Positions 1 to 64,000 of a stretch of DNA of 64,000 nucleotides are shown here, one piece after another. How positions within the stretch are numbered: position 1 is the first letter of the stretch; each line of letters opens with the position of its first letter. The notes beneath the pieces are model-generated. The model searched no databases. It was not told the origin of the DNA and saw only the letters and a program-made list of their open reading frames with translations. This DNA comes from a virus. The stretch spans positions 4,002 to 68,001 of the IMG/VR virus record IMGVR_UViG_3300046096_000525; one strand, written 5' to 3'. Made by a program: the position numbers and the translations under genes.

Positions 1-1516
1 CATATGCTTCAGGGTTTGATAATACATCCACAGCATCTTTTGATAAATCAGCCTCCCCACCAGTTCCTGCCAATACTGTCACACACTTAAATCCGTAAGG
101 TGTCTTAAATGATGGTAGTGCTGCTAGGTAAGGTTTTAAGAAGGCGTACTTACCTATCTCATCATAAATAGATACTGATGGTGCTAGACCTGCCGTCTTT
201 TGTGTTTTTGATTTGGCACCAGACTCTAAGTTTTGTACAATTAGTGTAGAAAAAACAATAGGGTTTGAGGCATCCTCTTTAATACCAAAGGTTGTTTCAC
301 CGTTGTCCCACTCTTGTTTAAGGATGTCAATACTTAATGGCTTATCAATATAAGTCATTGAAGTTTTAATCTTGCTTGTTAGTGCATTAATATCCGAAGA
401 GCTACCCCCAATAATTGAACCGTATGAGTTAAACTTAGTAATTGTTCTCCAATGTGCTAGGGATGCTAAGATTACAGACTTCCCAAAACGTCTAGTACCA
501 TACATAAGCAATGCTTTAGAATAGTAATTTTCATTTTCCGGATTAATTGCTGCTTTTAGATTCTCTGCAAAGAACCACTCATTATCCCTAAGATCTGGTT
601 GTATGTTTGGCTCTGATCCATTTGGTTGAGGTATAGGTGTTCTAAAGAAATTTAAGTGAAAGTATAACCAAGGATGCATAAAGTATCCTCCTATAGTCAC
701 ACCATAAGTTATCTTATTTATCTCCTCTGACCAGAATTGTAAAACAACTGGGTCCTGATCAAAAAAGTGCTTTTTAGCATTCCACTTTGGTACATCCTTA
801 GGGTTCATATTAATAAACATCTCTTTTGATGTTCTTATATGCCAATCTACTGGTACTCTTTCTATTGCCTCTTTCGCATCTTCTCTTAGTAACATAAGAG
901 GCTCTCTCATTAATAGAGATGCCTTCTCATCTTTGAAAAATTTTATTACTGTATTGTCTACTTCATTTTTTATATTTAACTTTGCTAGTTTCTCTTGTAT
1001 TTTTATTTTTTCATTAAATACTGCATCCTGAAAAACTATCTCATTTGTTTTATAATCTATTTCCATCTCTGTTTCAACCTCTTGTGTAAGTACATCCATG
1101 TTGTACTTCAAGTAATCATCACATTTATCTAGATGGAGATTTATTATCTCTACAGTCTCGTCTATAAAGTCTTGCGTCTTTTTTAAGCCTCTATCACTAT
1201 CTGCCTCTGATATAAACACAGAAAGCCTACCAAGTATTGACGTGGTAAGCTCATTTTCCTGTTTAAATAAAGACTCTTTAGTTTTTTTAGTGTACTCAGA
1301 TAAATCTTTAACTCTTTTCTCGACATCTTTTAGCTTCTTGTCAGTTCCTGACGTATCACTATCTTGAGATTGTAGACTTAATATTTCCTGAGAAAACTCT
1401 GTCATTCTTTCTTCATACTTAGATGTATCATTCCAAGTATTTGATTCGATAACTTTCCTATTTCTCCTAAAGTATTCTTTATGGTTTTTTATAAAATTAT
1501 CAATGTATTCAGACAT
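1..1516 (-). CDS. terminase large subunit-like packaging ATPase (partial; C-terminal part lies beyond window start) with ~170-aa K/E-rich N-terminal extension
   Basis: Own minus-strand read: ATG at 1516-1514 overlapping upstream stop (TAATG); Walker A-like GTRRFGKS and Walker B-like SIYDEIG about 100 aa apart as in phage TerL ATPase domains; frame stays open to position 1. Not in ORF track because truncated. Confidence 0.45.
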   Translation of the reverse strand, partial: MSEYIDNFIKNHKEYFRRNRKVIESNTWNDTSKYEERMTEFSQEILSLQSQDSDTSGTDKKLKDVEKRVKDLSEYTKKTKESLFKQENELTTSILGRLSVFISEADSDRGLKKTQDFIDETVEIINLHLDKCDDYLKYNMDVLTQEVETEMEIDYKTNEIVFQDAVFNEKIKIQEKLAKLNIKNEVDNTVIKFFKDEKASLLMREPLMLLREDAKEAIERVPVDWHIRTSKEMFINMNPKDVPKWNAKKHFFDQDPVVLQFWSEEINKITYGVTIGGYFMHPWLYFHLNFFRTPIPQPNGSEPNIQPDLRDNEWFFAENLKAAINPENENYYSKALLMYGTRRFGKSVILASLAHWRTITKFNSYGSIIGGSSSDINALTSKIKTSMTYIDKPLSIDILKQEWDNGETTFGIKEDASNPIVFSTLIVQNLESGAKSKTQKTAGLAPSVSIYDEIGKYAFLKPYLAALPSFKTPYGFKCVTVLAGTGGEADLSKDAVDVLSNPEAY

Positions 1517-1956
1517 TACGCTTCTTTTGTTTTAGCAAGTAAATCTTTGAAGAAATCACTTTCTAAAAACTTAGTTCGCTCCTCCTCTAGTAATCCGCTT
1601 TCGGTCTCTACTAAAGCTCCTTTTTCAACTACAAACACTCTTTTTGGTGCCCAGGTTTTCATATCTGAATAAAACTTTAACACCTCTTCTGGTAAAGCAT
1701 CGTTTGAAAACTCATTATAAAGTTCTACTGCATTTACAAGTTTTAAAAATAATATTTGTAAGTCCTTGTTATATAGTATAGTATCTACGTAAACATGTAC
1801 TAATACATCTTGCAGTTCTTCTACTTTTTTACCTTGAATAACTTCTTTTAGGTTAGCTTTGTTATTTGTAAGCTCCTCGTTTTTCTTTTTAACCACGCTT
1901 TCAAACTCTTTATATTCTGAATACAAAGAGATTACTTTACTTTTTATTGCTTCCAT
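1516..1956 (-). CDS. hypothetical protein (146 aa, K/E-rich)
   Basis: ORF track; stop overlaps start of downstream terminase-like gene; tandem packing on minus strand. Confidence 0.5.
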   Translation of the reverse strand: MEAIKSKVISLYSEYKEFESVVKKKNEELTNNKANLKEVIQGKKVEELQDVLVHVYVDTILYNKDLQILFLKLVNAVELYNEFSNDALPEEVLKFYSDMKTWAPKRVFVVEKGALVETESGLLEEERTKFLESDFFKDLLAKTKEA

Positions 1957-1957
1957 G

Positions 1958-2155
1958 TTATTGTATTTCTTTTTCTTCTTGTCTTGTTTTTTCTATTGCT
2001 GAAAATATATCCTCGTCTGTTAAGAGCATAATATCAGATATCTTTTTTGCAGAAGTCAGTCTTATTGCACTGTACAATAACTCTCCTAAAGTGTACTCTG
2101 GAAATTCTTTTGCAAACTCTTGTAATTCTCTTACTGCGTTATTTTTAAAATTCAT
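1958..2155 (-). CDS. hypothetical protein (65 aa)
   Basis: ORF track; tightly packed between minus-strand neighbours. Confidence 0.4.
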   Translation of the reverse strand: MNFKNNAVRELQEFAKEFPEYTLGELLYSAIRLTSAKKISDIMLLTDEDIFSAIEKTRQEEKEIQ

Positions 2156-2475
2156 TATTTTTGTGTTATGTTACCTTTAAGGTTAAAAATTATTGTTTTC
2201 TGTTCGCCTGTACTATCAGTACATCTTTCTGTAACTCTTTGGTTTATTGTACCTAGTTTGTTATTATCATATGATATCCTTAACTGTATTGATCCAGGTC
2301 TTATTTCAACTATTGGTTGTGTACATCCACATGACTTTGATACTGATAAGTGCTCCACACCTAAGATGTCAATTGTAACATTTGTATCACTTCCTTGCTC
2401 TATAGTACCATAGTCTATTAAATACTCTTGGTTTTTTACTACCTCTTTTAATTGGTTTGTTCCTTTTATTTCCAT
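2155..2475 (-). CDS. hypothetical protein (106 aa)
   Basis: ORF track; minus-strand operon packing. Confidence 0.5.
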   Translation of the reverse strand: MEIKGTNQLKEVVKNQEYLIDYGTIEQGSDTNVTIDILGVEHLSVSKSCGCTQPIVEIRPGSIQLRISYDNNKLGTINQRVTERCTDSTGEQKTIIFNLKGNITQK

Positions 2476-2484
2476 TTTGTTCTA

Positions 2485-2793
2485 TTATAAATTATTCCAT
2501 TTATTTTTTGGGCACATATTCTCAGGGTCTTCTTGAGAACTTTTAAAAATCAAATTGCATGTACAAACTGTACATATTGCATCATCTGTTACCTTAACTC
2601 GCATAATAAAATTAAGTATCTTATTAACTCTGTACATCAATAATGTTTTTATTGAGTGATTTTTATCATTATCAGAATTAAATGGGCACTTCCTGCAAAA
2701 CTCAAGTCTTTTTATTTGCAAGTCAGTTAACTCTGAAGAGTACTCTAACCTACTTTTTATAGCTAAGTATGGTATTTTAAATATACTTCTCAT
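2485..2793 (-). CDS. hypothetical Cys-rich protein (CxxC...CxxC zinc-ribbon-like)
   Basis: ORF track; CRKCPF...CTVCTC pairs of cysteines. Confidence 0.4.
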   Translation of the reverse strand: MRSIFKIPYLAIKSRLEYSSELTDLQIKRLEFCRKCPFNSDNDKNHSIKTLLMYRVNKILNFIMRVKVTDDAICTVCTCNLIFKSSQEDPENMCPKNKWNNL

Positions 2794-3241
2794 GGTCTTT
2801 ATTATGTATTGTTTCTAAAATTTTCCAATATTTATAAAAGGAATGCATTATGTTTTTTTCAACATTCTCTTCTTTTTTTCTTATTGATATAAATAATAGA
2901 GGCTTATTAAAATTCTTTATGTCGTTACCCTCAGGTTTTTTAAGGATCTCTCTCAGATACTTAAGCTTGTCTGACAAATACTTATACTTCTTTGTCTGCC
3001 CCTCCTTACTGGCTAAGGCACAACCCCCTAAGTAATAATTAAACCTCATCTTTCCAAGATTTGGAAAATTTATAAGTACTAGCTCCTCATTTGATAGAAT
3101 AGCCTTTTTTAGATAAGATATGTTATGCTTGAGTATGTCCCTTAATAGTTTTACATCCTTACCTGTCCTAGATGATAACTCCTCTAGAATGTCATCTGTA
3201 AAACAAATTGGTTTATCAGGGTTTTTGGAAGGCGAGTACAT
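2777..3241 (-). CDS. hypothetical protein (154 aa)
   Basis: ORF track; minus-strand operon. Confidence 0.5.
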   Translation of the reverse strand: MYSPSKNPDKPICFTDDILEELSSRTGKDVKLLRDILKHNISYLKKAILSNEELVLINFPNLGKMRFNYYLGGCALASKEGQTKKYKYLSDKLKYLREILKKPEGNDIKNFNKPLLFISIRKKEENVEKNIMHSFYKYWKILETIHNKDHEKYI

Positions 3242-3572
3242 ATATTTGTTTTTTATTCTTGATAAAACTATCTCTTATACTCTCCATGTCCGGTGATAAT
3301 TTACTCATTCTTAAGTTTTTCTCGCTAGACATCAGATAACCTTTTTCTCTCAAGTGTACATCTGCTACTCTTATGTCACCATCTTTCTTACCTGTATCCT
3401 CTTTAATGTACTCTTTTGTATCCTTGCTATAACCACTCCTAATGTAGTAGACTAAGATAAGTCTTTCAAAATTTCTTAGTGGAACCTCTTGTGATATAGA
3501 ATAAACACGAAGTATCTTATCAATAAGATCTATCTCGTTTTTGTACTTTGTTTTTAATGTTGGAAAACTCAC
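3216..3572 (-). CDS. hypothetical protein (118 aa)
   Basis: ORF track; minus-strand operon. Confidence 0.5.
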   Translation of the reverse strand: MSFPTLKTKYKNEIDLIDKILRVYSISQEVPLRNFERLILVYYIRSGYSKDTKEYIKEDTGKKDGDIRVADVHLREKGYLMSSEKNLRMSKLSPDMESIRDSFIKNKKQIYVLAFQKP

Positions 3573-3636
3573 TGGCTTATATTTTTATGCAAAGATACAA
3601 CCATTATTTGAGATATCCAAATTTTTTAACAATTAT

Positions 3637-3924
3637 TTAACGATAATTATCAACAATCTCTTTTATGTTCTTTGTCATAGGCTGCAATCTGAATACGTTA
3701 AACATGAATGATTCTGTTAGTCTAGACAATATTCTTATAGTTAATACCGGGTTCATTTGGTACAATCTGTAAAAATCAAATGTTAGGTTACTAATAAAAT
3801 CTTCATTTTCGTCAAGGTATGTTGTTGATACAACTTTTTCTGAGACATCCTCCCATAATAAATCGTAGAACTCTTCATAAGTTAACTCTTGAAATTCCGA
3901 GTATGTAAAATCTTTTACTGACAT
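3637..3924 (-). CDS. hypothetical acidic protein (95 aa), first gene of leftward operon
   Basis: ORF track; minus-strand -7 box (plus-strand CAAATTTA at ~3952-3959) 28 nt upstream of its ATG. Confidence 0.5.
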   Translation of the reverse strand: MSVKDFTYSEFQELTYEEFYDLLWEDVSEKVVSTTYLDENEDFISNLTFDFYRLYQMNPVLTIRILSRLTESFMFNVFRLQPMTKNIKEIVDNYR

Positions 3925-3951
3925 AATTTGTGTGTTTTGGTTTTAGCTGCA

Positions 3952-3982
3952 AATTTACAAAAAAGTTTTGTAAAAAACAAAT
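3952..3982 (-). promoter_or_regulatory. Bacteroidetes sigma-A-type promoter (TTTG N19 TAAATTTG) for leftward operon
   Basis: Reverse complement of plus-strand CAAATTTA (3952-3959) and CAAA (~3979-3982) gives TAnnTTTG -7 and TTTG -33 with ~19-nt spacer. Confidence 0.45.
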
Positions 3983-4029
3983 AAGTTAAAAAAATAATTA
4001 ACAAATTTGGAAAATAGAATTATTATTTT

Positions 4030-4090
4030 TACCTTTGCAAAAAGTTTTTGACATTTTATTTTTTTTATTGAAATATTAGTTGTAACTTTG
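4030..4090 (+). promoter_or_regulatory. two rightward -7 boxes (TACCTTTG at 4030-4037, TAACTTTG at 4083-4090) upstream of candidate ncRNA
   Basis: Match to TAnnTTTG consensus seen 18+ times in window; -33 elements less clear here. Confidence 0.35.
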
Positions 4091-4099
4091 CAAAAATAA

Positions 4100-4360
4100 T
4101 TATAATGGCGTGTGGCTATCTGAAAAGATTCACGCTGAGGTAGAAATACCAATGCTCAATGGAAGAGGACATTACTGTTTGTAATGGAGACCGCCAGAGG
4201 ATGGCTAGTTAAGGTTCTAGCCAATACCACGTATGTAGATGAATAAATAAAATACTTCATCGAATAATCAATAAGGATTCCAGTGGTAAATCAAAAAAAC
4301 TTACAGCAGGTCTTTGGATTCGGTGTTTTTCCGCTGCTGGACTCTTTATCTTCTCTTATA
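4100..4360 (+). ncRNA. candidate small structured RNA in divergent intergenic region (locally GC-rich, several hairpins, no ORF longer than 20 codons)
   Basis: Hairpins GCGTG..CACGC (4108-4133), GGCTAG-TTAAGGTT-CTAGCC (4203-4222), CAGCAG..CTGCTG (4304-4340) followed by T-rich tract; located just downstream of -7 boxes; boundaries approximate. Confidence 0.25.
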
Positions 4361-4508
4361 AATTTTTAAGAGGGGGTAAGGGGGTGTTTTAACACTTAAG
4401 AATATCCATAGCGTGGGTTTTACAGTTGAAATTAGTACAGACTTTAAAAATTACTGTAAAAAAATTACAGTAATAACTAAAAAACCGTAAAAATAATTAG
4501 TATATTAT

Positions 4509-4539
4509 TTTGTAGTCTCATATATTATTTGTAACTTTG
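4509..4539 (+). promoter_or_regulatory. sigma-A-type promoter TTTG(4509-4512)-N19-TAACTTTG(4532-4539)
   Basis: Consensus match; 14 nt upstream of helicase ATG at 4554. Confidence 0.55.
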
Positions 4540-4553
4540 CAAAAAATATAAGT

Positions 4554-5939
4554 ATGTATAAGTTAAGAGATTACCAAAGTATTTCTGTAGTAAAGGGATT
4601 AGAGGTACTTAATAGTGAAAAACCAAGACGTGAGTTATTAGTATTACCTACAGGTGCAGGTAAATCTATTGTTATTGCTGAAATAGTAAAGCAACTAGGT
4701 GAACCTATTGTTGTGCTACAGCCCTCAAAAGAGTTGCTTGAACAGAACCACCAAAAGTTTATTAACGTTGGCGGCCAAGCCTCTATTTACTCGGCATCTG
4801 CAGGTCAAAAAGAAATAGGCCACGTAACATTTGCGACAATAGGTTCTATAAAGAAAGCAGTTAACGAGCTAAAAAGACTCAAAGTTACCAAAATAATTAT
4901 AGACGAAGCTCATATAGGAGTTAAAGGAGGGTCTCAACTACGTGTGTTTTTGAATAACCTAGGCATTAAGAACGTAATAGGACTTACGGCCACCCCTTTT
5001 ATACTAGCTAGCTCTATGAATGGAGCAGAGTTAAAAATGCTAACCAAGATTCAACATAAGCTTTTCACAAACATTTGCTATGTTAGTCAAATAAACAGCA
5101 TGCTAAAAAACAGCTATTGGACACCTTTAGAGTATAGAATTGTGGAGCAAGACGACACCTTTTTAAAAATAAACTCTTCCGGATCAGACTACACAGAAGA
5201 TAGTATGCAAAGCTTCTATCAGAATAATGATGTACAATCTCAAATTATAGATAATGTTGAGTACTGCCTTAGTGAAGGCTCTAGGTCAATACTTATCTTT
5301 GTGCCTAGTATCTCAGAAGCAGACGATTTGTCTACTAAAATAAAAGGATCTAGATCTGTAAGTTCTTTAACACCAAAAAAAGAAAGAGACGAAATTATAT
5401 CAGGATTTAAGGATAGAAGTATATCAGTTGTAATAAACGTTGGTATTTTGACAACAGGTTTTGATTATCCAGAATTAGAGACTATTATTCTAGCAAGGTC
5501 TACGATGTCTTTTGCATTATACTACCAAATGGTAGGTCGTGGTGTACGTATACACGATAACAAAAATAAAACTGTTGTTATAGATCTAAGTGAGAACTAC
5601 AAAAGGTTTGGTAAAGTAGAGGATTTTACAATTGACTATTTAGAAGGTTATGGATGGGGTTTATTTAGAGGAGAAGACTTAATAAGTAATTATCCTATAG
5701 AAGCAAAGCATAGACCAACAAAAACTAATCTTTTAAACAAGCATAATAAAAATATAGCTGTAGCAGTGAGTAATCCAGGAGTTAACATTATGCCTTTTGG
5801 AAAATACAAAGATATGGCTTTATCAGATGTCCTAAAAAAGGATAAAGGTTACCTAGTTTGGATGTACGAAAAGTTCACATTCTACCCTAATCAAAAATGG
5901 TTAAAAAATGATATAGCAAAGTTGTTAAATTTATCATAA
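4554..5939 (+). CDS. SF2 DEAD/DEAH-box DNA/RNA helicase
   Basis: Motif I LPTGAGKS, motif II IIIDEAH, motif III GLTATP, motif VI QMVGRGVR in translated ORF. Confidence 0.75.
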   Translation: MYKLRDYQSISVVKGLEVLNSEKPRRELLVLPTGAGKSIVIAEIVKQLGEPIVVLQPSKELLEQNHQKFINVGGQASIYSASAGQKEIGHVTFATIGSIKKAVNELKRLKVTKIIIDEAHIGVKGGSQLRVFLNNLGIKNVIGLTATPFILASSMNGAELKMLTKIQHKLFTNICYVSQINSMLKNSYWTPLEYRIVEQDDTFLKINSSGSDYTEDSMQSFYQNNDVQSQIIDNVEYCLSEGSRSILIFVPSISEADDLSTKIKGSRSVSSLTPKKERDEIISGFKDRSISVVINVGILTTGFDYPELETIILARSTMSFALYYQMVGRGVRIHDNKNKTVVIDLSENYKRFGKVEDFTIDYLEGYGWGLFRGEDLISNYPIEAKHRPTKTNLLNKHNKNIAVAVSNPGVNIMPFGKYKDMALSDVLKKDKGYLVWMYEKFTFYPNQKWLKNDIAKLLNLS

Positions 5940-5942
5940 ATA

Positions 5943-5974
5943 TTTGCATATAATAAATATTTTTTGTACCTTTG
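5943..5974 (+). promoter_or_regulatory. sigma-A-type promoter TTTG(5943-5946)-N20-TACCTTTG(5967-5974)
   Basis: Consensus match upstream of recA ATG 5997. Confidence 0.55.
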
Positions 5975-5996
5975 TAAAAAATTTAAAAAGTAAAGT

Positions 5997-6980
5997 ATGG
6001 CAGAAGAAAAAGATCCGTTATTAGATGTATTATCTAGCATGGATAAAAGATTTGGAAAAGGTGCTGTTATTGTTGGAGATACTGTTATTCAAACAGAACG
6101 GCAAAGCACTGGATCCCTAGGGGTTGATATAATCACCGGTGGTGGTTGGGGAAGAGGTAGAATGGTTGAGATATTTGGGCCAGAAAGTTCTGGAAAAACA
6201 ACCCTTTGTATCCATACAATGATACAAGCACAGAGGGATAACCCAAATAAAAGAGTTGCCTTTATAGATGCAGAGCACGCATTTGATAGAAACTACGCTG
6301 AACACCTTGGATTAGATATGTCACAAGTAATCATATCACAGCCAGATAGTGGAGAACAAGCGTTAGAAATTGCAGAAGCTTTGATAGCATCAGGTAAAAT
6401 TTCAGTTTGTGTGATTGATTCAGTTGCGGCACTTACACCAAAAGCAGAGATTGAAGGCGAGATGGGGGATTCTAAAATGGGATTACATGCTCGATTGATG
6501 TCACAAGCTTGTAGAAAGCTTACAGGAGTTGTTAATAAAACAAACACTGTACTTTTGTGGACAAATCAGATAAGAATGAAGATTGGAGTTATGTTTGGTA
6601 GCCCAGAGACAGTTCCAGGAGGAGAAGCACTTAAGTTTTACGCATCAACTAGGATTGATATTAGAAAGAGTGCTGGAGATAAAGATGATGCCGGAAATGT
6701 TATCAATAGCCACGTTAAGGTAAAGACTATTAAGAATAAGTTAGCACCGCCTTTCCAATTAACCACTTTTGATATAGTTTTTGGAGAAGGTATTGATAGA
6801 TCTAGTGAGATTTTAGCTATTGGAGAAAATCTTGGAATAATTGAGAAGAAAGGATCTTGGTTTAACTACGGAGAAACTAAGTTAGGACAAGGTGGAGGAA
6901 ACGTTAAGCAATTGCTAAAGGATAATCCAGAACTTTCTGAGGAGATAGAGGCTAAGATTAGAGAACACTTTAATATCTAG
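5997..6980 (+). CDS. recA: RecA-family recombinase
   Basis: EIFGPESSGKTT Walker A, AFIDAEHAFD, IDSVAALTPKAEIEGEMGD, LKFYASTRIDIRK match bacterial RecA signature regions over full length. Confidence 0.85.
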   Translation: MAEEKDPLLDVLSSMDKRFGKGAVIVGDTVIQTERQSTGSLGVDIITGGGWGRGRMVEIFGPESSGKTTLCIHTMIQAQRDNPNKRVAFIDAEHAFDRNYAEHLGLDMSQVIISQPDSGEQALEIAEALIASGKISVCVIDSVAALTPKAEIEGEMGDSKMGLHARLMSQACRKLTGVVNKTNTVLLWTNQIRMKIGVMFGSPETVPGGEALKFYASTRIDIRKSAGDKDDAGNVINSHVKVKTIKNKLAPPFQLTTFDIVFGEGIDRSSEILAIGENLGIIEKKGSWFNYGETKLGQGGGNVKQLLKDNPELSEEIEAKIREHFNI

Positions 6981-6982
6981 AT

Positions 6983-7444
6983 ATGTCAGTATTTAATTGG
7001 ATACATAATGGTCACGACATCAATAGTCTGCCAGATATGCAAAAACATTGCCCCAAAGTATGGGGCTTTGTTTACAAGCTAACGTTATATAAAAAAGGAA
7101 CACGAACTGTAGAGTTTGAGTACATTGGGAAAAAGAATGTGTACACAAAAAGGAAAAGAGTGTTTGGTAAAAAAGAAACAGCTGCCTTAAACGACAAAAG
7201 AAAAAAATCTTACGAGTACGTTATAAAGGAATCCGATTGGAAAAAGTATGTTTCTAGTAATAAGTTCATAAAAGCGAATAGTTCTCAGTTCGATATCTCA
7301 AGAGAGATTCTAACTTTTTGTACTAACGACTATGACTTAACATATCAAGAAGCAAAAGAGATTATTTGCTCCGGGGCCTTAGAAGATTGTAGGTTTTTGA
7401 ATGACGGAGTTTCGATTAGAAGATTTGGTAAAAAAATAATATAA
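6983..7444 (+). CDS. hypothetical protein; weak GIY-YIG-like motif (possible free-standing homing endonuclease between recA and phoH)
   Basis: WGFVYKLT...(15 aa)...EYIGKKNVYTKR resembles GIY-(x)n-YIG-(x)8-R; spacing longer than canonical, no conserved His seen. Confidence 0.4.
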   Translation: MSVFNWIHNGHDINSLPDMQKHCPKVWGFVYKLTLYKKGTRTVEFEYIGKKNVYTKRKRVFGKKETAALNDKRKKSYEYVIKESDWKKYVSSNKFIKANSSQFDISREILTFCTNDYDLTYQEAKEIICSGALEDCRFLNDGVSIRRFGKKII

Positions 7445-7448
7445 CACT

Positions 7449-8135
7449 ATGCAAACAGCAAGGGAAAAAAGAGTTCCAGTAAAACCAACGAGGGCTTTGA
7501 AGAATGATATTAAATACAAGATAACTCTTGACGAGGATCAAAAAAGAGTAAAAGAATCTATTTACAATAGCGAGCTTATAGTTATAACAGGCTATGCTGG
7601 ATCAGGTAAGTCTTTAGTAACAGCCCAGTCTGTATTAGACTTAATATTCAAAAAAGAAGTTACCCAAGTTTTTGTAACGAGAGCTGCAGTTGAGGTTGGT
7701 AAGTCCCTTGGATTTTTACCTGGAGAATTAGACTCAAAGTTTGATCCATACATAGAAGCCTTTAGAGATAACCTTTATAAGTGCTACGATAAGGATAAAG
7801 TAGATAAGCATATAAAGGATGGTCAAATACAAGGGTTACCTGTTCAGTACATTAGAGGTAAGACCATTGACCAAGGCCAAGTGCTTGTTGTAGAGGAAGC
7901 TCAGAACTTAACAAAGCACGAAATGCTAGCTATTTTAACCAGGCTAGGTAAGGGGGGTAAAATTATTATCAATGGAGATAATGAGCAGAGTGATATAAAA
8001 GAGAGTTATACCGGTTTACATTATGCTATAGACTTGTCAAAAGCTATTGCAGAAATAAGTTGGCACAAGCTTAAGTCTAACCACAGATCAGAGTTAATTT
8101 CAAAGATATTAAACTACGAACACAATAAAAAATAA
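7449..8135 (+). CDS. phoH: PhoH-like P-loop ATPase
   Basis: Walker A GYAGSGKS, Walker B-like VLVVEEAQNLT, overall PhoH-family layout. Confidence 0.8.
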   Translation: MQTAREKRVPVKPTRALKNDIKYKITLDEDQKRVKESIYNSELIVITGYAGSGKSLVTAQSVLDLIFKKEVTQVFVTRAAVEVGKSLGFLPGELDSKFDPYIEAFRDNLYKCYDKDKVDKHIKDGQIQGLPVQYIRGKTIDQGQVLVVEEAQNLTKHEMLAILTRLGKGGKIIINGDNEQSDIKESYTGLHYAIDLSKAIAEISWHKLKSNHRSELISKILNYEHNKK

Positions 8136-8152
8136 ATTATTTTTATAAAAAA

Positions 8153-8184
8153 TTTGGTAGTTTAAAATATTTTTTGTACCTTTG
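8153..8184 (+). promoter_or_regulatory. sigma-A-type promoter TTTG(8153-8156)-N20-TACCTTTG(8177-8184)
   Basis: Consensus match; 20 nt upstream of small ORF ATG 8205. Confidence 0.5.
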
Positions 8185-8204
8185 CATAGAAATTAAGAAA
8201 TACT

Positions 8205-8339
8205 ATGAGTAAAGAAGTAGAATTCACTTATTTTCTTAACGGAAAAGAAGTAGAAAAGGAAAATGTCGATTGGGATAAAGAGACAACTGTAAAAGTTGTT
8301 GACAATGATGTTTTCATAACACAAAAAGAAAAAGAATGA
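8205..8339 (+). CDS. small hypothetical protein (44 aa)
   Basis: Own read: ATG 8205 after promoter; TGA stop overlaps next ORF start (ATGAGTG at 8336); below ORF-track length cutoff. Confidence 0.3.
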   Translation: MSKEVEFTYFLNGKEVEKENVDWDKETTVKVVDNDVFITQKEKE

Positions 8340-8713
8340 GTGAATTTGTAGCATTGACCGTTATCACCTACAAGCTTAAGAAAGAAGTAAATGATAACAT
8401 TAAGAAAACCTTTTTAGGAGGAGTTAATACAAGCAAGTCTAAGGACGATTACGGTAGAGATGCCGAATTCTATAGAGATCTTGGAATAGAGCCACCCGAA
8501 GAGTTTGATCAGGAAGAAGAAACTCAGGTTTTTGATATCAAGGATGAAGACTTTGATGTAGTAGAAAGCCCGGCACGATTTAAAGTAGAAAACCTAGTGT
8601 TTTTTGTGGCCGATGAAAAAGGAGGTTCAACAATCTATGTAGATATGGATTATAGTGCCTCAGTAAAAGAATCAGTAGAAGAGATTGAATTAAGAATTAA
8701 TAAGTTAAGATAA
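8336..8713 (+). CDS. hypothetical acidic protein (125 aa)
   Basis: ORF track; tandem packing. Confidence 0.5.
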   Translation: MSEFVALTVITYKLKKEVNDNIKKTFLGGVNTSKSKDDYGRDAEFYRDLGIEPPEEFDQEEETQVFDIKDEDFDVVESPARFKVENLVFFVADEKGGSTIYVDMDYSASVKESVEEIELRINKLR

Positions 8714-8725
8714 AAAAAGTAAAGT

Positions 8726-9457
8726 ATGGCGTTAAGTAAAAATTATTTGCAGTTAGAGTTTGGTTCAGGAAAGTTTTTTGACTATTCAAAAGAGCCTAAA
8801 GATGGATATGACAAACACATGTCCACAAAAGGTAACGAAAGTTACAGAAAGTATTACAATGAAGGTGTTACCGGTGTGCTAGACTCTGTGTCTATTTATG
8901 ATGGTAAATACGGACAGCAGATTTCTATCAGTTTAAAAGACGGAGACGAAGTTTACTACTTACCAGTATCTATCTATGACCAAAAAGGGCAAGTAGATAA
9001 CACGTATGCAGAAAGCTTGATCAAATTGTTACCTCTTTTAGAGAAAGGTCAAAATCTAACTGTTCAAGGGTATAACTTTAAACCAGAAGATAGTCCATAT
9101 TCAAAAATTGGATTCAGTTTAAAAGTTAGCGGTGAAAAATTGAAGTCTACTATCACAAACAGTTATTACAAAAATGGAGAGTTAGTTCCTGGAGATGTAC
9201 CACCAATTGTGTGGGTTGAGAAATTAGGTAAAAAGAAACCTTCTGCAGCATCTCTTGAATTAAAAGATGCATACTTGTTAGAGCTGTTAGAAAAAGAAGA
9301 AAAGAGACTAACTTGGAAAAAGGAGAACACGGACCAATCCAATGACGAAGCTCCGGAACAAGAGAATGTTCCAGTAGCTACGCCACAAGAGGCTTTCGCT
9401 AGTCCGACAGATATGCCAAATATCGCAGATGAGGAAGATGATGATTTACCTTTTTAA
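8726..9457 (+). CDS. putative single-stranded DNA-binding protein (acidic C-terminal tail ending DDDLPF)
   Basis: C-terminus ...IADEEDDDLPF matches the SSB C-terminal tip (D-D-D-I/L-P-F) used for partner-protein docking; N-terminal fold not recognisable by eye. Confidence 0.45.
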   Translation: MALSKNYLQLEFGSGKFFDYSKEPKDGYDKHMSTKGNESYRKYYNEGVTGVLDSVSIYDGKYGQQISISLKDGDEVYYLPVSIYDQKGQVDNTYAESLIKLLPLLEKGQNLTVQGYNFKPEDSPYSKIGFSLKVSGEKLKSTITNSYYKNGELVPGDVPPIVWVEKLGKKKPSAASLELKDAYLLELLEKEEKRLTWKKENTDQSNDEAPEQENVPVATPQEAFASPTDMPNIADEEDDDLPF

Positions 9458-9486
9458 TATTAATAATAAACAACAAATTTTATAAC

Positions 9487-9753
9487 ATGTCAGATCAAAA
9501 CAAGATTTCAGAAGAGCATTTAGTATCATTAAAAGAATTTACAGGATTCTTTACAAATGCAAAAACAATCCTAGGAGAAGTTACTCTTAGATACGAGGCG
9601 GATAAGGAAAGTATCTTATCTCAAGTAAAAGCTAAAAACGAAGCTTTTGTAGAATTCCAAAAAGAGTTGGAAACAGCATACGGTAAAGTAAACATCAGCA
9701 TTGAGACTGGTGAGTACACAGAAGTAGAATTAGAAGACCAAAAAGCAGAGTAA
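9487..9753 (+). CDS. hypothetical protein (88 aa)
   Basis: ORF track. Confidence 0.5.
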   Translation: MSDQNKISEEHLVSLKEFTGFFTNAKTILGEVTLRYEADKESILSQVKAKNEAFVEFQKELETAYGKVNISIETGEYTEVELEDQKAE

Positions 9754-9757
9754 TATT

Positions 9758-10156
9758 ATGGTAGTAGAAGAAAAAAACCCAATGAACTACGGTTACTTTG
9801 GAGATGAGCAGATTACAATTTCTGCTAGAGAGTTCATGATGTTGAAAGCGGCTGTTGAACACGGTATTAACGCTACATCTGAGAGCTATATGCCAGAAGT
9901 ATTAAGATTTATAAACACAGAAGACTCTTCAATAGTAGAATCCCCTTCTGATGAAGACTTAACTTCAGGTAAAGTAGTAACTGTTACAGACAGAGAGGCT
10001 ACATTTAACCCTCGTAATGTTAGATTTCAGTATTCTACCAAACTTACACCAGATATGGTTGAAGGTCAAGAACTTATCATGGCTATTCATACAAGAAGTG
10101 TAGAGGCTGGTATTGCTAAAACTAAAGAGGAGTTAGAAGCTGCTTCAAAAAAATAA
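9758..10156 (+). CDS. hypothetical protein (132 aa)
   Basis: ORF track. Confidence 0.5.
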   Translation: MVVEEKNPMNYGYFGDEQITISAREFMMLKAAVEHGINATSESYMPEVLRFINTEDSSIVESPSDEDLTSGKVVTVTDREATFNPRNVRFQYSTKLTPDMVEGQELIMAIHTRSVEAGIAKTKEELEAASKK

Positions 10157-10161
10157 CAGCT

Positions 10162-10470
10162 ATGAATAACGAAGAGGAACTTTCTTCTTACTTAAAGAAG
10201 AGCTTATCTATAGTTAAAAAAGAATTAGGAGAGGTATGCACGTACCTCTCTTTTTCAAAAGAGAAATCAGTAAATAAGGATACTGGCATTTTGGAAGAAT
10301 ATGATGCTTTTGTTGCAAAGATTAAAAACAATCTTGGTGGAAAAGATAAAATTATATACCGCATAGAAAAACCCCTATATATGTTAGAGGCTGCAGATTT
10401 CAATTCGCTTTTGTATAACTTAAATGAAAAAATATATGAGCGAGGAGAGTCAAATACAGAAGCAGTATAA
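10162..10470 (+). CDS. hypothetical protein (102 aa)
   Basis: ORF track. Confidence 0.45.
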   Translation: MNNEEELSSYLKKSLSIVKKELGEVCTYLSFSKEKSVNKDTGILEEYDAFVAKIKNNLGGKDKIIYRIEKPLYMLEAADFNSLLYNLNEKIYERGESNTEAV

Positions 10471-10612
10471 TTCTTTTAAAGAGTCAGGGGATTTAAAAAT
10501 GCTATTTCCTAAACTTACAGGAAATTGGGAAAAAGACAAAGCTAGATTTACAAAAATCTGGGAAGAAAACCAAAGATTACTAGAAGAAGCAGAGCGTTTC
10601 TACAAAAAATAA
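10424..10612 (+). CDS. hypothetical protein (62 aa; true start may be Met at 10436)
   Basis: ORF track; overlaps 3' end of previous ORF in another frame. Confidence 0.4.
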   Translation: MKKYMSEESQIQKQYNSFKESGDLKMLFPKLTGNWEKDKARFTKIWEENQRLLEEAERFYKK

Positions 10613-10624
10613 AAAGTAAACAAG

Positions 10625-12163
10625 ATGTTAAAAATAGGAAAAGAGGCAAAAGAATCTCTTATCAGGGGTATTAACGTAGTATCAGATGCAGTCAAGACAA
10701 CGATGGGGGCAGAAGGTAAGACAGTTATTATCGAGAATAAAATGGGATTCAAACCTCACATTACTAAAGATGGGGTAACAGTAGCCGAGAGTATCTTACT
10801 AGAAGATGCTTACGAAGAGATTGGTGCCAAGTTGATCAAAGAAGCCGCAAGAAGAACGGTTGATTTAGTAGGAGATGGTACAACTACAGCCACGGTTATC
10901 ACACAAGAGTTGATAAACAGAGGTTTAGAGAAACTAGAATCCGGAGTATCACACGTAGAGTTAAGAGAAGGTATGGCTATTGCAATCGAAGATGTAAAGC
11001 TTGCCCTGAAAGGCTTGAAGAAAGAGGTTGGTGAAAAAGAGGTAAAGCAAATAGCTACTATCTCTGCAAATAATGATGCCGTAGTAGGAGAAATTATAGC
11101 TGACGTATACAAGAAGATTGGCGTAGAAGGAACGGTTGATGTACAAGAAGGTGTAGCAAAAGACACTACAGTTAATTACATCGAAGGTATGTCACTAGAT
11201 AGAGGTTGGGCTTTGCCACACTTTGTATCTGACACAAGTACCGGAACAGCAGAACTTAATGACACTTATATCTTGATCTACGATGGTAAGATCAATGCAG
11301 TAAACGATATTGCAGAACACGTAAGAAAGGCCCAAACAGAAGGTAAAGGATTGCACATTTTTGCTGAAGATTTAGACGAAGGTGTTATGACAATGCTTGT
11401 CAAAAGTAAAATGCAAGGTACATTCAGAGTTACCGTTACTATGAACCCAGATTTTGGAACCAATAGAACTAGTATCTTAGAGGACCTAGCAATATTTACT
11501 GGAGGAGAAGTTTTCACGCCTAAGTTCTCTACAAAAGTAGTACTAGGACATGCTGCAAAAACAATCTCAGACAAAAGTAGAACAGTTATAATTACAGATA
11601 CCGGAAGCCAAGAGCTTTTAGACAGAATTGAAGTGTTAAAAACTCAAGTTGAGAACACAGAAGACGTTGTAGACAAAGCTAAACTGGTAAAAAGGTTGTC
11701 AAACTTGAGAAATGCCGTGGCTATTGTAACAGTTGGTGGAGTTACCGATCTTGAAGTTAAAGAAAAGAAAGATAGGATTGATGATGCTGTTAGTGCTGTA
11801 CGATCTGCACTAGAAGGTGGATTTGTTGCCGGTGGAGGATCAACTTTATTATATATTTCCAAGTACAAAATGAAGAAAAAGCTGAAAGGCGGCCAAAAAG
11901 ATGGATATGAGTTGTTGAAAGCAGCTATCCAGAAGCCTTTTGAGCAAATTTTGTTGAATGCTGGGTTAGACAAAGACAAATACGAGCCTAGACTTAGAGT
12001 TTACGGTAAAGGTATCAATGTCAAAACTAGAAAAGTAGAAAATTTACTAGAAAGAGGAGTTATTGACTCAGCTAAAGTAGTAGAAGTTTCTTTAGAGAAT
12101 GCTAATTCAGTAGCCTCACTAGTACTACAAACAGATTGTATAATCACAAGTGCCGGACTATAA
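10625..12163 (+). CDS. groEL: GroEL-like chaperonin (Cpn60 family)
   Basis: DLVGDGTTTATVITQ matches GroEL AGDGTTTATVLA motif; VAGGGSTLLY ~ GroEL VAGGG; length 512 aa with equatorial/apical layout; lacks GGM C-terminal repeat. Confidence 0.8.
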   Translation: MLKIGKEAKESLIRGINVVSDAVKTTMGAEGKTVIIENKMGFKPHITKDGVTVAESILLEDAYEEIGAKLIKEAARRTVDLVGDGTTTATVITQELINRGLEKLESGVSHVELREGMAIAIEDVKLALKGLKKEVGEKEVKQIATISANNDAVVGEIIADVYKKIGVEGTVDVQEGVAKDTTVNYIEGMSLDRGWALPHFVSDTSTGTAELNDTYILIYDGKINAVNDIAEHVRKAQTEGKGLHIFAEDLDEGVMTMLVKSKMQGTFRVTVTMNPDFGTNRTSILEDLAIFTGGEVFTPKFSTKVVLGHAAKTISDKSRTVIITDTGSQELLDRIEVLKTQVENTEDVVDKAKLVKRLSNLRNAVAIVTVGGVTDLEVKEKKDRIDDAVSAVRSALEGGFVAGGGSTLLYISKYKMKKKLKGGQKDGYELLKAAIQKPFEQILLNAGLDKDKYEPRLRVYGKGINVKTRKVENLLERGVIDSAKVVEVSLENANSVASLVLQTDCIITSAGL

Positions 12164-12410
12164 TATGAAACCACTATTTCAAAGAGTTCTACTAAAAGTA
12201 GAAGTATTAAAGGAAGCCGAGTTATTCGGTGAAGAGCAAGATAAACCAAAAGTATACCTTGTTGATAAAGCAGATGACTGTCACGAATCTTTGCATAACC
12301 TATTAAATAGTCAAGTACTGTTTAATGGTGTTATTGCCGAGGTGGTAGAAGAGACAGAGGAGCATAAATTAGTATTAACTCACGAGACAAACCTTTTGAT
12401 GTCTTACTAA
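12150..12410 (+). CDS. groES: GroES-like co-chaperonin (Cpn10 family)
   Basis: MKPLFQRVLLKV ~ GroES IRPLHDRVIVKR; C-terminal KLVLTHETNLLMSY ~ EVLIMSESDILAIV; 86 aa; immediately downstream of (overlapping) GroEL-like gene. Confidence 0.6.
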   Translation: MPDYNMKPLFQRVLLKVEVLKEAELFGEEQDKPKVYLVDKADDCHESLHNLLNSQVLFNGVIAEVVEETEEHKLVLTHETNLLMSY

Positions 12411-12508
12411 AATCCCCTATAAACAACACAAGTTAATAGTCCTGTCGCTGTTGGTATACCCAGCAGTTCTGAATCCAGCCAAAAGGCGTAGGCGGTGTTA
12501 AGGTACAG
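12411..12508 (+). ncRNA. GC-rich structured RNA segment (5' flank of low-complexity ORF); contains GCGTAGGCGGTGTTAAGGT resembling tRNA acceptor/D region
   Basis: Local GC well above the window's AT-rich background; hairpin CTGTTGG-TATAC-CCAGCAG; shares GTTAAGGT box with 13106-13116. Confidence 0.25.
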
Positions 12509-12874
12509 GTGGCTGTAGGGTCAAATCTAAAAAATAAACATATCATGAATTCATCATCATTAACAGGAAGTACTACTTCTATCAGTGGTTATAGCACCAA
12601 TAGTTGTAACACTTTAGGTTCAAGCCTAACACTAACACCAAACACAATTTATTATCACGGAAATCAAAACCAAATGAGACAAGTAAAAGCAGTACTACTT
12701 AAAGTAGTAAAAGACCCAGAGACAAACGCTATTATAGACTCTACTGTAGATCTAGAGTTTTGGGTAAAACAAAAATCAGATGTGTCTTTTGAACTAGCAG
12801 CTATGAGCCAATTAGGTAGAGTGATAGATCCAGAAACAGAAGTATTAAAAGAGATATACTCGATATACTTATAG
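12509..12874 (+). CDS. questionable ORF (GTG start in track; first ATG at 12545); S/T-rich low-complexity N-half
   Basis: ORF track; embedded between two GC-rich structured RNA segments; no nuclease motifs (GIY-YIG/HNH/LAGLIDADG) seen. Confidence 0.25.
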   Translation: MAVGSNLKNKHIMNSSSLTGSTTSISGYSTNSCNTLGSSLTLTPNTIYYHGNQNQMRQVKAVLLKVVKDPETNAIIDSTVDLEFWVKQKSDVSFELAAMSQLGRVIDPETEVLKEIYSIYL

Positions 12875-13186
12875 GAAAAAGCCCTCTGCTGGTGCACCAG
12901 TATGGATCGAAGATGGGGATTACTGATACGATTGAAATAAAAACCTCTTCGGAGTTATCGTATAGGCGAGGAAGCCCACCGGAACGTAGGCCGGCACAGT
13001 TATAGCTCTGGGGATATTTGAAAAGCTATAAAAATTGGGGGCAGGGTAATATTGTTTGAGAGGTCAAAGGACAGAACTGAACCTGGACAGCCCCCATAAT
13101 ATTGCGTTAAGGTGTAATGGTTGCATGGAACTCTCATAAGGTTCACGGGGTGGTTCGATTCCACAGTACGCTACTAATTTTAAAGT
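12875..13186 (+). ncRNA. GC-rich structured RNA with nested helices and tetraloops, ending in a tRNA-like 3' module (anticodon arm GAACT-CTCATAA-GGTTC at 13127-13143; T-arm GGTGG-TTCGATT-CCACA at 13148-13164)
   Basis: Hairpins CTGGTGCACCAG, ATACGAT..(CTC-TTCG-GAG)..ATCGTAT, CCGG-AACGTAGG-CCGG, GGGGGC...GCCCCC long-range pair; CAU anticodon loop and canonical T-loop but no clean acceptor/D-arm. Confidence 0.3.
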
Positions 13187-13459
13187 ATGAGAGATAGTTA
13201 TATCAGAATGAGAAATTCCGGAAACTTGGATATTAATTGGTTCTTTAAATATTTCAGGCAAGAGGGAGGGAATGCAGATCCAAGTCTATTTTATGAAGCC
13301 TTTGAGTATGAAAGAATAGACAAGATAGAAGTTCCAGGGGGGTATATGGAAAATAAGATACCTAGAAAAAAAGAGGAATTAATACAAAACATGGATAGGA
13401 AGTTTGGATTGACTATCCTGTATGATCAAAACGGTAAATTTTTAAAAGTAGTAGACTAA
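13187..13459 (+). CDS. hypothetical protein (90 aa)
   Basis: ORF track. Confidence 0.45.
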   Translation: MRDSYIRMRNSGNLDINWFFKYFRQEGGNADPSLFYEAFEYERIDKIEVPGGYMENKIPRKKEELIQNMDRKFGLTILYDQNGKFLKVVD

Positions 13460-13460
13460 A

Positions 13461-13706
13461 ATGGCAGCAGTAGAAGCAATCAAATTTTCAGCAACATGGT
13501 GTGGACCATGCCGAGTAGTAGGTAAAGCTCTAGAAGGAGTAGACTTAAAACAAGTAGACATTGACACAGACGTTGATGGATTAGCAAAAGAGTACAATAT
13601 CCGTAGTGTACCTACAATAGTATTTGTAAAAGACGGCCAAGAGGTAGCAAGACATGCCGGACTTATTACTAAAGCAGAGTACGAAACTAAACTAGCCTCT
13701 TTGTAA
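13461..13706 (+). CDS. trxA: thioredoxin
   Basis: WCGPC active-site motif at residues 13-17, 81 aa, thioredoxin-fold length and C-terminal pattern. Confidence 0.8.
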   Translation: MAAVEAIKFSATWCGPCRVVGKALEGVDLKQVDIDTDVDGLAKEYNIRSVPTIVFVKDGQEVARHAGLITKAEYETKLASL

Positions 13707-13707
13707 G

Positions 13708-14394
13708 ATGATTAATATTTGGAAAGGTAAGAAATACCTAAAGTTAGAGCATTGTACATCCCCATGGTATACCACAAACAGAGGAAAAGACTTCTGCTTA
13801 AAGCATCATTTTACAGTATGGGGTTGGTCCCTAGCTACTAGAATGGTAAAGAGAGGATATAAAGAAGAGTACGTAAGAAAAGCAGAGTACGTATTTGGGC
13901 ATGTAAGTCCAGTACTTACTAAAAAGTATGATGCAGTAGATAAATATGAAGACCATCTAGACTTATTCTGCAAGACAGATTACCCAACACTGTACTGTTA
14001 CAATATTGAGGGAGATTTGCTAGGAAGAATAGACGACCTTAAGTGGATGTTCACCCATAACTGTGTAGCTGATAAAAATCTAGCAGGTGTGGCCTACTCT
14101 CAGACAGAGGGAGGATATATAGGATACTCACACAGAGCAAGACAAATATTCAAGATAGGGGACAAACTGTTTGACCCTAAGTACGAGCCACAAGAATTAG
14201 ACTATGAAGAGTGGGAGTGGGCAGGATTCTTACAAGACCAAGTAAGAGTACAGAAAGAGCATAACGATCTAGGAGAAGAGTACATTGTACCTATCAAAGA
14301 TGTAATACCTTTCAAGAAAAGAGGATCTGTACTTATCAAGACCCCTAAGGAAGCACGTAAAGCAGCACATAATTTCTCTAAGTATGTTAGCTAG
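13708..14394 (+). CDS. hypothetical protein (228 aa)
   Basis: ORF track. Confidence 0.5.
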   Translation: MINIWKGKKYLKLEHCTSPWYTTNRGKDFCLKHHFTVWGWSLATRMVKRGYKEEYVRKAEYVFGHVSPVLTKKYDAVDKYEDHLDLFCKTDYPTLYCYNIEGDLLGRIDDLKWMFTHNCVADKNLAGVAYSQTEGGYIGYSHRARQIFKIGDKLFDPKYEPQELDYEEWEWAGFLQDQVRVQKEHNDLGEEYIVPIKDVIPFKKRGSVLIKTPKEARKAAHNFSKYVS

Positions 14395-14617
14395 TATATT
14401 AGAACAGTACGAAGACGAAGAGTTCTTGATAGCCGATGGATTTAATCAAGCTGTAATAGGTGTAGAAGAGTCTACAATGAGACTGATCTATTCTGTCAAT
14501 AAGTGTATAGAGATATTAACAGAGGATATGTCAGAGGAAGATGCAATAGAGTACTTCAACTATAATGTCCTTAGAAGCTATGTTGGAGAGAAGACCCCAA
14601 TATGGTGTAACCCATAA
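14384..14617 (+). CDS. hypothetical acidic protein (77 aa)
   Basis: ORF track. Confidence 0.45.
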   Translation: MLASILEQYEDEEFLIADGFNQAVIGVEESTMRLIYSVNKCIEILTEDMSEEDAIEYFNYNVLRSYVGEKTPIWCNP

Positions 14618-14637
14618 GCACCACAAACCAAAAACCA

Positions 14638-14663
14638 CCCCGGAGAGATCTGGGGTTTTTTTT
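14638..14663 (+). terminator. rho-independent terminator CCCCGGA-GAGA-TCTGGGG + T8
   Basis: 7-bp GC stem with GAGA loop followed by TTTTTTTT, 21 nt after stop of 14384..14617. Confidence 0.7.
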
Positions 14664-14835
14664 ATACCCCCCCACCCTTTTATACCCTAGTGATTTAGTA
14701 GGGATTATAAATTTTTTTATATCAATTTTTTAAAACTGATTTTATGTGGGGGACACCCTAACCACCATACAGAAAACCCCGGCAAGATTCGGAGGATTTT
14801 ACCCCACCCCCCCTATGTGTCCAGCCAGATTACTT

Positions 14836-14851
14836 TGTGCCTTAAACAGCC
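14836..14851 (+). repeat. 16-nt repeat TGTGCCTTAAACAGCC (copy 1; copy 2 at 35881-35896)
   Basis: Exact 16/16 match (17-18 with flanking T/G) in two non-coding regions. Confidence 0.6.
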
Positions 14852-15375
14852 TCTAAAAGTTTTTGACTTTTCCAACTTATTTTTATACTATTTGTCTATA
14901 GTATGTTAGTATGTTATAGTGTTAGCTTATACTAGAGTGTAGTCCTGTCCAGGTGACTAGGTTCTAGGCCAGCTTATTTAGACTAGTTACATATAATATA
15001 ATTGTTAATAACTTTCTACATTTTTATTTGTGTATTAAATTCTTTTTACAGGTCGCCAAAAAATACCCCTATTTTGCTCCTGTTGCATTATCTCAGAGTT
15101 TTAATGTTACGATATCATGGAGGGGTTATCGTGTCTTAAATCGCTTTATTTAGCCTTATATGATAATCCTTTGCGAAGCCCCGAAAACACTAGGATAAAA
15201 AAATATTTAAACTTTTTTACATAAACGCTTGTTTATATCATATATAGTTGTATATTTGCAAAGGGTTAGAGAGAAAGGCACTAGCTTTTTACCTAACTAG
15301 CTGATTATCAGCACGTTCCTTGAAATACTGAATACTATCTTACAAGGCTAAGCCAGTAGGCCTAAGATTACCGGC

Positions 15376-15384
15376 ACTCTCACA
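15376..15384 (+). promoter_or_regulatory. ACTCTCACA box 9 nt upstream of ATG 15394
   Basis: Member of recurrent AACTCTCACA-N1-9-ATG motif (five copies 15376-18426). Confidence 0.4.
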
Positions 15385-15393
15385 TTATATACT

Positions 15394-15633
15394 ATGACAA
15401 ATTTTGAAGCAATTAACAAGTTCATGTACTTCGCCCACAACTTCGGTTACAACTTCATTGAAGAAGTTTGGAAATCCGAGCCTAACATGGCAAACCACTT
15501 AAGAAGTAAGTTCAACAGCTACGCCCAACAGCAAGGCAACGGGACAAACGGGTTCTTCAGGTGGTTTATGGAGCTAGACAACGGCAACAAAGAAACGTTG
15601 ACCGATTGGATTGGAGCAAATTACAAAGGATAA
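15394..15633 (+). CDS. hypothetical protein (79 aa)
   Basis: ORF track; preceded by CTCTCACA box, followed by GC hairpin. Confidence 0.5.
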   Translation: MTNFEAINKFMYFAHNFGYNFIEEVWKSEPNMANHLRSKFNSYAQQQGNGTNGFFRWFMELDNGNKETLTDWIGANYKG

Positions 15634-15642
15634 ATTAACCAA

Positions 15643-15660
15643 GCCCCTCGCAAGGGGGGC
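15643..15660 (+). terminator. GC hairpin GCCCCTC-GCAA-GGGGGGC (intercistronic; weak U-tract)
   Basis: 7-bp GC stem; followed by TATTT then AACTCTCACA box and next ATG. Confidence 0.45.
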
Positions 15661-15665
15661 TATTT

Positions 15666-15675
15666 AACTCTCACA
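15666..15675 (+). promoter_or_regulatory. AACTCTCACA box 2 nt upstream of ATG 15678
   Basis: Recurrent motif. Confidence 0.4.
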
Positions 15676-15677
15676 TT

Positions 15678-15863
15678 ATGAATAAGACTTATTACCACAT
15701 TTTAGAGTACGGAAGCTACGGGGAAGTAGGTTACCAAGGCTATTACCTAACACTAGAGGAAGCTAAACAGGAAGTTGCTCATTTATATGACTGCTTTCCT
15801 AATTCGGATTTTCAAGTTGAACCCTCTAATAGTAAGAGGGAGCCTGTTAACGTAACAATTTAA
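15678..15863 (+). CDS. hypothetical protein (61 aa)
   Basis: ORF track. Confidence 0.45.
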   Translation: MNKTYYHILEYGSYGEVGYQGYYLTLEEAKQEVAHLYDCFPNSDFQVEPSNSKREPVNVTI

Positions 15864-15872
15864 ACTCTCACA
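15863..15872 (+). promoter_or_regulatory. AACTCTCACA box 2 nt upstream of ATG 15875 (overlaps previous stop)
   Basis: Recurrent motif. Confidence 0.4.
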
Positions 15873-15874
15873 GT

Positions 15875-16192
15875 ATGAACGCAAAAAAATTTCCGATAGG
15901 GGTTCAAAGGAAGATTGACACTATCAACGCAATGATTGAAAGCATAAACGAGTCAGAAGTTGTACCTTACACTTATGCAGGTGGTACTTGGCCTTATGCA
16001 GTTTACATCAAGCCTATAGTTATTAAGAACCAATTCGTCACCATCGAGGGCGGTAAGTACGGGACTTATATTGAAGGCAAGGAAAGGTATAATGTTAACA
16101 AGGTCTCCACATTTGGGGACGATTACTGCAGGAAACATCTAGAGTACACTCTAGGGATTATTCTGAAGACATTCAAGAAGACATTAAACTAA
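15875..16192 (+). CDS. hypothetical protein (105 aa)
   Basis: ORF track. Confidence 0.5.
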   Translation: MNAKKFPIGVQRKIDTINAMIESINESEVVPYTYAGGTWPYAVYIKPIVIKNQFVTIEGGKYGTYIEGKERYNVNKVSTFGDDYCRKHLEYTLGIILKTFKKTLN

Positions 16193-16201
16193 TACTAATC
16201 A

Positions 16202-16219
16202 GCCCCTCGAAAGGGGGGC
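16202..16219 (+). terminator. GC hairpin GCCCCTC-GAAA-GGGGGGC (intercistronic)
   Basis: 7-bp stem, GAAA loop, followed by TTAATC. Confidence 0.45.
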
Positions 16220-16321
16220 TTAATCTAAACATCATGAAATATTTTTTACAGCATCAGAAACCGCAAATCATTTTTTGTATTATTGTAGCACTTTATTTTC
16301 TAACTAGATTTTTATACTAAC

Positions 16322-16549
16322 ATGAAGACACTAACAGAAATCCAGATTGAAGCCCACAAGTTGTACATGCAACTTGAGCTAGGACCTTTTTTTAATACTT
16401 ACCACGATTGGATGTATGACCTACTGCAGGAGATTGATTACCTGGAGGAGGATGATGAAGAGGATTATAAGACAGCAGAAGACATTCTAACAAAATGCAA
16501 GGCTCTGATCAAAGCACAAAAAATATTACTAACAGCAAACCTAAACTAA
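16322..16549 (+). CDS. hypothetical highly acidic protein (75 aa; EEDDEEDYK)
   Basis: ORF track. Confidence 0.45.
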   Translation: MKTLTEIQIEAHKLYMQLELGPFFNTYHDWMYDLLQEIDYLEEDDEEDYKTAEDILTKCKALIKAQKILLTANLN

Positions 16550-16716
16550 GCTATGCGAAACCTAGAAAATTACATTGTACATTGTCCAGTTGAAAACATC
16601 CAGTGGGATGAGTACGACAGACCTTATGAGCAAACACCAAATGGTAAAATAATGCTCTCGATCAAATCCGGAACTCTCCAGACAAAGATCAAAACCAGAA
16701 ACGTTTAATTAATAAC

Positions 16717-16734
16717 CGGCCCTCTACGGGGGGC
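16717..16734 (+). terminator. GC hairpin (CCGGCCCTC-TAC-GGGGGGC), intercistronic
   Basis: GC-rich stem followed by TTAATA then ACTCTCACA box. Confidence 0.35.
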
Positions 16735-16739
16735 TTAAT

Positions 16740-16748
16740 ACTCTCACA
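16740..16748 (+). promoter_or_regulatory. ACTCTCACA box 2 nt upstream of ATG 16751
   Basis: Recurrent motif. Confidence 0.4.
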
Positions 16749-16750
16749 CA

Positions 16751-17152
16751 ATGAAAAAAAGATTAGATTGCCAGATGGGTAAAAACCTAAAGATGTCTCC
16801 TGAAACGTATGCATTAAGAACTCAGGTGATGGGTCACGTATACGAAGCTAAGAACCTGTTGAGGTCTCAAGGTATCCAGATGGATCGGGTTGATGTAAGG
16901 ATCACTGATGACTCCGGTAACGGTGCCCTGGGCATGGCGAGATTGAATGACAGGATCATATGGATTAGCTTGAGCAGCCTGAAGCGATGGAAAGCACACC
17001 TCAGGGTCGTAGTATTCCATGAGCTGGTCCACACTCTCACAGGATTTGAGCATGATGACAATTGCCGTCTAATGTGTCCCTGTGTGAAGATCCGACCACT
17101 GGATGAGCAGGAGACTAATAAGTTATTCCTGAAGTACTTCACCAAAAGATAG
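16751..17152 (+). CDS. putative zinc metallopeptidase (HExxH; ImmA/IrrE- or SprT-like)
   Basis: VVVFHELVHTLTGFEHDD: HELVH plus downstream acidic ligand candidates; 133 aa. Confidence 0.45.
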   Translation: MKKRLDCQMGKNLKMSPETYALRTQVMGHVYEAKNLLRSQGIQMDRVDVRITDDSGNGALGMARLNDRIIWISLSSLKRWKAHLRVVVFHELVHTLTGFEHDDNCRLMCPCVKIRPLDEQETNKLFLKYFTKR

Positions 17153-17160
17153 TATTCAAC

Positions 17161-17190
17161 GCCCCTCAAAAAAATGGGGGGCTTTATTTT
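17161..17190 (+). terminator. terminator GCCCCTC-AAAAAAAT-GGGGGGC + TTTATTTT
   Basis: 7-bp GC stem followed by T-rich tract. Confidence 0.55.
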
Positions 17191-17210
17191 GTTTATTAAA
17201 AAATTATTTA

Positions 17211-17218
17211 TATATTTG
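17211..17218 (+). promoter_or_regulatory. -7 box TATATTTG with downstream conserved leader (CCGGCAACGGTGCC...CTAAAAACC)
   Basis: TAnnTTTG match 36 nt upstream of ATG 17254. Confidence 0.45.
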
Positions 17219-17253
17219 TACCGGCAACGGTGCCACACTAAAAACCTTATATC

Positions 17254-18021
17254 ATGGTAGCAAATTTAAACACCAACTTATTCCCGATCATTTCAGTAGG
17301 CATGTACTGCAGTTCATTAGATCCGGATTACATCTTTGATAGTTACATGATCAACCAGGATCACCAGGAAGGTCATATAAACTACGACAGTGAATACTTT
17401 CATGAAAACTTCAGAAACGATCTTTATGTTGCTGCGGTCCAGCAGGTAGCTCAGAACTATCTAGACGGTGCTCATGAGGCAGACGGTATTGAAATTGAAA
17501 TCACTGCTGGAGACATCTACAGTCCTTCGGCTTATAACTTTGCCACTGATCAGATAGAGCTAGCAGTTAAATTTAATAAGACCCGTGTTAAACAGTATGC
17601 TGCAGCTAATGCTGATGAGTTTGACCAGTTCCTACATGATCACTTTACCAGCTATGACGGCTTCCATAGCCACACAGCTAATAACTACTACGCCTGGAAG
17701 GAAGACTTCGCTGATAACAATATCCAGAGCATCGGAGCTGTATTGACATTTATATTCCGTGATGAGATAGAAGACATCCAGAACGGCTTCCTAGATGCCT
17801 GCTATGGTGACCTGTATTACTCTGAGTTCGTAGATACTACAGAACTGGATGAGTCTGTCGCTGAGGTAATACAGTATGTCAGAGATAACTATCAGACCCT
17901 GGATGTAGATCAAACTTTCTACAGTGAATTTAGCCATCTGGATCCGGACCTAGTTCTTAGAACCATGAAACTAGAGATAGATAGAATCGCCAGCCACGTC
18001 TTAGAACTGGAGCTAGCTTAA
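17254..18021 (+). CDS. hypothetical highly acidic protein (255 aa; D/E-rich, aromatic-rich)
   Basis: ORF track; composition reminiscent of DNA-mimic proteins (inference only). Confidence 0.55.
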   Translation: MVANLNTNLFPIISVGMYCSSLDPDYIFDSYMINQDHQEGHINYDSEYFHENFRNDLYVAAVQQVAQNYLDGAHEADGIEIEITAGDIYSPSAYNFATDQIELAVKFNKTRVKQYAAANADEFDQFLHDHFTSYDGFHSHTANNYYAWKEDFADNNIQSIGAVLTFIFRDEIEDIQNGFLDACYGDLYYSEFVDTTELDESVAEVIQYVRDNYQTLDVDQTFYSEFSHLDPDLVLRTMKLEIDRIASHVLELELA

Positions 18022-18034
18022 TAAATACTAATTC

Positions 18035-18054
18035 GGCCACTGTAACAGGTGGCC
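18035..18054 (+). terminator. hairpin GGCCAC-TGTAACAG-GTGGCC
   Basis: Perfect 6-bp GC stem 14 nt after stop; weak U-tract. Confidence 0.4.
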
Positions 18055-18318
18055 TTAAATAACACACAGACATGATAGTATATTTGATCATTACAGGAAT
18101 ATCAATAATGACTCTAAGAGCATTGCAAAGATAGATCACCATGGTAGAGATAGAAATTTTAGAGTTCGGTTTTATGGCAACTATCTTTAAGGGAGGGGTT
18201 GCAGTAGGGGAATTGTTAGGGGTTACATTAGATAACCTACAACAAAGTTTACTACAAGTTTACGATATCAATTTATATAGTACATATAGTTTAAATTAAG
18301 TGTGAGAGCTTATTTATG

Positions 18319-18349
18319 GGAGGGGGGAGCGAAAGTTTCCCTCTTTTTT
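18319..18349 (+). terminator. terminator GGGAG-CGAAAGT-TTTCCC/CCCTC + T7
   Basis: G/C-rich hairpin followed by TCTTTTTTT. Confidence 0.55.
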
Positions 18350-18383
18350 TATGCAAATATTTTTTTTATACCAAACTATTTTG

Positions 18384-18426
18384 TATATTTGTATTGGCAA
18401 TGAAGCCAAGCTAAAACTCTCTCACA
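18384..18426 (+). promoter_or_regulatory. -7 box TATATTTG (18384-18391) + conserved leader GGCAATGAAGCCAAGCTAAAA (18396-18416) + AACTCTCTCACA box (18415-18426)
   Basis: Shows the CTCTCACA box sits in the 5' leader downstream of a canonical promoter, directly before ATG 18427. Confidence 0.5.
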
Positions 18427-18666
18427 ATGATAAGACAATTTATTTTAAAAGAAAATGTATTGACCGATAACATCCTACAAGTGCCTAGCAAAGGTAAAGT
18501 ATTCAGTGGGGGTTATATTGCTTTGATTAAGGAATATCAATATCAAAACCCTTGGATGGATAAAGAAACAATAAAAAGGTTTAGAAGCAAAGATAGATTG
18601 AATGCATACCTAGACAAACATTATTCAGAAGCGGATTTAGATTTTTATGATACTTGTATAGAATAA
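18427..18666 (+). CDS. hypothetical protein (79 aa)
   Basis: ORF track. Confidence 0.45.
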   Translation: MIRQFILKENVLTDNILQVPSKGKVFSGGYIALIKEYQYQNPWMDKETIKRFRSKDRLNAYLDKHYSEADLDFYDTCIE

Positions 18667-18690
18667 GGGGGGGCGAAAGCCCTCTTTTTT
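18667..18690 (+). terminator. terminator GGGC-GAAA-GCCC (G-rich extended) + T7
   Basis: GAAA tetraloop hairpin right after stop, followed by TCTTTTTTT. Confidence 0.55.
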
Positions 18691-18961
18691 TATGCAAAAT
18701 AATTACTAAAACACTTGCGTATGTAAATTCTTTGGCGTATCTTTGTTTTAACAAAAGGGGAAAGGTATGGATGAATTAATTAAATAGGCGGAAGGATTTG
18801 ACAAAGGGCGTGGTTTTGAAATAGAACCGGAAGAGTAGACTCCGTCCTACCTTATAGTGAGTGGTTGGGGAGGGGAACGTTTGGGTAAAGATACGAAAAA
18901 AATCAATACAAAACAAATAAACTTATCAACACAAAATTGTTAATAACTATTTAAAATAAGC

Positions 18962-18993
18962 CTTGCATATATGAAACTATTGGCGTACATTTG
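18962..18993 (+). promoter_or_regulatory. sigma-A-type promoter CTTG(18962-18965)-N20-TACATTTG(18986-18993) with leader TTGCAACGAAGCAG
   Basis: Consensus match 43 nt upstream of ATG 19036. Confidence 0.5.
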
Positions 18994-19035
18994 TCTTGTA
19001 ATTGCAACGAAGCAGTTACTTAACCTTATATTATT

Positions 19036-19383
19036 ATGCAGAATTTCATTATTAACATTGGTTTGAATGTAGGATACATTGAGACAAAAACACAACTAGA
19101 TAGTACCTTATATCATATAGGTATAATATTTAATAACCAAGCTACAACTATCCTTAAGGATAAAAATAATGGCGGTTGTTGGGGTATTGAAAGAACGCTA
19201 ATAGTACAAGGGAGTACTGAATTGACTGAAGAAAGTTTTGGCAATGTAATACAAAGCCTTTGTTTCTTATTGCACCAAGAGGGTATGGCTTATTGTCTAG
19301 GGGATACTTGTACACTAGCGTATGCGGTAGACTATAAGGGGGAGCAATGTTTATTTGAAGAACAATATTTTTTAAGAAAATAA
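19036..19383 (+). CDS. hypothetical protein (115 aa)
   Basis: ORF track. Confidence 0.45.
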   Translation: MQNFIINIGLNVGYIETKTQLDSTLYHIGIIFNNQATTILKDKNNGGCWGIERTLIVQGSTELTEESFGNVIQSLCFLLHQEGMAYCLGDTCTLAYAVDYKGEQCLFEEQYFLRK

Positions 19384-19394
19384 TTGCAAATTGT

Positions 19395-19426
19395 TTTGGT
19401 AGTTTCAATTTAAAAAACTACCTTTG
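19395..19426 (+). promoter_or_regulatory. sigma-A-type promoter TTTG(19395-19398)-N20-TACCTTTG(19419-19426)
   Basis: Consensus match upstream of ATG 19455. Confidence 0.55.
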
Positions 19427-19454
19427 TTTAACATTAATCTAAAAATCAATTTAT

Positions 19455-20036
19455 ATGAACAAGTTAAGAGTAGTACAAGATAGTTGTTATGATAGTCCAA
19501 GAGAATGGGATAATCTAGGTACAATGATATGTTTTCACAAACGTTATGATCTAGGCGACAAACATAATTATAGTGTAGATGATTATAATAGTTGGGAGGA
19601 AATGGAAAAGGCTATACTCAAAGAAGAGGGCAAGGGTACAATAATTTTACCCCTATATTTATACGACCACTCGGGGGTAAGTATTAGTACGGGTTCATTT
19701 AGTTGCCGTTGGGATAGCGGACAAGTAGGCTTTATAATTGCGGACAAGAAAAAAATACTGCAAGAGTTTGGGGGTAAGATACTAACAAAGAAGACAAAAG
19801 AAAAAGTAGTATCTATACTAGAAAGTGAAGTATCTACTTATAGCCAATACCTAGAGGGAGAAGTGTACGGCTTTATTATAGAAGATGAAGAGGGGGAGCA
19901 GCTAGATAGTTGTTTCGGGTTTTATGGAAACGACTTTGCTATCAATGGTATGCTAGATTATATAGATGCTAGTTTGTTGGGAGTAGAAGAGGGGGAAGTA
20001 GTTAGGCTACTAGAAGAGGCAGATATTGAGTATTAG
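19455..20036 (+). CDS. hypothetical protein (193 aa)
   Basis: ORF track. Confidence 0.55.
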   Translation: MNKLRVVQDSCYDSPREWDNLGTMICFHKRYDLGDKHNYSVDDYNSWEEMEKAILKEEGKGTIILPLYLYDHSGVSISTGSFSCRWDSGQVGFIIADKKKILQEFGGKILTKKTKEKVVSILESEVSTYSQYLEGEVYGFIIEDEEGEQLDSCFGFYGNDFAINGMLDYIDASLLGVEEGEVVRLLEEADIEY

Positions 20037-20131
20037 TAAATTAATCTCCCCCTTTGTTGTAAGGTTCAAGGGGGGAAATAAAAAAAGTAAAAATAATTAT
20101 CAAAACATTAGGTTCGTATTAGAATAATAAC

Positions 20132-20164
20132 TATATTTGTAACGGCAATTAAGCCAAGCTAAAA
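20132..20164 (+). promoter_or_regulatory. -7 box TATATTTG (20132-20139) + conserved leader GGCAATTAAGCCAAGCTAAAA (20144-20164)
   Basis: Near-identical to leader at 18396-18416. Confidence 0.5.
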
Positions 20165-20174
20165 AATCAAGATT

Positions 20175-20462
20175 ATGAAAATCATCACGCAAAAAAGTGT
20201 TCAAGCCTTTAACAATAACAAGGCTATCAAGTTAAGCAATACAGAGGTAAGAGTAGAAGAGGGTAAGACAAAACTATTCCTTTTCGGTAACCTAATTGCA
20301 GTAAAAGAGGGAGGGGTTTTAAAAGTATCCAATGCAGGTTGGGATAGTAATACCACAAAGGAAAGACTTAATGCCCTAGACAATGTTCATATCAAGCAGA
20401 AGAACTTTCAATGGTATTTGAATGGGGAAGAGTGGAACGGAGCGTGGAGAGTAATTAACTAA
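20175..20462 (+). CDS. hypothetical protein (95 aa)
   Basis: ORF track. Confidence 0.45.
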   Translation: MKIITQKSVQAFNNNKAIKLSNTEVRVEEGKTKLFLFGNLIAVKEGGVLKVSNAGWDSNTTKERLNALDNVHIKQKNFQWYLNGEEWNGAWRVIN

Positions 20463-20528
20463 CAACAGATAGGCAAGTATGGGGGGGGGTTAATTCTCCC
20501 CCTAAAAAGCCACAATAAAAAAACAGCA

Positions 20529-20747
20529 ATGGAATACACAAGAACAATAATCATAGGCAAGATAGAATTCCTAAACATAGGATGTATCATACATAGTATA
20601 GAGGAAGTATTCAAGGGGGGGAGCAAAGAAGAAACAGATGCCCTAACAGATATACCCGAGAGAGAGGGGAAGGATTGGATAGTAATAGAAGATTACAGAG
20701 GACAAATAAGACTAACAAAACAATGTTTAATCAACCTAGTATCATAA
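20529..20747 (+). CDS. hypothetical protein (72 aa)
   Basis: ORF track. Confidence 0.4.
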   Translation: MEYTRTIIIGKIEFLNIGCIIHSIEEVFKGGSKEETDALTDIPEREGKDWIVIEDYRGQIRLTKQCLINLVS

Positions 20748-20750
20748 CAA

Positions 20751-20948
20751 ATGAAGAAGACAACCATACCACAGAAGTATAAAGACCAATACATAGGTGC
20801 AGTACTAGGGGGACAAACTAGGGTAACAATACTAGGGATAGAAATAACGTGGAAAGCCATACCAAGTAGAGAGAAGTTAGGGGGGAAAGAGAGGGAGAGG
20901 TTGGCAAATGAAATGGCAGAGAGAGACCTAGCTATCGTTTTTGAATAG
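20751..20948 (+). CDS. hypothetical protein (65 aa)
   Basis: ORF track. Confidence 0.4.
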   Translation: MKKTTIPQKYKDQYIGAVLGGQTRVTILGIEITWKAIPSREKLGGKERERLANEMAERDLAIVFE

Positions 20949-21147
20949 TTATTGCATTATTCGCATCTCGGCTCGGGGGGGAGATAAAGAATTAATAATG
21001 AAATGGGGGATTTATTGAGAATAATTCAAAGAATGTGTGTGTTTATAGAGGGGTGGATAGCCCCCCACCATGATTTAACCCTACTTTGCAGTTTCAAAAC
21101 AACAATAATGTTACGGGCAATTAATATATAGTAAAAAAGATAAAAAG

Positions 21148-21450
21148 ATGACTAGACAACAAAAAATAGCTAGAGTGCTAAGTATCCTATCCAAGTGGGG
21201 AGGGTTTAACGTTACAGAGGTACAAACAGAATCAAGTATAGTAGTTGGAGAACTAGGTGGTCTAGTTGCCCTTATAGAGTATCTATCCCTAGATTGTATT
21301 GATGTATCCATATATAGTGGTAGTAGTTATTCAAGTGATAGTCTAGTAGATTATACAATGATGTATTCAGAACTAACTAATGATGTACTAGAGGAGGTAC
21401 TATTAATTACAGAGGAGTATAATTCACAAATGGAATTAGAGGTTTTATAA
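21148..21450 (+). CDS. hypothetical protein (100 aa)
   Basis: ORF track. Confidence 0.45.
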   Translation: MTRQQKIARVLSILSKWGGFNVTEVQTESSIVVGELGGLVALIEYLSLDCIDVSIYSGSSYSSDSLVDYTMMYSELTNDVLEEVLLITEEYNSQMELEVL

Positions 21451-21497
21451 TAACCTTGCAGTTTTTTTATGATGCCCGAAAATTTTAACACTTTTTC

Positions 21498-21529
21498 CTT
21501 GCACAATTAAAAACTATTACTTACCTTTG
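21498..21529 (+). promoter_or_regulatory. sigma-A-type promoter CTTG(21498-21501)-N20-TACCTTTG(21522-21529)
   Basis: Consensus match upstream of ATG 21553. Confidence 0.55.
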
Positions 21530-21552
21530 ATTAACATTAAAAACTAGAAATT

Positions 21553-21822
21553 ATGGCACAAGCAATTTGGAATTTTGTAGAGCAGTATTACCCTAACTAT
21601 TCATCTAGTGATGAAATTCTACACAACGAGGACTTATTGAAGTTACTAGAGGGAGAAGTAGATACAGGTGCAGATAGTGTTTACAATGATATCCGAGAAG
21701 AACTGCTTGTTTTTGGTACAGAGCCTAGAGAAGAAGAGATACTAGGACTAGCACAACAAAGGTATTCTGAATCCCTAGTAGACATATACGAACTAGCAAT
21801 ACAAAATTATTTAAAACAATAG
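21553..21822 (+). CDS. hypothetical acidic protein (89 aa)
   Basis: ORF track. Confidence 0.45.
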   Translation: MAQAIWNFVEQYYPNYSSSDEILHNEDLLKLLEGEVDTGADSVYNDIREELLVFGTEPREEEILGLAQQRYSESLVDIYELAIQNYLKQ

Positions 21823-21824
21823 TT

Positions 21825-22313
21825 ATGAACAAAGCAGAAAACAACAGATTAATAGCAGAATTTTTAGGATATACACAACCACATCCCGATTACCCTACAA
21901 CAAGTTATTGGTACAAGGAGGGAGAGGAACCTTTAGTGTATTTATCCTTTAATACAGATTGGAATTGGTTAATGAAAGCAGTAGTTGAATGTTTTAATAA
22001 GCAAGATGCTACTACCAATGATGACCTTAACTTTAAATTGAACGATGCTTTGCTAGAGACAAATATAAATTCTTTATACAAGGCAGTAGTAGAGTTTATC
22101 CAAGAGTACAACAAGAGACCTTTTAGGATATATGGTATAGAGATAGATGATATACCCGAAGACTTTGATTATGAAAATTGTTCAGATGAAAGGTTTATGG
22201 ACGAGGCAGAGAGATGCGGTTTAGTTTGGGAGGACTTTGATGAATTCATCGAGCAGTTGAACAACGGAGACATCAATAAAGAGTATACAAGATTTAGGAC
22301 TATTAAGGTATAA
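21825..22313 (+). CDS. hypothetical acidic protein (162 aa)
   Basis: ORF track. Confidence 0.5.
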   Translation: MNKAENNRLIAEFLGYTQPHPDYPTTSYWYKEGEEPLVYLSFNTDWNWLMKAVVECFNKQDATTNDDLNFKLNDALLETNINSLYKAVVEFIQEYNKRPFRIYGIEIDDIPEDFDYENCSDERFMDEAERCGLVWEDFDEFIEQLNNGDINKEYTRFRTIKV

Positions 22314-22356
22314 AATATTTAGCTTTTTTATAGAGGCAAAAATAAATTAAAAAAAG

Positions 22357-22388
22357 TTTGGTAGATTAGAAACTTAATCGTACATTTG
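22357..22388 (+). promoter_or_regulatory. sigma-A-type promoter TTTG(22357-22360)-N20-TACATTTG(22381-22388)
   Basis: Consensus match upstream of ATG 22444. Confidence 0.55.
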
Positions 22389-22443
22389 TCAAACAAAAGA
22401 GGGATAGCCGAAACCCTATACAATAGTAGGCAAACATTAAAAA

Positions 22444-23133
22444 TTGATTATTATGAAAAAGTTAACGAAAGCACAAGAATTAAAACAAAGAGAAAAAGAA
22501 TTAGCACTTATTGAAAAAAATGCCCCTTTACTATTTGATATTGATAACGCAATTCTAGTAGGTAAAGAGAACAGAAGAGCCTTGAACGAGTTAGTTGAAA
22601 GAAATAATCAAGTAGTTGAAGAGCAAAGACAAAAGTGTTTAGCAGACCATAGTATACTAAAAGCTTTCTTAAAAGAGTATAGCGATTTAGTATCTCCTAT
22701 CACGCACAACCACGAAGATAAGCATATAGGAGACTTTGGGTTTTATGTAGGGTTTGGAGAAGACAAAGTATACTTTAACTACTCTTACTTGAGAGATTGG
22801 TGGAGAGATGCAGACAACCTTGAAACTATATACGGAGAAGATTACCCAACTTACTATCCCGAAATGGTAGAAGTATATTGTGATAAAGTGGGAGAGACAG
22901 AAACTTTTGAATCTATTTTTAAAGTGTTTGAAGATAATGATTATGTAAACATTTTGGAGACACTAGTAACAAAAAGAATTATAAACCTAAAAGACTATAC
23001 TTTAGTTTTTGAAGATAATACCGAAGAGGTAACTAAACACTACGATAAAAAAGAGGTAGAAAAAGCATACCTAAACCAAGAGGTAAGAACTATTAACGGA
23101 GTAAAAACTTGTATTAAAGTAATCATTAAATAA
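22444..23133 (+). CDS. hypothetical protein (229 aa)
   Basis: ORF track. Confidence 0.55.
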   Translation: MIIMKKLTKAQELKQREKELALIEKNAPLLFDIDNAILVGKENRRALNELVERNNQVVEEQRQKCLADHSILKAFLKEYSDLVSPITHNHEDKHIGDFGFYVGFGEDKVYFNYSYLRDWWRDADNLETIYGEDYPTYYPEMVEVYCDKVGETETFESIFKVFEDNDYVNILETLVTKRIINLKDYTLVFEDNTEEVTKHYDKKEVEKAYLNQEVRTINGVKTCIKVIIK

Positions 23134-23142
23134 TTAGAAATT

Positions 23143-23502
23143 ATGGGAAGATATTATAGTGGAGACATCGAGGGAAAATTTTGGTTTGGTTTACAAGCAA
23201 GTAATGCCCCAAGTAGGTTTGGTGGAGTAGAACAAGAACCTGCTTACATAACTTATTACTTCGAGGAAGAGAACCTAGAGGAGATAGAGCAAGAGATAAA
23301 AGCTATTGAAGAAAAGCTAGGTGCTAAAAAAGATGTTATTGATAAATTCTTTGAGAACCACAACAGCTACAATGAACCTATGCTCAAAGAGAATAATATC
23401 ACTACCGAAGAATTATCAGACTACGCAGATTTAGGTCTAGGTATTCAGATACGAGATTGTGTAAAAGAGCAAGGATATTGCAGTATGGATTGTGAATTTT
23501 AG
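23143..23502 (+). CDS. hypothetical protein (119 aa)
   Basis: ORF track. Confidence 0.5.
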   Translation: MGRYYSGDIEGKFWFGLQASNAPSRFGGVEQEPAYITYYFEEENLEEIEQEIKAIEEKLGAKKDVIDKFFENHNSYNEPMLKENNITTEELSDYADLGLGIQIRDCVKEQGYCSMDCEF

Positions 23503-23561
23503 CAAAAAAAGTTTTGTAGATTAAAATAAAAACATTACCTTTACGGAGAATTTAAAACCTA

Positions 23562-23954
23562 TTGTTTATGAAAAGAGGAGTTTATAGCTTATATCAGATT
23601 GATATTATTAAGCACGATGCAGATACGTTAACCGTACAAGCACAGAGCCGTAGAGGTATGTTTTATTATGCCCACCTAAAAAGAACCAAAGACAACTATT
23701 GGGAGGGAGGAACAGATTTTGGGTATAGTTCAAAAAAGATTTTCAAGGGTATCATCCTAGAGTTTTTCCAAGAACTTGTAGCAGAATCAAAAGAGTATGA
23801 TAATCGTTGGTATTCCCTACACTATGTAGTAAGAGCAGAAGTAGGTGGTAATAGACCACTAACTTGGGAAGAAACACACTACGGCAATATGCCACAAGAG
23901 GTAGAGCCTAATTTTAAAGGAGGAGTTAAATTTTATACAGAAAGTTATGCGTAA
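23562..23954 (+). CDS. hypothetical protein (130 aa)
   Basis: ORF track; preceded by weaker -7 box TACCTTTA (23536-23543). Confidence 0.5.
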   Translation: MFMKRGVYSLYQIDIIKHDADTLTVQAQSRRGMFYYAHLKRTKDNYWEGGTDFGYSSKKIFKGIILEFFQELVAESKEYDNRWYSLHYVVRAEVGGNRPLTWEETHYGNMPQEVEPNFKGGVKFYTESYA

Positions 23955-24270
23955 TTATACAGAGAGACAAGCAGAGGTAATAGAGTTTTTAGAGAACCTA
24001 GTTAACCGAAGATTTAGCGAAGAGGTTTTAAACAAAAAGTTATCCGACTTTTTCCAAGAGCCGATAGTTTTAGAGAACAACACCCAAGACAGAATAGACA
24101 ATGATGATTTTGATAGTGAGGAGGACTTACCGACAGATTACAATTTGATGTTCAACCTAGAGCGTGAAGACCAATACGGATACTTTGATATCTACATGTT
24201 GCCTATGCGTAGAGAGGGTTTTGATGGGAGTACAATGTATATAACAGAGGTAGGGTATGAGTTCGAGTAA
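23947..24270 (+). CDS. hypothetical acidic protein (107 aa)
   Basis: ORF track. Confidence 0.5.
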   Translation: MRNYTERQAEVIEFLENLVNRRFSEEVLNKKLSDFFQEPIVLENNTQDRIDNDDFDSEEDLPTDYNLMFNLEREDQYGYFDIYMLPMRREGFDGSTMYITEVGYEFE

Positions 24271-24478
24271 TGAAGTAGCAGTTGTATCATCGTACATTAT
24301 GTATTATGATTTGTTAGAGTTTTATGTTAACGGCAGTTTCTTCTCAAAGATAGACAAGGCTATTGAATTGGCAGAAAAGTTTATTGAGAGGTATTCAGAG
24401 CATTACAGAACAGATTGGACAGAGAGAGATTGGGAAGAGACACTAGAAAATTTTATAATATTAAACCAAAGCAATTAG
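24257..24478 (+). CDS. hypothetical protein (73 aa)
   Basis: ORF track. Confidence 0.4.
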   Translation: MSSSNEVAVVSSYIMYYDLLEFYVNGSFFSKIDKAIELAEKFIERYSEHYRTDWTERDWEETLENFIILNQSN

Positions 24479-24687
24479 CTATGAAATCAGTACACGAATT
24501 AAGTATAGATGAACTAGAAGAGTTAAGAGATAGCTATTACTATCAACTACTAGATACAGACGAAGAAGTACTAGGGGATATTGTTTTTCCCGATGAAATA
24601 CCAATGGAGAATGTTATCGCTCACTACGAGGGTACATATTTTGTAGAAGAAGATTTTTTTTGTAACGTAATGTCAATACTAAAGTAA
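24415..24687 (+). CDS. hypothetical acidic protein (likely true start ATG 24481)
   Basis: ORF track; 5' part overlaps previous ORF. Confidence 0.4.
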   Translation: MDRERLGRDTRKFYNIKPKQLAMKSVHELSIDELEELRDSYYYQLLDTDEEVLGDIVFPDEIPMENVIAHYEGTYFVEEDFFCNVMSILK

Positions 24688-24689
24688 GA

Positions 24690-25205
24690 ATGGGAAATTT
24701 AGAATTATTTGCTAGAAAATGCACTTGTTGTGGTGGAGGTATGAATAACGGATATGTAGTAGGAGGTGGTGCTGAATACTATTGTTCAGATGAATGCCTA
24801 GAGCAACACTATACCCCCGAAGAGTGGAAAGAAATGACTGCTGAAGACCAAGACGAGTTCGGTTTCTCTTTTAGTGATAGTGATAACTATTGGACAGAAT
24901 GGGATACAGAGGATGATGACGAACTAGAATACGTTTTGTATAATGGGGAGGTTATTGACAGAGAAGACTTGAAACCTAGAGTTAACAGAGGAGACTTTTT
25001 AGAGTGGTTATTCTCGGATAGCGATGATGCGAAAGCTTTAGGGGTTAGAGTTATGAAAGGTTTAGAAAAAAGAGGTAGCTTTAGTATTGATGTACAGATG
25101 CTATTTGAGGAATGTGGATATATTCCGGCTCACATATTAGATAATTCCGATATGTTTGATGAAGACCAAGAGTTTGAACCAAGTGAGGTAGAACTAATAG
25201 GGTAA
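24690..25205 (+). CDS. hypothetical Cys-rich acidic protein (CTCCGGG...YYCSDEC zinc-binding-like N-terminus)
   Basis: ORF track. Confidence 0.5.
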   Translation: MGNLELFARKCTCCGGGMNNGYVVGGGAEYYCSDECLEQHYTPEEWKEMTAEDQDEFGFSFSDSDNYWTEWDTEDDDELEYVLYNGEVIDREDLKPRVNRGDFLEWLFSDSDDAKALGVRVMKGLEKRGSFSIDVQMLFEECGYIPAHILDNSDMFDEDQEFEPSEVELIG

Positions 25206-25225
25206 AAAAATAATTAAAAAAAAGT

Positions 25226-25256
25226 TTTGGTAGTTACAAAATAATAGTTATCTTTG
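25226..25256 (+). promoter_or_regulatory. sigma-A-type promoter TTTG(25226-25229)-N19-TATCTTTG(25249-25256)
   Basis: Consensus match upstream of ATG 25293. Confidence 0.55.
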
Positions 25257-25292
25257 TACAAGTTAATAGTAACACATAAAAACAAATAAGTT

Positions 25293-25712
25293 ATGACTAG
25301 AATATCTGTTGGGGTTAGAGCGATTGAACTTTGCGATGCCCACTTAATTAAAGAGCGTATAGAGTTGTTAAGAATTCCAAACGCTATCAAGTCGGGGAAA
25401 GCCGTTGTTAAAAATATACCTAGCAGTTTTACTTTAGGTACTGGGCATGTTAAATTTTTCTACGACAAGTTAGGATACCTACAAGAGAGGTACGAAGAAC
25501 TTACGGCAGAGTGTGTTGAGAGGGATTTTAACATAACAGATTTCTCGGATAGTTTCAGAGGGTTGCCAAAAAACTTATACAATAACTACGAAGAGTTAGA
25601 TATTGATAGAAAAATTGTAGTCCAACGAGTTAACGAAAGGTTGCTCGGGATGAAGAACTTGAAGTATAACAGAGAGAGTATTGATGTACAAACTTTACTT
25701 ATAAAAAACTAA
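25293..25712 (+). CDS. denV: pyrimidine-dimer DNA glycosylase / AP lyase (T4 endonuclease V, DenV family)
   Basis: N-terminus MTRISVGV...ELCDAHLIKERIELLRIP...FTLGTGHVKFFYDKLGYLQERYEELTAECVERDFNITD closely parallels T4 EndoV [64 protein letters not shown] (from memory). Confidence 0.75.
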   Translation: MTRISVGVRAIELCDAHLIKERIELLRIPNAIKSGKAVVKNIPSSFTLGTGHVKFFYDKLGYLQERYEELTAECVERDFNITDFSDSFRGLPKNLYNNYEELDIDRKIVVQRVNERLLGMKNLKYNRESIDVQTLLIKN

Positions 25713-25715
25713 GCT

Positions 25716-25973
25716 ATGTTAAATTACGAAAAATTAATGGCACATAACCCAACAGAGTATGGCAGAATGACTAATTCTTTAGGGCAAGAGATTGTATTTG
25801 TTGAGCATCCGTTGAGGGGAGATGAAACCCCCGTAATATGTGTATGCAATGAACTAGGTCTAGCATCTTATAGCACTTTCTATGAGTTAGATGATATGAC
25901 AGCAGACCACAAAGAGTATGAACCTAGCTTTAAAAATGGGAATTTTTTAATTGGACAATTTATAGAAGAATAA
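25716..25973 (+). CDS. hypothetical protein (85 aa)
   Basis: ORF track. Confidence 0.45.
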   Translation: MLNYEKLMAHNPTEYGRMTNSLGQEIVFVEHPLRGDETPVICVCNELGLASYSTFYELDDMTADHKEYEPSFKNGNFLIGQFIEE

Positions 25974-25974
25974 C

Positions 25975-26346
25975 ATGGCAAATATAACGGCAGAACAGAG
26001 ATTAGCATTTATTAGACAAGATGTTGCTAGAGTACTAGAGACTTTACCACAGAATGTTTTAAGCACATCTATCGAGGGGTTTGAGGATTTAGGTACAATA
26101 TTAAATAATATTGCAATAGCATCAGATGAGGAAGACAAAGAGCCTTCGCATTGGCTTGTAACTTGGTTTGAAGTGTACAGAAGTGATGAAGAAGAGGGTA
26201 CAGAGACCATTGCCACATTTGATACAAAGAAACAAGCATTGGATTTTATGTATGATTACTCAATGAGATATCCGGAAGTAGAACTAGACTACGATGAGTG
26301 GCAGAGCAGTGCAGACGGAACCGGAAGACAAATTTATAAAAAATAA
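25975..26346 (+). CDS. hypothetical acidic protein (123 aa)
   Basis: ORF track. Confidence 0.5.
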   Translation: MANITAEQRLAFIRQDVARVLETLPQNVLSTSIEGFEDLGTILNNIAIASDEEDKEPSHWLVTWFEVYRSDEEEGTETIATFDTKKQALDFMYDYSMRYPEVELDYDEWQSSADGTGRQIYKK

Positions 26347-26364
26347 ATATTAATAAACAGAACT

Positions 26365-26607
26365 ATGTTAAAAGCAATCAAGAATTTTCACGACAAGTAT
26401 AGTGACAGAATTAGCGTAGTGCTAAAGTTTGCACTAGTATTAAGTTTTACAGGAACAATATTTTTTATATTCAGACCTGACCTTAACAATCACTCAAACG
26501 TAAAGCTACCCGATGAAATTCAATGGCGTAAAGTGGGGGACACTATGGTTATTAAAAAGATTACTAGCGATAGTATTCATGTAGAGTTTATTCATCCCGA
26601 AAAATAG
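26365..26607 (+). CDS. hypothetical membrane protein (80 aa, one TM)
   Basis: ORF track; hydrophobic stretch VVLKFALVLSFTGTIFFIF. Confidence 0.45.
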   Translation: MLKAIKNFHDKYSDRISVVLKFALVLSFTGTIFFIFRPDLNNHSNVKLPDEIQWRKVGDTMVIKKITSDSIHVEFIHPEK

Positions 26608-26611
26608 TATT

Positions 26612-26842
26612 ATGGCAAAATATATAGTAGAACTACACCCTAGAATAACTCCTTTAGCTATGTTGGCTATATCAGCAGAGGTAGGTAGTGTTATGAAATC
26701 AGTAGAGGATAGTACTGAACAATATGAAATAGATATTTGTATAGTACAATTATCTCAGTACAACCAAGGCAATGTTTTTTATGAAGACATTAAATTATTA
26801 GAGAATTTGAGGGAAGAGAGAGTTGATGCAATAGAATTTTAA
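26612..26842 (+). CDS. hypothetical protein (76 aa)
   Basis: ORF track. Confidence 0.45.
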   Translation: MAKYIVELHPRITPLAMLAISAEVGSVMKSVEDSTEQYEIDICIVQLSQYNQGNVFYEDIKLLENLREERVDAIEF

Positions 26843-27006
26843 TGAACTATATTGTCTTTGAGTTTAATATTAAGACCAACACTTTTGGTAAGGTTATTAA
26901 GAGAGGTTTAACAAGAGATAAAGCCAAATCCCTAGTAGCAGAACTAGGGGTTGGGTACTCTTATGGGGAGAAAAATAGAATGTTAGCAGATTTTAATTTA
27001 AAATAA
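26842..27006 (+). CDS. small hypothetical protein (54 aa)
   Basis: Own read: ATG 26842 overlaps previous stop (TAATG); below ORF-track cutoff. Confidence 0.3.
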   Translation: MNYIVFEFNIKTNTFGKVIKRGLTRDKAKSLVAELGVGYSYGEKNRMLADFNLK

Positions 27007-27017
27007 GTTAAAAAAAG

Positions 27018-27049
27018 TTTGCACAATTAAAAATTAAGTAATATCTTTG
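27018..27049 (+). promoter_or_regulatory. sigma-A-type promoter TTTG(27018-27021)-N20-TATCTTTG(27042-27049)
   Basis: Consensus match upstream of ATG 27073. Confidence 0.55.
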
Positions 27050-27072
27050 CGTAGAATTTAACAAGATAACAA

Positions 27073-27297
27073 ATGGATATAAGAATAAACATAGTAGAAG
27101 TAGCATCAGAATTAGCTGATAAAGATTTAATATCTTCTTACGGAGATGTTGGGGGAAGAAATATGTTTCCCAATGGTATTGTATCAGACCTTGAGGATGG
27201 AACCTCTTACACAGAAGAGGCACAAGATTACTTCAATGCAAGATACGATTTTTGGTGGGACTTTTTGTATGACTTAAAAGTTTCAGAGTTTGAGTAG
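27073..27297 (+). CDS. hypothetical acidic protein (74 aa)
   Basis: ORF track. Confidence 0.45.
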   Translation: MDIRINIVEVASELADKDLISSYGDVGGRNMFPNGIVSDLEDGTSYTEEAQDYFNARYDFWWDFLYDLKVSEFE

Positions 27298-27511
27298 TAC
27301 TATTATTATATCTTTAAGAGAAGTAGAGGACTTACTTAAAGATGACTCCAGATGCAGCCCAGAACTAGCAGAAGAGATTGTAAAAAGTCTAGTAGAGATA
27401 GACAGTAAAGAAGATAGAAATTGGGTCTTCACTTCAGTAGAAGATAAGTACTATATTGATGAGTACAACAATTACAAAGATTTAGTAAAAACTATAAAAT
27501 TTAAAGTATAA
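27290..27511 (+). CDS. hypothetical protein (73 aa)
   Basis: ORF track. Confidence 0.45.
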   Translation: MSSTIIISLREVEDLLKDDSRCSPELAEEIVKSLVEIDSKEDRNWVFTSVEDKYYIDEYNNYKDLVKTIKFKV

Positions 27512-27657
27512 TGGCAAATAATTCAAACGTGGTAGAAATAGAGATTACCCTTAACACAGGGTTCAACATGTTTCTAAACCCAAACACAATAGTACTGAAG
27601 TTCAAGATAGAGGAGGAGAAGGCTAAAAGAAAGTACACAAAGAGAAAGGTTAAGTAA
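27511..27657 (+). CDS. small hypothetical basic protein (48 aa)
   Basis: Own read: ATG overlaps previous stop (TAATG). Confidence 0.3.
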   Translation: MANNSNVVEIEITLNTGFNMFLNPNTIVLKFKIEEEKAKRKYTKRKVK

Positions 27658-27973
27658 TATGATAGTATGGTTTTTATTCCTAGCATTGTCAATATATACG
27701 TTAAACAAAATAAAAAAATAACACTATGCCTTTAATAGTAATATCGTTAATAATTTTTGCATATTCGTACTCACAAACTTCAAAATAGTTTGTGTGAATA
27801 AAGATACATTTGAGTCCTAATGTAGAAATATAATCTTTATAAACCCTATAACGTAGGCCGTTGTTATGGTCGTATCCCTATGCTTTACTTTAGGATAAGT
27901 TTTTCATATAAGCATAAATAACAATATGGGTGGCAGTTCGGAGAGACGAACTTAATTTAAAAAAACAAATAAT

Positions 27974-28213
27974 ATGTCAATAGGAGAGTCAAAATTACAG
28001 CTTATACTACTTTTAGTAGTTATTACAATCATTTGGATTGCTTACGAGATTTACCTTTTACCTAAGGGGAGATATACAATAGAAACTGACTTTGCATCTT
28101 GGAAGACAGATGCCTATACAATCACAGATGATGGAATAGTTTTTAAAACGCACTTGGGAGAAGAGATAGAGATCCGTAGTAGATACACCATAAAAGATTC
28201 AGAGGATAGATGA
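27974..28213 (+). CDS. hypothetical membrane protein (79 aa, N-terminal TM)
   Basis: ORF track; LQLILLLVVITIIWIAYEIYLL. Confidence 0.45.
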   Translation: MSIGESKLQLILLLVVITIIWIAYEIYLLPKGRYTIETDFASWKTDAYTITDDGIVFKTHLGEEIEIRSRYTIKDSEDR

Positions 28214-28356
28214 AAGTAATCTATATGGAGCAGACTTTGCAGTTTATCGCCAAAACAAAGGGGGTTGAACAAGCAAAAAAGATAGAGAAACTAGGTACAA
28301 TAGAGTACCTTGAAGATGTACCTTATTTGGTAATAGTGGTAGACGAAGAAAAATAA
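28210..28356 (+). CDS. small hypothetical protein (48 aa)
   Basis: Own read: ATGA start/stop overlap with previous ORF. Confidence 0.3.
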   Translation: MKVIYMEQTLQFIAKTKGVEQAKKIEKLGTIEYLEDVPYLVIVVDEEK

Positions 28357-28391
28357 ATCAAGAAAATGTTGTGGGGTTAATAAATTAGTAT

Positions 28392-28399
28392 TATCTTTG
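28392..28399 (+). promoter_or_regulatory. -7 box TATCTTTG
   Basis: Consensus match 27 nt upstream of ATG 28426. Confidence 0.45.
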
Positions 28400-28425
28400 C
28401 ACATATAAATCAAAACAAATAGATT

Positions 28426-28788
28426 ATGAGCATTTTTAAAACAAAACTCGTACTTACTGAGCAAGAAGAAAATCTAGTAAGTGTAGTAAAAAGCATGCTT
28501 TCAAGAGAAGACTGCCTTATCGAGATTAACCCTGAGAATATGGACTACCTTATCTCAATAGAGTCCTTGCAGTACTTCTTACTAGTAGATGGCAATGGTT
28601 TGCAATTATCTAACCACACTTTCTTCGTGGCAAGGAGGATGAGAGAAAAAGTCTTGGATAAGATAAAAGACCTTATCAAGGAAGAGACAGCAATGAGAAG
28701 AAGGGCCAAGATAGAGGGTATCTTCAGTAACGAATTAGATTTATTAACAAGAATTAACAACACAATAGGAGATGTCAGTAGCAAATAG
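28426..28788 (+). CDS. hypothetical protein (120 aa)
   Basis: ORF track. Confidence 0.5.
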   Translation: MSIFKTKLVLTEQEENLVSVVKSMLSREDCLIEINPENMDYLISIESLQYFLLVDGNGLQLSNHTFFVARRMREKVLDKIKDLIKEETAMRRRAKIEGIFSNELDLLTRINNTIGDVSSK

Positions 28789-29266
28789 TATACTTAAAGT
28801 ATCGGATCTAGTAAAGTTTAGTGAGAAAGATTACCTAGAGACTAAGAAAACTCTAGGGGTTATGGATGAAATGGTGCGAGAGTATGTTAGGGGTACAGAA
28901 AGCCTAGATGCACTTGAAGACCTAAAGAGAAGATTCAATGGGTACCTAGTTTACCTAGCCGGATATTATAGTAAGATTAGATGTTTCCGTGAGAACTTTG
29001 AGTTCTTGGAGGCACAGAGAAAGCGTATCAAGAGTGAGGCTATTGAGTATCTTATAAAGCATAGCGAAGAAAAGATATCACAATCAGCAGCAGAGAAAGT
29101 TGTGTACTCACATCCTTATTATATTGAGCGTATCACTTTGATAGAGCAGTTAAAGAGGTTCTTCTACCTAGTAGATTTATCTTATCAGAATTATCAAGAT
29201 GTACAAAGAAGTATTTATCAATCAATATCTGTCTTAGCAAAAGAGAGACATTCAACAATCAGTTAG
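28772..29266 (+). CDS. hypothetical protein (164 aa)
   Basis: ORF track. Confidence 0.5.
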   Translation: MSVANSILKVSDLVKFSEKDYLETKKTLGVMDEMVREYVRGTESLDALEDLKRRFNGYLVYLAGYYSKIRCFRENFEFLEAQRKRIKSEAIEYLIKHSEEKISQSAAEKVVYSHPYYIERITLIEQLKRFFYLVDLSYQNYQDVQRSIYQSISVLAKERHSTIS

Positions 29267-29267
29267 T

Positions 29268-29447
29268 ATGAGAACATCAGTACAACAAGACAAAGATTTT
29301 ATATCGGGAGTAGTACCCTCTTCATTACTAGAAGACTCAATAGATTATATCACAGCAAATTTTGAAGCTGAGGAGGTTTACGGTTTAGACTATATGATAG
29401 AGTGGGCAAAAAACTGGACTGAAGAAAATGGATACACAGAGGAGTAA
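29268..29447 (+). CDS. small hypothetical acidic protein (59 aa)
   Basis: Own read: ATG 2 nt after previous stop; just under track cutoff. Confidence 0.35.
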   Translation: MRTSVQQDKDFISGVVPSSLLEDSIDYITANFEAEEVYGLDYMIEWAKNWTEENGYTEE

Positions 29448-29468
29448 ATAAACTATAAAAAAGGTGGA

Positions 29469-30284
29469 GTGAATAATTTTAGGAAACAAGTAGGAGCAGA
29501 TTCAATATATGTAGTGTCTTTAGCTAGGTTAACTAAAAGAAGAGAGCGAGTAAAGTTACTAGAGGAACAGCTAGATTGTGGTATTAATATAGTGGAGGCT
29601 TATGACCATGTAGATTATGAAAATGACTTAGACTTTATAGATAAACATCTATCAGATAAGTTTTTTGATCCGGCAGGTTATATAACACTAGGAGTATTAT
29701 GTTGTGCATTATCTCACAGAAAGGCTTGGAAACATTTTTTAGATTCAAAGGAGGAAGTAGGCTTATTTTTAGAGGATGATGTGTTTATCACAGACAATAT
29801 TAAAAAATACAACTTTGAAGAAATAAGAGCAGAGCTAGACAATTTAGATTGGGGTATTTGTTGGTATGGAAAGTACGCAGATGATATAGCTACTAGTAGA
29901 ATGTTGACAAGTAATATAGCAGAGCCGGTTCCACATTTCCCTCAGCAGTATGCCGCACACTCTTATTTACTTACAAGACAAAGTGCAAAGTGGCTCTATA
30001 AAAACACATCTAAGATTAAGTATGCAGCAGATGTACAATTAGAGATAATGCCTTTTAATCAAGTCTGTTTAACTAAGTCTATATTCAAGCAGTTTAAAAA
30101 TGAAGATAGGGTACCAACACTAAGCGAAGAGTTAACTATAAGTAATACCTTTTCTGAGTGGGATGAAGTAACGAGTTCTATTGTTAGAATACCTGAGAAC
30201 TTTATTAAAATGAAGTACTACCCTAAGAAGGTTATACACAATACAAGTATAGTTAATGGTTGGCAATTTGAAAAAATTAGATAA
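29469..30284 (+). CDS. glycosyltransferase family 25-like (LPS/glycan beta-glycosyltransferase type)
   Basis: N-terminal IYVVSLARLTKRRERV...EAYD resembles GT25 IYVINLxRSxxRR signature; DD acidic motif mid-protein. Confidence 0.65.
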   Translation: MNNFRKQVGADSIYVVSLARLTKRRERVKLLEEQLDCGINIVEAYDHVDYENDLDFIDKHLSDKFFDPAGYITLGVLCCALSHRKAWKHFLDSKEEVGLFLEDDVFITDNIKKYNFEEIRAELDNLDWGICWYGKYADDIATSRMLTSNIAEPVPHFPQQYAAHSYLLTRQSAKWLYKNTSKIKYAADVQLEIMPFNQVCLTKSIFKQFKNEDRVPTLSEELTISNTFSEWDEVTSSIVRIPENFIKMKYYPKKVIHNTSIVNGWQFEKIR

Positions 30285-30289
30285 GATTT

Positions 30290-30865
30290 ATGGAATATGA
30301 AATACAAGTACTATCTTTACAAAAGGACAAGGATAGAAGACAGCATACAAAAGAGGTAATGGATTCCCTAGGGTTGAATTATACTTTTTTTAATGCAGTT
30401 AAGCCTAGGGAAGTCACAAAAGACATGGAAGAAAGTTTGTTCAGTAAGGTAGACTATTACGACTGGGACATAGATCAGAAAGCCGTTATGGCTACGTTTG
30501 TCTCCCACTTAGCTTTACTTCATCTATCGTATAGTACTAAGTGTAACATGCTAGTATTAGAGGATGACATAGAATTAAGCGATTATGATTTTGATCTAAC
30601 TAATATAGATTTTACAACCTTTGATGTATTCAATTTAGGAACACAGATAAGCTGCTACGCATATTTTTTATCATGGCAAGGAGCAGGTAAGGTATTGGAT
30701 ATCCTCTTAAACAAAGAGATTATAAAAGCCTACGATTGGGAGTTGTGCGAGTTAGGATTACAAAATAAAATAAAGTACAAGACAACATCAAAACCTGTAT
30801 GGAAACAAGTAGATACATTCAAATCTAATATAGCACCAAATGGGTATAAACTTAAAAACAAATAA
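30290..30865 (+). CDS. second GT25-like glycosyltransferase (shorter paralogue)
   Basis: IQVLSLQKDKDRRQHTKEVMDSLGLNYTFFNAV parallels GT25 N-terminal signature; LEDDIE acidic motif. Confidence 0.5.
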   Translation: MEYEIQVLSLQKDKDRRQHTKEVMDSLGLNYTFFNAVKPREVTKDMEESLFSKVDYYDWDIDQKAVMATFVSHLALLHLSYSTKCNMLVLEDDIELSDYDFDLTNIDFTTFDVFNLGTQISCYAYFLSWQGAGKVLDILLNKEIIKAYDWELCELGLQNKIKYKTTSKPVWKQVDTFKSNIAPNGYKLKNK

Positions 30866-30868
30866 GGT

Positions 30869-31081
30869 ATGAAAAAGTACCCCCACGAATTAGAATTTAT
30901 TTCTAGAATAAGAAGAGATGGTTCTGGAACTGAAAAAATTACAGAGGAAGATTTAAAGCACTTTGAAGAAAATAAATTTGCCAAAGAGGATCTTTATGAA
31001 ATTAATGTACTATCTATGTCAGAGAAAACATTCATAGCAAGCGGCTTTAATTCTTATGTAGTTAAAATAAAACAAATATAA
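30869..31081 (+). CDS. hypothetical protein (70 aa)
   Basis: ORF track. Confidence 0.4.
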   Translation: MKKYPHELEFISRIRRDGSGTEKITEEDLKHFEENKFAKEDLYEINVLSMSEKTFIASGFNSYVVKIKQI

Positions 31082-31093
31082 AAGTTAAGAAAA

Positions 31094-31324
31094 ATGACAA
31101 CACAAGATTTAGAGTTGACACAAGATTTAGAGAACTACAATAATGCTAAAGAGGCTATCGTAAAGGCTTTAGCTAGGGAGGGGTTCCTTACAGAGGAGCA
31201 AGTAGAAAAAATAAATACAAACTATGCCATAGTGCTAGTCAAGAACAATTGGCTAGGGCAAGCGATAGGTAAATTATTAGGTAAGAAAGATGTACAATAT
31301 ATTAAATTAATGAAAGTAGTATAA
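31094..31324 (+). CDS. hypothetical protein (76 aa)
   Basis: ORF track. Confidence 0.4.
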   Translation: MTTQDLELTQDLENYNNAKEAIVKALAREGFLTEEQVEKINTNYAIVLVKNNWLGQAIGKLLGKKDVQYIKLMKVV

Positions 31325-31327
31325 ATT

Positions 31328-31642
31328 ATGCAAGAAAAATTAAAGCAAAAATTTGCACAGAAAATGTTGGATGAGAAATTAGATTTCTTACCACTAGAAG
31401 AGTCTCTACAATTAGTAGATGCTGATATTAACTTAGACACACGCTTTTCGTGGGTATGCAGAACAGAAGAGCTTGAAGATAACGGAGAGTATATGACAAC
31501 AAAAGAATTACTATCTTCTCTTGAAGAGATTTATGGCGAGCCTGATGATTATCATTTAACAATTGGTAAACCTTACGATGAGTATGATGAGTTTACTTTA
31601 GAACTTGCTCCGGCACCAACTTATATTGATTTAATTAAATAA
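31328..31642 (+). CDS. hypothetical acidic protein (104 aa)
   Basis: ORF track. Confidence 0.45.
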   Translation: MQEKLKQKFAQKMLDEKLDFLPLEESLQLVDADINLDTRFSWVCRTEELEDNGEYMTTKELLSSLEEIYGEPDDYHLTIGKPYDEYDEFTLELAPAPTYIDLIK

Positions 31643-31645
31643 GCT

Positions 31646-31801
31646 ATGGGATCAGTGTTATTACAATTTACTTTGATGGGAGTAAACCTATATGGGGCAA
31701 AAAAACAAAAAGAAAACGGAAACAACCCAGCACCTAGTTATTTCGTAGCAGGGATGACTTTTGGTTTAGGCTTGTACAAACTATTAACTTTAATTTTATA
31801 A
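31646..31801 (+). CDS. small hydrophobic protein (51 aa)
   Basis: Own read; two hydrophobic segments; below track cutoff. Confidence 0.3.
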   Translation: MGSVLLQFTLMGVNLYGAKKQKENGNNPAPSYFVAGMTFGLGLYKLLTLIL

Positions 31802-31811
31802 AGAATAGGCT

Positions 31812-32000
31812 ATGAGAATAAAATTAGAGGCAATAATAGAGATAGAAGATGACATGTGGTATAGTCATGCTGACAAAGAAGAGTACGAGTGGTTTATCTC
31901 ACTACTCGAAGATAAAGAGAGTACAAGGCTTACCCTCCATAATGATGAAGTAGGAGACTCAATAGGAGAAACAAGTGATTTTAAATACGAAATACTATAA
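31812..32000 (+). CDS. hypothetical acidic protein (62 aa)
   Basis: ORF track. Confidence 0.4.
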   Translation: MRIKLEAIIEIEDDMWYSHADKEEYEWFISLLEDKESTRLTLHNDEVGDSIGETSDFKYEIL

Positions 32001-32002
32001 AG

Positions 32003-32383
32003 GTGAAGAAGTTATTATTTATTATATTGTTGATTTTTACAATAACAACAGGTTATTCACAACAGCAATTTAGAGAGAAGTACTCAGAGTTAGTGCTTAT
32101 TAACAAAGGAGAAGTTACTAGAGACAATGGAGAGAATACTATTTTCTATAACTATGCAAACACTTCCTCTATAAAAGTGTACTTACACAAAGGATCAGTT
32201 ATGTACTTTGATTTGATAAGTAGTGTAGAGAGAGGTGCAACAGAGGGGGGAATGACATATTCAACGGCTTTGTACAAAGAAAGAGATACTAAGTTCCTTG
32301 TAAGAGTTCAACTTTTTGATGAGGATCAGTACGGAGTAAGGTTTGTTTTCAGCAAAGATAAATCTTTACAATTTATACCTTAA
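32003..32383 (+). CDS. hypothetical secreted protein (N-terminal signal peptide)
   Basis: MKKLLFIILLIFTITTGYSQ signal-like N-terminus. Confidence 0.5.
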   Translation: MKKLLFIILLIFTITTGYSQQQFREKYSELVLINKGEVTRDNGENTIFYNYANTSSIKVYLHKGSVMYFDLISSVERGATEGGMTYSTALYKERDTKFLVRVQLFDEDQYGVRFVFSKDKSLQFIP

Positions 32384-32400
32384 AAAAATATTAAAAAAAG

Positions 32401-32432
32401 CTTGCAGTATTAAAAAACATTTTGTAAATTTG
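32401..32432 (+). promoter_or_regulatory. sigma-A-type promoter CTTG(32401-32404)-N20-TAAATTTG(32425-32432)
   Basis: Consensus match upstream of ATG 32459. Confidence 0.55.
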
Positions 32433-32458
32433 CAGACAATTTAAAAAACAGAAAATAT

Positions 32459-33538
32459 ATGAAACTATTAAGAGACATTCCTACTAAACATTTTGTAGGT
32501 ATCGACATTGAAACAGTACGTATCGTAGAGAAGTATGAAGACTTATCTCCGGAATGGCAATCAGCATGGGAGTACAAGAACAAACAAGCAGGAGAAGTAC
32601 CTTTCTTCGAGGAGTTAGCAGACTCTTGGGAAAAGATGGCATCTTTATATGCAGAGTTCAGTAAAGTTTGTGCAGTCAGTCTTGTATTTATGATCGGGGA
32701 CGACAAAGCTAAGTACAAAGAGTTTTACGGAGAAGACGAAGCAGCTTTGCTTACAGACCTTAGAAACTTCTTGCAGAGAATGTCAGATGGTGCAGATGGT
32801 AAAAACTACAGATTACTAGGGCATGCTGCTAAGTACTTTGATTACCCTTTCTTATGCAAGAGATTTGTAATCAACGGCATTCAAATACCGGTATTGTTAG
32901 ACACAGCACACCAAAAACCTTGGGAAAGCAGAAACATGTGTACCAATGCAGACATTTGGAAGATGGGTGGCTCTGGTGCCGGAAGCTCTTTACAAGCATT
33001 GTGTACTGCTTTAAATATCCCAATTAGTAAAGTAGACTTAGTTGGAGATGAAGTAGGTAATGCTTATTACAGAGGAGAAGTAGAAAGAATTGCTAAGTAT
33101 TGTACACTAGATACTATTGCTACATTCAATGTAGTTCGTAGGATCAAGGGAGAGAGAGTATTTCAGTTTGATGAGGTAACTGCTGTAAAAGAAAGCACTG
33201 CACCAAAAGAAGAAGTAAAGTTAGTTCCTAAGAAAAACACTATTGCTAAGGCAGTAGACACTAAAGTAGAAGAGGTTGACACAAGGGAGCCGGAAGATAT
33301 CTTATTTGAGAAGTTGCCTATACTACACAAGTTAGTTAATGCAACAGAGATTCTCCCTGAGACTAAGCAAGAACTTACAGATTTGTTGAAGAAGAAAAAG
33401 TTAACTAAAAAAGATAGAACTATTGTAGAAGATATCTTAGTTAATTTGTATATCAACACAGAGATGTTCAAGTCAGACAACCCTCTACAACAAGAAGTAA
33501 AGAAAGCAGAGATCACAGAACTTTTAAATAAAATATAA
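32459..33538 (+). CDS. predicted 3'-5' exonuclease (DEDD / PolB-exonuclease-like) with K/E-rich C-terminal tail
   Basis: GIDIET (Exo I D-x-E), HAAKYFDYPFL (Exo II-like), YCTLD (Exo III-like Y-x3-D). Confidence 0.45.
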   Translation: MKLLRDIPTKHFVGIDIETVRIVEKYEDLSPEWQSAWEYKNKQAGEVPFFEELADSWEKMASLYAEFSKVCAVSLVFMIGDDKAKYKEFYGEDEAALLTDLRNFLQRMSDGADGKNYRLLGHAAKYFDYPFLCKRFVINGIQIPVLLDTAHQKPWESRNMCTNADIWKMGGSGAGSSLQALCTALNIPISKVDLVGDEVGNAYYRGEVERIAKYCTLDTIATFNVVRRIKGERVFQFDEVTAVKESTAPKEEVKLVPKKNTIAKAVDTKVEEVDTREPEDILFEKLPILHKLVNATEILPETKQELTDLLKKKKLTKKDRTIVEDILVNLYINTEMFKSDNPLQQEVKKAEITELLNKI

Positions 33539-34233
33539 TGGCAGAAGTAAAAATGCTAGACTTACCAAAAGTCTATGAGAATGAGGGGGGTAAATACCCC
33601 CAACATGTTGGGAAACCAAAACTAAGTTATTCAGCATACAATTCCTTTAACGAAGAAGCATACAAGGGAGAGTTTTTTGCTAATTATTTTTTAGGTATCC
33701 GAGGCGAAGGTAACATCTTTACAGAGTACGGAGGTAAATGTGGTGTATTGTTTGAAACAAACACTGAGACATCCGATCTTTCTGACTTTGATGTAGATAC
33801 TATCCGTAGCATAGAAAGGCCTGCAAATGCCTTGTATGAGGTTGAGATCGTAGTAGACAGAGGTTCTTATGTTATCCAAGGGTTTATAGATAGGGAATAT
33901 CTAGATGTTGAGGGTAATCTTGTGATTGATGATTTAAAAACCGGTGCCATTAAGACTAAGAAAGCTTTCTACGGAGGAGATGAGTACCAACAGACAACTT
34001 TGTATGCTTATCAAAGAGAATTAGAGGGAGAGCATATTGCATATTCGGGGGTTATTTTATTAGATAGGAAAGGTAATGGTCAAGAAAAGTATCCGTTAAG
34101 GTTAACCGGAGATATTGAGCGTATTCCTACACCTTATTCTAAGAAAAGAGCAGAGGCTTTCTTAAAATCTTTTGATAAGACTGCAAAGAAAATTGAGGAG
34201 TACCATAAAATTTATAAAAAATATTTTGGATAA
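33538..34233 (+). CDS. PD-(D/E)XK nuclease (RecB/Cas4/YqaJ-like recombination exonuclease)
   Basis: VIDDLKTGA (D-x-K core) and YQQTTLYAY (QxxxY) motifs; no Cys cluster. Confidence 0.5.
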   Translation: MAEVKMLDLPKVYENEGGKYPQHVGKPKLSYSAYNSFNEEAYKGEFFANYFLGIRGEGNIFTEYGGKCGVLFETNTETSDLSDFDVDTIRSIERPANALYEVEIVVDRGSYVIQGFIDREYLDVEGNLVIDDLKTGAIKTKKAFYGGDEYQQTTLYAYQRELEGEHIAYSGVILLDRKGNGQEKYPLRLTGDIERIPTPYSKKRAEAFLKSFDKTAKKIEEYHKIYKKYFG

Positions 34234-34235
34234 TA

Positions 34236-34267
34236 CTTGCAAGATTAAAATATAGGTTGTATCTTTG
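34236..34267 (+). promoter_or_regulatory. sigma-A-type promoter CTTG(34236-34239)-N20-TATCTTTG(34260-34267) driving a ~260-nt leader
   Basis: Consensus match; no ORF over 20 codons until ATG 34534. Confidence 0.5.
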
Positions 34268-34533
34268 CAGAAGAAATAATAACACATAGAAAGACAAACA
34301 AGTAATTGACTGATAAGTATAGATAGGATATGTATAAGCCTGTGAGCTTTGCGACTTGGGCACTAATCCCGCTATTGATTTAAAACATAACAGAGTTACA
34401 ACACTATCAAGAGGTGTTATGTTTGTTGAGTATGGTAATTACTCGTAGGGCTCCCTATAAATATATGGATGAGGTGGAGCACCATAAAGTTATCCCAATC
34501 TTGATGGATGTGTTATTTTAATAAATTAAAAGT

Positions 34534-34689
34534 ATGGTAAATAAAGTAGCAGGAGTAATTCTCCTAGTTTTCGGATGGTTATTCGGGACATTTTGGATTT
34601 TTAATCACATCAATGCTTGGGCTGGAATTGCAGTTGGTGTGTTAGGTTTAATAATTTCAGCAAATCAAATTAATAAAAAATTAAAGTAA
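34534..34689 (+). CDS. small membrane protein (51 aa, two TM)
   Basis: Own read; LLVFGWLFGTFWIF and GIAVGVLGLII hydrophobic segments; 2 nt before SPFH gene. Confidence 0.3.
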   Translation: MVNKVAGVILLVFGWLFGTFWIFNHINAWAGIAVGVLGLIISANQINKKLK

Positions 34690-34691
34690 AG

Positions 34692-35504
34692 ATGAAGAAA
34701 GTTTTAGTATTGTTTTTAGGATTAGTATTAGCAATGGGTATTACCTCTTGCGAGAGAGTTGCTCCAAACTATTATGGAGTATTGATGGAAAATTATGGTA
34801 AGAATGGCAAGGATGACTATTCTAAACAGCAAGGTAGAGTATCTACAATTTCTCCTGGGACTGAGTTATTTCAAGTGCCGGCATGGGAACAACGTGGACA
34901 ATTCACTGACGATGAGGGTAGAGACAGAACATTACAAGTAAAAGCCGCTGATAACACAGCCTTTACGTCTAAGCCTTTGTACTCTTATAAAGTAATTCAA
35001 AGTAAAGTTGTAGATGTAGTATTTCAAAATTCAAGATTAGGATCAGGAGATGACTTTATGAGTGCCTTACAAGATAACGTATTGGAGCCAAGGATCTACG
35101 ATATTATAAAAGAAGCATCAAGAAGTTATACAACAGAACAATTAATGGCTAATGGAGGTTCACTAAGATTTGAGCAGTATGTTCAAAATATAGTAACAAA
35201 AGAGTTTGAAAAAGCAGGTTTAGAATTAATTAGTTTCAGCTTAAACCTTGACTTCTCTAGCAAAGTAAAAGCTAAGATTGATAGCCGTAATGAAGTAAAC
35301 ACAAACATTTCAGTTTTAGATCAAGAGATCGCAGAGCAAAAGAAGAAAAATGAGTTAGAGTTACTAAAAGCAGAGCAAAATAAAATTAGAAGTGGTGGTA
35401 TTACACCTCAGCTATTGCAAGAGCAAGCTATTAAAAAGTGGAACGGTAGATTGCCAAACACATACTCTGGAGGCTCGTTACCTTTTGTAAAAGCAGTTAA
35501 CTAA
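34692..35504 (+). CDS. SPFH/band-7 domain lipoprotein
   Basis: Lipoprotein signal MKKVLVLFLGLVLAMGITSC; central region and C-terminal coiled coil (EIAEQKKKNELELLKAEQNKI) fit stomatin/prohibitin-like architecture. Confidence 0.5.
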   Translation: MKKVLVLFLGLVLAMGITSCERVAPNYYGVLMENYGKNGKDDYSKQQGRVSTISPGTELFQVPAWEQRGQFTDDEGRDRTLQVKAADNTAFTSKPLYSYKVIQSKVVDVVFQNSRLGSGDDFMSALQDNVLEPRIYDIIKEASRSYTTEQLMANGGSLRFEQYVQNIVTKEFEKAGLELISFSLNLDFSSKVKAKIDSRNEVNTNISVLDQEIAEQKKKNELELLKAEQNKIRSGGITPQLLQEQAIKKWNGRLPNTYSGGSLPFVKAVN

Positions 35505-35589
35505 TAAAAGTATTTAAGATTCGAGGCTCAGTCAGTTGACTTGAGCACGCTACCTCGGACCTTGACAAGTGCCCCCACATGGGGGAAAT

Positions 35590-35746
35590 GATTGAGTGGC
35601 GGAATATGGCACTAGCTAAGGGTTTTACCGATAGCTAATGTCTTGGTAAACGCAAGGAGGGCAAAGAAGTTTGTACACAACTGCTGTGAGAGAGGATATT
35701 GCCTGTTGAACTCTCACATTTACAGGTTCGATCCCTGTCTCAATCA
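35590..35746 (+). ncRNA. tRNA-like element with 7-bp acceptor stem (GATTGAG/CTCAATC), canonical T-arm ACAGG-TTCGATC-CCTGT, but ~110-nt insertion containing several hairpins
   Basis: Read by eye; internal hairpins TAGCTA..TAGCTA, TCTTG-GTAAACG-CAAGG, GTGAGAG..CTCTCAC; too long for a canonical tRNA. Confidence 0.3.
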
Positions 35747-35783
35747 CGAAATGATTTGTTGATATATTATTGAAATTGAACAA

Positions 35784-35813
35784 GACGGGGCTTCGATGCC
35801 CCCACCTCCACAA
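35784..35813 (+). ncRNA. ssrA: putative tmRNA acceptor piece 3' module (T-arm GGGGC-TTCGAT-GCCCC + acceptor 3' strand CACCTCC + discriminator A)
   Basis: GACGGGGCTTCGATGCCCCCACCTCCA parallels the conserved tmRNA 3' end (E. coli GGACGGGGGTTCAACTCCCCCCAGCTCCACCA); true 5' boundary of the acceptor piece (P2 partner TTATTG ~35770) uncertain. Confidence 0.45.
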
Positions 35814-35880
35814 AAGTTTCCTTGAACTATAAACAAGGTGGTGGAGTCGCTGAGAAATCAGAGACCTAGGCTTTATCGGT

Positions 35881-35896
35881 TGTGCCTTAAACAGCC
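35881..35896 (+). repeat. 16-nt repeat TGTGCCTTAAACAGCC (copy 2; copy 1 at 14836-14851) inside the presumptive excised loop of the permuted tmRNA precursor
   Basis: Exact repeat. Confidence 0.6.
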
Positions 35897-35904
35897 GGTG
35901 TCAT

Positions 35905-36046
35905 GGGGGTGACAGGTATTGATTGGCAATAAGTAGGTAATAGGGAGAATTAATTTCAAAACTAAACGACAACGTTTACACACTTGGTGGGGTGCAAAAA
36001 AGATTTGCAGCCTAACACGCCTTAGGGGAGCGAAATCCCCTAAATT
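35905..36046 (+). ncRNA. ssrA: putative tmRNA coding piece: 5' acceptor strand GGGGGTG (pairs 7/7 with CACCTCC incl. G3-U70), tag reading frame 35944-36015 (GELISKLNDNVYTLGGVQKRFAA-stop), 3' hairpin GGGGA-GCGAAA-TCCCC
   Basis: 5' end GGGGGTGACAGGTATTGATTGG resembles tmRNA 5' GGGGCUGAUUCUGGAUUCG; tag frame opens right after a UAG, begins GE (as Bacteroidetes tags GENNYALAA) and ends AA; CAATAAG complementary to upstream TTATTG (P2-like). Confidence 0.45.
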
Positions 36047-36120
36047 GGACTTATAGCTCAGTTGGTTAGAGCAGTGCACTCATAATGCAAAGGTCGTATG
36101 TTCGAGTCATACTTGGTCCA
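36047..36120 (+). tRNA. tRNA-Met (or Ile2) with CAU anticodon, 74 nt, no encoded CCA
   Basis: Manual cloverleaf: acceptor GGACTTA/TTGGTCC (one T-T mismatch, one G-U), D-arm GCTC-AGTTGGTTA-GAGC, anticodon arm GTGCA-CTCATAA-TGCAA, T-arm GTATG-TTCGAGT-CATAC, discriminator A. Confidence 0.7.
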
Positions 36121-36267
36121 CTTAGCAAGGCATAAACGATAAGGAATACTCGTCACAGGTTTATGTTAAGTTGCAGACGGGCCGAAATGCTTACGGTTAA
36201 CGGGGCTAACTCATATAGTCCAGAGAGCAAAATCTAACGAGTGACTGATAGGAAAGACTATCAAAAT

Positions 36268-36370
36268 TGTCAGGTGGCGGAATTGGTAGACGCAGGAGTC
36301 CTCAAAACTCCCCGTAAGATGCAGCGAGAGCTTTGACCATCTCATACAGGTTCGAGACCTGTCCTGACAA
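36268..36370 (+). tRNA. tRNA-like gene (Leu-type D-arm TGGCGGAATTGGTAGACGC) with anticodon arm GGAGT-CCTCAAA-ACTCC (UCA at 34-36, C33) and 34-nt variable region; possible opal-suppressor-like or degenerate class II tRNA
   Basis: Acceptor TGTCAGG/CCTGACA perfect 7 bp, T-arm ACAGG-TTCGAGA-CCTGT, discriminator A; oversized variable region and C33 are atypical. Confidence 0.35.
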
Positions 36371-36548
36371 CAATGGTTATGAGCAACGTGCCCCAGAATT
36401 TCACAATGTTGACTGATGGAAAGACATCAAATGGAAGAGTAGCAGATAAGGTCGCCCCTGAACTGTGAGTGGGATTAATGATGACTTAATATTACTGCCC
36501 AATATACTAGGTAAAGCATGGTAAGTGATTAAGTATGTAGTTAACATC

Positions 36549-36573
36549 GAAGGTTCGATTCCTTCCTCTTTTA
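36549..36573 (+). other. tRNA 3'-end-like module (T-arm GAAGG-TTCGATT-CCTTC + CTCTTTT + A); possible partner GGAAGAG at 36433-36439 would give a 141-nt element
   Basis: Canonical T-loop; 5' half not confidently identified. Confidence 0.25.
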
Positions 36574-36615
36574 CTAAAGTTAAAAAAATTTTATTGAAAA
36601 AAAGATTTAACTAAT

Positions 36616-36646
36616 TTTGTTTTACAGAATTAATTTATTATCTTTG
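36616..36646 (+). promoter_or_regulatory. sigma-A-type promoter TTTG(36616-36619)-N19-TATCTTTG(36639-36646)
   Basis: Consensus match upstream of nrdB ATG 36727. Confidence 0.55.
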
Positions 36647-36726
36647 CACCTCAATAATAAGTATCTCTTTTAATTAGGGGGTACTTTTTTTTACCTTTAA
36701 TAATTAATAAAAACAAAAAAATCAAA

Positions 36727-37704
36727 ATGAGTATCTTCACAGAAAGAAAGAATTACAAGCCGTTTGAGTACAGCGGAATTACAGACCCACTTATCAATGC
36801 AATGTGGTCTAGTCATTGGACACACAATGAGTTTAACTTCTTGAATGACATTCAAGACTACAAGACAAAGTTAACAGAGGAAGAACAAGGAGTAGTTAAA
36901 AGAGCCATACTACTTACCTCACAAGTAGAGGTTGCAGTTAAGTCTTATTGGTCGAGTATAGGTAAACTGTTACCTAAGCCAGAGATAGCAGACATGGGGG
37001 CAGTGTTTGGCGGAGTAGAAGTAGTACACTCAAAAGCTTATGCGGAGATTTTGTCTAAGCTAGGATTAGAAGAGCAGTTTGAAGATCTTTTTACAGAGCC
37101 GGTAATTGTAGGTAGAGTAGCTTATTTAACTAAGTACATCAACAAGATCTATAAGAATGACCACAAAAATATTTGTTATTCTTTAGTACTATTCACTTTG
37201 TTTACTGAGTACACAGCTTTATTTTCACAGTTCTACACTATCCTAGGGTTTAACAGATTTAGAGGAGTTTTGAAAGATGTAGCAAATGTTGTTCAATACA
37301 CTTCAAAAGAAGAGAATTTACACGCAGAAGGTGGTATTGCATTATTAAACCAAATTAGAGCAGAGCATCCAGAGTTATTTGATGAAGAGTTCATACAAAA
37401 AATACAAAGCGAAGTTCTAGAGGCATACAAAGCTGAGTCAGATTTGATTGATTGGATCCTAGAGGGTTACGAAAATGATTTCTTATCAGCAAGAATATTA
37501 AAAGGTTACGTTCAAATAAGATTAAACGATGCTTTACAAAAGATTGGAATGGAACCGGCTTTCACAGTAGACTCTGATATTAAAGAGCAGACACTATGGA
37601 TGGAAGAAGAGGTTTACGCAAGTGCCTTGACAGACTTCTTTCACAAGAAGCCTATTGATTACAGTAAGAAAATGAAAACATATAACGAAGACGATTTATT
37701 TTAA
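36727..37704 (+). CDS. nrdB: ribonucleotide reductase class I small subunit (R2/beta)
   Basis: Di-iron ligand regions VEVVHSKAYAEIL and SKEENLHAEGG; C-terminal tail ...YNEDDLF typical of R2 docking peptide; 325 aa. Confidence 0.8.
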   Translation: MSIFTERKNYKPFEYSGITDPLINAMWSSHWTHNEFNFLNDIQDYKTKLTEEEQGVVKRAILLTSQVEVAVKSYWSSIGKLLPKPEIADMGAVFGGVEVVHSKAYAEILSKLGLEEQFEDLFTEPVIVGRVAYLTKYINKIYKNDHKNICYSLVLFTLFTEYTALFSQFYTILGFNRFRGVLKDVANVVQYTSKEENLHAEGGIALLNQIRAEHPELFDEEFIQKIQSEVLEAYKAESDLIDWILEGYENDFLSARILKGYVQIRLNDALQKIGMEPAFTVDSDIKEQTLWMEEEVYASALTDFFHKKPIDYSKKMKTYNEDDLF

Positions 37705-37705
37705 G

Positions 37706-39352
37706 ATGGGAGATTTTAGTTGGTTAAACAAAGATTCAAGAACTTTTCTAGAGAAAGATTATTTATTAGAGGGTGTTACCCCCGAAGATCGTATTAGAGA
37801 GATAGCTGATACGGCAGAGAATATCCTAGGTATTGAAGGATTTTCAGACAAATTCTATGACTATATGGGTAGAGGTTTCTACTCTTTGGCTACACCGGTT
37901 TGGATGAACTTTGGTTTAGATAGAGGTTTACCTATCTCATGTTATGGTATAGACATTCAAGATGATACCATGGATATTTTAAGAGCAACAGCAGAGATTG
38001 GTGCTTTAACAAAGATGGGTGGAGGTACTGCCGGATACTTTGGTAAGCTAAGAGGTAGAGGTGCCCCTATTAAGAACAATGGTGTATCTAATGGAGCAGT
38101 TAGCTTTTTACTACCTTTCCAAACTACAACAGATGTTATTACACAAGGACAAGCACGTAGAGGTTACTTTGCAGCTTATCTTCCTGTGGATCACCCAGAT
38201 ATCGAGGAGTTCTTACAATGTAGAAACGAAGGTCATATTATCCAAAACATTGCTCTAGGAGTTTGTATTCCAGATGAATGGATGGAGTCAGCAGAGGCCG
38301 GAGATAAAGACAAGAGAAAGATCTTAGCTAAGATCCACCAAAAAAGAGCTGAGTCAGGGTTCCCTTACATATTCTTTAGTGGTAATGTTAACAATAACAA
38401 GCCAAAAGTTTATAAGGATAAAGGTATGGAGATCAATCACTCTCAGATGTGTACAGAGATCTTAGAATACACAGATGAACACAAATCTTTTGTTTGTTGT
38501 TTATCTTCTATTAACTTGTTACATTGGGACGAGATTGTTGAGACTGATGCAGTAGAGACTTTAGCTTATTTCTTAGATGCAGTTTACTCTGAGTTCATTC
38601 AGAAAGCAGACGGTATCCCTTTTATGGAGAAAGCTTTATTGTTCGCCAAAGAACACAGAAGTATTGGTATTGGAGTTCTTGGATGGCACAGTTTATTACA
38701 ATCTAAGCTTATCCCTTTTGAGGGCCTAGAGGCTAAGATGTTGAATGCTGAAATTTTCAGAACTATCAATGATAAGAGTTTAATTGCTAGTATGCAGTTG
38801 GCTACTATGTTTGGGGAGCCAGAAATGTTAAAAGGTTATGGACAAAGATTTACTACTAGATTGGCAATTGCCCCTACGACTAGTTCTTCTTTTATTCTAG
38901 GACAAGTTAGCCCTAGTATTGAGCCATTACAATCAAACTATTTCATTAAAGATTTGGCCAAAGGTAAGTTTGTTTACAGAAACCCTTACTTAAAAAAGTT
39001 ATTAAAAGATAAAGATCAAGATACACCAGAGGTTTGGAACAGCATCCTTTTAAAAGGAGGTTCTGTACAACACTTAGATATCTTAGACGAAAAAGAAAAG
39101 TTTGTATTCAAGACTTTTGGAGAGATCAGCCAACTAGAGATAGTTCAACAAGCTGCTCAGAGACAGAAGTTTATAGATCAAGGTCAGTCATTGAATTTAA
39201 TGATACACCCTGAGACATCTTTGAAAGATGTGAATGCTTTGTTTTTTGAAGCATGGAACCTAGGAATTAAAACTTTATACTACCAAAGAAGTGTTAATAT
39301 GGCACAAGAGGTTAGTAGAAACCTTATGGAGTGTTCTAGCTGTGAAGGCTAA
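37706..39352 (+). CDS. nrdA: ribonucleotide reductase class I large subunit (R1/alpha), short form without ATP cone
   Basis: Active-site SQMCTEI (NxCxE), C-terminal CSSCEG redox cysteine pair; adjacent to nrdB. Confidence 0.8.
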   Translation: MGDFSWLNKDSRTFLEKDYLLEGVTPEDRIREIADTAENILGIEGFSDKFYDYMGRGFYSLATPVWMNFGLDRGLPISCYGIDIQDDTMDILRATAEIGALTKMGGGTAGYFGKLRGRGAPIKNNGVSNGAVSFLLPFQTTTDVITQGQARRGYFAAYLPVDHPDIEEFLQCRNEGHIIQNIALGVCIPDEWMESAEAGDKDKRKILAKIHQKRAESGFPYIFFSGNVNNNKPKVYKDKGMEINHSQMCTEILEYTDEHKSFVCCLSSINLLHWDEIVETDAVETLAYFLDAVYSEFIQKADGIPFMEKALLFAKEHRSIGIGVLGWHSLLQSKLIPFEGLEAKMLNAEIFRTINDKSLIASMQLATMFGEPEMLKGYGQRFTTRLAIAPTTSSSFILGQVSPSIEPLQSNYFIKDLAKGKFVYRNPYLKKLLKDKDQDTPEVWNSILLKGGSVQHLDILDEKEKFVFKTFGEISQLEIVQQAAQRQKFIDQGQSLNLMIHPETSLKDVNALFFEAWNLGIKTLYYQRSVNMAQEVSRNLMECSSCEG

Positions 39353-39380
39353 TTAATTTTCTATTATTTTTTTGTTTTTG

Positions 39381-39407
39381 ACCCTCTAGAAATAGAGGGT
39401 TTTTTTA
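39381..39407 (+). terminator. rho-independent terminator ACCCTCTA-GAAA-TAGAGGGT + T7
   Basis: Perfect 8-bp stem, GAAA loop, T-run; 28 nt after nrdA stop. Confidence 0.75.
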
Positions 39408-39433
39408 TGGAGTTAAAAAAAGTTTAACTTTTT

Positions 39434-39465
39434 CTTGCACATGTTAAATATTATACGTAATTTTG
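39434..39465 (+). promoter_or_regulatory. sigma-A-type promoter CTTG(39434-39437)-N20-TAATTTTG(39458-39465)
   Basis: Consensus match upstream of ATG 39492. Confidence 0.55.
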
Positions 39466-39491
39466 CATAGTAGAATTAAAACATTAAACTT

Positions 39492-39770
39492 ATGGATTTA
39501 AAAACTAAAATACAAAAAAGTTTAGATAGCCACAGAGAGGTTGAACTTAAGTACCCAAACAGGTATAAAGAGATACATAAAGTACCTTGTAAAAACTGCC
39601 CTAGTGTTATTAATAAACTTACCGGCACTGTTGATCCTGAGAACGAGGAAGTAAAGTTGTTTACCAGACAAGAGCAAATAAAAACAGTATTTCCTTGTGG
39701 TTGGAGACCGTCTAAGTTATGTAAGGGTTACTGTGATGATTTTAGTATTAAAGAAGGAGATTTAGTGTAA
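39492..39770 (+). CDS. hypothetical Cys-containing protein (92 aa)
   Basis: ORF track. Confidence 0.45.
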   Translation: MDLKTKIQKSLDSHREVELKYPNRYKEIHKVPCKNCPSVINKLTGTVDPENEEVKLFTRQEQIKTVFPCGWRPSKLCKGYCDDFSIKEGDLV

Positions 39771-39786
39771 TTAAAAAGACAATATT

Positions 39787-40401
39787 ATGGTATACAAATT
39801 TAACAATGAGAGTTTACTTTTTGAAAGAACTTACAAACTATTAAAGTACAAAGTGATAACTACTGTACTTCTATTAGCCCTTGGAGGCACACTTATTTCA
39901 GCTATGAAGTTAGTGACAGAAAAAGAACACCTAGAGAAGGTTGTGAAGCAGAAAGAAAAAAGGATTGCTTTAATAAAGGCACCCCTAAGAGAAGAAACTT
40001 ATGTGGAAGATCTTAAGAGTAACATAGGTTTTAGCCTTACAGCAGATCAGTATGCTACCTTTAAAAGACTGTCTTTGAAGTACAGAGATAAAATAGAAGA
40101 GGCTAAAATACCTGCAACACTTGTTTGGTGGGTATCTTATAAAGAGAGCAGGTTTGATGTAGATGCAAAGAACGATCACTCTACAGCTAAAGGCCAATTC
40201 CAATTCTTAGAGGGTACTTGGAATGAGATGTGTAAGTTAAAGGGTACTAGCAAAAGAGGTAGATTTAACGAAGAAAAACAAGTAGACATTATGATAACCT
40301 ACTTGAACTACCTATACAACAAGTACGGTAATTGGGAACAAGTTATGAAGGAGTACCATGGGGGTAACTACCAATACCCTGTTAAATTTTTATTAAAGTA
40401 A
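39787..40401 (+). CDS. membrane-anchored lytic transglycosylase (SLT domain); candidate endolysin or virion peptidoglycan hydrolase
   Basis: N-terminal TM VITTVLLLALGGTLISAM; SLT catalytic region VWWVSYKESRFDVDAKNDHSTAKGQFQFLEGTW (E-S...GLMQ-like). Confidence 0.6.
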   Translation: MVYKFNNESLLFERTYKLLKYKVITTVLLLALGGTLISAMKLVTEKEHLEKVVKQKEKRIALIKAPLREETYVEDLKSNIGFSLTADQYATFKRLSLKYRDKIEEAKIPATLVWWVSYKESRFDVDAKNDHSTAKGQFQFLEGTWNEMCKLKGTSKRGRFNEEKQVDIMITYLNYLYNKYGNWEQVMKEYHGGNYQYPVKFLLK

Positions 40402-40404
40402 AGT

Positions 40405-40680
40405 ATGAAACAAGAAGAACCTAAACAACACGTAGAGTTTATAAACAATAATATAGACCAACTTGATAAGGCAATAGAATCTTTTAAACAAGAAACACTT
40501 GAAGAAGCTGCTGTAAAATGGATTGAAAAAAAATATAAACAAGAAAGTTTAAGTTTTTTAGATTGCATAGAATTTGGTGCTAAATGGCAACAAGAACAAA
40601 TAGGTAACTCAGAAGTGATACAAAGAATAAGAGCAAGTAAGTCGGATGCCGAAGCAAGAAGAATAATTAGAACAACTTAG
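40405..40680 (+). CDS. hypothetical protein (91 aa)
   Basis: ORF track. Confidence 0.45.
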   Translation: MKQEEPKQHVEFINNNIDQLDKAIESFKQETLEEAAVKWIEKKYKQESLSFLDCIEFGAKWQQEQIGNSEVIQRIRASKSDAEARRIIRTT

Positions 40681-40685
40681 AAGAA

Positions 40686-41294
40686 ATGATAAATAATTTA
40701 GAACTAATAAAACCTCTGTTAAACTTCTCAGAGAAGGGGGACTTTTACATGCTGTACGTTTTTAAACGTAAGAAAGATCAGCCAGAAGGAGAAAGAGATA
40801 ACCACCAATCAGTGCGTACTATTAAAACATACTGTATTGAGAGCCTAGAGCACTTAGATAGAAGATATGATGAGATAGTCCAACTGTGTGAGATGTTTAA
40901 AGCACGGGCTTATATTCACGTACAGAAGCAGAACCATTTTGATGTATCTCTGAATATGATGGTTGCACTAGCACAACGTATACAAAACGGAAATAATAAT
41001 CAGAAAGGGTTGTTTGATTCAGTTGTAGGACAGATTAAGACACAAGAGAAAAGGTGGATTATTGATATTGATGAAAAGGTAATTAGCCCCTTAATGTTAG
41101 CCCATTTAGAGCATAATTGTAAACCCTTTGGGGACAAGATTATTTCTATAATTCCAACTAAAAATGGGAATCATCTTATTACTGAGAGGTTTGATGCACT
41201 AACGTTTAGCAAGCTTTTCCCAAACATCGACATTCAGAAGAAGAACCCAACATTATTATATTACCCAAATTCATTAGAAATAAATAACAAGTAA
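40686..41294 (+). CDS. hypothetical protein (202 aa)
   Basis: ORF track. Confidence 0.5.
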   Translation: MINNLELIKPLLNFSEKGDFYMLYVFKRKKDQPEGERDNHQSVRTIKTYCIESLEHLDRRYDEIVQLCEMFKARAYIHVQKQNHFDVSLNMMVALAQRIQNGNNNQKGLFDSVVGQIKTQEKRWIIDIDEKVISPLMLAHLEHNCKPFGDKIISIIPTKNGNHLITERFDALTFSKLFPNIDIQKKNPTLLYYPNSLEINNK

Positions 41295-41297
41295 GAT

Positions 41298-41507
41298 ATG
41301 GCAGAGTTTACATTGAAATTAAAAACCTTAAGTGCAGTAAAAGAGAATACTAAGACTTTACTTGAGCACTATAAAAAAAGGGAAATATCAAAAGAGGATA
41401 TCCTAGAGTTAGAGCAAGAGGCAATACAAGATGAAGAGTATGAGGTTGCAATTTCAATAAAGGAAGTCCTTGATTACATAGACAAAGAAACACTTAAAAA
41501 CAAATAA
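41298..41507 (+). CDS. hypothetical protein (69 aa)
   Basis: ORF track. Confidence 0.4.
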   Translation: MAEFTLKLKTLSAVKENTKTLLEHYKKREISKEDILELEQEAIQDEEYEVAISIKEVLDYIDKETLKNK

Positions 41508-41510
41508 GAT

Positions 41511-41678
41511 ATGGAAAGAGATAAAGAGATATCTATATTAATTGACTATTTAAAAAACGATGTTAGAACAACAGCTAATACCTACCCGAGTTTATTATCT
41601 GATACTATTGTTAAGAACGGTAAGCTTATAGAAGCTTATAAAATAGAATTAGAACAATTTAAAAAAAATAAGATATGA
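41511..41678 (+). CDS. small hypothetical protein (55 aa)
   Basis: Own read: ATG 3 nt after previous stop; TGA overlaps next ATG. Confidence 0.3.
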   Translation: MERDKEISILIDYLKNDVRTTANTYPSLLSDTIVKNGKLIEAYKIELEQFKKNKI

Positions 41679-41875
41679 TGGGAGCCTTTCATTGCCCACA
41701 CTGTGGGACTAAAAATGCATGCGATTGTAAAACATGCGAGCCTTATATAAAAGAGGGAGAGTACATAAATAAATGGACTGAGGACGGAGAGGCACACATT
41801 TGTGGAAAGTGTAACAAAGTGTATAGCCCAGACCAGTGCTTAGACGAAGAATTTAAACAAAGAAATAAGTTATGA
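41675..41875 (+). CDS. zinc-ribbon protein (CPHCG...CDCKTC...CGKC)
   Basis: ORF track; four Cys pairs. Confidence 0.4.
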   Translation: MMGAFHCPHCGTKNACDCKTCEPYIKEGEYINKWTEDGEAHICGKCNKVYSPDQCLDEEFKQRNKL

Positions 41876-42384
41876 GTACATTTTTTATATCAGACCTACA
41901 TCTAGGTCACCAGAATATGGCTATAAAGAGGGGGTTTACCTGTGCAGATGATATGAATAATCATATCATTAAGTGCTGGAACTCTGTTATAAGCAAGAGG
42001 GATTTAGTTTATATCCTTGGAGATGTAACTATGGAGAAAGTCAGAGACTATCCTCTACTTCTAGAACTGAAAGGGGAAAAGACAGTTGTTCTTGGTAACC
42101 ATGATGAGCCTCAGCACGCTAGAGAGCTTCTTAAGTATGTAAATAAAGTTGCCGGAATGATTGATTACAAAGGGAATTCTATATTGACACATTGTCCTAT
42201 ACATCCTAGCCAACTAGATTATAGATACAGCTACAATATCCATGGGCATGTTCATGAGAATAGTGTATTAGATATTTATGAAGATCCAAAATTTAAAATA
42301 TTAGATCCTAGGTATATAAATGTATCTTGTGAAGTAGTAAATTATACACCGGTAGAATATTCAGTTTTAATAAACAAGTTATGA
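41872..42384 (+). CDS. calcineurin-like metallophosphoesterase (lambda-phosphatase-like)
   Basis: FFISDLHLGHQN (DxH), ILGDVTME (GD), VVLGNHDEP (GNHD/E), HGHVHEN (GHxH). Confidence 0.65.
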   Translation: MSTFFISDLHLGHQNMAIKRGFTCADDMNNHIIKCWNSVISKRDLVYILGDVTMEKVRDYPLLLELKGEKTVVLGNHDEPQHARELLKYVNKVAGMIDYKGNSILTHCPIHPSQLDYRYSYNIHGHVHENSVLDIYEDPKFKILDPRYINVSCEVVNYTPVEYSVLINKL

Positions 42385-43079
42385 TAGAAAAAGGAACAGA
42401 GGTTAAAGTAAAAGAGGGCTCTAGTTATGAACATCTAAACCAATTTAAGTTAGTGGTAGTCGACCAAGAATTAGAGCCTATAGATTATCCAATAGCAGTT
42501 AAGATAGGAGATACAGATAGCTTTGAGTGGTTCAAAGAAGAAGAGTTAATAATAAACAAGATGAAAAGAGAAAATTTTGAAGTGAGCCAGAAGCAAGAGA
42601 CAATATTGATCTACGAACTTAGTAGACAACTTTTGCAAAGAGGTATTAACGCAAGTAACACAGTAATTGTATCAGTTTCTGGTGACTACTCTTGTATAGT
42701 TGGTCAAATACTAAGACACGCTTTGACCCATGATGGAGAGATTTGCGATGGTTTTAGTGTAGATGTGCCTTACCCAGACCAAACATGGGACGATGGGTAT
42801 TTAGTAGAGTTAAAAGCTTTGTTTGATCTTTACCGATACAAACTAGATAACAAAAACATACTGTTGGTGGAAGCCGGAGTTATAAGAGGCTCCAACTATA
42901 AGTTTATGATAGACTATCTAAAAAATACTATGGGTATAGTAAATAAGATAGAGACACTAGCACTATACGAAAACTCTGGATCAATATTTAAGTCAGATTT
43001 TGTTGGTGAGTACTATGATAACGAGACAGAAGACTTAACATTTTGGTGGGAAGAATATAATAATCATTGGGAAAAATAA
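42381..43079 (+). CDS. hypothetical protein (232 aa)
   Basis: ORF track. Confidence 0.5.
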   Translation: MIEKGTEVKVKEGSSYEHLNQFKLVVVDQELEPIDYPIAVKIGDTDSFEWFKEEELIINKMKRENFEVSQKQETILIYELSRQLLQRGINASNTVIVSVSGDYSCIVGQILRHALTHDGEICDGFSVDVPYPDQTWDDGYLVELKALFDLYRYKLDNKNILLVEAGVIRGSNYKFMIDYLKNTMGIVNKIETLALYENSGSIFKSDFVGEYYDNETEDLTFWWEEYNNHWEK

Positions 43080-43080
43080 G

Positions 43081-44151
43081 ATGAATAAGTTAGACAAACA
43101 GTATACAGAATTACTACAAGACATTATTGATAATGGTGTAGTTAAAGAAGACAGGACAGGTACAGGAACCATTTCAGTATTCGGAAGACAAATACGACAT
43201 AATATGTCAGAGGGATTTCCTCTGCTTACAACTAAGAAAATGCCTTGGAAAACAATTGTAACTGAGCTACTTTGGTTCTTACGTGGGGATACAAATATTA
43301 AGTACTTGGTTGATAATGGGTGTAACATTTGGAATGGAGATGCTTATAAAAATTATCTATTATTAATGATTGGTAATGAACCTGAAAAGATTTTATCAAT
43401 GACTGATTTTATTGATAAGATAAAGAACGATGATAAGTTTGCTAAGAAGTGGGGTGATTTAGGTCCAATTTATGGTAAGCAATGGAGAAAGTGGAAACAA
43501 AAAGATATATTGGAATGGGGTTATAAAGAAGGTGAAGTAGAAGTAGACCAAATCCAAAACCTAATCAATGACCTTAAAATAAATCCAGACTCAAGACGAT
43601 TAATGGTCAATGCTTGGAATGTTGGGGAATTGAACCAAATGGTTCTACCACCTTGTCATTATGGGTTTCAAGTTTATACAAGAAAGTTGAGTTTTGAACA
43701 AAGAATTGATTTGTATATTAAAAAATATGAAGCTATAGATGGTTCTAATTTTAACCAATACGAGCATACTATCCCAACCAGAGCAATCTCTTTAATGTGG
43801 AACCAACGTTCAGTAGACACATTTTTAGGGTTACCGTTTAACATTGCTTCTTATGGTTTACTATTAGAGATTATAGCAAATGAAGTAGATATGATCCCAG
43901 ACCAATTAATTGGTAATCTTGGAGATGTACATTTGTATTCAAATCATATTGAACAAGCTAAAGAACAAATTGGAAGAGAGGGGTTTGAATTACCAAGCCT
44001 TGTTTACCTAGACGAATACCATTACCTAACAGATGCAAAGTTGGTAGGAGATATATCATTTAGTGAAAAGATAGACAGGTTTAGACCTGATTTTTTTAAG
44101 ATTGAAAACTATCAATCGCACCCTACTATTAAAGCCCCTTTATCAAATTAA
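43081..44151 (+). CDS. thyA: thymidylate synthase (ThyA family) with two ~30-aa insertions; dUMP-specific Asn retained
   Basis: N-terminus NGVVKEDRTGTGTISVFGRQIRHNMSEGFPLLTTKKMPWKTIVTELLWFLRGDTNIKYL matches ThyA; SRRLMVNAWNVGELNQMVLPPCHYGFQVYT (active-site Cys in PCH); QRSVDTFLGLPFNIASY; DVHLYSNH. Confidence 0.8.
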   Translation: MNKLDKQYTELLQDIIDNGVVKEDRTGTGTISVFGRQIRHNMSEGFPLLTTKKMPWKTIVTELLWFLRGDTNIKYLVDNGCNIWNGDAYKNYLLLMIGNEPEKILSMTDFIDKIKNDDKFAKKWGDLGPIYGKQWRKWKQKDILEWGYKEGEVEVDQIQNLINDLKINPDSRRLMVNAWNVGELNQMVLPPCHYGFQVYTRKLSFEQRIDLYIKKYEAIDGSNFNQYEHTIPTRAISLMWNQRSVDTFLGLPFNIASYGLLLEIIANEVDMIPDQLIGNLGDVHLYSNHIEQAKEQIGREGFELPSLVYLDEYHYLTDAKLVGDISFSEKIDRFRPDFFKIENYQSHPTIKAPLSN

Positions 44152-44172
44152 ATAAAAATAATTTAAAAAAAG

Positions 44173-44204
44173 TTTGCATGGTATTATAATTATGCTTACC
44201 TTTG
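44173..44204 (+). promoter_or_regulatory. sigma-A-type promoter TTTG(44173-44176)-N20-TACCTTTG(44197-44204)
   Basis: Consensus match upstream of ATG 44224. Confidence 0.55.
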
Positions 44205-44223
44205 CAGAGTAAATATTATAATT

Positions 44224-44502
44224 ATGAATATAGTAACAAGAGAGTTTATTGTTTCACGGCATCCAGACTTAGAGTTATATGCTGTAGAAGAGCTATTTAA
44301 AGTCTTTGATGTAGTCGCAGACACACATTATCACGGAGAAGATGGGTTTTACTTTACTGATATCAGGAAAGCATCTGTACTAAGAGATCTCTTAGAAGAA
44401 GAGAATGAACTAAAAGGGACTACAGTTTTAGAAAACAGGTTTGCTGTATTCTTATTTGTATGCCTTATGGTATTTTTATTATCAATCATTATTAAGTTTT
44501 AA
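44224..44502 (+). CDS. hypothetical protein (92 aa, C-terminal hydrophobic segment)
   Basis: ORF track. Confidence 0.45.
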   Translation: MNIVTREFIVSRHPDLELYAVEELFKVFDVVADTHYHGEDGFYFTDIRKASVLRDLLEEENELKGTTVLENRFAVFLFVCLMVFLLSIIIKF

Positions 44503-44523
44503 AATCAGAAGAGCCAACTGTAA

Positions 44524-44748
44524 ATGGGCAAAATTATTATGGAAGTAGTTGGATGGTCAATCACAGGACTATTGTTTGGTTTATTTATATACAGCTTGAT
44601 TAGCCCTAAGTTTTGGGTTAAAGATGTACCTGTTTTAAATAACACCGAAGAGGAAAAACCAGTTTTTTTGGAAGAAGAAAAACCAGCACCTAAGAAAAAA
44701 AGACCTTATAGAAAAAGAAAGCCTAAGAATGATAAAGGCGAAAAATAA
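44524..44748 (+). CDS. small membrane protein with lysine-rich C-terminus (holin-like topology)
   Basis: TM VVGWSITGLLFGLFIYSLI followed by KKKRPYRKRKPKNDKGEK. Confidence 0.4.
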   Translation: MGKIIMEVVGWSITGLLFGLFIYSLISPKFWVKDVPVLNNTEEEKPVFLEEEKPAPKKKRPYRKRKPKNDKGEK

Positions 44749-45244
44749 GGTATGCATTGAATGTGGTAGAGATGATCAACCTTGGTTCTCAAAAAAGAGA
44801 TGCCGAGGTTGTGCTATCGCAGCTTCTAGTGGTATAAAAAGAAAACTAATAGCTGTAAAACAAACTGCAAAAAACAAGGAGTACCGCAAATCGCAATCTG
44901 CAATACGAGATACTTATTTTGAATACCATATAGCTAATTGTAGAAGCTCTGAGCATAGTGGTGTAAGTATACTTTTTCCGACTAGAGCAAATTGCTGTCA
45001 CCTTTTTGATAAGGCTAGGCATCCAAGTGTACAGGCCAAATTAACAAACTGTGTATATTTAACATTAGATGAGCATACTAGGTTTGACCAATTATTATAT
45101 AGCCATGAGTTTGAAAAGTTAGAAGATGAGTTCCCAAATGCTTGGGCATCTGCTAAGGCTAGGATGAGGCTTTTATTACCCGAAGTGCAAGAAGAGACAA
45201 AATTTAAAAACAAATTTGAACAATGGATATCATCAAAACAATAA
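44729..45244 (+). CDS. zinc-finger protein, possible NinG/HNH-like nuclease
   Basis: CIECG...CRGC zinc ribbon; His/Cys-rich segment EHSGVSILFPTRANCCHLFDKARH. Confidence 0.4.
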   Translation: MIKAKNKVCIECGRDDQPWFSKKRCRGCAIAASSGIKRKLIAVKQTAKNKEYRKSQSAIRDTYFEYHIANCRSSEHSGVSILFPTRANCCHLFDKARHPSVQAKLTNCVYLTLDEHTRFDQLLYSHEFEKLEDEFPNAWASAKARMRLLLPEVQEETKFKNKFEQWISSKQ

Positions 45245-45405
45245 GAGATAAGTTAAATCATTTTAAGTCAGATTTAGCTACACTCAAACAGCCAAAAATG
45301 GGTAAGTCTCATTTTGACAATCAGAGAATATACGAGTTAGAACAAAAAATAGCCCTATTACAATCAGAGCTACAATACGAAAAAAGAAACAAAAAAATAG
45401 AATAA
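45223..45405 (+). CDS. hypothetical coiled-coil protein (60 aa)
   Basis: ORF track. Confidence 0.35.
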   Translation: MDIIKTIRDKLNHFKSDLATLKQPKMGKSHFDNQRIYELEQKIALLQSELQYEKRNKKIE

Positions 45406-45406
45406 A

Positions 45407-45697
45407 ATGGAAGCAATATTTGTAGAAGGTATACATGATTATAATTATGTAGAAAAAATAACAGACACAGGGATAACCCACATATTATCTAGAAGTCAAG
45501 GTACACATTGGACATCTCATTGTAGAGGTGAAGAGATCTTATCTATAACAGATACCGGAGATGGTTTTATCTTTGATCACAGTAAGCCGAAAAAAGAGAT
45601 GGACTATTCTTATTCTCTAGAACTAAGCATCTTACTAAAAAAGATTGTACTAAACAGTTACTTGATAGAAGTTTCAGGCCAAAGGCAATTACTATAA
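45407..45697 (+). CDS. hypothetical protein (96 aa)
   Basis: ORF track. Confidence 0.4.
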   Translation: MEAIFVEGIHDYNYVEKITDTGITHILSRSQGTHWTSHCRGEEILSITDTGDGFIFDHSKPKKEMDYSYSLELSILLKKIVLNSYLIEVSGQRQLL

Positions 45698-45700
45698 GAT

Positions 45701-45994
45701 ATGAAGATAGAAATAGGAGAGCACTGTTTTGGCAGTTACGTTATAGTAGATGGTGTAGATATTTGTGATGAAGAGTTTGCAGATAAGGAAGAGCAAAGAG
45801 CTCTAAGAGGGGCTTTATTGCTAGAGATACTTAGAAACTCAGATAACATTAATAGCTATTATTGGAAAGAGATTGCAGATATGGCTGTAAACAATAATAC
45901 TAGGTATGAGGTAAATGCAGAAGAATCATCACATGATACATGTGAGCAGTGTGGTAATTGGAATAGTAATACAGTATATGAGTATGTTAGATAG
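45701..45994 (+). CDS. hypothetical protein (97 aa)
   Basis: ORF track. Confidence 0.4.
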   Translation: MKIEIGEHCFGSYVIVDGVDICDEEFADKEEQRALRGALLLEILRNSDNINSYYWKEIADMAVNNNTRYEVNAEESSHDTCEQCGNWNSNTVYEYVR

Positions 45995-46559
45995 TTTAAG
46001 AATTTTTGCAGAGAGATTTTATTGGCTTAAGGTTTACCTCTCACCTTTTAAAAAACCAAATATCAAATTCTATTTTGGTAAGGTAGCAGTAGGTACACCT
46101 TATTTTTTACCTAGGAAATGGGTAAAATTTACTCCACAAGATGCTGTTGATAAAGCAGTTGAGTATGTGAATGATAGTAAGTATGTTAGGAAACCTTTTA
46201 TAGAGTGGTACAATAGTTTCTTAAGATATAGAAAACCTGTACCTAAAAAAGTAGGTTTTGATTTTGTACCTTTAGGTTGGAAAACTAAATGGACAGGTAA
46301 TGATTACAGATTTGAAAACTCACCTGTTTGGAGCTTCGTATTTTTTGGGTATCAAATAGCTATTACATTTATTGCTCCGGAGATGCACCACTATTGGGAG
46401 TGTTGGTTATACTATTCTAGAGAAACAAAAGGTAAAACTAAAGATAGACTTATCAAAGCTAGAAAAGAGTTTCCTTGTGTTTGGATAACTCACTATGATA
46501 AAGGTACAGAAAAGAAAATTTGTTATTGGGATATAATTTTAAAAGACAAGTGGCTATGA
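45915..46559 (+). CDS. hypothetical protein (214 aa; true start probably internal Met near 45978)
   Basis: ORF track; 5' end overlaps previous ORF. Confidence 0.45.
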   Translation: MQKNHHMIHVSSVVIGIVIQYMSMLDSLRIFAERFYWLKVYLSPFKKPNIKFYFGKVAVGTPYFLPRKWVKFTPQDAVDKAVEYVNDSKYVRKPFIEWYNSFLRYRKPVPKKVGFDFVPLGWKTKWTGNDYRFENSPVWSFVFFGYQIAITFIAPEMHHYWECWLYYSRETKGKTKDRLIKARKEFPCVWITHYDKGTEKKICYWDIILKDKWL

Positions 46560-46807
46560 CAGTAGGAACACTAAGAAAAGAAGACGATGATTGGTATGTA
46601 GTTTACTTTGTATCAGGAGACGATGTAGATGCCTTTGCTAGAGTAGAAATGAAATTAGCAGAAGAAGACTACGAATCAGCAGTTGAAGGTGAGAGAATAC
46701 ATTTTCAATCTATAAAAAGGAAAGGCAAGTTTTTTGCAAAGGTGCAAGACCTTAAAAATGGCACCAGATATGTAAATGAACATTTAAGAGACATAATTTT
46801 AGGATAA
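46520..46807 (+). CDS. hypothetical protein (95 aa)
   Basis: ORF track. Confidence 0.4.
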   Translation: MLLGYNFKRQVAMTVGTLRKEDDDWYVVYFVSGDDVDAFARVEMKLAEEDYESAVEGERIHFQSIKRKGKFFAKVQDLKNGTRYVNEHLRDIILG

Positions 46808-47526
46808 TGATTATAGGAATAAACGGTAAGATGGGTAGTGGTAAAGATACAGTTGGTAAAATTATACAGTATCTTTTATGTAATAATGTTGGAAGTATAA
46901 CATTAGAAGACATAGCTTCTTCTGAGGATCACAATTGGTGGTTAGAAGAGCAATCTGGTTTTGAGACTAAGAAGTTTGCAGGTAAACTAAAGGCAATGGG
47001 TTCCTTATTAGCAGGAGTGCCTGTAGAAAAGTTTGAAGACCAAGAGTTTAAGAAAACTAATATGAGCTCTGAATGGGATTATGAGTTGATAGGAGAAGAC
47101 TGGGTTGACTCAAAGCCTGTTGTTGTACCTATGACTTATAGAGAGTTTCTTCAAAAACTTGGGACAGAAGCAATGCGTGATGGCTTACATACAAATGTAT
47201 GGGTGAATGCTTTATTTGCTGATTATAAACCTCTTAAAGTTAGAAGTGCAGACTCTTTTGATTTAGAGACTTATGATGGTAAGTATCCTAGTTGGGTTAT
47301 TACAGACATGAGATTCCCTAATGAATTAGAAGCTGTTGCTAAAAGAGGGGGTATTACTATTAGAGTAGTAAGAGATAATGGTACAAGAGCAATCAATACA
47401 GATTTTCACCCCTCAGAAATAGCTCTTGATGACTATGTGGTTAATTATGAAATTGTAAACGATGGTACTATCAAAGACCTAGCAGAAAAGGTACAAATAA
47501 TTTTAATAAAAGAAGGTATACTATGA
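46807..47526 (+). CDS. deoxynucleoside monophosphate kinase (T4 gp1-like P-loop kinase)
   Basis: MIIGINGKMGSGKDTVGKII parallels T4 dNMP kinase MKLIFLSGVKRSGKDTTADFI; ~240 aa. Confidence 0.6.
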   Translation: MIIGINGKMGSGKDTVGKIIQYLLCNNVGSITLEDIASSEDHNWWLEEQSGFETKKFAGKLKAMGSLLAGVPVEKFEDQEFKKTNMSSEWDYELIGEDWVDSKPVVVPMTYREFLQKLGTEAMRDGLHTNVWVNALFADYKPLKVRSADSFDLETYDGKYPSWVITDMRFPNELEAVAKRGGITIRVVRDNGTRAINTDFHPSEIALDDYVVNYEIVNDGTIKDLAEKVQIILIKEGIL

Positions 47527-47900
47527 ATCCAAGATTTGAACCGCAGCACATATTAGCTATAGATTTCGATCTAACTATATGTATGAGTGATTACCCAAAG
47601 CTTGGCCCTATGAGAAAAGGAGCCAAAGAAGCTATTACAAAGTTGTATAATGATGGGTTTGGTATTGTGATTAATACATGTAGAGAAGGTCACCCTTTGT
47701 CCGATGCAATGCATTGGCTAAAAGATAATGACATTCCCTACCACTATGTTAATTGTAATTTTCCACATTTAATAGAGTACTACAAAGCTGATTGTCGTAA
47801 GATCTCAGCAGATATGTATATTGACGACAAAGGTGTAGAGGAGCTTCCATCATGGGACAAAATTTATAAAATAATAAACAAAAAATTTGTATGCAAGTAA
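47523..47900 (+). CDS. HAD-superfamily phosphatase / nucleotidase
   Basis: ILAIDFDLTIC (DxD nucleophile motif I), small cap-less HAD size. Confidence 0.5.
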   Translation: MNPRFEPQHILAIDFDLTICMSDYPKLGPMRKGAKEAITKLYNDGFGIVINTCREGHPLSDAMHWLKDNDIPYHYVNCNFPHLIEYYKADCRKISADMYIDDKGVEELPSWDKIYKIINKKFVCK

Positions 47901-48313
47901 ATATAAAAAGATTATCAGAAAAGGCAGTAATTCCTACTTATGGGAAGCCTGGAGATGCCGGAATGGATCTAACATGTATCAGTGAAGAGTGGAGCGAGGA
48001 TAACTCAATGGTTACCTATGACACAGGTATTGCTATGGAAATTCCAGAGGGTTATGTTGGTTTAGTCTTTCCTAGAAGCTCGGTATCAAAAACATCACTA
48101 ATATTGTCTAACTCTGTTGGGGTTATTGACTCTGGTTATAGAGGTTCTATTATGTTTAAGTTTCGTTACCCTGAAGAAGGTATGGTGTATGAAATTGGTG
48201 AGAGAGTTGGACAAATTATAATTGTACCTTATCCACAAATAACGTTTAATGAGGTTCAAGAACTTTCATCAACTGACCGTGGAGAGGGTGGTTTTGGTAG
48301 TACAGGAAAATAA
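47891..48313 (+). CDS. dut: dUTP diphosphatase
   Basis: GKPGDAGMDL (motif 1/2), RSSVS (motif 3), GVIDSGYRG (motif 4), 140 aa. Confidence 0.8.
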   Translation: MQVNIKRLSEKAVIPTYGKPGDAGMDLTCISEEWSEDNSMVTYDTGIAMEIPEGYVGLVFPRSSVSKTSLILSNSVGVIDSGYRGSIMFKFRYPEEGMVYEIGERVGQIIIVPYPQITFNEVQELSSTDRGEGGFGSTGK

Positions 48314-48348
48314 ATAAGATTTAATTAGGTTAATTGAGAAGTAAGTTG

Positions 48349-48356
48349 TATCTTTG
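48349..48356 (+). promoter_or_regulatory. -7 box TATCTTTG preceding a 33-codon membrane peptide ORF (48361-48462)
   Basis: Consensus -7; -33 weak. Confidence 0.4.
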
Positions 48357-48463
48357 CACAATGAAAGAAAGATTTAGATTTTGGGCAGTTGTTATTTGGT
48401 ACCTATTTATTCTGTCAGCAGAAATAGTAGGGCTAATTTGGTTAATTAAAAATATTTTTTAGC

Positions 48464-49051
48464 ATGTATATAAACTTTGAAATCGCAAAGAAGCAGGGGT
48501 TTTCCCCTACAGATGTTGTAAACTTACAACTTATTTCTCAAAACAAAACAGAAAGTTTGTGGGAGATTATCACAGAGACTATGACCCTATCTACTTTAGA
48601 TAGATATCAGTCTTTAGAGTATGTCTCTTTAGTAAAGGCAAAGAACAAAAGCGATACTATTCAGAATCGTGTTAGGTTAACCCCTAAAGGTAATGCTTTC
48701 TTAGAAGAGCTGCAAATACCTATGATAAATGAAGATGATTTAAAACTGTATACTTGGTTAGAGTCTGTTTATAAGTCTGAGAATAAAGAGATAGGAAATA
48801 GAAAGAAAACAAAGTTGTATATAGCATTGTTTAGAGCTAACTCTGGCATTGATAGAAATAAGTTAGCTTTCCTTTGTAAAGTCTTTATGAATGATACTAG
48901 TCAGTTTGAGTGGTCAAAAGTATTAGAGTATCTATTTTTTAAACCTGCCAATATGTACACCACTAGGTTTGATATTGAAGAGTCTAGATTATACAAGTAC
49001 TACTTGAAGCACCAAACAATGTTTGATAATAAATTTAAAACCTTAGAATAA
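48464..49051 (+). CDS. hypothetical protein (195 aa)
   Basis: ORF track. Confidence 0.5.
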   Translation: MYINFEIAKKQGFSPTDVVNLQLISQNKTESLWEIITETMTLSTLDRYQSLEYVSLVKAKNKSDTIQNRVRLTPKGNAFLEELQIPMINEDDLKLYTWLESVYKSENKEIGNRKKTKLYIALFRANSGIDRNKLAFLCKVFMNDTSQFEWSKVLEYLFFKPANMYTTRFDIEESRLYKYYLKHQTMFDNKFKTLE

Positions 49052-49052
49052 A

Positions 49053-50216
49053 ATGCAAATACAAAAATTTAGAGACCTTACTAAAAAAGCTTTTCAAGAG
49101 ATTAAGCAATACCAAATTGGTAACAAAGGTATTATAAAAACAGGACTACCTTATTTTGATGATGTGTTCCCTGTAGTTAATGGTTCAGTAATTGTATTTT
49201 CAGCAGGTTCAGGTATTGGTAAGAGTTATACTTTGGCTAAGATGGTAGATAACATCTTGAATAAAGAAATAAACCCTACCTCTGACAATTTTGCAGTACT
49301 TAACATATCCCTTGAGATGAGAGTTCTTAGTTTAGTTCTTCGTGGTATGGCCAAGAATATTAAATCTAAGTCTAAGAAAGAGATCTTGTTACAAGAGTTT
49401 ACAGAAGAAGAGAAAGTTCAAGCTAAAGCTTATTTTGACTCTTTGCAAGATGATAGAGTTAGCATTTCACAAGTACCTACCACACCAAACAAGTTTTATG
49501 AGGGCTGTAAAGAGTTCTTAGAATTGAATAAAGACAAAGACTCTGTTGTTATTACTGTCGATCACTTGGCATTGATTTCTGGTGATTCGGGAGAAAGTAG
49601 AAATACTATTATTGAGAAGTTTATCGAGAGAGTGAATGACTTAAAGATGGAGTATGAGAATGTAATTTTTATATTGCTGTCCCAAACAAACTCTGAGATG
49701 ATTAAAAGAGCTAAAGATAAAGATATCATGGCTCAACCTCAACCTTCAGATTTGTATTACTCTCAGTTTACTTTCCAAGTTGCAGACTTTGTAGCTGTTA
49801 TGACTAACCCTACCAGACTTGGTATCAAGGAGTACAGTAAAGTGGATCCGGAAAGATATCCAAACTTACAGAAGTTCTTTTTAGAAGAGGATTTGAAAGG
49901 TAGAGTTTCTTTAGAACCTTTTGGTGTAAACTATGTACACTTATTAAAATGTAGAGAGGCCGATGGTATGTACCTAGATATTTATGCAGAAGAGTTAAAC
50001 ATACCGGATGTTGAAAATATAAGAAAGAACAGACACAAAGATATGTCTTCTCCTAAAACAATAGAAGTGCCTATGTTTAAAAAGGAAGAGCCTTATGTTG
50101 TTGAGAAGCCTTTACCTCCACCACCTTTAGCTACACTTGCTGATGCCTTTGGTGAAACGTTTAGTAGCCCAGCAGCAGTAGACTTCGGAGAAGATGATGA
50201 AGATGCACCATTTTAA
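49053..50216 (+). CDS. DnaB-like (SF4) replicative helicase domain protein with acidic C-terminal tail ending DDEDAPF
   Basis: GLPYFDDVFP..VIVFSAGSGIGKSY (H1/Walker A), ITVDHLALISG (H2), LLSQTNSEMIKRA (H3 SQLNR-like); C-terminus FGEDDEDAPF. Confidence 0.65.
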   Translation: MQIQKFRDLTKKAFQEIKQYQIGNKGIIKTGLPYFDDVFPVVNGSVIVFSAGSGIGKSYTLAKMVDNILNKEINPTSDNFAVLNISLEMRVLSLVLRGMAKNIKSKSKKEILLQEFTEEEKVQAKAYFDSLQDDRVSISQVPTTPNKFYEGCKEFLELNKDKDSVVITVDHLALISGDSGESRNTIIEKFIERVNDLKMEYENVIFILLSQTNSEMIKRAKDKDIMAQPQPSDLYYSQFTFQVADFVAVMTNPTRLGIKEYSKVDPERYPNLQKFFLEEDLKGRVSLEPFGVNYVHLLKCREADGMYLDIYAEELNIPDVENIRKNRHKDMSSPKTIEVPMFKKEEPYVVEKPLPPPPLATLADAFGETFSSPAAVDFGEDDEDAPF

Positions 50217-50222
50217 AATTAC

Positions 50223-50252
50223 ACCCAGCTATTAATTTAGTTGGGTTTTTTT
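50223..50252 (+). terminator. rho-independent terminator ACCCAGCTA-TTAATT-TAGTTGGGT + T7
   Basis: 9-bp stem (one G-U), T-run, 7 nt after helicase stop. Confidence 0.7.
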
Positions 50253-50346
50253 ATGTTCACTTTTTTACACTGTTCACGCAAACGTGAACGTTCAGTCACA
50301 ATGAACAAACAATTTTAATGAACATTTAAAAATATTTTACAAAAAG

Positions 50347-50378
50347 CTTGTGAGATTAAAATGTTGTTCGTATCTTTG
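50347..50378 (+). promoter_or_regulatory. sigma-A-type promoter CTTG(50347-50350)-N20-TATCTTTG(50371-50378)
   Basis: Consensus match upstream of ATG 50403. Confidence 0.55.
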
Positions 50379-50402
50379 CATAGAAATTAAAAACAAATTA
50401 TT

Positions 50403-50672
50403 ATGAGACATGAATGCAGGGTTATACCAAAAGAAGAAATAATGGCAAATAGAAGTAGTGCCTACGAGTTTATAGACTTTGATTCTATAGAAGAAGAAGA
50501 GTCTAAAGTAAAAGGGGTGTTTAATTGTTTTAGAAAAGATTTTACAGAAATGTATCCTAAGTCTGATGGAGTTGAAAAGACTTTAGTTAGACCTACAGAT
50601 GTTTACTCTAAGATAACACTATCCTTAAACAGAAAACTGAATATTCACAAAATAAATAAAGGTAAGAAGTAA
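50403..50672 (+). CDS. hypothetical protein (89 aa)
   Basis: ORF track. Confidence 0.4.
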   Translation: MRHECRVIPKEEIMANRSSAYEFIDFDSIEEEESKVKGVFNCFRKDFTEMYPKSDGVEKTLVRPTDVYSKITLSLNRKLNIHKINKGKK

Positions 50673-51040
50673 TGGAGTACACAAACATAAACGAAGAGTT
50701 AGAGGATTGGAAAAATTCTTGGCGAGAAAGTAAGTTTATATCTGCTATGAACGAGAAGCAAAGACAAAAGGATTTTCGTGAAGGTTATATGAGAGGTTTT
50801 AAGATGGCTACAATGATATCAGATAAGAAAAATCTAGATATGATAGTTAATAGTTTAGACTCTGGGTTATTGAATGAAATGATAGCCTATGCTGATAGAG
50901 AGAAAGAAGAAGTAACAAGAGTTGAAGTAATACAACATTCTGAGCCACACAATGGAAGAGCTTATACCAACTACAACGCTAAAGATGTTGAAGTACAATA
51001 CCAAGATGGTGGTAAAACATTAAAAATATTTTGTAAGTAA
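50672..51040 (+). CDS. hypothetical protein (122 aa)
   Basis: ORF track. Confidence 0.45.
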   Translation: MEYTNINEELEDWKNSWRESKFISAMNEKQRQKDFREGYMRGFKMATMISDKKNLDMIVNSLDSGLLNEMIAYADREKEEVTRVEVIQHSEPHNGRAYTNYNAKDVEVQYQDGGKTLKIFCK

Positions 51041-51528
51041 TGATAGTAGAAAATTGGTTGCCAGTAAAAGATTATGAGGGTTTTTATGAAGTCTCAGATT
51101 TAGGTAGAGTTAGAAGTCTTAGGTTTGGTAAGGTTAAGATAATGAAACAAAGTCTTAGCTCAAATAAGTACTTAATTGTTAACTTATGGAATGATAAAAA
51201 AATGAAGAGTTATAGTGTTCATATCTTAGTAGCAAGTGCTTTTTTAGGGCATGTACCAAATGGTCGTATTACAGTTGTAAACCATATTAATTTTGATAGA
51301 CTTGATAATAGATCGGTAAATTTAGAGGTAATATCATTTAGAGAAAATGCTAATAAAAAACACTTACCTTCTACAAGTAAGTACACAGGTGTTTATTGGA
51401 ATAAAGCTTCACGTAAGTGGGTGTCACGTATTTCTATTTGTGGAAGAGTTAAGTATTTAGGAAGGTTTACTACAGAGCTAGATGCTCACTACGCATACGA
51501 AGAGGAATTAGCAAAAATAACAAAATAA
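51040..51528 (+). CDS. HNH homing endonuclease (NUMOD4 + HNH_3 type), free-standing, immediately upstream of DNA polymerase
   Basis: WLPVKDYEGFYEVSDLGRVRSL (NUMOD4 Y-x-VS-x-G-x-VRS), HILVASAFLGHVPNGRITVVNHINFDRLDNRSVNLEV (HNH_3 H...NH...N..NL). Confidence 0.7.
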   Translation: MIVENWLPVKDYEGFYEVSDLGRVRSLRFGKVKIMKQSLSSNKYLIVNLWNDKKMKSYSVHILVASAFLGHVPNGRITVVNHINFDRLDNRSVNLEVISFRENANKKHLPSTSKYTGVYWNKASRKWVSRISICGRVKYLGRFTTELDAHYAYEEELAKITK

Positions 51529-51529
51529 T

Positions 51530-53473
51530 ATGAATTTAGATAAGATATACGTAATAGATGCAGAGTCAGATGGACTTGTAGATCAGTCTACAAAGATCTG
51601 GTGTATGGGAATAAGTTGGATGGATAAGTCTGGTAAGTGGAAAGTTAAATCTACTGTTGACTATGAGGATATGCGTAATATCTTGACTAACCCTGACAAC
51701 ACATTGGTCTGCCATAACATAGTTAGGTTTGATGTACCCTTGTATGAAAAGATACTTGGTATAAAAGTTACAGCTAGTGTAATAGACTCTTTAGGATTGT
51801 CTTGGTACTTGTACCCAGAAAGAGGCCAAAGAGACCATGGTTTAGCTTCTTGGGGAGAAGAGTTCGGTGTACCTAAACCGAAGATCGACAACTGGGAAAA
51901 CCTTTCTATAGAAGAATACAGAAACAGGGTAGAAGAAGATGTTAAGATTAATACTAACCTTTGGGTTAAACAATACAACTATCTTAAAAAGATCTACCAA
52001 GATCCTAGAGATATAGTAAGAATTATCAGCTACCTTAATTTTAAGCTAACATGCCTTAAGATACAAGAGGAAGATAAAATATTGATTGATGTAGAACAAT
52101 GTCAAAAAAACTTAGACTATCTACAAGGTATTGAGAATGAAAAGAAAGCTTTATTAGAAGCTGCTATGCCAAAAATACCTATCAAGAAGTCTTTGACAAA
52201 GCCTAAGGTTTGTTATAAAAAAGATGGTAGTCTTAGTGTTGCCGGAGCTAGATGGTTTGAGATCTTAGAACAAAATGGTATCAGAGAAGATTATGATGGT
52301 GAGGTTACCATGATTACAGGTTATGAAGAACCTAATGCCGGAAGTCCTACACAAGTAAAAGATTGGTTGATGGGCCTTGGTTGGAAACCTTTATTGTTTG
52401 AAGACGGTAGAAATGGTAAAGTGCCACAAGTTAGAGATAAAGAAAAGATGTTATGTAAGAGTGTATTAGCTTTAGGTGCAAAGGAGCCGGCTATTGAGCA
52501 CTTAGATGGTTTATCTGTAGTAACACACAGAGCAGGTTACTTGAAGGGCTTCTTAGAAAGAGCTGATGAGAATGGTTATGCAGTAGCTTATGCTCACGGT
52601 TTTACTAAGACTTTGAGGTTGAAACATGCCAAACCGTTTGTTAATTTACCAAAGCCGACAGCCCCTTATGGAGAATTTATCCGTAGTGTAATCATAGCTC
52701 CTAAAGGTTCTGTGCTTATTGGTTCGGATGTTAGTAGTTTGGAAGACAAGATGAAACAGATTTCTATTTATCCTTATGATCCTGGATATGTTGAAGATAT
52801 GAACAGGCCGGGTTGGGATGCCCACTTGGATCTAGGTGTTAGAAGTGGTATTATCTCACAAGAAGAGTCTGACTTCTTTCGTTGGTATAAAACAAAAGAT
52901 AAAAAGAGAGAAGACTTACCTGAGATATTCAAGGTTTATAAAGATGAAGAGTTGTCTGAGCAATTTGAAAAAGTAAGTAAAAAAAGAGCAACTTCTAAAA
53001 CAGGTAACTATGCTTTAACTTATGGTTGTGGAGTACCTAAGCTTAAAGAGTCTACTGGTCTTACTACAAAAGATGCTAAGATTTTATACGATGGGTATTG
53101 GGGTCGTAACTGGTCTGTTAAGAAATATGCAGAAGACAGAGAGGTAATAGTTGTAGATGGTAAAACTTGGATTTGGAACCCTATTACAAACTTTTACTAC
53201 TTTTTAGCCTCTGAAAAAGATAGATTTTCTGCTTGTAATCAGTCAGCAGGTGTTAGAGTCTTTGATGGTTATGTGTATGAAATGATTAAACGTGGTGTTA
53301 GACCCATTTTTCAAGCCCATGACGAGGTTTTATTAAGAGTTAAGAACGAAGACATAGATTCAACAATTGAGGCTCTTAAACAGTCTATAAATAGAGTAAA
53401 TAAACAATACAACTTTCCTGTAGAAATTGAGATTGATATCCAAACAGGGGAGTCTTATGCAGCAGTACATTAA
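51530..53473 (+). CDS. family A DNA polymerase (Pol I/T7-like) with N-terminal 3'-5' exonuclease domain
   Basis: Exo I IDAESDGL; motif A LIGSDVSSLEDKMKQI (DYSQIELR-like); motif B KKRATSKTGNYALTYGCG (RxxxKxxNFGxxYG-like); motif C IFQAHDEVLL (HDE). Confidence 0.8.
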   Translation: MNLDKIYVIDAESDGLVDQSTKIWCMGISWMDKSGKWKVKSTVDYEDMRNILTNPDNTLVCHNIVRFDVPLYEKILGIKVTASVIDSLGLSWYLYPERGQRDHGLASWGEEFGVPKPKIDNWENLSIEEYRNRVEEDVKINTNLWVKQYNYLKKIYQDPRDIVRIISYLNFKLTCLKIQEEDKILIDVEQCQKNLDYLQGIENEKKALLEAAMPKIPIKKSLTKPKVCYKKDGSLSVAGARWFEILEQNGIREDYDGEVTMITGYEEPNAGSPTQVKDWLMGLGWKPLLFEDGRNGKVPQVRDKEKMLCKSVLALGAKEPAIEHLDGLSVVTHRAGYLKGFLERADENGYAVAYAHGFTKTLRLKHAKPFVNLPKPTAPYGEFIRSVIIAPKGSVLIGSDVSSLEDKMKQISIYPYDPGYVEDMNRPGWDAHLDLGVRSGIISQEESDFFRWYKTKDKKREDLPEIFKVYKDEELSEQFEKVSKKRATSKTGNYALTYGCGVPKLKESTGLTTKDAKILYDGYWGRNWSVKKYAEDREVIVVDGKTWIWNPITNFYYFLASEKDRFSACNQSAGVRVFDGYVYEMIKRGVRPIFQAHDEVLLRVKNEDIDSTIEALKQSINRVNKQYNFPVEIEIDIQTGESYAAVH

Positions 53474-53978
53474 TATGAAGAGTTTAATAGTGTTTTTAGG
53501 ATTGTTTTTATTTAGTGGGTTTTTCTTTTTTGATAAGCCCTTAGATAAAAATGCAGTTATTGACTACATAGAGGTAGATAAGTCTAAAAGATCTATGTAT
53601 GTTTATCAAGATGGTGAGTTACTAAAAAAGTATAAGGTAGCTCTTGGATTTAGACCAAATGGTAAAAAAGAGTTTCAAGGTGATGGGAAAACACCTGAGG
53701 GAGTTTATTATATAAATGATAAGAACCCTCATAGTGTAGCTTATAAAAATTTAGGCATATCTTACCCTAACGAACAAGACTTAAGTAATGCCTCGGCTAA
53801 TAATAAGTCTGCCGGTGGAGATATAAAGATACACGGTTTGATGAAAAAATGGTATAAATTTGGAATGTTCCATAGGTATATAGATTGGACGGCTGGATGT
53901 ATAGCTGTTAGTAATTCTGAGATGGATGAGCTTTATGAACATGTTAAAATTGGGGCCAAGATAAAAATAATTGAATAA
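53427..53978 (+). CDS. L,D-transpeptidase (YkuD domain) with N-terminal signal/TM
   Basis: Hydrophobic N-terminus LIVFLGLFLFSGFFFF; catalytic IKIHGL...DWTAGCIAVSNSEMDELY (H...(S/T)xGC(I/V) motif); overlaps pol 3' end in other frame. Confidence 0.6.
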   Translation: MRLISKQGSLMQQYINMKSLIVFLGLFLFSGFFFFDKPLDKNAVIDYIEVDKSKRSMYVYQDGELLKKYKVALGFRPNGKKEFQGDGKTPEGVYYINDKNPHSVAYKNLGISYPNEQDLSNASANNKSAGGDIKIHGLMKKWYKFGMFHRYIDWTAGCIAVSNSEMDELYEHVKIGAKIKIIE

Positions 53979-53981
53979 TTT

Positions 53982-54013
53982 CTTGCACGGTAATAAAATT
54001 ATACTTAACTTTG
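53982..54013 (+). promoter_or_regulatory. sigma-A-type promoter CTTG(53982-53985)-N20-TAACTTTG(54006-54013)
   Basis: Consensus match upstream of ATG 54040. Confidence 0.55.
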
Positions 54014-54039
54014 CAGAAGAAATTTAAAACATAAAGATT

Positions 54040-54270
54040 ATGACAACAGAAAAAATTATATACTTAGGTATAGACATGGAAGTTGAAGGTACTTATTATC
54101 CTGGGGAACCTCAGGTTATGTATGATTCAGATATGGGTGGTTACCCAGGAAGTGCATCAGAGTTTGAGATATATGATGTATTTGTAGAAGGTGTTTCTAT
54201 TATTAATTTACTTCAAGATTTTCAGATGGATGATATACATACAGAAGTTCTTGAAAAAATTGAAGGGTAA
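54040..54270 (+). CDS. hypothetical acidic protein (76 aa)
   Basis: ORF track. Confidence 0.4.
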   Translation: MTTEKIIYLGIDMEVEGTYYPGEPQVMYDSDMGGYPGSASEFEIYDVFVEGVSIINLLQDFQMDDIHTEVLEKIEG

Positions 54271-54557
54271 TGTTAGCCACAAAAAAAGAGGAGAAAATAA
54301 TTTGGGATATTTATATAGGCCTTTATAAAGAGTCTACCCCAAGTGCAGATTTTAATAAGTTGGTAGAAGAGGCTCCTATAGATAGTAGTGGTAGAAAGTA
54401 TATTGCTTTTATGGACTATGAGATTGAAGAGTCTAACTTTGAAAAGATATTGGATAGTCATTTGAAAGGTCGTAGGATTACTAAATTAAAACAACGTATG
54501 ATTCGTAACACAATATTGATGGGTTGCAGTCCTAAATTTAAGAAAGATGTATTATAG
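54270..54557 (+). CDS. hypothetical protein (95 aa)
   Basis: ORF track. Confidence 0.4.
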   Translation: MLATKKEEKIIWDIYIGLYKESTPSADFNKLVEEAPIDSSGRKYIAFMDYEIEESNFEKILDSHLKGRRITKLKQRMIRNTILMGCSPKFKKDVL

Positions 54558-54804
54558 ATTAACTAGGCAAGAAGATGGGCTTATGAAAGAGTCCAAAGAT
54601 ATCAAGTGGCTTGAATTTGATGAGCAAGGTAAGTTTAAAAAACATTACAAAAATCCTAGAAGAGGTAGGAGTTTATTGATGAGTCCTTTTAACGCTTTCT
54701 TTACTTGGCAAACAACAGAGGTTAAAAAAGTAATCGAAAAAACAGAAACTATGGTTCATTTCAAAACCAAAAATTCAGAGTATAAACTTTATAAAATTAT
54801 CTAA
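54547..54804 (+). CDS. hypothetical protein (85 aa)
   Basis: ORF track. Confidence 0.4.
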   Translation: MYYRLTRQEDGLMKESKDIKWLEFDEQGKFKKHYKNPRRGRSLLMSPFNAFFTWQTTEVKKVIEKTETMVHFKTKNSEYKLYKII

Positions 54805-54805
54805 G

Positions 54806-55105
54806 ATGACAGAAGAAGAATCGTTAATCCAAAGCTACATGCTAGAGGAAGAAGAAAATGAGAATTACAGCCCTTATTGTCCAGTATGTTCCGGATGTGG
54901 GGAGTCTGGGTGTTGTAGTCCTAAAAACTGTGACCCCTATAATATTAATTGCCAATACCCAGAAACATATACGGAAGATCTAAAGCTAGCATATCGTACT
55001 TTTGATAGATGGTACGACTTACTAGAAGAAAATAACTGGTTTGGTAAGAAAGAGGAGTTTATGAAAATTTATAACGAAGAACTAGATGTAAGATATGGAG
55101 AATAG
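54806..55105 (+). CDS. hypothetical Cys-rich protein (CPVCSGCGESGCCSPKNCDPYNINC)
   Basis: ORF track. Confidence 0.4.
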   Translation: MTEEESLIQSYMLEEEENENYSPYCPVCSGCGESGCCSPKNCDPYNINCQYPETYTEDLKLAYRTFDRWYDLLEENNWFGKKEEFMKIYNEELDVRYGE

Positions 55106-55508
55106 TAAAACAATAGTTCATAGCCAAGCCACTTGTCTAGAATGTGGAGAGGTTTTAGTAAGTCAACATAGACATGATTACAAAACATGTAGTTGTCCTA
55201 ATGAGACAATGATTGATGGAGGTAACGCTTACATAAGATTTGGAGGCAAGGATCTAGCAAAGGTTGATACCTTTACAGTTTTTGATACTGATGACTTTAA
55301 GTTTGTTCGTAGATATGCTTCTAGAGGTGGTCGTGGTGTAGATGGTAAAGAGCCTTTGACTTGGACCAAACTGTGTGACATGAATGATGAGTGGCTACAA
55401 GCTGTTTTAGACTACTACCCAGAGGGTACAGAGAATTCACACCTAACCTTGATCAGAAAAGAAATTCAATATCGTAAAGAACTTAAAAGTTATGGAAGTA
55501 TCATATAA
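55095..55508 (+). CDS. hypothetical zinc-binding protein (CLECG...CSCP)
   Basis: ORF track. Confidence 0.45.
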   Translation: MENSKTIVHSQATCLECGEVLVSQHRHDYKTCSCPNETMIDGGNAYIRFGGKDLAKVDTFTVFDTDDFKFVRRYASRGGRGVDGKEPLTWTKLCDMNDEWLQAVLDYYPEGTENSHLTLIRKEIQYRKELKSYGSII

Positions 55509-55944
55509 AAAAGTAGGTAGAAAGTACGTAGAAATCGTACCCTCAGTATCGCTTAATCATGAAATTTTACTAGCTTGTGCCTTTAGATACGCATTAGGTA
55601 GAGCTACTTATGTAGTTGGATCTGTTTGTGAAGAGCTTGTAAGGCTTGAGCCATTGCTTAATGATAATTTTAAGCACCGTACAGCTAGAGAAATACAAGA
55701 GTACCAAGATGAGCACGGTAAGGCAGGTTGGGAGTTTGATAATGATGAATGGAACTATGTAAAATGGTTGTATACCCCTGAGAGAAGAGTATTGCTAGAA
55801 GCTAACTATTATATGACTGATAAATGGGTTGAAGTTGAAGCAGTACGGAGTGATGATTTAGATGAAGATGGTGAGATAAAATATTTATCACTTACAAATA
55901 AAAATAGTTATTACCATAAGGTAAGAAACATAAGAAATAAATAA
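55492..55944 (+). CDS. hypothetical protein (150 aa)
   Basis: ORF track. Confidence 0.45.
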   Translation: MEVSYKKVGRKYVEIVPSVSLNHEILLACAFRYALGRATYVVGSVCEELVRLEPLLNDNFKHRTAREIQEYQDEHGKAGWEFDNDEWNYVKWLYTPERRVLLEANYYMTDKWVEVEAVRSDDLDEDGEIKYLSLTNKNSYYHKVRNIRNK

Positions 55945-55948
55945 AATA

Positions 55949-56848
55949 ATGAACGATATATCCTTTTTTTACTATCCTGCAGATGTTAAGATACCTGAGC
56001 CCCTAGGTACTGTTACTTTTGAGCAGTTTTTGAGAGCAAATAAATCCCCTAGTCCTAGTATTAGTGGCATATTCTCTCAGATATCAGATGCTTCGGCAGC
56101 AGGTAATATGGAGTTAAAAGACAAACTTAAGTCTAAACTATACTACTTTACACCATGTGTAAAAACAAATGGAGCCGGGAGAAAATATGATAACATTACA
56201 GGGTTTACAGGACTTATGGTTCTTGACTTTGATAAGTTACAAGATGCCCCTGCTTTCAAACAGTTTTTATTTGATGCTGTACCTAGTATTATAGCAGCTT
56301 ATTTGTCTCCTAGTAAAAAAGGATGTAAGTTTATTGTTAAGATCCCTGTCTGTAAGACTACAGATGAATTTAAGAGTTACTTCTATGGTATGGGTTACTA
56401 CTTAGAAAAGTATGAAGGTTTTGACCCCTCTACACAAAACTGTATTTTACCTTTGTTCCTTTCAATAGATCCAGATCTCCTTTACAGAGATAATGCTGAG
56501 ACTTGGACCAAAAGAGGATTAAAGATTGACGAGTTCAAACCACATGTTGGTGAGATAGAAGTTTTAGACAATGTTAGTGAAAAAGATAGAAACACTGTCA
56601 GAACTATTCTTACTAGATCAATGGAAAAGATTGTGGACTCTGGACACTATATCGTAAGATCTACAGCATTATGTGCAGGAGGTTACGTTGCAAGTGGTTA
56701 TATGTCACAAGAAGAGGCAGAAGATTTATTATTCTCTCTGATTGAAGATAATAATTACCTGCAAAAAAACACAAGAGGTTATAAAATGACTGCTAAAGAG
56801 ATGTTAATAAAGGGTATGCAAAGCCCACTATATTTAAAAAATGAATAA
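55949..56848 (+). CDS. putative archaeo-eukaryotic-type primase (PrimPol / BT4734-like N-terminal domain)
   Basis: GLMVLDFDK (DxD motif I), ILPLFLSIDPD (motif III Asp); weak motif II; position within replication module. Confidence 0.4.
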   Translation: MNDISFFYYPADVKIPEPLGTVTFEQFLRANKSPSPSISGIFSQISDASAAGNMELKDKLKSKLYYFTPCVKTNGAGRKYDNITGFTGLMVLDFDKLQDAPAFKQFLFDAVPSIIAAYLSPSKKGCKFIVKIPVCKTTDEFKSYFYGMGYYLEKYEGFDPSTQNCILPLFLSIDPDLLYRDNAETWTKRGLKIDEFKPHVGEIEVLDNVSEKDRNTVRTILTRSMEKIVDSGHYIVRSTALCAGGYVASGYMSQEEAEDLLFSLIEDNNYLQKNTRGYKMTAKEMLIKGMQSPLYLKNE

Positions 56849-56997
56849 GAAAGATTTTTATAGAAAAGATTATTTAACATACAAAAAGAAGTATGCCCTT
56901 TTATGTAATTCGGTGCCAATAAATTTAATTTGTTTGGAAAAACCAAATATTAGTAGTAATTTTGTAAAAAGAATAAGTATAACAGAAATTAAAAAGA

Positions 56998-58236
56998 ATG
57001 GAAATTAACAAAAAAAGATTACAAGAGCTTTACGAGCAAGAACAAAGTAAAACATTAGCTGCAAAAGCTTATTGTGAAGAAGTGGGTATTATATATGATG
57101 AGAGCTTTCGTAAAAAAGCAAACTCGTACATATTAAAATCTGAGCGTGCTCCAGAGGACGATGACTTAGAGAACAATACAGACACAGAAACAAATCAGTA
57201 TGAAAAAGTATCTTCTCTTTCTGCCTTGAAGCCTGATGGCACAATAATGAACATAAAAGAGTACTGTAGTTTCTACGGTATTCCTTTTGAAGATGTGCGT
57301 ACTTATAAGTTAGTAACTCATACTGGTAAAGGTGCCTATTATAATATAGCATCTAACCAAGTTGATGGAGGGTATGCAGAAGCATTCCACAAAAAATTAT
57401 TAGAGGATATCGCAAATATTCCTAACAAACCTAAAACAATACGTAGAGTTGATACAGATGATGTAAAATTAGATGATGAGCATTTATTTGTAATAGATCC
57501 TGCAGATGTTCATATTGGAAAATTAGCTACAAGCTTTGAAACAGGGGAAGATTATGATAACCAGATTGCAGTACAAAGAGTTCGTGAAGGTGTTGAAGGT
57601 CTTCTTAATAAAGCCAAGGGTTTTAGGATTGATAAGATTTTGTTTGTTGGAGGTAATGATATTTTGCATATTGACACACCTAAGAGAACCACTACTTCAG
57701 GTACTGATCAAGATACTGATGGTATGTGGTATACCAACTTTTTAATTGCAAAAGAACTTTATATTGAGATCTTGACTAGGCTTATTAAAGTTGCAGATGT
57801 ACATTTTGTATTCAACCCTAGTAACCATGATTATACTCATGGGTTCTTTTTGGCTGATGTTATCCAAACTTACTTCAAAGACTGTAAGAATATTACTTTT
57901 GATTGTTCTATCGCTCACAGAAAGTATTATAGATACGGATCTAACTTAATCGGTACAACGCATGGAGATGGTGGTAAAATGGATAATCTTCCATTAACTA
58001 TGGCTCACGAAAGTCCGGATTGGGGTTCTTGTAAACATAGATATATTTATATCCACCACTTTCATCACAAGATCAGTAAAGATTATATGAGCGTATGTGT
58101 AGAGGCTTTAAGAAGTCCTTCAGGGACAGATTCATGGCATCACAGAAACCAATATCAACATGCCCCTAAGGCGATTGAAGGTTACATTCATCACCCATTG
58201 CATGGCCAGATTGCCAGACTAACACATTTATTTTAG
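56998..58236 (+). CDS. calcineurin-like metallophosphoesterase (412 aa; Mre11/SbcD-like or other phosphoesterase)
   Basis: FVIDPADVHIG (DxH), VGGNDILH (GD), NPSNHDYTHG (NHD), GTTHGDGG, IYIHHFHHK (GHxH-like). Confidence 0.55.
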   Translation: MEINKKRLQELYEQEQSKTLAAKAYCEEVGIIYDESFRKKANSYILKSERAPEDDDLENNTDTETNQYEKVSSLSALKPDGTIMNIKEYCSFYGIPFEDVRTYKLVTHTGKGAYYNIASNQVDGGYAEAFHKKLLEDIANIPNKPKTIRRVDTDDVKLDDEHLFVIDPADVHIGKLATSFETGEDYDNQIAVQRVREGVEGLLNKAKGFRIDKILFVGGNDILHIDTPKRTTTSGTDQDTDGMWYTNFLIAKELYIEILTRLIKVADVHFVFNPSNHDYTHGFFLADVIQTYFKDCKNITFDCSIAHRKYYRYGSNLIGTTHGDGGKMDNLPLTMAHESPDWGSCKHRYIYIHHFHHKISKDYMSVCVEALRSPSGTDSWHHRNQYQHAPKAIEGYIHHPLHGQIARLTHLF

Positions 58237-58250
58237 TTTATTGTAAAAAC

Positions 58251-58286
58251 AAACCCTACCAGAAATTAATCTAGTAGGGTTTTTTA
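58251..58286. terminator. bidirectional terminator AAA-CCCTAC-CAGAAATTAATCTA-GTAGGG-TTTTTT between convergent genes
   Basis: 6-bp GC stem flanked by A-run and T-run. Confidence 0.6.
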
Positions 58287-58290
58287 ATGC

Positions 58291-61200
58291 TTAATATTCT
58301 GCTGCCCATCCACCTGGCTTAAGATCATCTTCATCTATAAGGTAAGCCACTGGTATAAGAGCTTCATCTTTATTAAAGTAATCGTATGTCTCTCTCAAAG
58401 AGTTCAAATTACCTGCGTTCCAGATATCAAATGTAGGTTTTGCTCCAACAACATTCTTTAAGAAATAAACTTGTTGATTTGTCATCCCTGAAAATCTACC
58501 ACTTTTTACTACGTCTGTATCAAATGCTTGAGTAACCTTAAATAAGTTCTCTAACTTTTGAACCCCTACTAGAGGTTCTTTTACAGAAGCATAAAACTCT
58601 CCAAAAACACCTAGTTGAGTAGAAGATGTCTCTGTGGTAACCCTCTCTAACATATAAGCTGAGAATTGAGCTGCCCACATATCTTCTTCATCATCTGCCC
58701 AGTGCCCTAACCCTAATGTTAGCAAGAACAATAATGTAAGGAAGTTAAAGTCAACAAGGATTCTTCTAATATTTTCTCTTTGTACTTCGTCTCCATTAAC
58801 GTACTGATCCTTTAACTCAGCTAAAGCGGCTTTCATACCACCTTTTTTCAAACCGTTGTTGAAGTTCTCTACAACAAAATTATATAAAGAGTAGTAAGTA
58901 CCCTCTTCCATTTGTCCTGTCTGTAGATTTAAGTGTCTTCTTTTAAACCTGTTTGCTGCAGAAATTGCTAACCAACCTTTATGTGTCATTGCAAATCTTC
59001 CAAGAACGTCTCTTTGCATACTCGTTCTTTCTTCGTTGGTAATCATACCATCTATTCTCTCTACAACTTTCTTAAGTTTATTAGCTACTCCTAACTCCAT
59101 GTTTCTAAAGTCTTCTTTGAACTTGTCATCGTTAACTCTATTCATATCTTCTGCTAATCTGTCATAATCATAAGACACTGAAGCCTCATCTGTTATTAAG
59201 TAGTTATAAAAAGATTTATCAGCAAGAAGCTCCCATTGATTTTTTACATCCTTTATAGTAGCAGATGGGTTAGACCTTTTGTACAACTTTTCAAACTGTT
59301 TGAAATCTGCTAATCCTCCCTCATATACTCTGTGACCATATAACTGTGACAACATTGCTTTTGATAGTGGCACAAAGTTACCTGCGGTATGTAAAATATA
59401 CATGGATTTTGCAAGTACTCTTGGTGCTTTTGCATACATAGAGTTTTCAAATCTATTGCTCAGTTCAAATATGTTGAAGTGTTCTCCCAACATAGAAAGC
59501 CTTGATTTAGAATCAATCTCTAAGTTCTCTTTTATGGCCGGGTAAGATATTTTTAAAAACTCTTTCCCTGCTAAGCTAACTGAATTTTTATCTACGTACT
59601 GTCCTACATACTTCTCTATAAGAAGAGAGGCTTCAGCTGTAGCCCATGAAGTAACTGGTACAACAAAGTTCAATGCCAAAGAGTTATTTCGGATCCATCC
59701 GTGTAATACATTCACAACTTTTGTTACATCTATCTGTCCTAGTACTGGTACATTTACTCGCCAGTTTCTCTTTTCTTTTACCCCAAATAAATTATGGTCG
59801 TAGTAAGATTGAAACATCTTGTAAGTATTTGTAGATGTAGCTGCTTTACCTTCAGGATAAGCTCTGTTTAAAGCTAAATCATTAAGGGTAGCAAACTCAG
59901 AGTATCTCTCTTTTCTAGCCTTATATAATTGTGATTGTTGAGCTAGTAACATAGAACTGTAAAAAAGATCCGTAGATACATCTGTAGGCTCTTCTAGTTT
60001 CTTTAAGAAGTACTTTGGTACGATTCTCATATCAGCAGTCTTTGCTAATGCTTCCCCATCCAACTCCTCTCCAAAGGCTTGTTCGTCTACTCTAAATCTA
60101 ACAATATCTCTCCACCATTCTTTTATCGTACCTTTTTTACCTTTCAGCAAATCGTTAGTTTTTTCAAGACTAGTTTTCGATACTTGTGGAGCTAGGTATA
60201 AATTGTGTGTCCCTAATTCACCGTAAGATCTTAAACTCTCTTTTTGAAACTCTATGTACTCATCGTACAAAGCAAATAATTTCTGGTTGCTAGTAGCTTG
60301 TATTTTACCATTGCTATCTAAGATAGGATTGTTATTGCTATCTAGGATAGGGTTGAACAATCTTACAAACTCTTTGTTAAGATATTGATCAAGTTTTGGT
60401 TGCTTAGAACCACCCTCGAAATCTTCTTTATAGTTAGGGTTTTTGAATTTAATCTCCCCCATCTCGTAGTAAGAAAAATTGTTACTTACTTTTATGTCTG
60501 TTCTTTCATTTAGTTGTTTAACTAAAGTAGAGACATCTTGTGTACCATTTTTCAAAGAGTTGTAAAAGCTCTCTAATCCAAGAGGTGCAAAAGACTTATA
60601 GTAAGGTGCCAATTTAGACTCTGCATACTTTAATTTTGCTGTTATTATGTCATCTTCATTCAACTCAGATAGGTCATTAATACCTACTGTTCTTAGTATT
60701 AAGTTTCTATGACTCTCAGATACCCTTCTTCCTCTAACTGCATCATCTAAAGCATCTGCAAATTGTCTAGCTTTCTTAATGTTGTCTACAGTCATGTTTT
60801 TCAATGCAAACTCATACTTAGCCTCTGGCTTTGTAATTCTACCATCTTCTAGAGCTTGATAGTAAGCTTGGTTTGGTGTAGACTCTGCTATTACCGTTCT
60901 TTCTGAATCCTGCTCTACATTATTCTTGAATATTGTGTAAAGCTCTGAAGATATTCTGTCTATGTCTTCTGACAACTCAATAACCTTGGCTCTTTGTTGA
61001 TCAGACATCTCTTCAGCCATAGTGTTAGTATAGTTTCTAGAGTCTTGGTATTGCTTTAATATAGCTTTTCTGTTATCTAGAAACTCTTTGTATGCTTTTA
61101 TTTTATCAGACCAAACTTCTTCTGCATCTGGTCTTTGACTGTATGAGTCTAAGAAAGTCATCATACTTTCAGAGTTATCAAAGTTGTTCCAGAAGTCGTT

Positions 61201-64000
61201 AGAAAAACCTATGCTTGAATTCAATGTAAAGAATTCTACTGCTGCTTCTCTTCCCTCTTCTTTTTCAATTCTGTTTAACTCTTCCAAAAATTTAGGTGCA
61301 AGTTTCTCTACATCTATTTTTTGGCCTCCTGCTTGTCGTGCCTCTTCTTGCTTCTCAGCTAAGAACGCTTGATCTAATTTGTTTAGTTCAAAAGCTATTC
61401 TAGACTCTTCGTTTGCATTAGGTCTAAGTTCAAAATATGATCCATTCACTTCTATTGAAGTACTTGATGGTGAGTCTACCGGTCTTATACCAGTTTTTAG
61501 ATCCCCCAAACTATCATGTAAAGACTTTAAGGCCTTTCTTTTCAAGTTTATTGCATCTAACTCATATTTATTTTGAGCTGTATATCTAGGTAATCCTTTT
61601 TCATTCTTTACTCTAGACATAAGGCTACCTAAGTCTACAGACAATAATTTAAGGTGTGTTTTTGTAGCCTCACTTATACCTAATCTATTGTATTTATCTT
61701 CTCTTCCTTGGTAGTATTCCTCAGTAAAGCTTCTTTCTATCTTAGAATTAACTGCATCATTAACTTCTTTTGTATAAGCTTTTTCTGCATCTTCATCTTC
61801 AATTTTTGGTAAGTTGTATTCTTTTATACCTTTCTTAATAGCCTCATCAGACATAGTTGTACCAGAATACTTTTTATAAGCCTCTAGTTTTAAGTTCAAT
61901 ACATCCTCTTCAAAAGCTGTAAAATCGTATGCACTCAGGATGTAACCATCTTTGTCCATAAGTTTAGGCAAGTCAGACTCTGTAAAACCAAGCTCACGTA
62001 TTTTTGCTTGAAACTCCTTAGCTCTTTTTAAATAACTGTGTTCTGCATCAAGTGTCATATCAGCAATAACACTACCTAATATGTTTAGTAATGGATCGTG
62101 TGCGTGGGTAATTTGACCAAAAACAGCATACAACATTTGTGTATCTCTTGTAGCAACAAGTACTGCATCTTTTAATTTATCCCTTACATCTTCGTCTAAT
62201 CTATGTCTAACCATTAAACGGTCTATAATTCTATCAAGTACATCATTCTGTACATTCTTAGCGGCTCCGGTTACAGCTAAAACTTTTGTGCTTACTGCTT
62301 CAATGTCTGTTAAGATGTCTGCCAAATCTGTATCCTCTTTAGCTAAAGCTGATAACCTAGATAAAATAGGTACAATTTGTTCTGTCAAACCTTTAAGTAC
62401 TATACCTTCTTCATTTGATAAAGTTTCCCCTCTCTTTTTTGAAGTTTCGATAGCCGTTGAAACGTAGTCTGCTTGTCTTTTTGCCAAGGCTACAAGGTCT
62501 AGTATTGAGCTTTTTGTAATAGCTTTTTCTAGAGTCTCATTTAACATTTGAATACCTGCACTAGATCCTCTACCTGCTTTTCTAAGACTTTTTTCTTGTT
62601 CTAATAAAGACTTTACTAATTTCTTAACAATAGCATTTTTGGTATCTATAACTACATTACCACTAGCTTGTTGCTGATACATTCTAAAAGTCTTAGTCTT
62701 AGCTTTATCTAAGTTCAAATACTTATTCACATCCTTTGTTAACAGCAAGTCCTCCACTTTCAATGTTAATGCCTCTAAGTCTGAATAGAATGTATCGTTT
62801 GCAACCACTGAGTCAAAAAACTTTCTTAATAATTCAAAAAGTCTTCCTACTATGCTTTTTTGGGTTTCTGTTTTACCCTCTGTATTAAATCTTTCTTGTA
62901 TAGCTTTTGCTAATTCCTTACCTAATAGCTCTCTTCTAACCAAGTTCTCTACTTGTTCAGCAGACATACCTGGATTTTCTCTTGTGTATAACTCTCTGTA
63001 TGATTGAGAGAACTCTACATAAGAACTAGTTTTGTGTATATTTCTTAGTAAGTTTTCAATTTCTGCATCATCCCAAGTCTCTACAATAAAGTGTGAAGTC
63101 TCTTCTGTAAGAGAGTCTATAGAAATAAGACCGTCCTTAAAAGCTATAACTTGTTCAGCTACATCTAAAAGGGCTCTGGCCGATGGATCTACACCGTTTC
63201 TTGTGTTGTAGTTACTAACGTAGCTAGCGATAGAAGTTACTTTAACTCCCATACCGTTTAGTAAATCCAATAAGTTAAGTTTAAGAGCTTCTTCTGTAGC
63301 TGTCATAGTTTCTGAACTTACTCCAGAAGGTAGTGCCTCAGAGACTGCATTGTTGATAATCAGCTCCAAAGCATCCTCTTTACTCATAGATTTTTCTAAC
63401 TCTCTCAAAGACATAGTTCTCAACTCTTCAACAGGCATGTCTTTACCATTTACTTCTATGGTATTCTTCTTGTTGATAAGTTCAATTCTACCGTCTTTAT
63501 AGATCTTAAAGTTTTTTCTATTTAGATTGGTTTTGGCCTCCTCTTTTATAATCTGCTCATTCGCTATTTGTAACGGTGCATGGTTACCTGCTGCCTTGTG
63601 GTAAGTCAGCCCGTCTTCAATAATCTTTTCATCTGATAAAATATCGCTTTTTATCAAGTTGTTTATGAACCCTTCGTAAGTTGCTGGGTTTGTGTTAGAT
63701 GACACAGATAATAAGGTTTTGAAACCTGCATCTGTATCTATACCTATTTCTATATTTCCTCCGGAAGAGTCAGCTAAAGCCTCTTTGAAAGACTCTAATT
63801 TGGCTCCTTTATCTGATAAGAAAGAGATAGGATTTTGCTCATTTATTTTTTCTGAATAAACATTCTTAAAAATAGACAAAGCTTCTTCTAAACCTCCAAC
63901 ATGTGGTAGTCTAGCTATCTGCTTGAATAGTCTACTTTCGTTACCTTCTAGGTCAAGAACGTTTTTTATACTACCATTCTCATTATATTTAATCGTACAG
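58291..64000 (-). CDS. giant virion-associated protein (>1900 aa; N-terminus lies beyond window end), largely alpha-helical/coiled-coil with one C-terminal hydrophobic segment
   Basis: ORF track gives 1862 aa from TTG at 63879, but my minus-strand read shows the frame stays open upstream through 64000 (...CTIKYNENGSIKNVLDLEGNESRLFKQIARLPHVGGLEEALSIFKN...); the TTG start is an artefact. No polymerase/ATPase motifs found. Confidence 0.7.
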   Translation of the reverse strand, partial: CTIKYNENGSIKNVLDLEGNESRLFKQIARLPHVGGLEEALSIFKNVYSEKINEQNPISFLSDKGAKLESFKEALADSSGGNIEIGIDTDAGFKTLLSVSSNTNPATYEGFINNLIKSDILSDEKIIEDGLTYHKAAGNHAPLQIANEQIIKEEAKTNLNRKNFKIYKDGRIELINKKNTIEVNGKDMPVEELRTMSLRELEKSMSKEDALELIINNAVSEALPSGVSSETMTATEEALKLNLLDLLNGMGVKVTSIASYVSNYNTRNGVDPSARALLDVAEQVIAFKDGLISIDSLTEETSHFIVETWDDAEIENLLRNIHKTSSYVEFSQSYRELYTRENPGMSAEQVENLVRRELLGKELAKAIQERFNTEGKTETQKSIVGRLFELLRKFFDSVVANDTFYSDLEALTLKVEDLLLTKDVNKYLNLDKAKTKTFRMYQQQASGNVVIDTKNAIVKKLVKSLLEQEKSLRKAGRGSSAGIQMLNETLEKAITKSSILDLVALAKRQADYVSTAIETSKKRGETLSNEEGIVLKGLTEQIVPILSRLSALAKEDTDLADILTDIEAVSTKVLAVTGAAKNVQNDVLDRIIDRLMVRHRLDEDVRDKLKDAVLVATRDTQMLYAVFGQITHAHDPLLNILGSVIADMTLDAEHSYLKRAKEFQAKIRELGFTESDLPKLMDKDGYILSAYDFTAFEEDVLNLKLEAYKKYSGTTMSDEAIKKGIKEYNLPKIEDEDAEKAYTKEVNDAVNSKIERSFTEEYYQGREDKYNRLGISEATKTHLKLLSVDLGSLMSRVKNEKGLPRYTAQNKYELDAINLKRKALKSLHDSLGDLKTGIRPVDSPSSTSIEVNGSYFELRPNANEESRIAFELNKLDQAFLAEKQEEARQAGGQKIDVEKLAPKFLEELNRIEKEEGREAAVEFFTLNSSIGFSNDFWNNFDNSESMMTFLDSYSQRPDAEEVWSDKIKAYKEFLDNRKAILKQYQDSRNYTNTMAEEMSDQQRAKVIELSEDIDRISSELYTIFKNNVEQDSERTVIAESTPNQAYYQALEDGRITKPEAKYEFALKNMTVDNIKKARQFADALDDAVRGRRVSESHRNLILRTVGINDLSELNEDDIITAKLKYAESKLAPYYKSFAPLGLESFYNSLKNGTQDVSTLVKQLNERTDIKVSNNFSYYEMGEIKFKNPNYKEDFEGGSKQPKLDQYLNKEFVRLFNPILDSNNNPILDSNGKIQATSNQKLFALYDEYIEFQKESLRSYGELGTHNLYLAPQVSKTSLEKTNDLLKGKKGTIKEWWRDIVRFRVDEQAFGEELDGEALAKTADMRIVPKYFLKKLEEPTDVSTDLFYSSMLLAQQSQLYKARKERYSEFATLNDLALNRAYPEGKAATSTNTYKMFQSYYDHNLFGVKEKRNWRVNVPVLGQIDVTKVVNVLHGWIRNNSLALNFVVPVTSWATAEASLLIEKYVGQYVDKNSVSLAGKEFLKISYPAIKENLEIDSKSRLSMLGEHFNIFELSNRFENSMYAKAPRVLAKSMYILHTAGNFVPLSKAMLSQLYGHRVYEGGLADFKQFEKLYKRSNPSATIKDVKNQWELLADKSFYNYLITDEASVSYDYDRLAEDMNRVNDDKFKEDFRNMELGVANKLKKVVERIDGMITNEERTSMQRDVLGRFAMTHKGWLAISAANRFKRRHLNLQTGQMEEGTYYSLYNFVVENFNNGLKKGGMKAALAELKDQYVNGDEVQRENIRRILVDFNFLTLLFLLTLGLGHWADDEEDMWAAQFSAYMLERVTTETSSTQLGVFGEFYASVKEPLVGVQKLENLFKVTQAFDTDVVKSGRFSGMTNQQVYFLKNVVGAKPTFDIWNAGNLNSLRETYDYFNKDEALIPVAYLIDEDDLKPGGWAAEY

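Follow-up and report, generated by a model that had tools for sequence, protein, structure and literature searches.

Does a phage that encodes its own thioredoxin, together with a family A DNA polymerase and two replication proteins ending in similar acidic tails, assemble its replisome on the pattern of phage T7? The question is raised by the window, that is, the whole stretch of 64,000 nucleotides of viral DNA analysed here, which comes from the genome, about 125–130 kb long (40 kb in T7), of a Flavobacteriia-type phage. A sequence-only reading of this DNA had proposed an assembly centred on the polymerase, and the two tails were part of that proposal. The features concerned are as follows.

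8726–9457, plus strand: SSB-like protein of a new family, 243 aa, a candidate by fold, architecture and synteny
9431–9454, plus strand: its tail tip EEDDDLPF, the last six residues being the bacterial SSB C-terminal hexapeptide
49053–50216, plus strand: DnaB-type replicative helicase, 387 aa (PF03796, DnaB_C, 1.4e-15; phrog_37407, 3e-75)
50028–50213, plus strand: C-terminal extension of the helicase (residues 326–387, net charge -7), DAFG...EDDEDAPF
50190–50213, plus strand: helicase tip EDDEDAPF, within this extension

The SSB-like product ends in ...IADEEDDDLPF and the helicase in ...FGEDDEDAPF; the sequence-only reading was correct about both strings and had placed all four genes (those of the thioredoxin and polymerase included) properly. 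When ORFs of at least 50 aa were searched for a terminal Phe and at least five acidic residues among the last ten, only these two of the 216 window ORFs were found. The closest cultured relatives are two Lightbulbvirus phages of 145 kb, phi17:2 and phi4:1 of Cellulophaga. Among the 359 ORFs of the complete phi17:2 genome, such a tail is present only on gp094 (...AEEDDDLPF) and on the helicase gp198 (...EEEDDKPF), the counterparts of the two window proteins, and the tails are unannotated in its record. The paired tails are real, and chance is excluded; they are restricted to the SSB candidate and the helicase, and relatives retain both of them.

In the SSB candidate, the terminal L-P-F is nearly invariant across 120 homologues (P242 and F243 never vary, and L241 is present in at least 90%). 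Each of the 13 related helicases from IMG/VR loci terminates in [A/S/K]PF, which is preceded by an acidic run in 12 of them; AF[G/D] followed by [A/S/K]PF was found in 11 of the 11 examined members of the helicase lineage, of which likewise all but one have an acidic run ahead of the tip. Among full-length cluster representatives at 50% identity, a terminal Phe is carried by 43 of the 60 closest helicases versus 2 of the 32 most distant. The likeness of the two tails reaches beyond the tip (EAF...DDDLPF in the SSB candidate, DAFG...DEDAPF in the helicase).

It was also observed that the helicase tail survives helicase replacement while the polymerase stays about 80% identical. In loci L007, L008 and L011, the helicase is swapped for a 38%-identical version that retains a tail (...DDDAPF, ...DDDKPF or ...DDNAPF), and the polymerase is still 79–83% identical.

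The SSB-like protein comprises a beta-rich OB-type core (residues 1–172; net charge 0, with 24 aromatic residues), a helix (174–195) and a disordered acidic linker and tail (199–243; tail net charge -13). No sequence match was found in Pfam, PHROG or PDB, and structurally the protein is matched best by the phiC31 gp3 family, for which ssDNA binding has been demonstrated. By fold, architecture and synteny rather than by membership of a known SSB family, it may be considered a candidate OB-fold ssDNA-binding protein, from a family not annotated before. Its surroundings agree with this designation.

5997–6980, plus strand: bacterial-type RecA (PF00154, 2.9e-105)

The position of RecA 1.7 kb upstream places the SSB-like gene in a recombination and replication context. 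The order SF2 helicase, RecA, gp093, gp094 is repeated in phi17:2 and phi4:1, and gp094 of phi17:2 resembles the window protein weakly by sequence (hhalign E 3e-4) and clearly only by predicted fold. TG1 gp25 and phiC31 gp3 are phage SSBs doubling as recombination directionality factors; the similarity to them is modest. The window protein has no cysteines and hence no counterpart of that family's zinc site, and no serine integrase was found within the window.

The helicase consists of a RecA-like domain only, with a C-terminal extension of ~60 residues; both a primase domain and the DnaB N-terminal domain are absent. A PDB sequence search gave no match, the phi17:2 and phi4:1 helicases are 40% identical to it, and T7 gp4, which differs in having a primase domain, matches only around the Walker A motif. 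Two neighbours belong to the same group of genes.

48464–49051, plus strand: 195-aa protein (phrog_32643), always directly upstream of the helicase
55949–56848, plus strand: candidate primase with a BT4734-like N-terminal domain (PF08800, 3e-13)

The 195-aa protein, which may be a helicase partner or loader, is arranged in the same way in phi17:2 (gp197 then gp198) and in loci L137 and L140. The candidate primase is encoded apart from the helicase, and at the corresponding place phi17:2 encodes a prim-pol; the order of the 195-aa-like protein, helicase, T7-like PolA and primase is common to the window and both Cellulophaga phages. In another locus, a member of this helicase family, likewise with an acidic tail ending in Phe, directly adjoins a Taq/Klenow-like polymerase, and therefore the tail is not exclusive to systems with a T7-like polymerase.

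51530–53473, plus strand: T7-like family A DNA polymerase with 3'-5' exonuclease, 647 aa (PF00476; phrog_17, 3.6e-83)
52166–52345, plus strand: thumb-tip insertion, residues 213–272 by hhalign mapping, a candidate tail receptor

The polymerase of the window is a relative of T7 gp5 from the same subfamily, and no solved structure is closer to it. Full-length hhalign comparison gave a probability of 99.2–99.8 and E of 1.8e-19 to 2.4e-28, and the top 26 Foldseek PDB matches of the predicted structure (pLDDT 91.5) are all T7 gp5, with TM about 0.70. The motif B Tyr, the DxE exonuclease motif and the C-terminal His are present. A thumb insertion, which the T7 analogy had led one to look for, is indeed there: the 60 aa preceding helix H1 align by hhalign with the T7 thioredoxin-binding domain (TBD, residues 262–338; 76 aa). 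It is predicted to be a folded beta-alpha-beta unit (strand 216–223, helix 237–248, strand 258–266; pLDDT 81–88) and not a floppy loop. Its N-terminal half, MPKIPIKKSLTKPKVCYKKDGSLS, is Lys-rich with a net charge of +6, its C-terminal half has a net charge of -6, and the insertion as a whole is about neutral. The length is constant at 60 aa in 14 of 14 family members measured, the Lys-rich half is conserved, and the PolA of phi17:2, which differs in size (794 aa), carries the insertion with the motif KKDxSLS. In T7, the tails of gp4 and gp2.5 bind basic patches, one of them in the TBD, and the front patch (K587/K589/R590/R591) is the site required for polymerase loading. The suggestion of T7-style basic patches next to the TBD fails for this front patch, which falls within a 12-residue deletion in the window polymerase.

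The window thus resembles T7 in having an SSB and a hexameric helicase that both carry an acidic tail with a terminal Phe, and a polymerase with a basic segment in an insertion at the TBD position. The SSB candidate, however, is unrelated to gp2.5, and the tips differ: those of T7 end in Asp-Phe (DGDF and DTDF), whereas those of the window end in Pro-Phe. To judge by their residues, the window tips are of the bacterial SSB-Ct type and not of the T7 type. This motif, DDDIPF in E. coli, has been described (PMC5872125). Bacterial SSBs, whose C-terminus is an interaction hub, also share the layout of an OB core, disordered linker and acidic tip, but the window core falls outside PF00436 and every other known family, and in the window a tip of this kind is found on the helicase as well.

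The hexapeptide DDDLPF is the same as in Flavobacteriia and Firmicutes SSBs, and 89 of 120 genomic occurrences of DDDLPF-stop are canonical SSBs. In all 120 of the chromosomal DnaB helicases nearest to it from Flavobacteriaceae, the C-terminus is an acidic ...[VLIM]PF tail on a 47-residue extension, which none of the solved DnaBs has, and an upstream [A/V]F[G] element is common to this host DnaB and the phage helicase extension. The host lineage replicates with Pol III, yet its SSB and DnaB bear such tips, and from their likeness it follows that a two-tail logic exists without a T7-like polymerase.

In our opinion, these data are best accommodated, at a probability still somewhat short of even, if the tails are shared docking peptides, the phage polymerase is their foremost receptor, and the client of the thioredoxin is the phage ribonucleotide reductase (RNR). 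A rather unlikely alternative is a copy of the host hub, in which the phage tails mimic those of the host-clade SSB and DnaB, the polymerase is not the main receptor, and phage proteins plug into or compete for host clients such as the primase, the clamp-loader accessory subunit or recombination and repair enzymes. The host tips just described speak for it, as do the near-invariance of L-P-F in the SSB family, expected with many clients, and the occurrence of the tail beside a non-T7-like polymerase. However, the phage has its own polymerase, helicase, primase candidate, RecA and nucleases and so requires little of the host; position -3 of the helicase tip varies (A/S/K/N), unlike in SSB-Ct, and only 2 of 60 members of the wider phage helicase family have the AFG element.

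The place of the thioredoxin is a separate matter.

13461–13706, plus strand: mini-thioredoxin, 81 aa, WCGPC (PF00085, 1.6e-12)
36727–39352, plus strand: class I ribonucleotide reductase, NrdB and NrdA (PF00268, 6e-49; PF02867, 3.6e-93)

In contrast to T7, the thioredoxin of the window is phage-encoded, truncated (the N-terminal beta1-alpha1 is absent) and associated with the RNR rather than with the polymerase. The early region yielded no other small ORF resembling a redoxin, the gene keeps its synteny in 12 of 12 close relatives, and W13, C14, P16, C17 and P51 (W-C-x-P-C plus the cis-Pro) are invariant at a mean identity of 44%. The distance from the thioredoxin gene is 38 kb to the polymerase and 23 kb to the RNR. 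Among 80 viral contigs with this mini-thioredoxin, 18 have NrdA within 3 kb, in 3 cases as the immediate neighbour, versus none with PolA, the helicase or the SSB candidate within that distance. NrdB (36727–37704) ends in NEDDLF and NrdA (37706–39352) in ECSSCEG; the CxxC tail of NrdA is conserved among relatives, and its Cys pair (CSSC) would be the thioredoxin-reducible site. The phage thioredoxin is probably the reductant of the phage RNR and most likely stands outside the tail-polymerase assembly. The earlier reading, which had coupled it to the polymerase and allowed for a service to the RNR, is better supported in the latter clause.

The full T7 logic, in which the phage thioredoxin would be a dedicated processivity subunit bound to the thumb insertion and the tails would dock on the complex, appears improbable. 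T7 gp5 uses the active-site surface of E. coli thioredoxin, and the phage protein keeps this surface; its synteny and the insertion at the TBD position point the same way. Against this logic are the gene neighbourhoods, the invariance of the catalytic Cys pair and cis-Pro, and the insertion itself, 16 residues shorter than that of T7 and predicted to fold by itself. Moreover, a TBD of at least 50 aa occurs in only about 29% of T7-like PolAs, and thioredoxin binding is proven for T7 only. In phi17:2, the insertion and both tails are present and a phage thioredoxin gene was not found, though NrdAB are encoded there, and this absence fails to separate the two thioredoxin roles. Cyanophage Syn5 likewise combines a phage thioredoxin, a T7-like polymerase and an RNR, and the same two roles were weighed for it. 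Its thioredoxin, the only experimentally studied one from a phage, was judged an unlikely processivity factor: structure prediction seated host thioredoxins on the polymerase instead of the phage protein, and a role with the RNR was preferred by the authors. The Syn5 thioredoxin gene, however, adjoins that of the polymerase, and the window protein belongs to a shorter mini-thioredoxin family.

In T7 gp2.5 and other SSBs, the acidic tail is a competitor of ssDNA in the binding cleft, and a molecular-dynamics description agrees with this. That the window tails act mainly on the DNA-binding groove of the SSB, its own tail in cis (autoinhibition) and the helicase tail in trans, displacing SSB or loading the helicase on SSB-coated DNA with the polymerase not involved, would agree with the likeness of the tails beyond the tip and with their co-occurrence with differing polymerase types, but is improbable as well, as a purely electrostatic DNA mimic needs no terminal Pro-Phe, and Pro-Phe is the most conserved part.

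It may be concluded that the proposed T7-like polymerase-centred assembly is supported in part, by the gp5-like polymerase, the insertion at the TBD site and the conserved tails, and not by the tips, which are SSB-Ct-like, or by the thioredoxin, for which a tie to the polymerase is lacking. In the reading with shared docking peptides, the disordered acidic tails tipped with (L/A)-Pro-Phe would act as short peptides of the SSB C-terminus type, in which the acidic run steers the tail toward a basic surface and the terminal Pro-Phe enters a hydrophobic pocket. Because both proteins bear the same tip, their tails would compete for, and hand over, one receptor, most likely the T7-like polymerase, whose Lys-rich segment in the thumb insertion may be comparable to the 'exchange patch' of T7. 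The phage thioredoxin would serve as an electron donor re-reducing the C-terminal Cys pair of NrdA. At the fork, the hexameric helicase could tether polymerases through its tails, and the SSB tail could engage the polymerase on meeting the coated template.

All four genes on which the sequence-only reading had built its proposal of a T7-like replisome were found where it had placed them, and both tail strings were confirmed:

8726-9457, plus strand: SSB-like ORF, 243 aa, with the tip EEDDDLPF
13461-13706, plus strand: thioredoxin, 81 aa, WCGPC
49053-50216, plus strand: helicase, 387 aa (DnaB_C, phrog_37407), with the tip EDDEDAPF
51530-53473, plus strand: family A polymerase

When such a tail is defined as at least five acidic residues among the last ten together with a terminal Phe, in ORFs of at least 50 aa, it occurs in only 2 of the 216 ORFs of the window, namely in the SSB-like protein and the helicase. 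The C-terminus of NrdB, NEDDLF, is the classical R2 tail. Of the 359 ORFs in the complete genome of the phage phi17:2, again only two have one, namely gp094 with ...EEDDDLPF and the helicase, gp198, with ...EEEDDKPF. Across 120 homologues of the SSB candidate the L-P-F end hardly varies, and all 13 related helicases have a terminal [A/S/K]PF, which is preceded by an acidic run in all but one. Acidic, Phe-terminated tails on both proteins, as originally claimed, are thus present in the window and kept in its relatives, and these two conserved tails are of the type of the bacterial SSB C-terminal tip (SSB-Ct). We infer that both are docking peptides for one shared receptor.

The G+C content of the window is low, about 34%, and the early and replication genes form a plus-strand block between about 4.5 and 58.2 kb. 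No close phage genome was found in INPHARED by megablast with 24 kb of the window; IMG/VR contains a 24-kb fragment that is 100% identical and further relatives of 107-131 kb. The closest cultured relatives are the Cellulophaga baltica phages phi17:2 and phi4:1 (Lightbulbvirus, 145 kb), with a helicase 40% identical. Two gene orders are common to these phages and the window: SF2 helicase, RecA, a small ORF and the SSB-like gene in one, and a 195-aa protein, helicase, T7-like PolA and primase in the other. Because of these closest cultured relatives and common gene orders, the host is likely to belong to Flavobacteriia.

The SF2 helicase (4554-5939, plus strand; ResIII/Helicase_C) sits just upstream of a bacterial-type RecA and shows a short C-terminal match, over residues 415-440, to the ExoX-like C-terminal domain PF20600. 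Homing endonuclease genes flank the core replication genes: one for a SegE-like GIY-YIG enzyme (6983-7444, plus strand) lies between RecA and PhoH, and one for a NUMOD4/HNH/AP2 enzyme (51040-51528, plus strand) stops 2 bases short of the polymerase start. A GroEL-like chaperonin (10625-12163, plus strand; Cpn60_TCP1, 2.6e-54) is kept across the phage family, and in other viral contigs (L014-L017 and L024) a chaperonin 36-38% identical is encoded immediately upstream of a T7-like polymerase gene. The thymidylate synthase homologue (43081-44151, plus strand) has 356 aa for a Pfam match over a 266-position profile, which implies about 85-90 extra residues within the fold; the long form is found in phi17:2 too. 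A protein with a YkuD-type L,D-transpeptidase domain and an N-terminal hydrophobic segment (53427-53978, plus strand) is encoded by a gene overlapping the polymerase gene at its 3' end, which is unusual beside a replication module.

The SSB candidate itself has no sequence-family match in Pfam, PHROG or PDB (phmmer), and its 64 aligned homologues gave none in a Pfam scan either (65 family members in all). It is unrelated to T7 gp2.5 (hhalign probability 0.7%), its core does not belong by sequence to the bacterial SSB OB-fold family PF00436, and a tblastn search against phages returned two weak partial matches and no more. The SSB-RDF family of TG1 gp25 and phiC31 gp3 has a zinc-binding site, whereas the window's 243-aa protein is without any cysteine. 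Its AlphaFold model (pLDDT 79) consists of a beta-rich core and one long helix, with the last 45 residues disordered; the core, with 24 aromatic residues, carries no net charge, and the tail is net -13. The terminal hexapeptide DDDLPF, to which this disordered tail leads, fits D-D-D-[I/L]-P-F and is also found on host-clade SSBs. A Foldseek search against viral models led to a 242-aa protein of phi17:2, the same length as gp094, and with gp094 itself hhalign gave a colinear, weak alignment (E 3e-4). The best reading of 8726-9457 is an SSB-like protein of a new family with SSB-type architecture. A likely SSB function is thereby assigned to an abundant unannotated family including phrog_30150 relatives, e.g. 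gp094 of phi17:2.

The helicase consists of a DnaB_C domain only, with no fused primase. Its BLASTP match to T7 gp4 is confined to the Walker A region, and homology of its tail with the gp4 tail was therefore rejected. Among 50%-identity cluster representatives, the 60 closest full-length helicases have a terminal Phe in 43 cases and Phe within the last three residues in 52, whereas among the 32 most distant representatives a terminal Phe is seen in no more than 2; a large subfamily of phage DnaB-like helicases is therefore now defined by the terminal Phe. The 13 helicases ending in [A/S/K]PF include those of three relatives of the window (L007, L008 and L011), in which the polymerase is 79-83% identical and the helicase only about 38%, with about 70% for the upstream 195-aa gene; these identities point to a mosaic replacement of the helicase with the tail preserved. 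The 195-aa protein (48464-49051, plus strand; phrog_32643) is in every case encoded directly upstream of this helicase family, namely in the window, in phi17:2 and in three further loci (L013, L137 and L140). Since the helicase is without the DnaB N-terminal domain, the 195-aa protein could supply that domain as a split-off part or act as a loader.

The same tips are found in the probable host lineage. A scan of bacterial genomes for DDDLPF directly before a stop codon gave 120 loci, of which 89 encode canonical SSBs, many from Flavobacteriia, 12 small DUF3127-like OB proteins and one a chromosomal DnaB (Avrilella). The OB proteins, whose likeness to DUF3127 is tentative, represent a second family ending in DDDLPF, with 116-130 aa, in Bacteroidota (L141, L144, L154, L176 and L204, from Chryseobacterium, Pedobacter, Crocinitomicaceae, Aquimarina and a Flavobacteriia MAG). 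All 120 nearest Flavobacteriaceae DnaB cluster representatives have an acidic tail ...D[S/D/N][D/E][V/L/I/M]PF, with PF at the very end in 119. Acidic-tailed chromosomal DnaB proteins (L165 from Avrilella dinanensis; proteins P0391-P0510) include those of Flavobacterium johnsoniae and Myroides. This tail is carried on an extension of about 47 residues, absent from all solved DnaBs, and no description of it was found in the literature searched. Because SSBs and DnaBs of the host clade carry these tips, a tip common to SSB and helicase is a native feature of the probable host lineage, where no T7-like polymerase is in use.

Most of these 120 DnaB proteins also have an [A/V]FG element 15-17 residues before the C-terminus. 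An upstream AF[G] element is common to the phage helicase extension (11 of 11 in the window lineage) and host DnaB (85 of 120), and 'AF' is present in about half of the SSB family (59 of 119). As a link of all phage helicase tails to host DnaB the element fails, being found in 2 of 60 members of the wider phage family; because of this rarity it was given little weight and is a weak lead.

The polymerase aligns with T7 gp5 by hhalign with a probability of 99.2-99.8 (E 1.8e-19 to 2.4e-28; residues 6-647 on gp5 1-704), and the top 26 Foldseek PDB matches of its model (pLDDT 91.5) are all gp5. The reference class is the T7-like family A DNA polymerases, CDD cd08643, cluster 5 of Czernecki et al. 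2023, marked by a Tyr in position B3 of motif B, by DxE in the exonuclease and by a His at the C-terminus. All of these are present in the window polymerase (KTGNYALTYG, VIDAESDG and ...YAAVH), and alignment A2 shows no variation at D10, E12, Y494 or H647. Several homologues (P0170, P0183, P0215 and P0238) have 975-1026 aa and a LAGLIDADG domain, which suggests inteins.

A thumb insertion like the thioredoxin-binding domain (TBD) of gp5, proposed as a check of the initial idea, was found. Taking a thumb-tip insertion of at least 50 aa before helix H1 as the TBD position, the polymerase has there 60 residues, 213-272, which are aligned on the gp5 TBD (262-338), follow the thumb helix 188-212 and precede helix 273-282 (H1). 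The length of the insertion is constant among the measured family members, and PolA of phi17:2 has the insertion too. Its N-terminal half is Lys-rich (7 Lys, net +6) and conserved in the family, its C-terminal half is acidic (net -6), and the whole is about neutral. The front basic patch of T7 polymerase, K587/K589/R590/R591, is without counterpart: K587 and W588 are matched by F556 and Y557, and K589 to K600 stand opposite a 12-residue gap. In current T7 work this patch is regarded as the loading site of the gp4 tail and the anchor of the gp2.5 tail.

In our opinion, the polymerase and tail parts of the proposed polymerase-centred assembly can be kept as a working model. The tails on SSB and helicase and the T7-like polymerase agree with T7-type docking, but the front basic patch is deleted, and the partners are not those of T7, as there is neither an SSB of the gp2.5 family nor a fused primase-helicase. 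The leading candidate for the tail receptor is the Lys-rich thumb segment of the phage polymerase, because it would be analogous to the exchange patch, the basic patch in the TBD of T7. A serious alternative is that the receptors are host proteins which read the tips of host SSB and DnaB. An acidic-F-tailed helicase of the same phage family is also encoded directly beside a Taq/Klenow-like PolA. The two kinds of receptor are not mutually exclusive and can both hold.

We consider it possible, if rather doubtful, that Flavobacteriia and their phages share a hitherto undescribed replisome code, in which an SSB-Ct-like Pro-Phe tip marks the replicative helicase as well as SSB and the phage pair serves as a takeover device. 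The phage would have copied both host tips onto its own, unrelated pair of SSB and helicase, and these may exploit the same receptor pocket as the host proteins or outcompete them for it. If so, the tail pair would be a takeover device and not only a T7-like polymerase tether.

The weakest part of the initial idea concerns the thioredoxin, which was assigned to nucleotide metabolism. This protein is redox-competent and associated with RNR genes. It has a WCGPC active site and a VPT cis-Pro loop, and W13, C14, P16, C17 and P51 never change, although the mean identity is 44%. Its 81 residues are without the N-terminal beta1-alpha1 of the full five-strand fold, and the PF00085 match begins at profile position 23 of 103. 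The gene, about 4 kb downstream of the SSB-like gene, is kept in 12 of 12 close relatives, and no other redoxin-like small ORF was found in the early block; the phage class I RNR has an NrdA with the C-terminus ECSSCEG. This mini-thioredoxin family is found in at least 335 viral contigs. Within 3 kb of the gene in 80 sampled contigs, RecA was found in 38, PhoH in 29 and NrdA in 18, including three NrdB-NrdA-Trx operons; none of the 80 had PolA, the helicase or the SSB-like gene within this distance. For the thioredoxin of cyanophage Syn5, an RNR role is favoured by experiments and AlphaFold3, and host thioredoxins, not the phage one, are predicted on the Syn5 polymerase. The assignment to nucleotide metabolism rests on the invariant redox residues, the ECSSCEG terminus, the RNR neighbours and the Syn5 case, and a processivity factor bound to the thumb insertion is the less probable reading. 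The absence of the thioredoxin from phi17:2 was dropped as an argument against a processivity role, since a host thioredoxin could serve either role. A phage thioredoxin together with a T7-like polymerase should not be read in annotation as a processivity factor. The gene at 13708-14394 (plus strand), which starts 2 bases past the thioredoxin stop codon, has a Pfam match (1.2e-13) to Tad6, a type I Thoeris inhibitor, and this suggests an anti-defence gene within the early block.

The principle itself is already known from the T7 tails and the bacterial SSB-Ct. New are its presence in a large phage of Flavobacteriia whose SSB belongs to an unrelated family and whose helicase stands alone, the Pro-Phe tips, which are the same as the host type, and the wide extent of the subfamily of F-tailed helicases. 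The DnaB of Flavobacteriaceae with its SSB-like tip raises a testable question of what reads this tip in host and phage. The T7 principle of one acidic Phe-tipped peptide for helicase and SSB is extended to large phages that infect Flavobacteriia of marine and fresh waters.

Follow-up and report, generated by a model that had tools for sequence, protein, structure and literature searches.

A small-protein gene between conserved folded RNA segments, followed by a non-canonical tRNA(CAU)-like gene, in a phage genome

Organization of the locus

The region described here (positions 12411-13186) belongs to a 64,000-nt stretch of DNA from an uncultivated phage (IMG/VR record IMGVR_UViG_3300046096_000525), which was analyzed as a whole and is called the window. 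It consists of an ORF between two conserved folded RNA segments, followed by a complete, non-standard tRNA gene with the anticodon CAU, and all genes and elements of the locus are carried by the + strand (Table 1). The site lies between the GroES-like gene and ORF90 and is variable, with at least eight different contents among relatives. A Tad6-like anti-Thoeris gene adjoins the 3′ extension. Terminator-like sites (a G+C-rich hairpin with a U tract) were absent within 12100-13500, which does not favour an intrinsic terminator or plain UTR.

Every sequence element named in a preliminary description of this DNA was found in its place. The rise in G+C content reported there for the flanks is present and only modest: the two segments have 43-44% and 45-50%, the genes on either side 33-37%. 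The label "highly structured" rests on conservation and covariation in relatives and not by thermodynamics, as the folding energy is no better than that of shuffled sequence (z-score of +1.1 for 12875-13186 and of -0.9 for 12411-12520).

Table 1. Features of the region, with positions in the window
Feature	Position	Strand	Remarks
Structured 5′-UTR domain (5′ segment)	12411-12530	+	Between GroES-like stop codon and ORF; conserved in relatives
Possible closing helix of 5′ segment	12415-12421 with 12514-12520	+	CCCUAUA with UGUAGGG
Covarying hairpin of 5′ segment	12447-12467	+	GCUGUUGG-UAUAC-CCAGCAGU
Proposed distal 5′ acceptor strand	12485-12491	+	GGCGUAG; complementarity to GUACGCU
Small-protein gene	12545-12874	+	109 aa from ATG at 12545; conserved homologues
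3′ extension, candidate structured RNA without known class	12880-13035	+	~155 nt; conservation, compensatory changes
H1	12887-12902	+	UGCA loop; CTGGTGCACCAG falls inside these coordinates
H3	12915-12918 with 12975-12978	+	
H2	12926-12932 with 12957-12963	+	7-bp helix, AUACGAU with AUCGUAU; encloses UUCG hairpin
UUCG hairpin	12945-12954	+	CUC-UUCG-GAG; inside H2
H4	12979-12994	+	CCGG-AACGUAGG-CCGG
H5	13000-13007 with 13024-13031	+	
H6 hairpin	13037-13095	+	GGGGGC (13037-13042) with GCCCCC (13090-13095)
Contiguous non-canonical tRNA(CAU)-like gene	13103-13173	+	Rfam alignment, 52-member pair table
Acceptor	13103-13109 with 13166-13172	+	Local 5′ strand UGCGUUA
D arm	13112-13126	+	GUGU-AAUGGUU-GCAU
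Anticodon arm	13128-13144	+	GAACU-CUCAUAA-GGUUC; CAU at 13135-13137
T arm	13149-13165	+	
3′ end	13173; 13174	+	A73; conserved C74

The ORF and the 5′ segment

The ORF product has a low-complexity, disordered N-terminal part of ~41 aa and a conserved C-terminal domain of ~65 aa. Eight homologues were found, every one within this phage group, and their alignment is hypervariable at the N-terminus and conserved at the C-terminus. The GTG start assigned earlier (12509) is not kept in the L004/L005/L012 group. No family was found in Pfam or PHROG, and the AlphaFold2 model has a mean pLDDT of 58, with about 70-80 over most of the C-terminal part; a Foldseek search of this model against BFVD and PDB returned one uncharacterised viral homologue and nothing informative. 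The ORF encodes a genuine conserved small protein.

All window-type relatives have a copy of the 5′ segment, with 79-99% identity, and its hairpin shows compensatory G-C to A-U changes in L004 and L118; the segment is missing from L006-L008 and L117. It has no match in Rfam, and a scan of IMG/VR with it gave no new lineages. The preliminary description had also pointed to a box, GUUAAGGU, shared by both flanks. The box does occur twice (12497-12504 and 13106-13113), but at chance level, as 19% of shuffles match its score, and relatives do not keep it, most of them having GUUAAAGU as the 3′ copy. The 5′ segment was also considered as a relic duplication of the tRNA-like gene and this was rejected, local alignment showing an 8-mer only (p ~0.19). 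RNAduplex comparison of the 5′ with the 3′ segment gave meaningless full-length duplexes only.

The tRNA(CAU)-like gene and its family

It had been reported that no canonical acceptor or D arm could be folded next to the anticodon and T arms. The Rfam tRNA alignment contradicts this and places both a D arm and a local 5′ acceptor strand directly upstream, so that the gene is contiguous. The anticodon arm, described as perfect, is present and contains one U·G wobble. The window copy scores 24.0 bits with the Rfam tRNA model (RF00005), below the gathering score of 29; among relatives L012 (32.2) and L008 (33.3) are above the threshold, and L005 (25.6) and L034 (22.5) are below it. ARAGORN missed the gene at default settings and called tRNA-Met(cat) only at the relaxed setting -ps80. 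The alternative acceptor register of ARAGORN (seven layers, starting 2 nt upstream) was rejected, as it would distort both the D arm and the T arm.

The gene belongs to a family that was found at no fewer than 79 metagenomic loci by a DNA pattern taken from the D arm, so the invariance of the D stem is an artefact of the search pattern. The pair table comprises 52 distinct sequences, which is a lower bound on the size of the family. In the anticodon stem all five positions vary yet stay paired, with 2-7 pair types per position; four of them are paired in every member and the fifth (27-43) in 47 of 52. The T stem is always paired (GC, CG and UA types) and varies at three of its four positions, 53-61 being an invariant G-C. 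In the acceptor the pairs 2-71 to 5-68 are invariant and are the only paired positions: 1-72 is unpaired in 48 of 52 members, U6·U67 occurs in 51, and 7-66 is unpaired in 40. Position 49-65 is G·purine and position 8 is A in all 52.

The family thus has the arms held by covariation (anticodon and T), the T loop and the G18G19 of a tRNA, and it lacks the 7-bp acceptor stem and U8. Its likeness to tRNA-Met(CAU) (RF00005) lies in the cloverleaf arms, the CUCAUAA anticodon loop, the UUCGAnU T loop, G18G19 and A73. The tRNA-Met genes of actinophages (e.g. Mycobacterium phage GenevaB15) are ~77% identical to the tRNA-like gene and share with it a D stem of the GUGU type and the UGCG...CGCA acceptor ends. 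Unlike tRNA-Met, the tRNA-like gene has an acceptor of four Watson-Crick pairs with Y1·U72, U6·U67 and A7·N66, together with G49·R65 and A8 in place of U8. Since these "defects" are conserved in the family, we take them to be functional features.

Members of the family are situated in arrays of about 20 tRNAs, between tRNA-Asp and tRNA-Met. An unannotated copy with the U6·U67 and A7·G66 mismatches is present in the cultured jumbo phage RsoM2USA of Ralstonia. A search of 185,579 bacterial and archaeal species, with one representative genome each, found the gene absent, and it therefore offers no clue to the host. No description of the family was found in the literature. On this comparative evidence the family is, as it appears, a widespread phage-only kind of tRNA, so far undescribed. 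In phages with a near-complete tRNA set the family member is the third tRNA with a CAU anticodon, and so may be what these phages have as initiator tRNA or as tRNA-Ile2, or else a decoy against defences that target tRNAs.

The question of a split tRNA

The preliminary description had considered a tRNA divided by an ORF-containing, group-I-like intron, on the ground of a possible distal acceptor partner upstream. In full, this reading places a self-splicing intron of ~620 nt in the tRNA(CAU) behind acceptor position 7, and its removal would join GGCGUAG to the D, anticodon and T arms from 13110 on. The distal strand is present and pairs with GUACGCU at six of seven positions in the window, and at seven of seven (G-U allowed) in lineages including L004, L005, L012 and L034. 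In favour of an intron are also the local acceptor stem of only four Watson-Crick pairs, the two structured segments flanking the ORF, and lineage L012, which tolerates an additional 341-aa ORF in the same position. However, the complementarity is at chance level (a 6/7 partner is expected about 1-2 times per 700 nt by our estimate); it falls to 5/7 in L030, L033 and L035, the strand is mutated to UGUGUAU in L116, and no double compensatory change links the distal and 3′ acceptor strands. Moreover, the local 5′ strand YGCGUUAA is conserved, along with the same mismatches, in the 52 family members, which have nothing like the upstream segment and no such partner in their own contexts.

The distribution of the parts among relatives also argues against an intron. 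L007 and L008, of the short type, keep the tRNA-like gene with its local 5′ strand, not the distal "exon", and are without both the 3′ extension and the 5′ segment. In L033 only the 5′ segment is present and the whole 3′ part is missing; conversely, L117 has the 3′ part only, with H2/H3 replaced. H2/H3 are likewise replaced in L035, and H1-H3 are missing in L116. Across relatives H2/H3 occur in two versions and H6 in three with constant junction sequences. As the parts are lost independently, a ribozyme core is unlikely, because such a core would not tolerate the loss.

Model searches gave the same picture. Rfam was searched as suggested earlier, and the tRNA model gave a match below threshold; at E<=10 the stretch 12300-13300 gave, besides this, only a chance-level snoRNA match. 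RNase P, tmRNA, ROOL, GOLLD and the group I intron are all without match at this locus, and six relatives searched at E<=5 have no intron match either. A supposed likeness to the conserved regions of RNase P and to the R/S elements of group I introns was dropped after the permissive Rfam search. Neither a covariance-model match, nor joined exons in intron-less relatives, nor an indivisible core was found. The locus resembles the group I introns of tRNA genes (cyanobacterial tRNA-Leu and tRNA-fMet, Azoarcus tRNA-Ile) in combining structured RNA with a tRNA(CAU)-type gene and in having an ORF between structured segments. Those introns, however, sit in the anticodon loop and leave exons that join to a canonical tRNA, whereas in the present gene that loop is uninterrupted and the parts of the locus are separable. 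We know of no intron between tRNA positions 7 and 8 in bacteria or phages. An interrupted tRNA is thus not supported as the identity of the region, and the intron model appears, by comparison of relatives, largely refuted and extremely improbable.

The same distal strand may be read without splicing, as a tmRNA-like topology in which GGCGUAG forms a long-range helix with the 3′ acceptor strand and the two ends of the mRNA form the acceptor stem of a tRNA. RNase P would then cut at 12484/12485 to give a ~690-nt product with the ORF and a chargeable end. The distal strand is complementary at seven of seven positions in five lineages; a full 7-bp helix would replace the defective local one, and pair 1-72 would become G·U. 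The window holds a single tmRNA match by ARAGORN and Rfam, a permuted one at 35754-36015, and none at the tRNA-like element. The presence of this permuted tmRNA shows tRNA-like hybrids to be in use in the phage group. The present locus resembles a tmRNA in having a tRNA-like module within a phage genome and in raising the idea of a tRNA-like RNA that contains an ORF. It differs in its full anticodon arm, which a tmRNA lacks, and a tmRNA has besides a short tag ORF and pseudoknots. Apart from the chance-level complementarity and the lineages in which it is weakened, the window itself has G·G at 7-66, the tRNA-like family functions elsewhere without such a strand, and GGC may instead form a small local hairpin with GCC. 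This local pairing is kept in L118, where the one-sided change of GCC to GCU leaves a U·G pair. We consider the tmRNA-like topology quite unlikely.

The 3′ extension and the H6 hairpin

No segment of the locus is better conserved than the 3′ extension, which has 92-97% identity where the neighbouring genes have 65-88%. This identity of the extension holds for all lineages with a complete segment, and GroEL between those lineages is at 80-88%. Compensatory changes are found in H1, H3 and H5, with four pairs altered on both sides, and 94% of cells are paired, a share that drops to 36-45% on sliding the partner. The sample for covariation consists of nine closely related sequences in two main groups, and four double changes are a modest number, which is reached in 12 of 500 shuffles. 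The stretches GGAUCGAAGAU and AGGCGAGGA and the H5 loop are single-stranded and nearly invariant, which exceeds the needs of a simple 3′ protective structure and indicates a more specific function. Insertions and deletions of 1 nt show the segment to be non-coding, and together with the conservation and the compensatory changes they suggest a functional RNA of no known class. A novel structured RNA, one of the explanations offered at the outset, is therefore upheld as a candidate. The segment was also considered as an origin or pac site; such an element at the DNA level is disfavoured, as the G·U pairs of H1 make the fold specific to the + strand.

H6 carries the motif GCAGG-N-CCUGGACAGC. Its closing stem is retained across relatives and its interior takes three forms; it is missing in L033 and L035. 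The motif occurs with other closing stems in L010 and L057, in the latter as a spacer between the tRNA-Arg and tRNA-Trp of another phage's 23-tRNA array, with covariation of the closing stem. An IMG/VR scan with the 3′ extension found no new lineages, and one with the loose H6 pattern GGGGCAGG...CTGGACAGCCCC gave only the same family and chance matches in G+C-rich coding sequence.

A further possibility, if a doubtful one, is that the 3′ extension, either alone or together with H6, works independently as a functional ncRNA of a new class (e.g. protein-binding or an anti-defence decoy). It would merely stand beside the tRNA, as ROOL and GOLLD often do, with the ORF and the 5′ segment as unrelated neighbours. 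The extreme constraint, which includes the unpaired stretches, agrees with this, as do the anti-Thoeris gene next door and the pattern of variable stems with constant junctions, which folded RNAs built around a conserved core typically show. Against it, the extension is dispensable in L033, truncated in L116 and L035 and restricted to a single narrow group of phages. A search for a promoter or terminator belonging to it was negative, and the idea offers no assignable function. ROOL and GOLLD are large ncRNAs tied to phages and tRNAs. They resemble the 3′ extension as conserved structured RNAs beside phage tRNA genes and differ from it in being much larger (about 580-800 nt); neither has an Rfam match at the locus even at E<=10.

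The region may also be viewed as decaying junk, namely the degraded remnants of a tRNA array with a tRNA pseudogene. The sub-threshold tRNA score and the mosaic loss of modules would fit, and in L006 and L051 HNH endonuclease genes interrupt the tRNA-like gene or stand in its place. Yet the same "defects" are kept in 52 distinct sequences whose other arms covary, and the 3′ extension is conserved above GroEL, has no match to the Rfam tRNA model inside it at E<=10, and has BLAST matches in its own phage group only. Decay is thus very unlikely.

Proposed origin and processing of the locus

On balance we lean towards a small accessory RNA-and-protein island, which lies between the GroES-like gene and the next gene and would be derived from a phage tRNA array. 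The island seems to be made of four separable parts: a 5′-UTR element of ~115 nt, the gene of the 109-aa protein, the ~220-nt chain of hairpins H1-H6 and the non-canonical tRNA(CAU) gene. As a remnant of a tRNA island, the locus would most plausibly be co-transcribed and cut by tRNA-processing enzymes. An RNA-processing cassette had been among the first suggestions; it is a plausible, inferred mechanism and the one we prefer.

In the preferred mechanism the RNA parts would be transcribed together with the ORF from the + strand, and host RNase P would cleave at the 5′ end of the tRNA-like RNA and set it free. The remainder would be an mRNA of the ORF ending in a stable stack of hairpins that protects its 3′ end, or else a separate stable small RNA, made like the stable RNAs cut from phage tRNA clusters. 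The tRNA-like RNA, with CAU loop, A73 and C74 kept, would probably still decode or act as a decoy for an anticodon-reading enzyme. An acceptor of 4 bp with a mismatch at 1-72 may be a poor substrate for RNase P and for a synthetase. Structured RNA immediately upstream of a tRNA or tRNA-like element is known from the stable small RNAs (species 1 and 2) of the T4 tRNA cluster, from MALAT1-mascRNA, where the tRNA-like part is a signal for 3′-end processing, and from the tRNA-like 3′ ends of plant viruses. These have no sequence relationship to the present locus and resemble it in that tRNA-processing enzymes could define the end of the RNA.

Significance of the findings

The comparison clears a false lead, namely an intron without precedent outside the anticodon loop in tRNAs of the bacterial type. 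The locus might, as a rather improbable further reading, hold two linked new kinds of RNA, a phage-only tRNA(CAU) class with a special role and a cooperating structured RNA of ~220 nt. If this is true, the mismatched class could serve as an EF-Tu-evading tRNA of initiator type or as a decoy against a host defence nuclease directed at the anticodon or the acceptor, and the upstream GGCGUAG might complete the acceptor here and turn the ORF transcript into a tmRNA-like hybrid of mRNA and tRNA. The tRNA(CAU) family has been overlooked by standard annotation, and the adjacent RNA of ~155 nt, which is more constant than the chaperonin gene, is a good candidate for a new structured RNA.

Gene neighbourhood and small ORF

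The locus studied is the interval from the GroES-like gene to ORF90, and its features were compiled together with those of the neighbouring genes. For the GroES-like gene the ATG at 12165 was chosen, giving 81 aa as in the relatives; the ORF list has a longer GTG-start version (12150-12410). The GroEL protein is ~39% identical to that of Flavobacterium and Bacteroides phages. Leaders are A-rich and lack Shine-Dalgarno sequences, a hint of a Bacteroidota host. An anti-defence gene (Tad6-like) is located two genes downstream of the tRNA-like element. The phage also has, far from the locus, a permuted (two-piece) tmRNA and, directly downstream of it, a second CAU tRNA.

Features of the locus and its surroundings (window numbering)
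Feature	Position	Strand	Remarks
GroEL gene	10625-12163	+	512 aa
GroES-like gene	12165-12410	+	81 aa; ATG start
5′ segment	12411-12530	+	GGCGUAG at 12485-12491
Small ORF	12545-12874	+	109 aa from ATG 12545
3′ extension	12880-13035	+	hairpins H1-H5
H6 hairpin	13037-13095	+	
tRNA-like(CAU)	13103-13173	+	
ORF90	13187-13459	+	90 aa
Thioredoxin gene	13461-13706	+	
Tad6-like protein gene	13708-14394	+	228 aa; Pfam Tad6 (Type I Thoeris inhibitor), E=1.2e-13
Permuted tmRNA	35754-36015		RF04321, 51.1 bits; gathering score 47
Canonical tRNA-Met(CAU)	36047-36121		

The small ORF is a real gene. Its C-terminal ~65 residues are conserved, and its N-terminus, rich in S/T/G/N, is hypervariable in length as well as in sequence; relatives of the L004/L005/L012 group do not keep the GTG at 12509. 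Eight homologues were found, all within the same phage group, and no Pfam or PHROG family. AlphaFold2 predicts a disordered N-terminus and a small domain of beta-hairpin, helix and strand (pLDDT ~70-80), with which Foldseek retrieved a single phage protein, itself uncharacterised, and no PDB entry.

The tRNA-like element and its family

At the tRNA-like site ARAGORN (default) reported no tRNA, and the preliminary description could fold no canonical acceptor or D arm beside the anticodon arm. The Rfam tRNA model aligns the element at 24.0 bits, under the gathering score of 29, and places in it a local 5′ acceptor strand UGCGUUA and a D arm GUGU-AAUGGUU-GCAU. A metagenome scan with the D-arm sequence gave 79 loci, most of them in phage arrays of ~20 tRNA genes in which the element stands between tRNA-Asp and a canonical tRNA-Met and is one of three CAU species. 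Four such arrays (L040, L092, L087 and L057; 19-23 tRNA genes) carry a canonical tRNA-Met, the non-canonical family member and a further tRNA-Met of 71 nt whose D stem has 3 bp.

A pair table was prepared from 52 distinct family sequences. All five positions of the anticodon stem and three of four in the T stem vary yet stay paired (28-42 is GC, UA, AU or CG; 50-64 is GC, CG or UA). Pairs 2-71 to 5-68 are invariant, 1-72 is unpaired in 48/52 (U·U or C·U), 6-67 is U·U in 51/52, 7-66 is unpaired in 40/52 and 49-65 is always G·purine, while position 8 is A in all and A73 and C74 are conserved. These conserved mismatches indicate that the "bad" acceptor stem is a selected family trait and not the decay of one genome. 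ARAGORN called no family member by default and 60 of 66 as tRNA-Met(cat) under a relaxed threshold. The nearest cultured-phage relatives, canonical actinophage tRNA-Met (~77% identity), differ in having a normal UGCGCGG/CUGCGCA acceptor stem. The family was not found in bacterial and archaeal genomes (one representative genome each for 185,579 species). An unannotated copy occurs in Ralstonia jumbo phage RsoM2USA (MG752970, ~75506-75580, element 75520-75580, minus strand; L119 1501-1575), directly after a called tRNA-Met and with the same U6·U67 and A7·G66 mismatches. The window element, itself non-canonical, belongs to a widespread tRNA(CAU) family of phages that has so far gone undescribed.

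Variation of the island among relatives

A GroEL protein search provided 11 related IMG/VR loci (70-100% protein identity), and small-ORF protein look-ups provided further JGI, ENA and Logan contigs. The island between the GroES-like gene and ORF90 varies in content among them.

Island content in the window and related loci (L-numbers)
Locus	Content
Window, L001-L003, L004, L005, L030, L034	full window-type arrangement
L012	full arrangement, with a 341-aa ORF (L012 7275-8300) between small ORF and 3′ extension
L033	5′ segment, ORF and tRNA-like; entire 3′ structured part deleted
L035/L036	unrelated hairpin in place of H2/H3; H6 lost
L116	H1-H3 deleted
L117	variant 3′ part and tRNA-like gene; no 5′ segment
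L007/L008	ORF, H6 hairpin, tRNA-like(CAU) and tRNA-Cys; no 5′ segment or 3′ extension
L006	as L007/L008, with HNH endonuclease ORF in place of tRNA-like gene
L010/L011	different ~290-nt candidate structured RNA and weak tRNA-Gln
L009	empty

In these mosaic contents either of the 5′ segment and the 3′ extension can be present without the other, and the 3′ part is built as a row of hairpin modules that are separable. Such module loss would not be tolerated by a ribozyme or intron core.

Several further observations were made in the relatives. The insertion in L012 shows that its junction tolerates large insertions. HNH-type endonuclease ORFs replace the tRNA-like gene in L006 (~2750-3150) and interrupt it right after the D arm in L051 (~13605-13840); the family is a target of homing-endonuclease traffic. 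The non-coding stretch that the more distant relative L010 (6790-7080; also L011) has at this site contains GCAGG...GACAGC in doubled form; after it comes a tRNA-Gln(CUG) called by ARAGORN and not by Rfam. Past GGAUCGAA in the 3′ extension, contig L118 (~512-740) turns into unrelated G+C-rich sequence, to be explained by foreign DNA or by chimerism of the assembly. At L012 11300-11355, ~2.7 kb downstream of its tRNA-like gene, a type III hammerhead ribozyme match falls below threshold (37.7 bits, gathering score 48.5, E=1.3e-4); window positions 13200-19000 gave no Rfam match at E<=1.

Split tRNA and long-range pairing

All motifs listed in the preliminary description were recovered in place. 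One of its three candidate explanations was a tRNA split by a group-I-like intron enclosing the ORF, and it named GGCGUAG as a possible distal acceptor partner. This strand does pair 6/7 with the 3′ strand GUACGCU in the window, and 7/7 (G-U allowed) in L004, L005, L012 and L034, but only 5/7 in L030, L033 and L035; in L116 it is mutated to UGUGUAU, and no change in either strand is compensated by the other. By our estimate ~0.2 such partners are expected by chance in the 5′ segment and 1-2 in 700 nt upstream, and the other family contexts have no enrichment of them (48 found against ~121 expected). Rfam models gave no group I/II intron, RNase P, tmRNA, ROOL or GOLLD in 12300-13300 at E<=10; the sole non-tRNA match there was a snoRNA at chance level. 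Added to the separability of the parts, these results rule out the intron for practical purposes. Acceptor pairing over the same distance without splicing is improbable and has no positive support. The GUUAAGGU box said to be shared by both flanks is at chance level, and relatives do not conserve it (38/52 have A at position 9). The original observation is real and its intron interpretation wrong.

Structured RNA flanking the ORF

The reported G+C rise is genuine and modest (43-44% in 12400-12549 and 45-50% in 12900-13149, against 33-37% in flanking genes). Thermodynamics by itself is insufficient to call the region "highly structured": minimum free energies do not improve on dinucleotide shuffles (z +1.1 for 12875-13186, -0.9 for 12411-12520).

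Conservation in the locus is highest in the 3′ extension, which is 92-97% identical in all lineages with the complete segment, compared with 80-88% for GroEL DNA, 71-87% for the ORF and 65-80% for ORF90. A hidden coding sequence is excluded by 1-nt indels in L030 and L005. For nine sequences, a six-helix model has 94% of cells paired (36-45% with a slid partner). Both partners are changed in four pairs, of which H1 has two and H3 and H5 have one apiece; 12 of 500 shuffles reach this number. H2, the UUCG hairpin and H4 are invariant. The G·U pairs of H1 would be C·A on the opposite strand, hence it is the + strand transcript that folds in this way. Two unrelated versions of H2/H3 share one closing geometry, three versions of H6 share the GGGGGC/GCCCCC closing stem, and the joining sequences are constant across versions, a pattern consistent with a folded RNA whose peripheral stems vary. 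The motif of H6, GCAGG-N-YYUGRACAGC and often in doubled form, is found again in L010 with different closing stems and between tRNA-Arg and tRNA-Trp in L057's 23-tRNA array, which links the 3′ part to the spacers of tRNA arrays.

The 5′ segment is 79-99% conserved. It has an 8-bp hairpin in which L004 and L118 show compensatory G-C to A-U changes, and it may also form a closing helix. Neither it nor the 3′ extension has copies elsewhere in the window, in INPHARED phages or outside the phage group. The tRNA-like element is joined to a candidate structured RNA that is strongly conserved, narrow in range and of no known class.

Possible roles

All elements of the locus are on the + strand and no terminator-like sites were found in it; on the simplest model the RNA elements would be co-transcribed with the ORF. 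Host tRNA-processing enzymes could then cleave at the tRNA-like element and free it, and the upstream RNA would be left ending in H1-H6, whether as an mRNA with a stabilised 3′ end or as a stable RNA in its own right. The tRNA-like RNA retains everything needed for anticodon recognition. A 1-72 mismatch and a disturbed 49-65 pair lower EF-Tu binding in canonical systems, and from these features an initiator-like or decoy role is possible; however, the three G-C pairs of bacterial initiators are lacking in the 52-sequence table. For the upstream RNA, the very tight conservation of its unpaired positions points to a function more specific than end protection. The copy in RsoM2USA, a cultured jumbo phage, gives an experimentally tractable representative of the family.

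Follow-up and report, generated by a model that had tools for sequence, protein, structure and literature searches.

The window, which is the whole 64-kb stretch of viral DNA analysed here, carries between 15.3 and 18.5 kb an array of small genes punctuated by GC-rich hairpins and by a short box, ACTCTCACA or a variant of it, placed directly ahead of start codons. The phage is of the Bacteroidota-host type. Just upstream of the array lies a gene with a Tad6 (Thoeris inhibitor) domain (E 1.2e-13), which makes the early or anti-defence context proposed in an earlier, sequence-only reading plausible. The features are:

15251..15258, plus strand: P1, promoter motif of the array operon (TATATTTG, -7 type), read from the sequence and presumably active
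15259..15344, plus: 5' leader of the array operon, its first ~55 nt (CAAAGGGTTAGAGAGAAAGGCACT...GATTATCAG) conserved in distant relatives
15345..15375, plus: H-type pseudoknot (S1, 15345-15348 with 15360-15363; S2, 15352-15357 with 15370-15375); box 1 begins at the next base
15376-15384, plus: box 1, ACTCTCACA, 9-nt spacer to ATG 15394
15394..15633, plus: gene 1, 79 aa, no family
15642..15661, plus: hairpin 1, AGCCCCTC-GCAA-GGGGGGCT, GNRA loop and a U.G pair on the plus strand
15666-15675, plus: box 2, AACTCTCACA (ACTCTCACA at 15667-15675), 2 nt to ATG 15678
15676..15872, plus: gene-2 cassette, comprising gene 2 (61 aa, 15678-15863) and one box copy
15862-15872, plus: box 3 (ACTCTCACA at 15864-15872), 2 nt to ATG 15875
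15875..16192, plus: gene 3, 105 aa, 47 homologues; conserved, and the anchor of the array
16201..16220, plus: hairpin 2, AGCCCCTC-GAAA-GGGGGGCT, -15.8 kcal/mol
16234..16320, plus: small hydrophobic ORF, 28 aa (MKYFLQHQKPQIIFC...)
16322..16708, plus: genes 4 (75 aa) and 5 (51 aa)
16718..16735, plus: hairpin 3, GGCCCUC-UACG-GGGGGCU, UNCG loop, -13.0 kcal/mol
16740-16748, plus: box 4, ACTCTCACA, 2 nt to ATG 16751
16751..17152, plus: gene 6, 133 aa, HExxH metalloprotease-like
17161..17195, plus: T1, intrinsic terminator (hairpin 17161-17182 and T-run), end of the array operon
17211..17253, plus: P2 promoter, leader hairpin (GGCAACGGUGCC) and type-B box (AACCTTATATC, 17243-17253), ahead of gene 7
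17254..18299, plus: segment with gene 7 (255 aa, conserved anchor), a hairpin (18035-18054), a possible 21-aa ORF (18073-18138) and gene 8 (52 aa, 18141-18299)
18294..18316, plus: anti-box element, AATTAA-GTGTGAGAG-CTTATTTA, directly ahead of T2
18318..18352, plus: T2, terminator and left boundary repeat of the gene-9 cassette
18384..18426, plus: P3 promoter (TATATTTG, 18384-18391), leader hairpin GGCAAUGAAGCC and box 5 (variant AAACTCTCTCACA, 18414-18426), which adjoins ATG 18427
18427..18694, plus: gene 9, 79 aa, and its terminator T3 (18665-18694)
20046..20076, plus: hairpin after gene 11, its loop UUUGUUGUAAGGUU complementary to type-B boxes, a weaker lead

The exact 9-mer ACTCTCACA has six matches in the window against 0.65 expected, a count reached by none of 100 shuffles. 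Four copies and the ACTCTCTCACA variant of box 5 stand 0-9 nt ahead of start codons within 3.1 kb; in relatives, the counterparts of box 5 are ACTCTCACA without the extra TC. The repeated box and the stable GC tetraloop hairpins after gene ends, as described in the sequence-only reading, are thus real, and its spacer of 2-9 nt applies to boxes 1-4 (9, 2, 2 and 2 nt) but not to box 5 (0 nt). The other two copies have no relation to gene starts: that at 17033-17041 lies in frame within the HELVH zinc-motif codons of gene 6 and arose by chance, and that at 35710 belongs, as one of the two arms, to a local stem shortly before a permuted-tmRNA match. The box is not spread genome-wide; every start-proximal copy falls within 15.3-18.5 kb. 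Most of this interval falls in a compositional island (GC 0.38-0.45, GC skew near 0 vs ~0.2 elsewhere), with box 5 and gene 9 (18414-18666) just beyond its edge. Across seven representative loci, 21 of 29 copies of TCTCACA are found 0-10 nt ahead of an ATG. The spacing of box 1 is maintained at 9-10 nt in L001, L043, L044 and L046, and spacers of 0, 2 and 4 nt also occur among the lineages.

The first four hairpins (15642-15661, 16201-16220, 16718-16735 and 17161-17182) have folding energies of -13 to -16 kcal/mol with z of -3.2 to -4.0 (hairpin 1, -16.2 kcal/mol, z -4.0), and the remaining two (18318-18345 and 18665-18687) of -14 to -17 kcal/mol with z of -2.3 to -2.8. A proper T-run follows only the last three of the six (17161-17182, 18318-18345 and 18665-18687), and several of the hairpins without one may be better read as leaky terminators or RNA stabilisers. 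In a covarying family of 21 distinct hairpins, to which hairpin 1 belongs, pairing is 87.5% and the covariation score is 0.318 vs 0.157 in shuffles (0/500); pair 7-14 is C-G ten times, U.G ten times and U-A once, and the loops are GAAA, GCAA, UACG or UUCG, the last in the L041 orthologue of hairpin 2. Covariation and switching between GNRA and UNCG loops point to a role at the RNA level. The leader pseudoknot, in an alignment of seven lineages registered by hand with loop bases trimmed, has 97.1% of cells paired and compensatory double changes in 8 of 10 pairs; its covariation score is 0.914 vs 0.257 in shuffles (0/500 reach 0.914) and at most 0.295 in slid controls. The copy in the window has one A.C mismatch in S2, and no Rfam match was found for the pseudoknot. 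The first gene after it is not the same in all lineages. The sequence-only reading had not picked up this pseudoknot, nor the conserved anti-box or the type-B box.

Promoters of the Bacteroidota type, TTTG..TAnnTTTG, are enriched in the window (18 vs 2.9 expected). P1 belongs to repeat family D2 together with the promoters at 17211 and 18384, and the P2 segment is found in families D1, D2 and D13. The operon leader is also present in L001, L005, L007, L025 and L039, and an exact 23-mer of it occurs in two metagenome contigs. No Pfam or PHROG function was found for the array proteins; gene 6 has a phrog_87 match at E 3.7e-4 and weak Pfam matches. The AlphaFold model of the gene-3 protein is confident (pLDDT 90.9), and comparison with the PDB gave no fold match at E<=0.001. 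The 28-aa ORF has an in-frame 9-nt indel in L001/L002, and in L032 its homologue lies directly 3' of a gene-2 homologue.

About 12 related metagenomic lineages were compared, and two exact cassette indels and several replacements bounded by the punctuation bear out the cassette architecture proposed earlier. The gene-2 cassette is a 197-bp insertion between two boxes, bracketed by the direct repeat AACTCTCACA[T/G]TATGAA; it is missing with a precise junction in L001-L004 and L041-L044, L046 has a different 46-aa gene between the box and gene 3, and the gene-2 homologues of L022 and L032 lie in other contexts. The gene-9 cassette (P3, gene 9 and T3; ~343 bp between two terminators) is missing from L042, in which positions 171-2697 match 15859-18357 of the window and 2664-2852 match 18666-18852 (BLAST), so that the matches overlap by 34 nt inside the terminator repeat. 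Gene 9 is swapped for other genes in L043, L044 and L046, where only punctuation and anchor segments align with the window (14706-15684, 15859-16216, 18291-18433 and 18662-19038). The core CTCTCACA is unchanged ahead of unrelated genes in eight lineages (gene-3 protein identity 65-100%), with variation in the flanks and spacers around it; L001, L041 and L042 all retain the core CTCTCACAC at box 4, with changes in the first base and the spacer. The exact box sequence is specific to one clade. A sister clade (L007, L039, L040 and L045) has CCTTAYA at orthologous positions, its gene-3 leader differing from that of the window clade by three C/T transitions in 13 nt, and the type-B box ahead of gene 7 is the sister clade's box.

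The leaders of the 11 array genes from 15394 to 19036 have A at -3 in 10 of 11 cases and almost no G, and at least four C in -16..-1 are present in 9 of 11, vs 3 of the window's 89 remaining plus-strand genes. These 89 genes have A-rich leaders; the box is not a phage-wide initiation signal. In Flavobacterium johnsoniae, low structure and adenines at positions -3 and -12/-13 are known positive determinants (PMC6847099). A is favoured there at -6 as well, a position at which the array box has C. Box leaders are predicted by folding to be unpaired. The gap between hairpin and ATG is only 15-25 nt and contains no TAnnTTTG, leaving no room for a promoter, and box 5 lies downstream of the TAnnTTTG motif at 18384-18391 and a conserved leader; the box is hence an element of the 5' leader and initiation region and not a promoter, as had been argued from the sequence alone.

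We therefore favour, with a probability of roughly 0.6, the view that hairpin and box are intercistronic punctuation, a Shine-Dalgarno-independent translation start that also serves as homology for recombination. The G-free box, (A)A-CUCUCACA-NN-AUG, would form the core of the initiation region, unstructured, with A at -3 and A-rich around -11 to -14, and could drive or tune translation. The GC tetraloop hairpin upstream would act as a leaky terminator, 3'-end stabiliser or insulator between cistrons, terminating or stabilising transcripts; whole transcription units would be punctuated by terminator, TAnnTTTG promoter, 5' leader hairpin and box, with the pseudoknot additionally preceding the first cistron. 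At the DNA level, the repeated punctuation would offer homology for insertion, deletion and replacement of cassettes, so that recombination, and probably not only selection, would keep the boxes uniform within the clade while the genes between them turn over. Several observations sit uneasily with this view. Some 90 further genes of this phage (~90) lack the box, which is thus not required for translation in the host, a pure codon-context role leaves the spacing of box 1 and the tolerated 0-, 2- and 4-nt spacers unexplained, and a box of 10-17 nt is short for homologous recombination, so that one has to turn to the unit of hairpin and box (~45 nt) or to microhomology. In close relatives, conservation of the gene-6 box does not visibly exceed that of the sequence around it, with two changes in and adjoining the box.

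A plausible reading, though less likely than not, is an antisense switch, which could operate alongside intercistronic punctuation. The anti-box core GTGTGAGAG (18300-18308) is the same-strand reverse complement of CTCTCACAC, and a putative RNA carried 3'-terminally on the gene 7-gene 8 transcript, as its 3' UTR or as a fragment processed from that UTR and protected by T2, might pair through its seed GUGUGAGAG with the CUCUCACA(Y) stretch of the gene 1, 2, 3, 6 and 9 leaders, blocking ribosome access or triggering decay and so possibly shutting off the cassette genes jointly. The eight box-bearing lineages with contigs extending this far each carry exactly one anti-box. It is always placed 1 nt past a stop codon and some 10-15 nt short of an intrinsic terminator, and AGTGTGAGAGCTTA does not vary, unlike the coding sequence upstream (two divergent gene-8 types) and the terminator stem. 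The seed is predicted to be single-stranded, the stretch complementary to it coincides with the conserved core of the box (CUCUCACA plus Y), and duplexes with the five box leaders reach -12.1 to -16.1 kcal/mol vs a median of -5.2 for 104 leaders; the chance of any anti-box 8-mer in the 1777 non-coding nt of the array is 0.043. Furthermore, the genes of the anti-box transcript use other leaders, variable box-ATG spacing suits an operator, and L049 retains one box and one anti-box at opposite ends of a single ~780-nt operon. A second, weaker pair consists of the type-B box and the loop UGUAAGGUN of the hairpin after gene 11, which is conserved in L001, L006, L007, L025 and L045 and has one covarying position. 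GGU is followed by U (window and L006), A (L045) or G (L007); two positions 5' of the CC, the type-B leaders carry A, A and mostly U in the same order. Precedents include the C4 antisense RNA of P1/P7 (PMC8198154) and 3'-UTR-derived RNAs in virulent phages (PMC10914365). However, when every leader was compared with the whole of the non-coding DNA for 9-mer complementarity, in a hypothesis-free test, P was 0.51 for the window region and most loci likewise gave no significant result; the type-B complementarity reaches significance in L045 alone (P 0.0165). Neither box nor anti-box varies within the clade, leaving no compensatory covariation, the eight lineages share ancestry and their co-occurrence amounts to about one event, and no promoter was seen for the putative RNA itself. 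The anti-box also lies inside a conserved terminator-promoter module (18291-18433) and may be conserved as recombination punctuation.

T4 RegA, and T4 gp32 on its pseudoknot-plus-unstructured-leader operator, are models for a further alternative, in which a phage or host RNA-binding protein represses or activates translation by binding the box and, at the first cistron, the pseudoknot. The identical 8-mer ahead of unrelated genes, the tolerated spacing of 0 to 10 nt, a clade-specific sequence that could track a co-evolving factor and the covarying pseudoknot adjoining box 1 agree with such an operator; for box 1 kept at 9-10 nt beside spacers of 0, 2 and 4 nt, an operator-type site would be at least an equally good explanation. 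We nevertheless consider it unlikely: no candidate RNA-binding protein was found, the array proteins have no Pfam or PHROG function, the gene-3 model matches no known fold, and the different first genes after the pseudoknot argue against simple autoregulation. Less likely again is a box without function, its leader copied with the cassettes by duplication or recombination, where any G-free leader would do. Its restriction to one compositional island, the changes tolerated at gene 6 of L001 and the different leaders of same-gene homologues elsewhere (AATCAAATCAA in L022, ACTTTCTATAC and ATCTTTCAGAC in L032) would suit such a passenger, but the 8-mer is constant at every compared box position, within varying flanks and spacers, in DNA otherwise only ~70-75% identical; we estimate the chance of its surviving at one site at ~0.07 (~72% identity, independent sites). 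It is very improbable that the repeats are DNA sites for site-specific recombination, akin to those of integrons (attC) or shufflons, among which the anti-box would be an inverted one. Repeats do bound cassettes and one inverted copy is present, but the array hairpins, with short perfect GC stems, RNA-type tetraloops and strand-specific U.G pairs, are unlike attC sites, the sole recombinase among the scanned proteins is a UvsX-like homologous recombinase, and the interval is not inverted in any lineage. The least credible alternative is a phage RNA polymerase promoter giving leaderless transcripts. The T3/T7-class promoter core (..TTAAC.CTCAC..) bears a loose likeness to the box in context, and the order of terminator, signal and gene would be fitting; however, boxes 0, 2, 4 and 9-10 nt from the ATG cannot all direct starts on its A, box 5 lies inside a leader downstream of a host-type promoter, and no polymerase domain was detected among the larger window proteins scanned, a 1862-aa protein giving no match.

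Taken as intercistronic punctuation, the repeats probably mark a hypervariable early or anti-defence array whose intercistronic signals are conserved, and in architecture and behaviour it matches the PeSL cassettes of T4-type phages (PMC2839356). Relatives of this phage gain, lose and swap genes exactly at shared short RNA signals.

The small genes between about 15.3 and 18.7 kb are punctuated by a G-free box ahead of start codons and by GC hairpins behind gene ends. The sequence-only reading had placed boxes just before five start codons and hairpins 3' of gene ends, and both were confirmed by sequence reading and predicted folds. ACTCTCACA is found at 15376, 15667, 15864 and 16740 (+), 9, 2, 2 and 2 nt ahead of the ATGs at 15394, 15678, 15875 and 16751, respectively, and a variant, AAACTCTCTCACA, at 18414-18426 (+) directly abuts the ATG at 18427; the spacing of 2-9 nt claimed earlier holds for the first four boxes and fails for the last (0 nt). 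The leaders of genes 2, 3, 6 and 9 carry the box sequence CUCUCACA. Window-wide, the box 9-mer is enriched, with six exact matches against 0.65 expected and none of 100 shuffles reaching six, and the proposed link to start codons is borne out for four of the six. The copy at 17033 falls in the codons of the HELVH motif of a 133-aa metalloprotease-like protein and that at 35710 in a stem arm just 5' of a permuted-tmRNA hit, neither with any relation to a gene start. The array leaders (n=11, 15394-19036) are C-rich and nearly devoid of G, with A at -3 in 10 of 11 and A making up 55-64% at -14 to -11; at least four C within -16 to -1 occur in 9/11 of them versus 3/89 of the other plus-strand genes of the window. 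Box leaders are unpaired in predicted folds, position -6 is C in the boxes with a 2-nt spacer, and the box is presumably unable to pair with the anti-Shine-Dalgarno tail of 16S rRNA.

The hairpins lie 3' of gene ends at 15642, 16201, 16718, 17161, 18035, 18318 and 18665 (+), with predicted energies of -13 to -17 kcal/mol, and a proper T-run is present only at 17161, 18318 and 18665. Across 21 distinct variants, pairing is 87.5% and the covariation score is 0.318 versus 0.157 in shuffles (0/500 reach it); one pair alternates between C-G, U.G and U-A, and orthologous loops switch between GNRA and UNCG. Covariation, loop switching and strand-specific U.G pairs argue for a role of the hairpin in plus-strand RNA. 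Two tiny hydrophobic ORFs each directly follow a hairpin, at 16234-16320 (28 aa), backed by a frame-preserving 9-nt indel among relatives and by a homologue in L032 (L001-L049 being related metagenomic lineages or contigs), and at 18073-18138 (21 aa), with a counterpart in L045 and L007. Promoters of the Bacteroidota type (TTTG, 17-21 nt, TAnnTTTG) number 18 in the window versus 2.9 expected, and in the array region are seen at only 15251, 17211, 18384 and ~20130. The array and its 5' flank would be laid out as follows:

13461-14617: a thioredoxin gene, the gene for a 228-aa Tad6-domain protein and a 77-aa gene, directly 5' of the array
Predicted unit 1 (+): promoter P1 (15251), a 135-nt leader, genes 1-6 and terminator T1 (17161-17195)
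Predicted unit 2 (+): promoter P2 (17211), gene 7, the possible 21-aa ORF, gene 8 and terminator T2 (18318-18352)
Predicted unit 3 (+): promoter P3 (18384), gene 9 and terminator T3

P2, P3 and the unit near 20130 have in common a module of promoter, leader hairpin and CTAAAA (repeat family D1). Its order is TAnnTTTG, TA, a short hairpin GGCAAYNRAGCC at the predicted mRNA 5' end, CTAAAA and the start region, with copies at 17176-17243, 18349-18416 and 20097-20164 in the window and, in relatives, at ~11170, ~11960 and ~13120 of L006, ~13170 of L007 and ~5680 and ~8040 of L045. Kept across distant relatives, it may stabilise the 5' end or act as a regulatory site. A further repeat, AATTGTTAATAAC, with the 9-bp palindrome GTTA-A-TAAC, occurs at 14997-15012, 18932-18947 and 19122-19137 of the window, two of these copies being 5' of promoters, and at ~6740 of L045 and ~14245 of L007; its form suggests an operator bound by a dimeric DNA-binding protein.

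Relatives were gathered by searches with the flanking Tad6-like gene, genes 2, 3 and 7, the leader and the anti-box, a same-strand reverse complement of the box. The gene content of the array is unlike among all lineages compared. Gene 2 and one box form a 197-bp unit, flanked by a AACTCTCACA[T/G]TATGAA repeat, in whose place L001-L004 and L041-L044 show a clean junction; since the distant arrays of L007 and L045 are also without it, the unit is, judged by these comparisons, an insertion in the window lineage. In L022 and L032, gene-2 homologues occupy different contexts. Together with its promoter and leader, gene 9 forms a unit of ~343 bp between two CGAAAG-loop terminators, which is missing from L042, and gene 9 is replaced by different genes in L043, L044 and L046, whose alignment with the window is limited to anchor and punctuation segments. 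CTCTCACA precedes unrelated genes, with differing flanks and spacers, in the window, L001, L041, L042, L043, L044, L046 and L049, and 21 of 29 TCTCACA copies (7 loci) lie 0-10 nt ahead of an ATG; a chance origin of the box was rejected on its conservation. The sister clade (L007, L039, L040 and L045) has an identical architecture with boxes of the CCTTAYA type, and genes 7 and 10 of the window itself carry this type-B box. The two box types are homologous, because the gene-3 leaders of the two clades are just three C/T transitions apart in 13 nt.

A search of the phage collection gave no DNA match to the window, the phage has no close cultured relative, and its DNA polymerase shares no more than 43% identity with that of any cultured phage. 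Gene 2 had no relatives among viral contigs, and relatives came from a large protein database; a gene-7 profile search gave one further distant locus only. An exact-pattern scan of metagenomes with a leader 23-mer yielded two short contigs only, and a scan of viral contigs with an anti-box 17-mer one new lineage (L049) and one chance match within coding sequence (L050).

Taken from sequence comparison, these features fit a reading in which hairpin and box are conserved punctuation of a hyperplastic gene array. The punctuation would mark translation starts and insulate transcripts, and the same sequences would double as recombination homology. The earlier interpretation is supported in part: the cassette impression holds, as does the placing of the box in the 5' leader rather than in a promoter. 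The box is not an initiation signal of the phage at large, the remaining 89 plus-strand genes in the window using A-rich leaders. A promoter or leaderless-transcript reading was rejected on the box-ATG spacing; inside the operon the hairpin-to-ATG gap is only 15-25 nt and contains no TAnnTTTG. An integron-like reading was rejected on hairpin anatomy, the stems being perfect GC stems of 5-8 bp with tetraloops versus the long imperfect repeats of attC, and no integrase was found among the scanned proteins, which covered part of the ORFs.

A close known likeness is to the promoter-early stem-loop (PeSL) regulatory cassettes found in T4-type phages (Arbiol et al. 2010, PMC2839356; Comeau et al. 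2014, PMC4122927), in which a stop codon, a poly-G/poly-C stem-loop with G-T pairs and a translation start signal precede small ORFan genes (PMC2839356; PMC4122927). Both systems have repeated composite motifs ahead of small ORFan genes in hyperplastic, hypervariable regions of small genes of function unknown (here, 9 of 10 proteins scanned at 15394-19383 have no family match or match a function-unknown family only), a stable GC stem-loop with G-T pairs between genes (here -13 to -17 kcal/mol) and motif-bounded insertions, deletions and replacements between close relatives (here the 197-bp and ~343-bp units), a unit of one gene and one motif being the exact product expected of circle integration or excision. 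In contrast to PeSL, the intra-operon units here consist of hairpin and leader box and lack a promoter, promoters being confined to three units between operons, a G-free box takes the place of a Shine-Dalgarno sequence as start signal, and the host type is Bacteroidota. By this analogy the array may be regarded as a Bacteroidota counterpart of PeSL cassettes whose shared signal is a non-Shine-Dalgarno leader box. Shine-Dalgarno-independent, 'Kozak-like' initiation in Bacteroidia is associated with A at -3, A-rich sequence at about -11 to -14, low structure and A at -6 (Baez et al. 2019, PMC6847099). The array leaders likewise lack a Shine-Dalgarno sequence, have A at -3, are A-rich at about -11 to -14 and are unstructured; they differ in an invariant C/U-rich 8-mer at -10 to -3, with C rather than A at -6, and in that the box is confined to one gene array and missing from the phage's other genes. 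Regulatory cassette punctuation is known; new are its box-based variety, the leader pseudoknot and the antisense hypothesis.

An H-type pseudoknot at 15345-15375 (+) lies directly 5' of box 1. In seven lineages it is 97.1% paired, with compensatory double changes in 8/10 pairs and a covariation score of 0.914 versus 0.257 in shuffles (0/500 reach it) and at most 0.295 in slid controls, the pseudoknot having been derived from the same sequences used for its scoring, with loop lengths equalised by hand. RNAalifold gave no consensus fold on the whole leader, and the pseudoknot was registered by hand; Rfam gave no gathering-level match in the pseudoknot, hairpin, box and anti-box region, and at E<=5 two chance-level matches only. 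On this covariation, the pseudoknot is a predicted new RNA element, independent of the punctuation and antisense readings. In the translational operator of T4 gene 32, a pseudoknot on the 5' side leads into an unstructured leader, and the T4 RegA regulon is an early-gene set with a common leader motif. The array shares with the former a pseudoknot directly 5' of an unstructured leader reaching the AUG and with the latter a leader motif common to a set of early genes. However, the gene after the pseudoknot varies among lineages here, the sequences are unrelated and no binding protein was identified. At its conserved 5' end (15262-15277) the array leader is purine-rich, GGGUUAGAGAGAAAGG in the window clade and GAGAAAAAGG in the sister clade, and shows partial complementarity to the pyrimidine-rich boxes, CUCUC in the former and CCUU in the latter. 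A non-coding stretch of ~600 nt (14657-15250) separates P1 from the upstream terminator; it carries the C-runs ATACCCCCCCACCC and TTACCCCACCCCCCC and is ~70% conserved in L043, L044, L046 and L049, while the same place in L007 (10967-11036) has four tandem 18-bp repeats TTAGAATTTTGACTATAT. This stretch might serve as an origin, a set of iterons or a regulatory region.

One invariant 8-mer, its confinement to one regulon-like gene set and the tolerated spacing of 0-10 nt together suggest that something also reads the box sequence-specifically. A protein could conceivably do so; the one concrete candidate is the conserved anti-box. Within the array, the anti-box GTGTGAGAG (18300-18308, +) alone is a reverse complement of the box on the same strand; it lies 1 nt past the gene 8 stop codon and just 5' of T2, and is unpaired in the predicted fold. 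Exactly one anti-box is found in this context in 8/8 box-bearing lineages whose contig extends there; AGTGTGAGAGCTTA is invariant despite two divergent types of upstream gene and a varying terminator stem, and a 14-nt anti-box stretch is invariant in the eight lineages. In predicted duplexes with the anti-box, the five box leaders are the best five of 104 (-12.1 to -16.1 kcal/mol, 8-10 bp), the next-best reaching -10.8 kcal/mol. The chance of the anti-box 8-mer in the array's 1777 non-coding nt is P 0.043. The claim is limited, however, because a hypothesis-free 9-mer complementarity test of leaders against non-coding DNA gave P 0.51 for the window and was not significant for most loci. Box and anti-box are both invariant within the clade, with no compensatory change between seed and targets observed, and because the gene-8 search yields close relatives only, no lineage with a variant anti-box is at hand. 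A weaker second pair, formed by the type-B box and the loop UGUAAGGUN of a hairpin 3' of gene 11, has one covarying position and is significant in L045 only (P 0.0165). The sequence CUUAUUUA (18309-18316), directly 3' of the anti-box, is equally invariant. It is complementary to (U)AAAUAAG, the motif most often seen in leaders of the phage's remaining genes (7 leaders with AAATAAG), which may be an A/T-rich coincidence.

We regard as tentative, and on balance doubtful, a phage-run small RNA regulon that combines a 3'-end seed, CUCUCACAY operators, the sister-clade pair and leader pseudoknot control. In such a regulon, the 8-9-nt seed GUGUGAGAG at the transcript 3' end before T2 would pair with an identical CUCUCACAY operator in the translation start region of each co-regulated cassette gene, and because the operator is identical at these start regions, a cassette newly recombined at the punctuation would be automatically wired into the RNA switch. 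The sister clade would use a separate operator/seed pair, CCUUAYA with the loop UGUAAGGUN, and the leader pseudoknot would add control over the first cistron. The C4 antisense RNA of the P1/P7 immI operon (Citron and Schuster 1990, as cited in PMC8198154) recognises the translation start region of phage genes through a short complementary sequence, with a specificity that differs among related phages. The likeness is a phage-encoded RNA, predicted here, with a short complement to phage translation start regions; the RNA predicted here would differ in coming from a 3' UTR beside a terminator and being aimed at 3-5 separate cistrons, with no within-clade covariation observed.

The window phage is large and encodes GroEL, ribonucleotide reductase, thymidylate synthase, a UvsX-like recombinase and a family-A DNA polymerase; the GroEL-like chaperonin (10625-12163) matches phrog_5725 (E 3.8e-125), and the distant relative L022 has both GroEL and GroES. 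The array lies in a compositional island, with GC of 0.38-0.45 and a GC skew near 0 versus ~0.2 elsewhere. The 228-aa protein upstream carries a domain of Tad6, a type I Thoeris inhibitor (E 1.2e-13), and in L045 (2781-3679) the gene after Tad6 weakly matches an Acb2/Tad1 hairpin; because of these two matches, the locus adjoined by the array is a predicted anti-defence locus. The gene-3 protein (15875-16192) has 47 homologues and an AlphaFold model (pLDDT 90.9) of helix, small beta-sheet and helix, to which no PDB fold matched at E<=0.001, and PDB sequence searches with genes 3 and 7 gave no match. A permuted, two-piece tmRNA scores 51.1 bits in Rfam (gathering score 47) at 35754-36015 (+) and 36047-36121 (+), which is unusual in a Bacteroidota-type phage. 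A tRNA-Met adjoins it, and 5' of it a stem CUGUGAGAG...CUCUCACAU (35677-35745) holds the stray box copy and its complement, followed by a T-arm-like GGTTCGATCCCTG.

If the antisense reading were true, the array would be a rare case in a virulent-type phage of one short RNA seed co-regulating swappable accessory or anti-defence genes, which would explain the identical punctuation despite gene turnover. If the punctuation reading is true, the regulatory-cassette gene shuffling of T4-type phages would extend to Bacteroidota phages, where the punctuation held in common is a box at the translation start and not a promoter with a Shine-Dalgarno sequence. It would also provide a defined, invariant and directly testable non-Shine-Dalgarno leader element in a phylum in which start-site selection is poorly understood.
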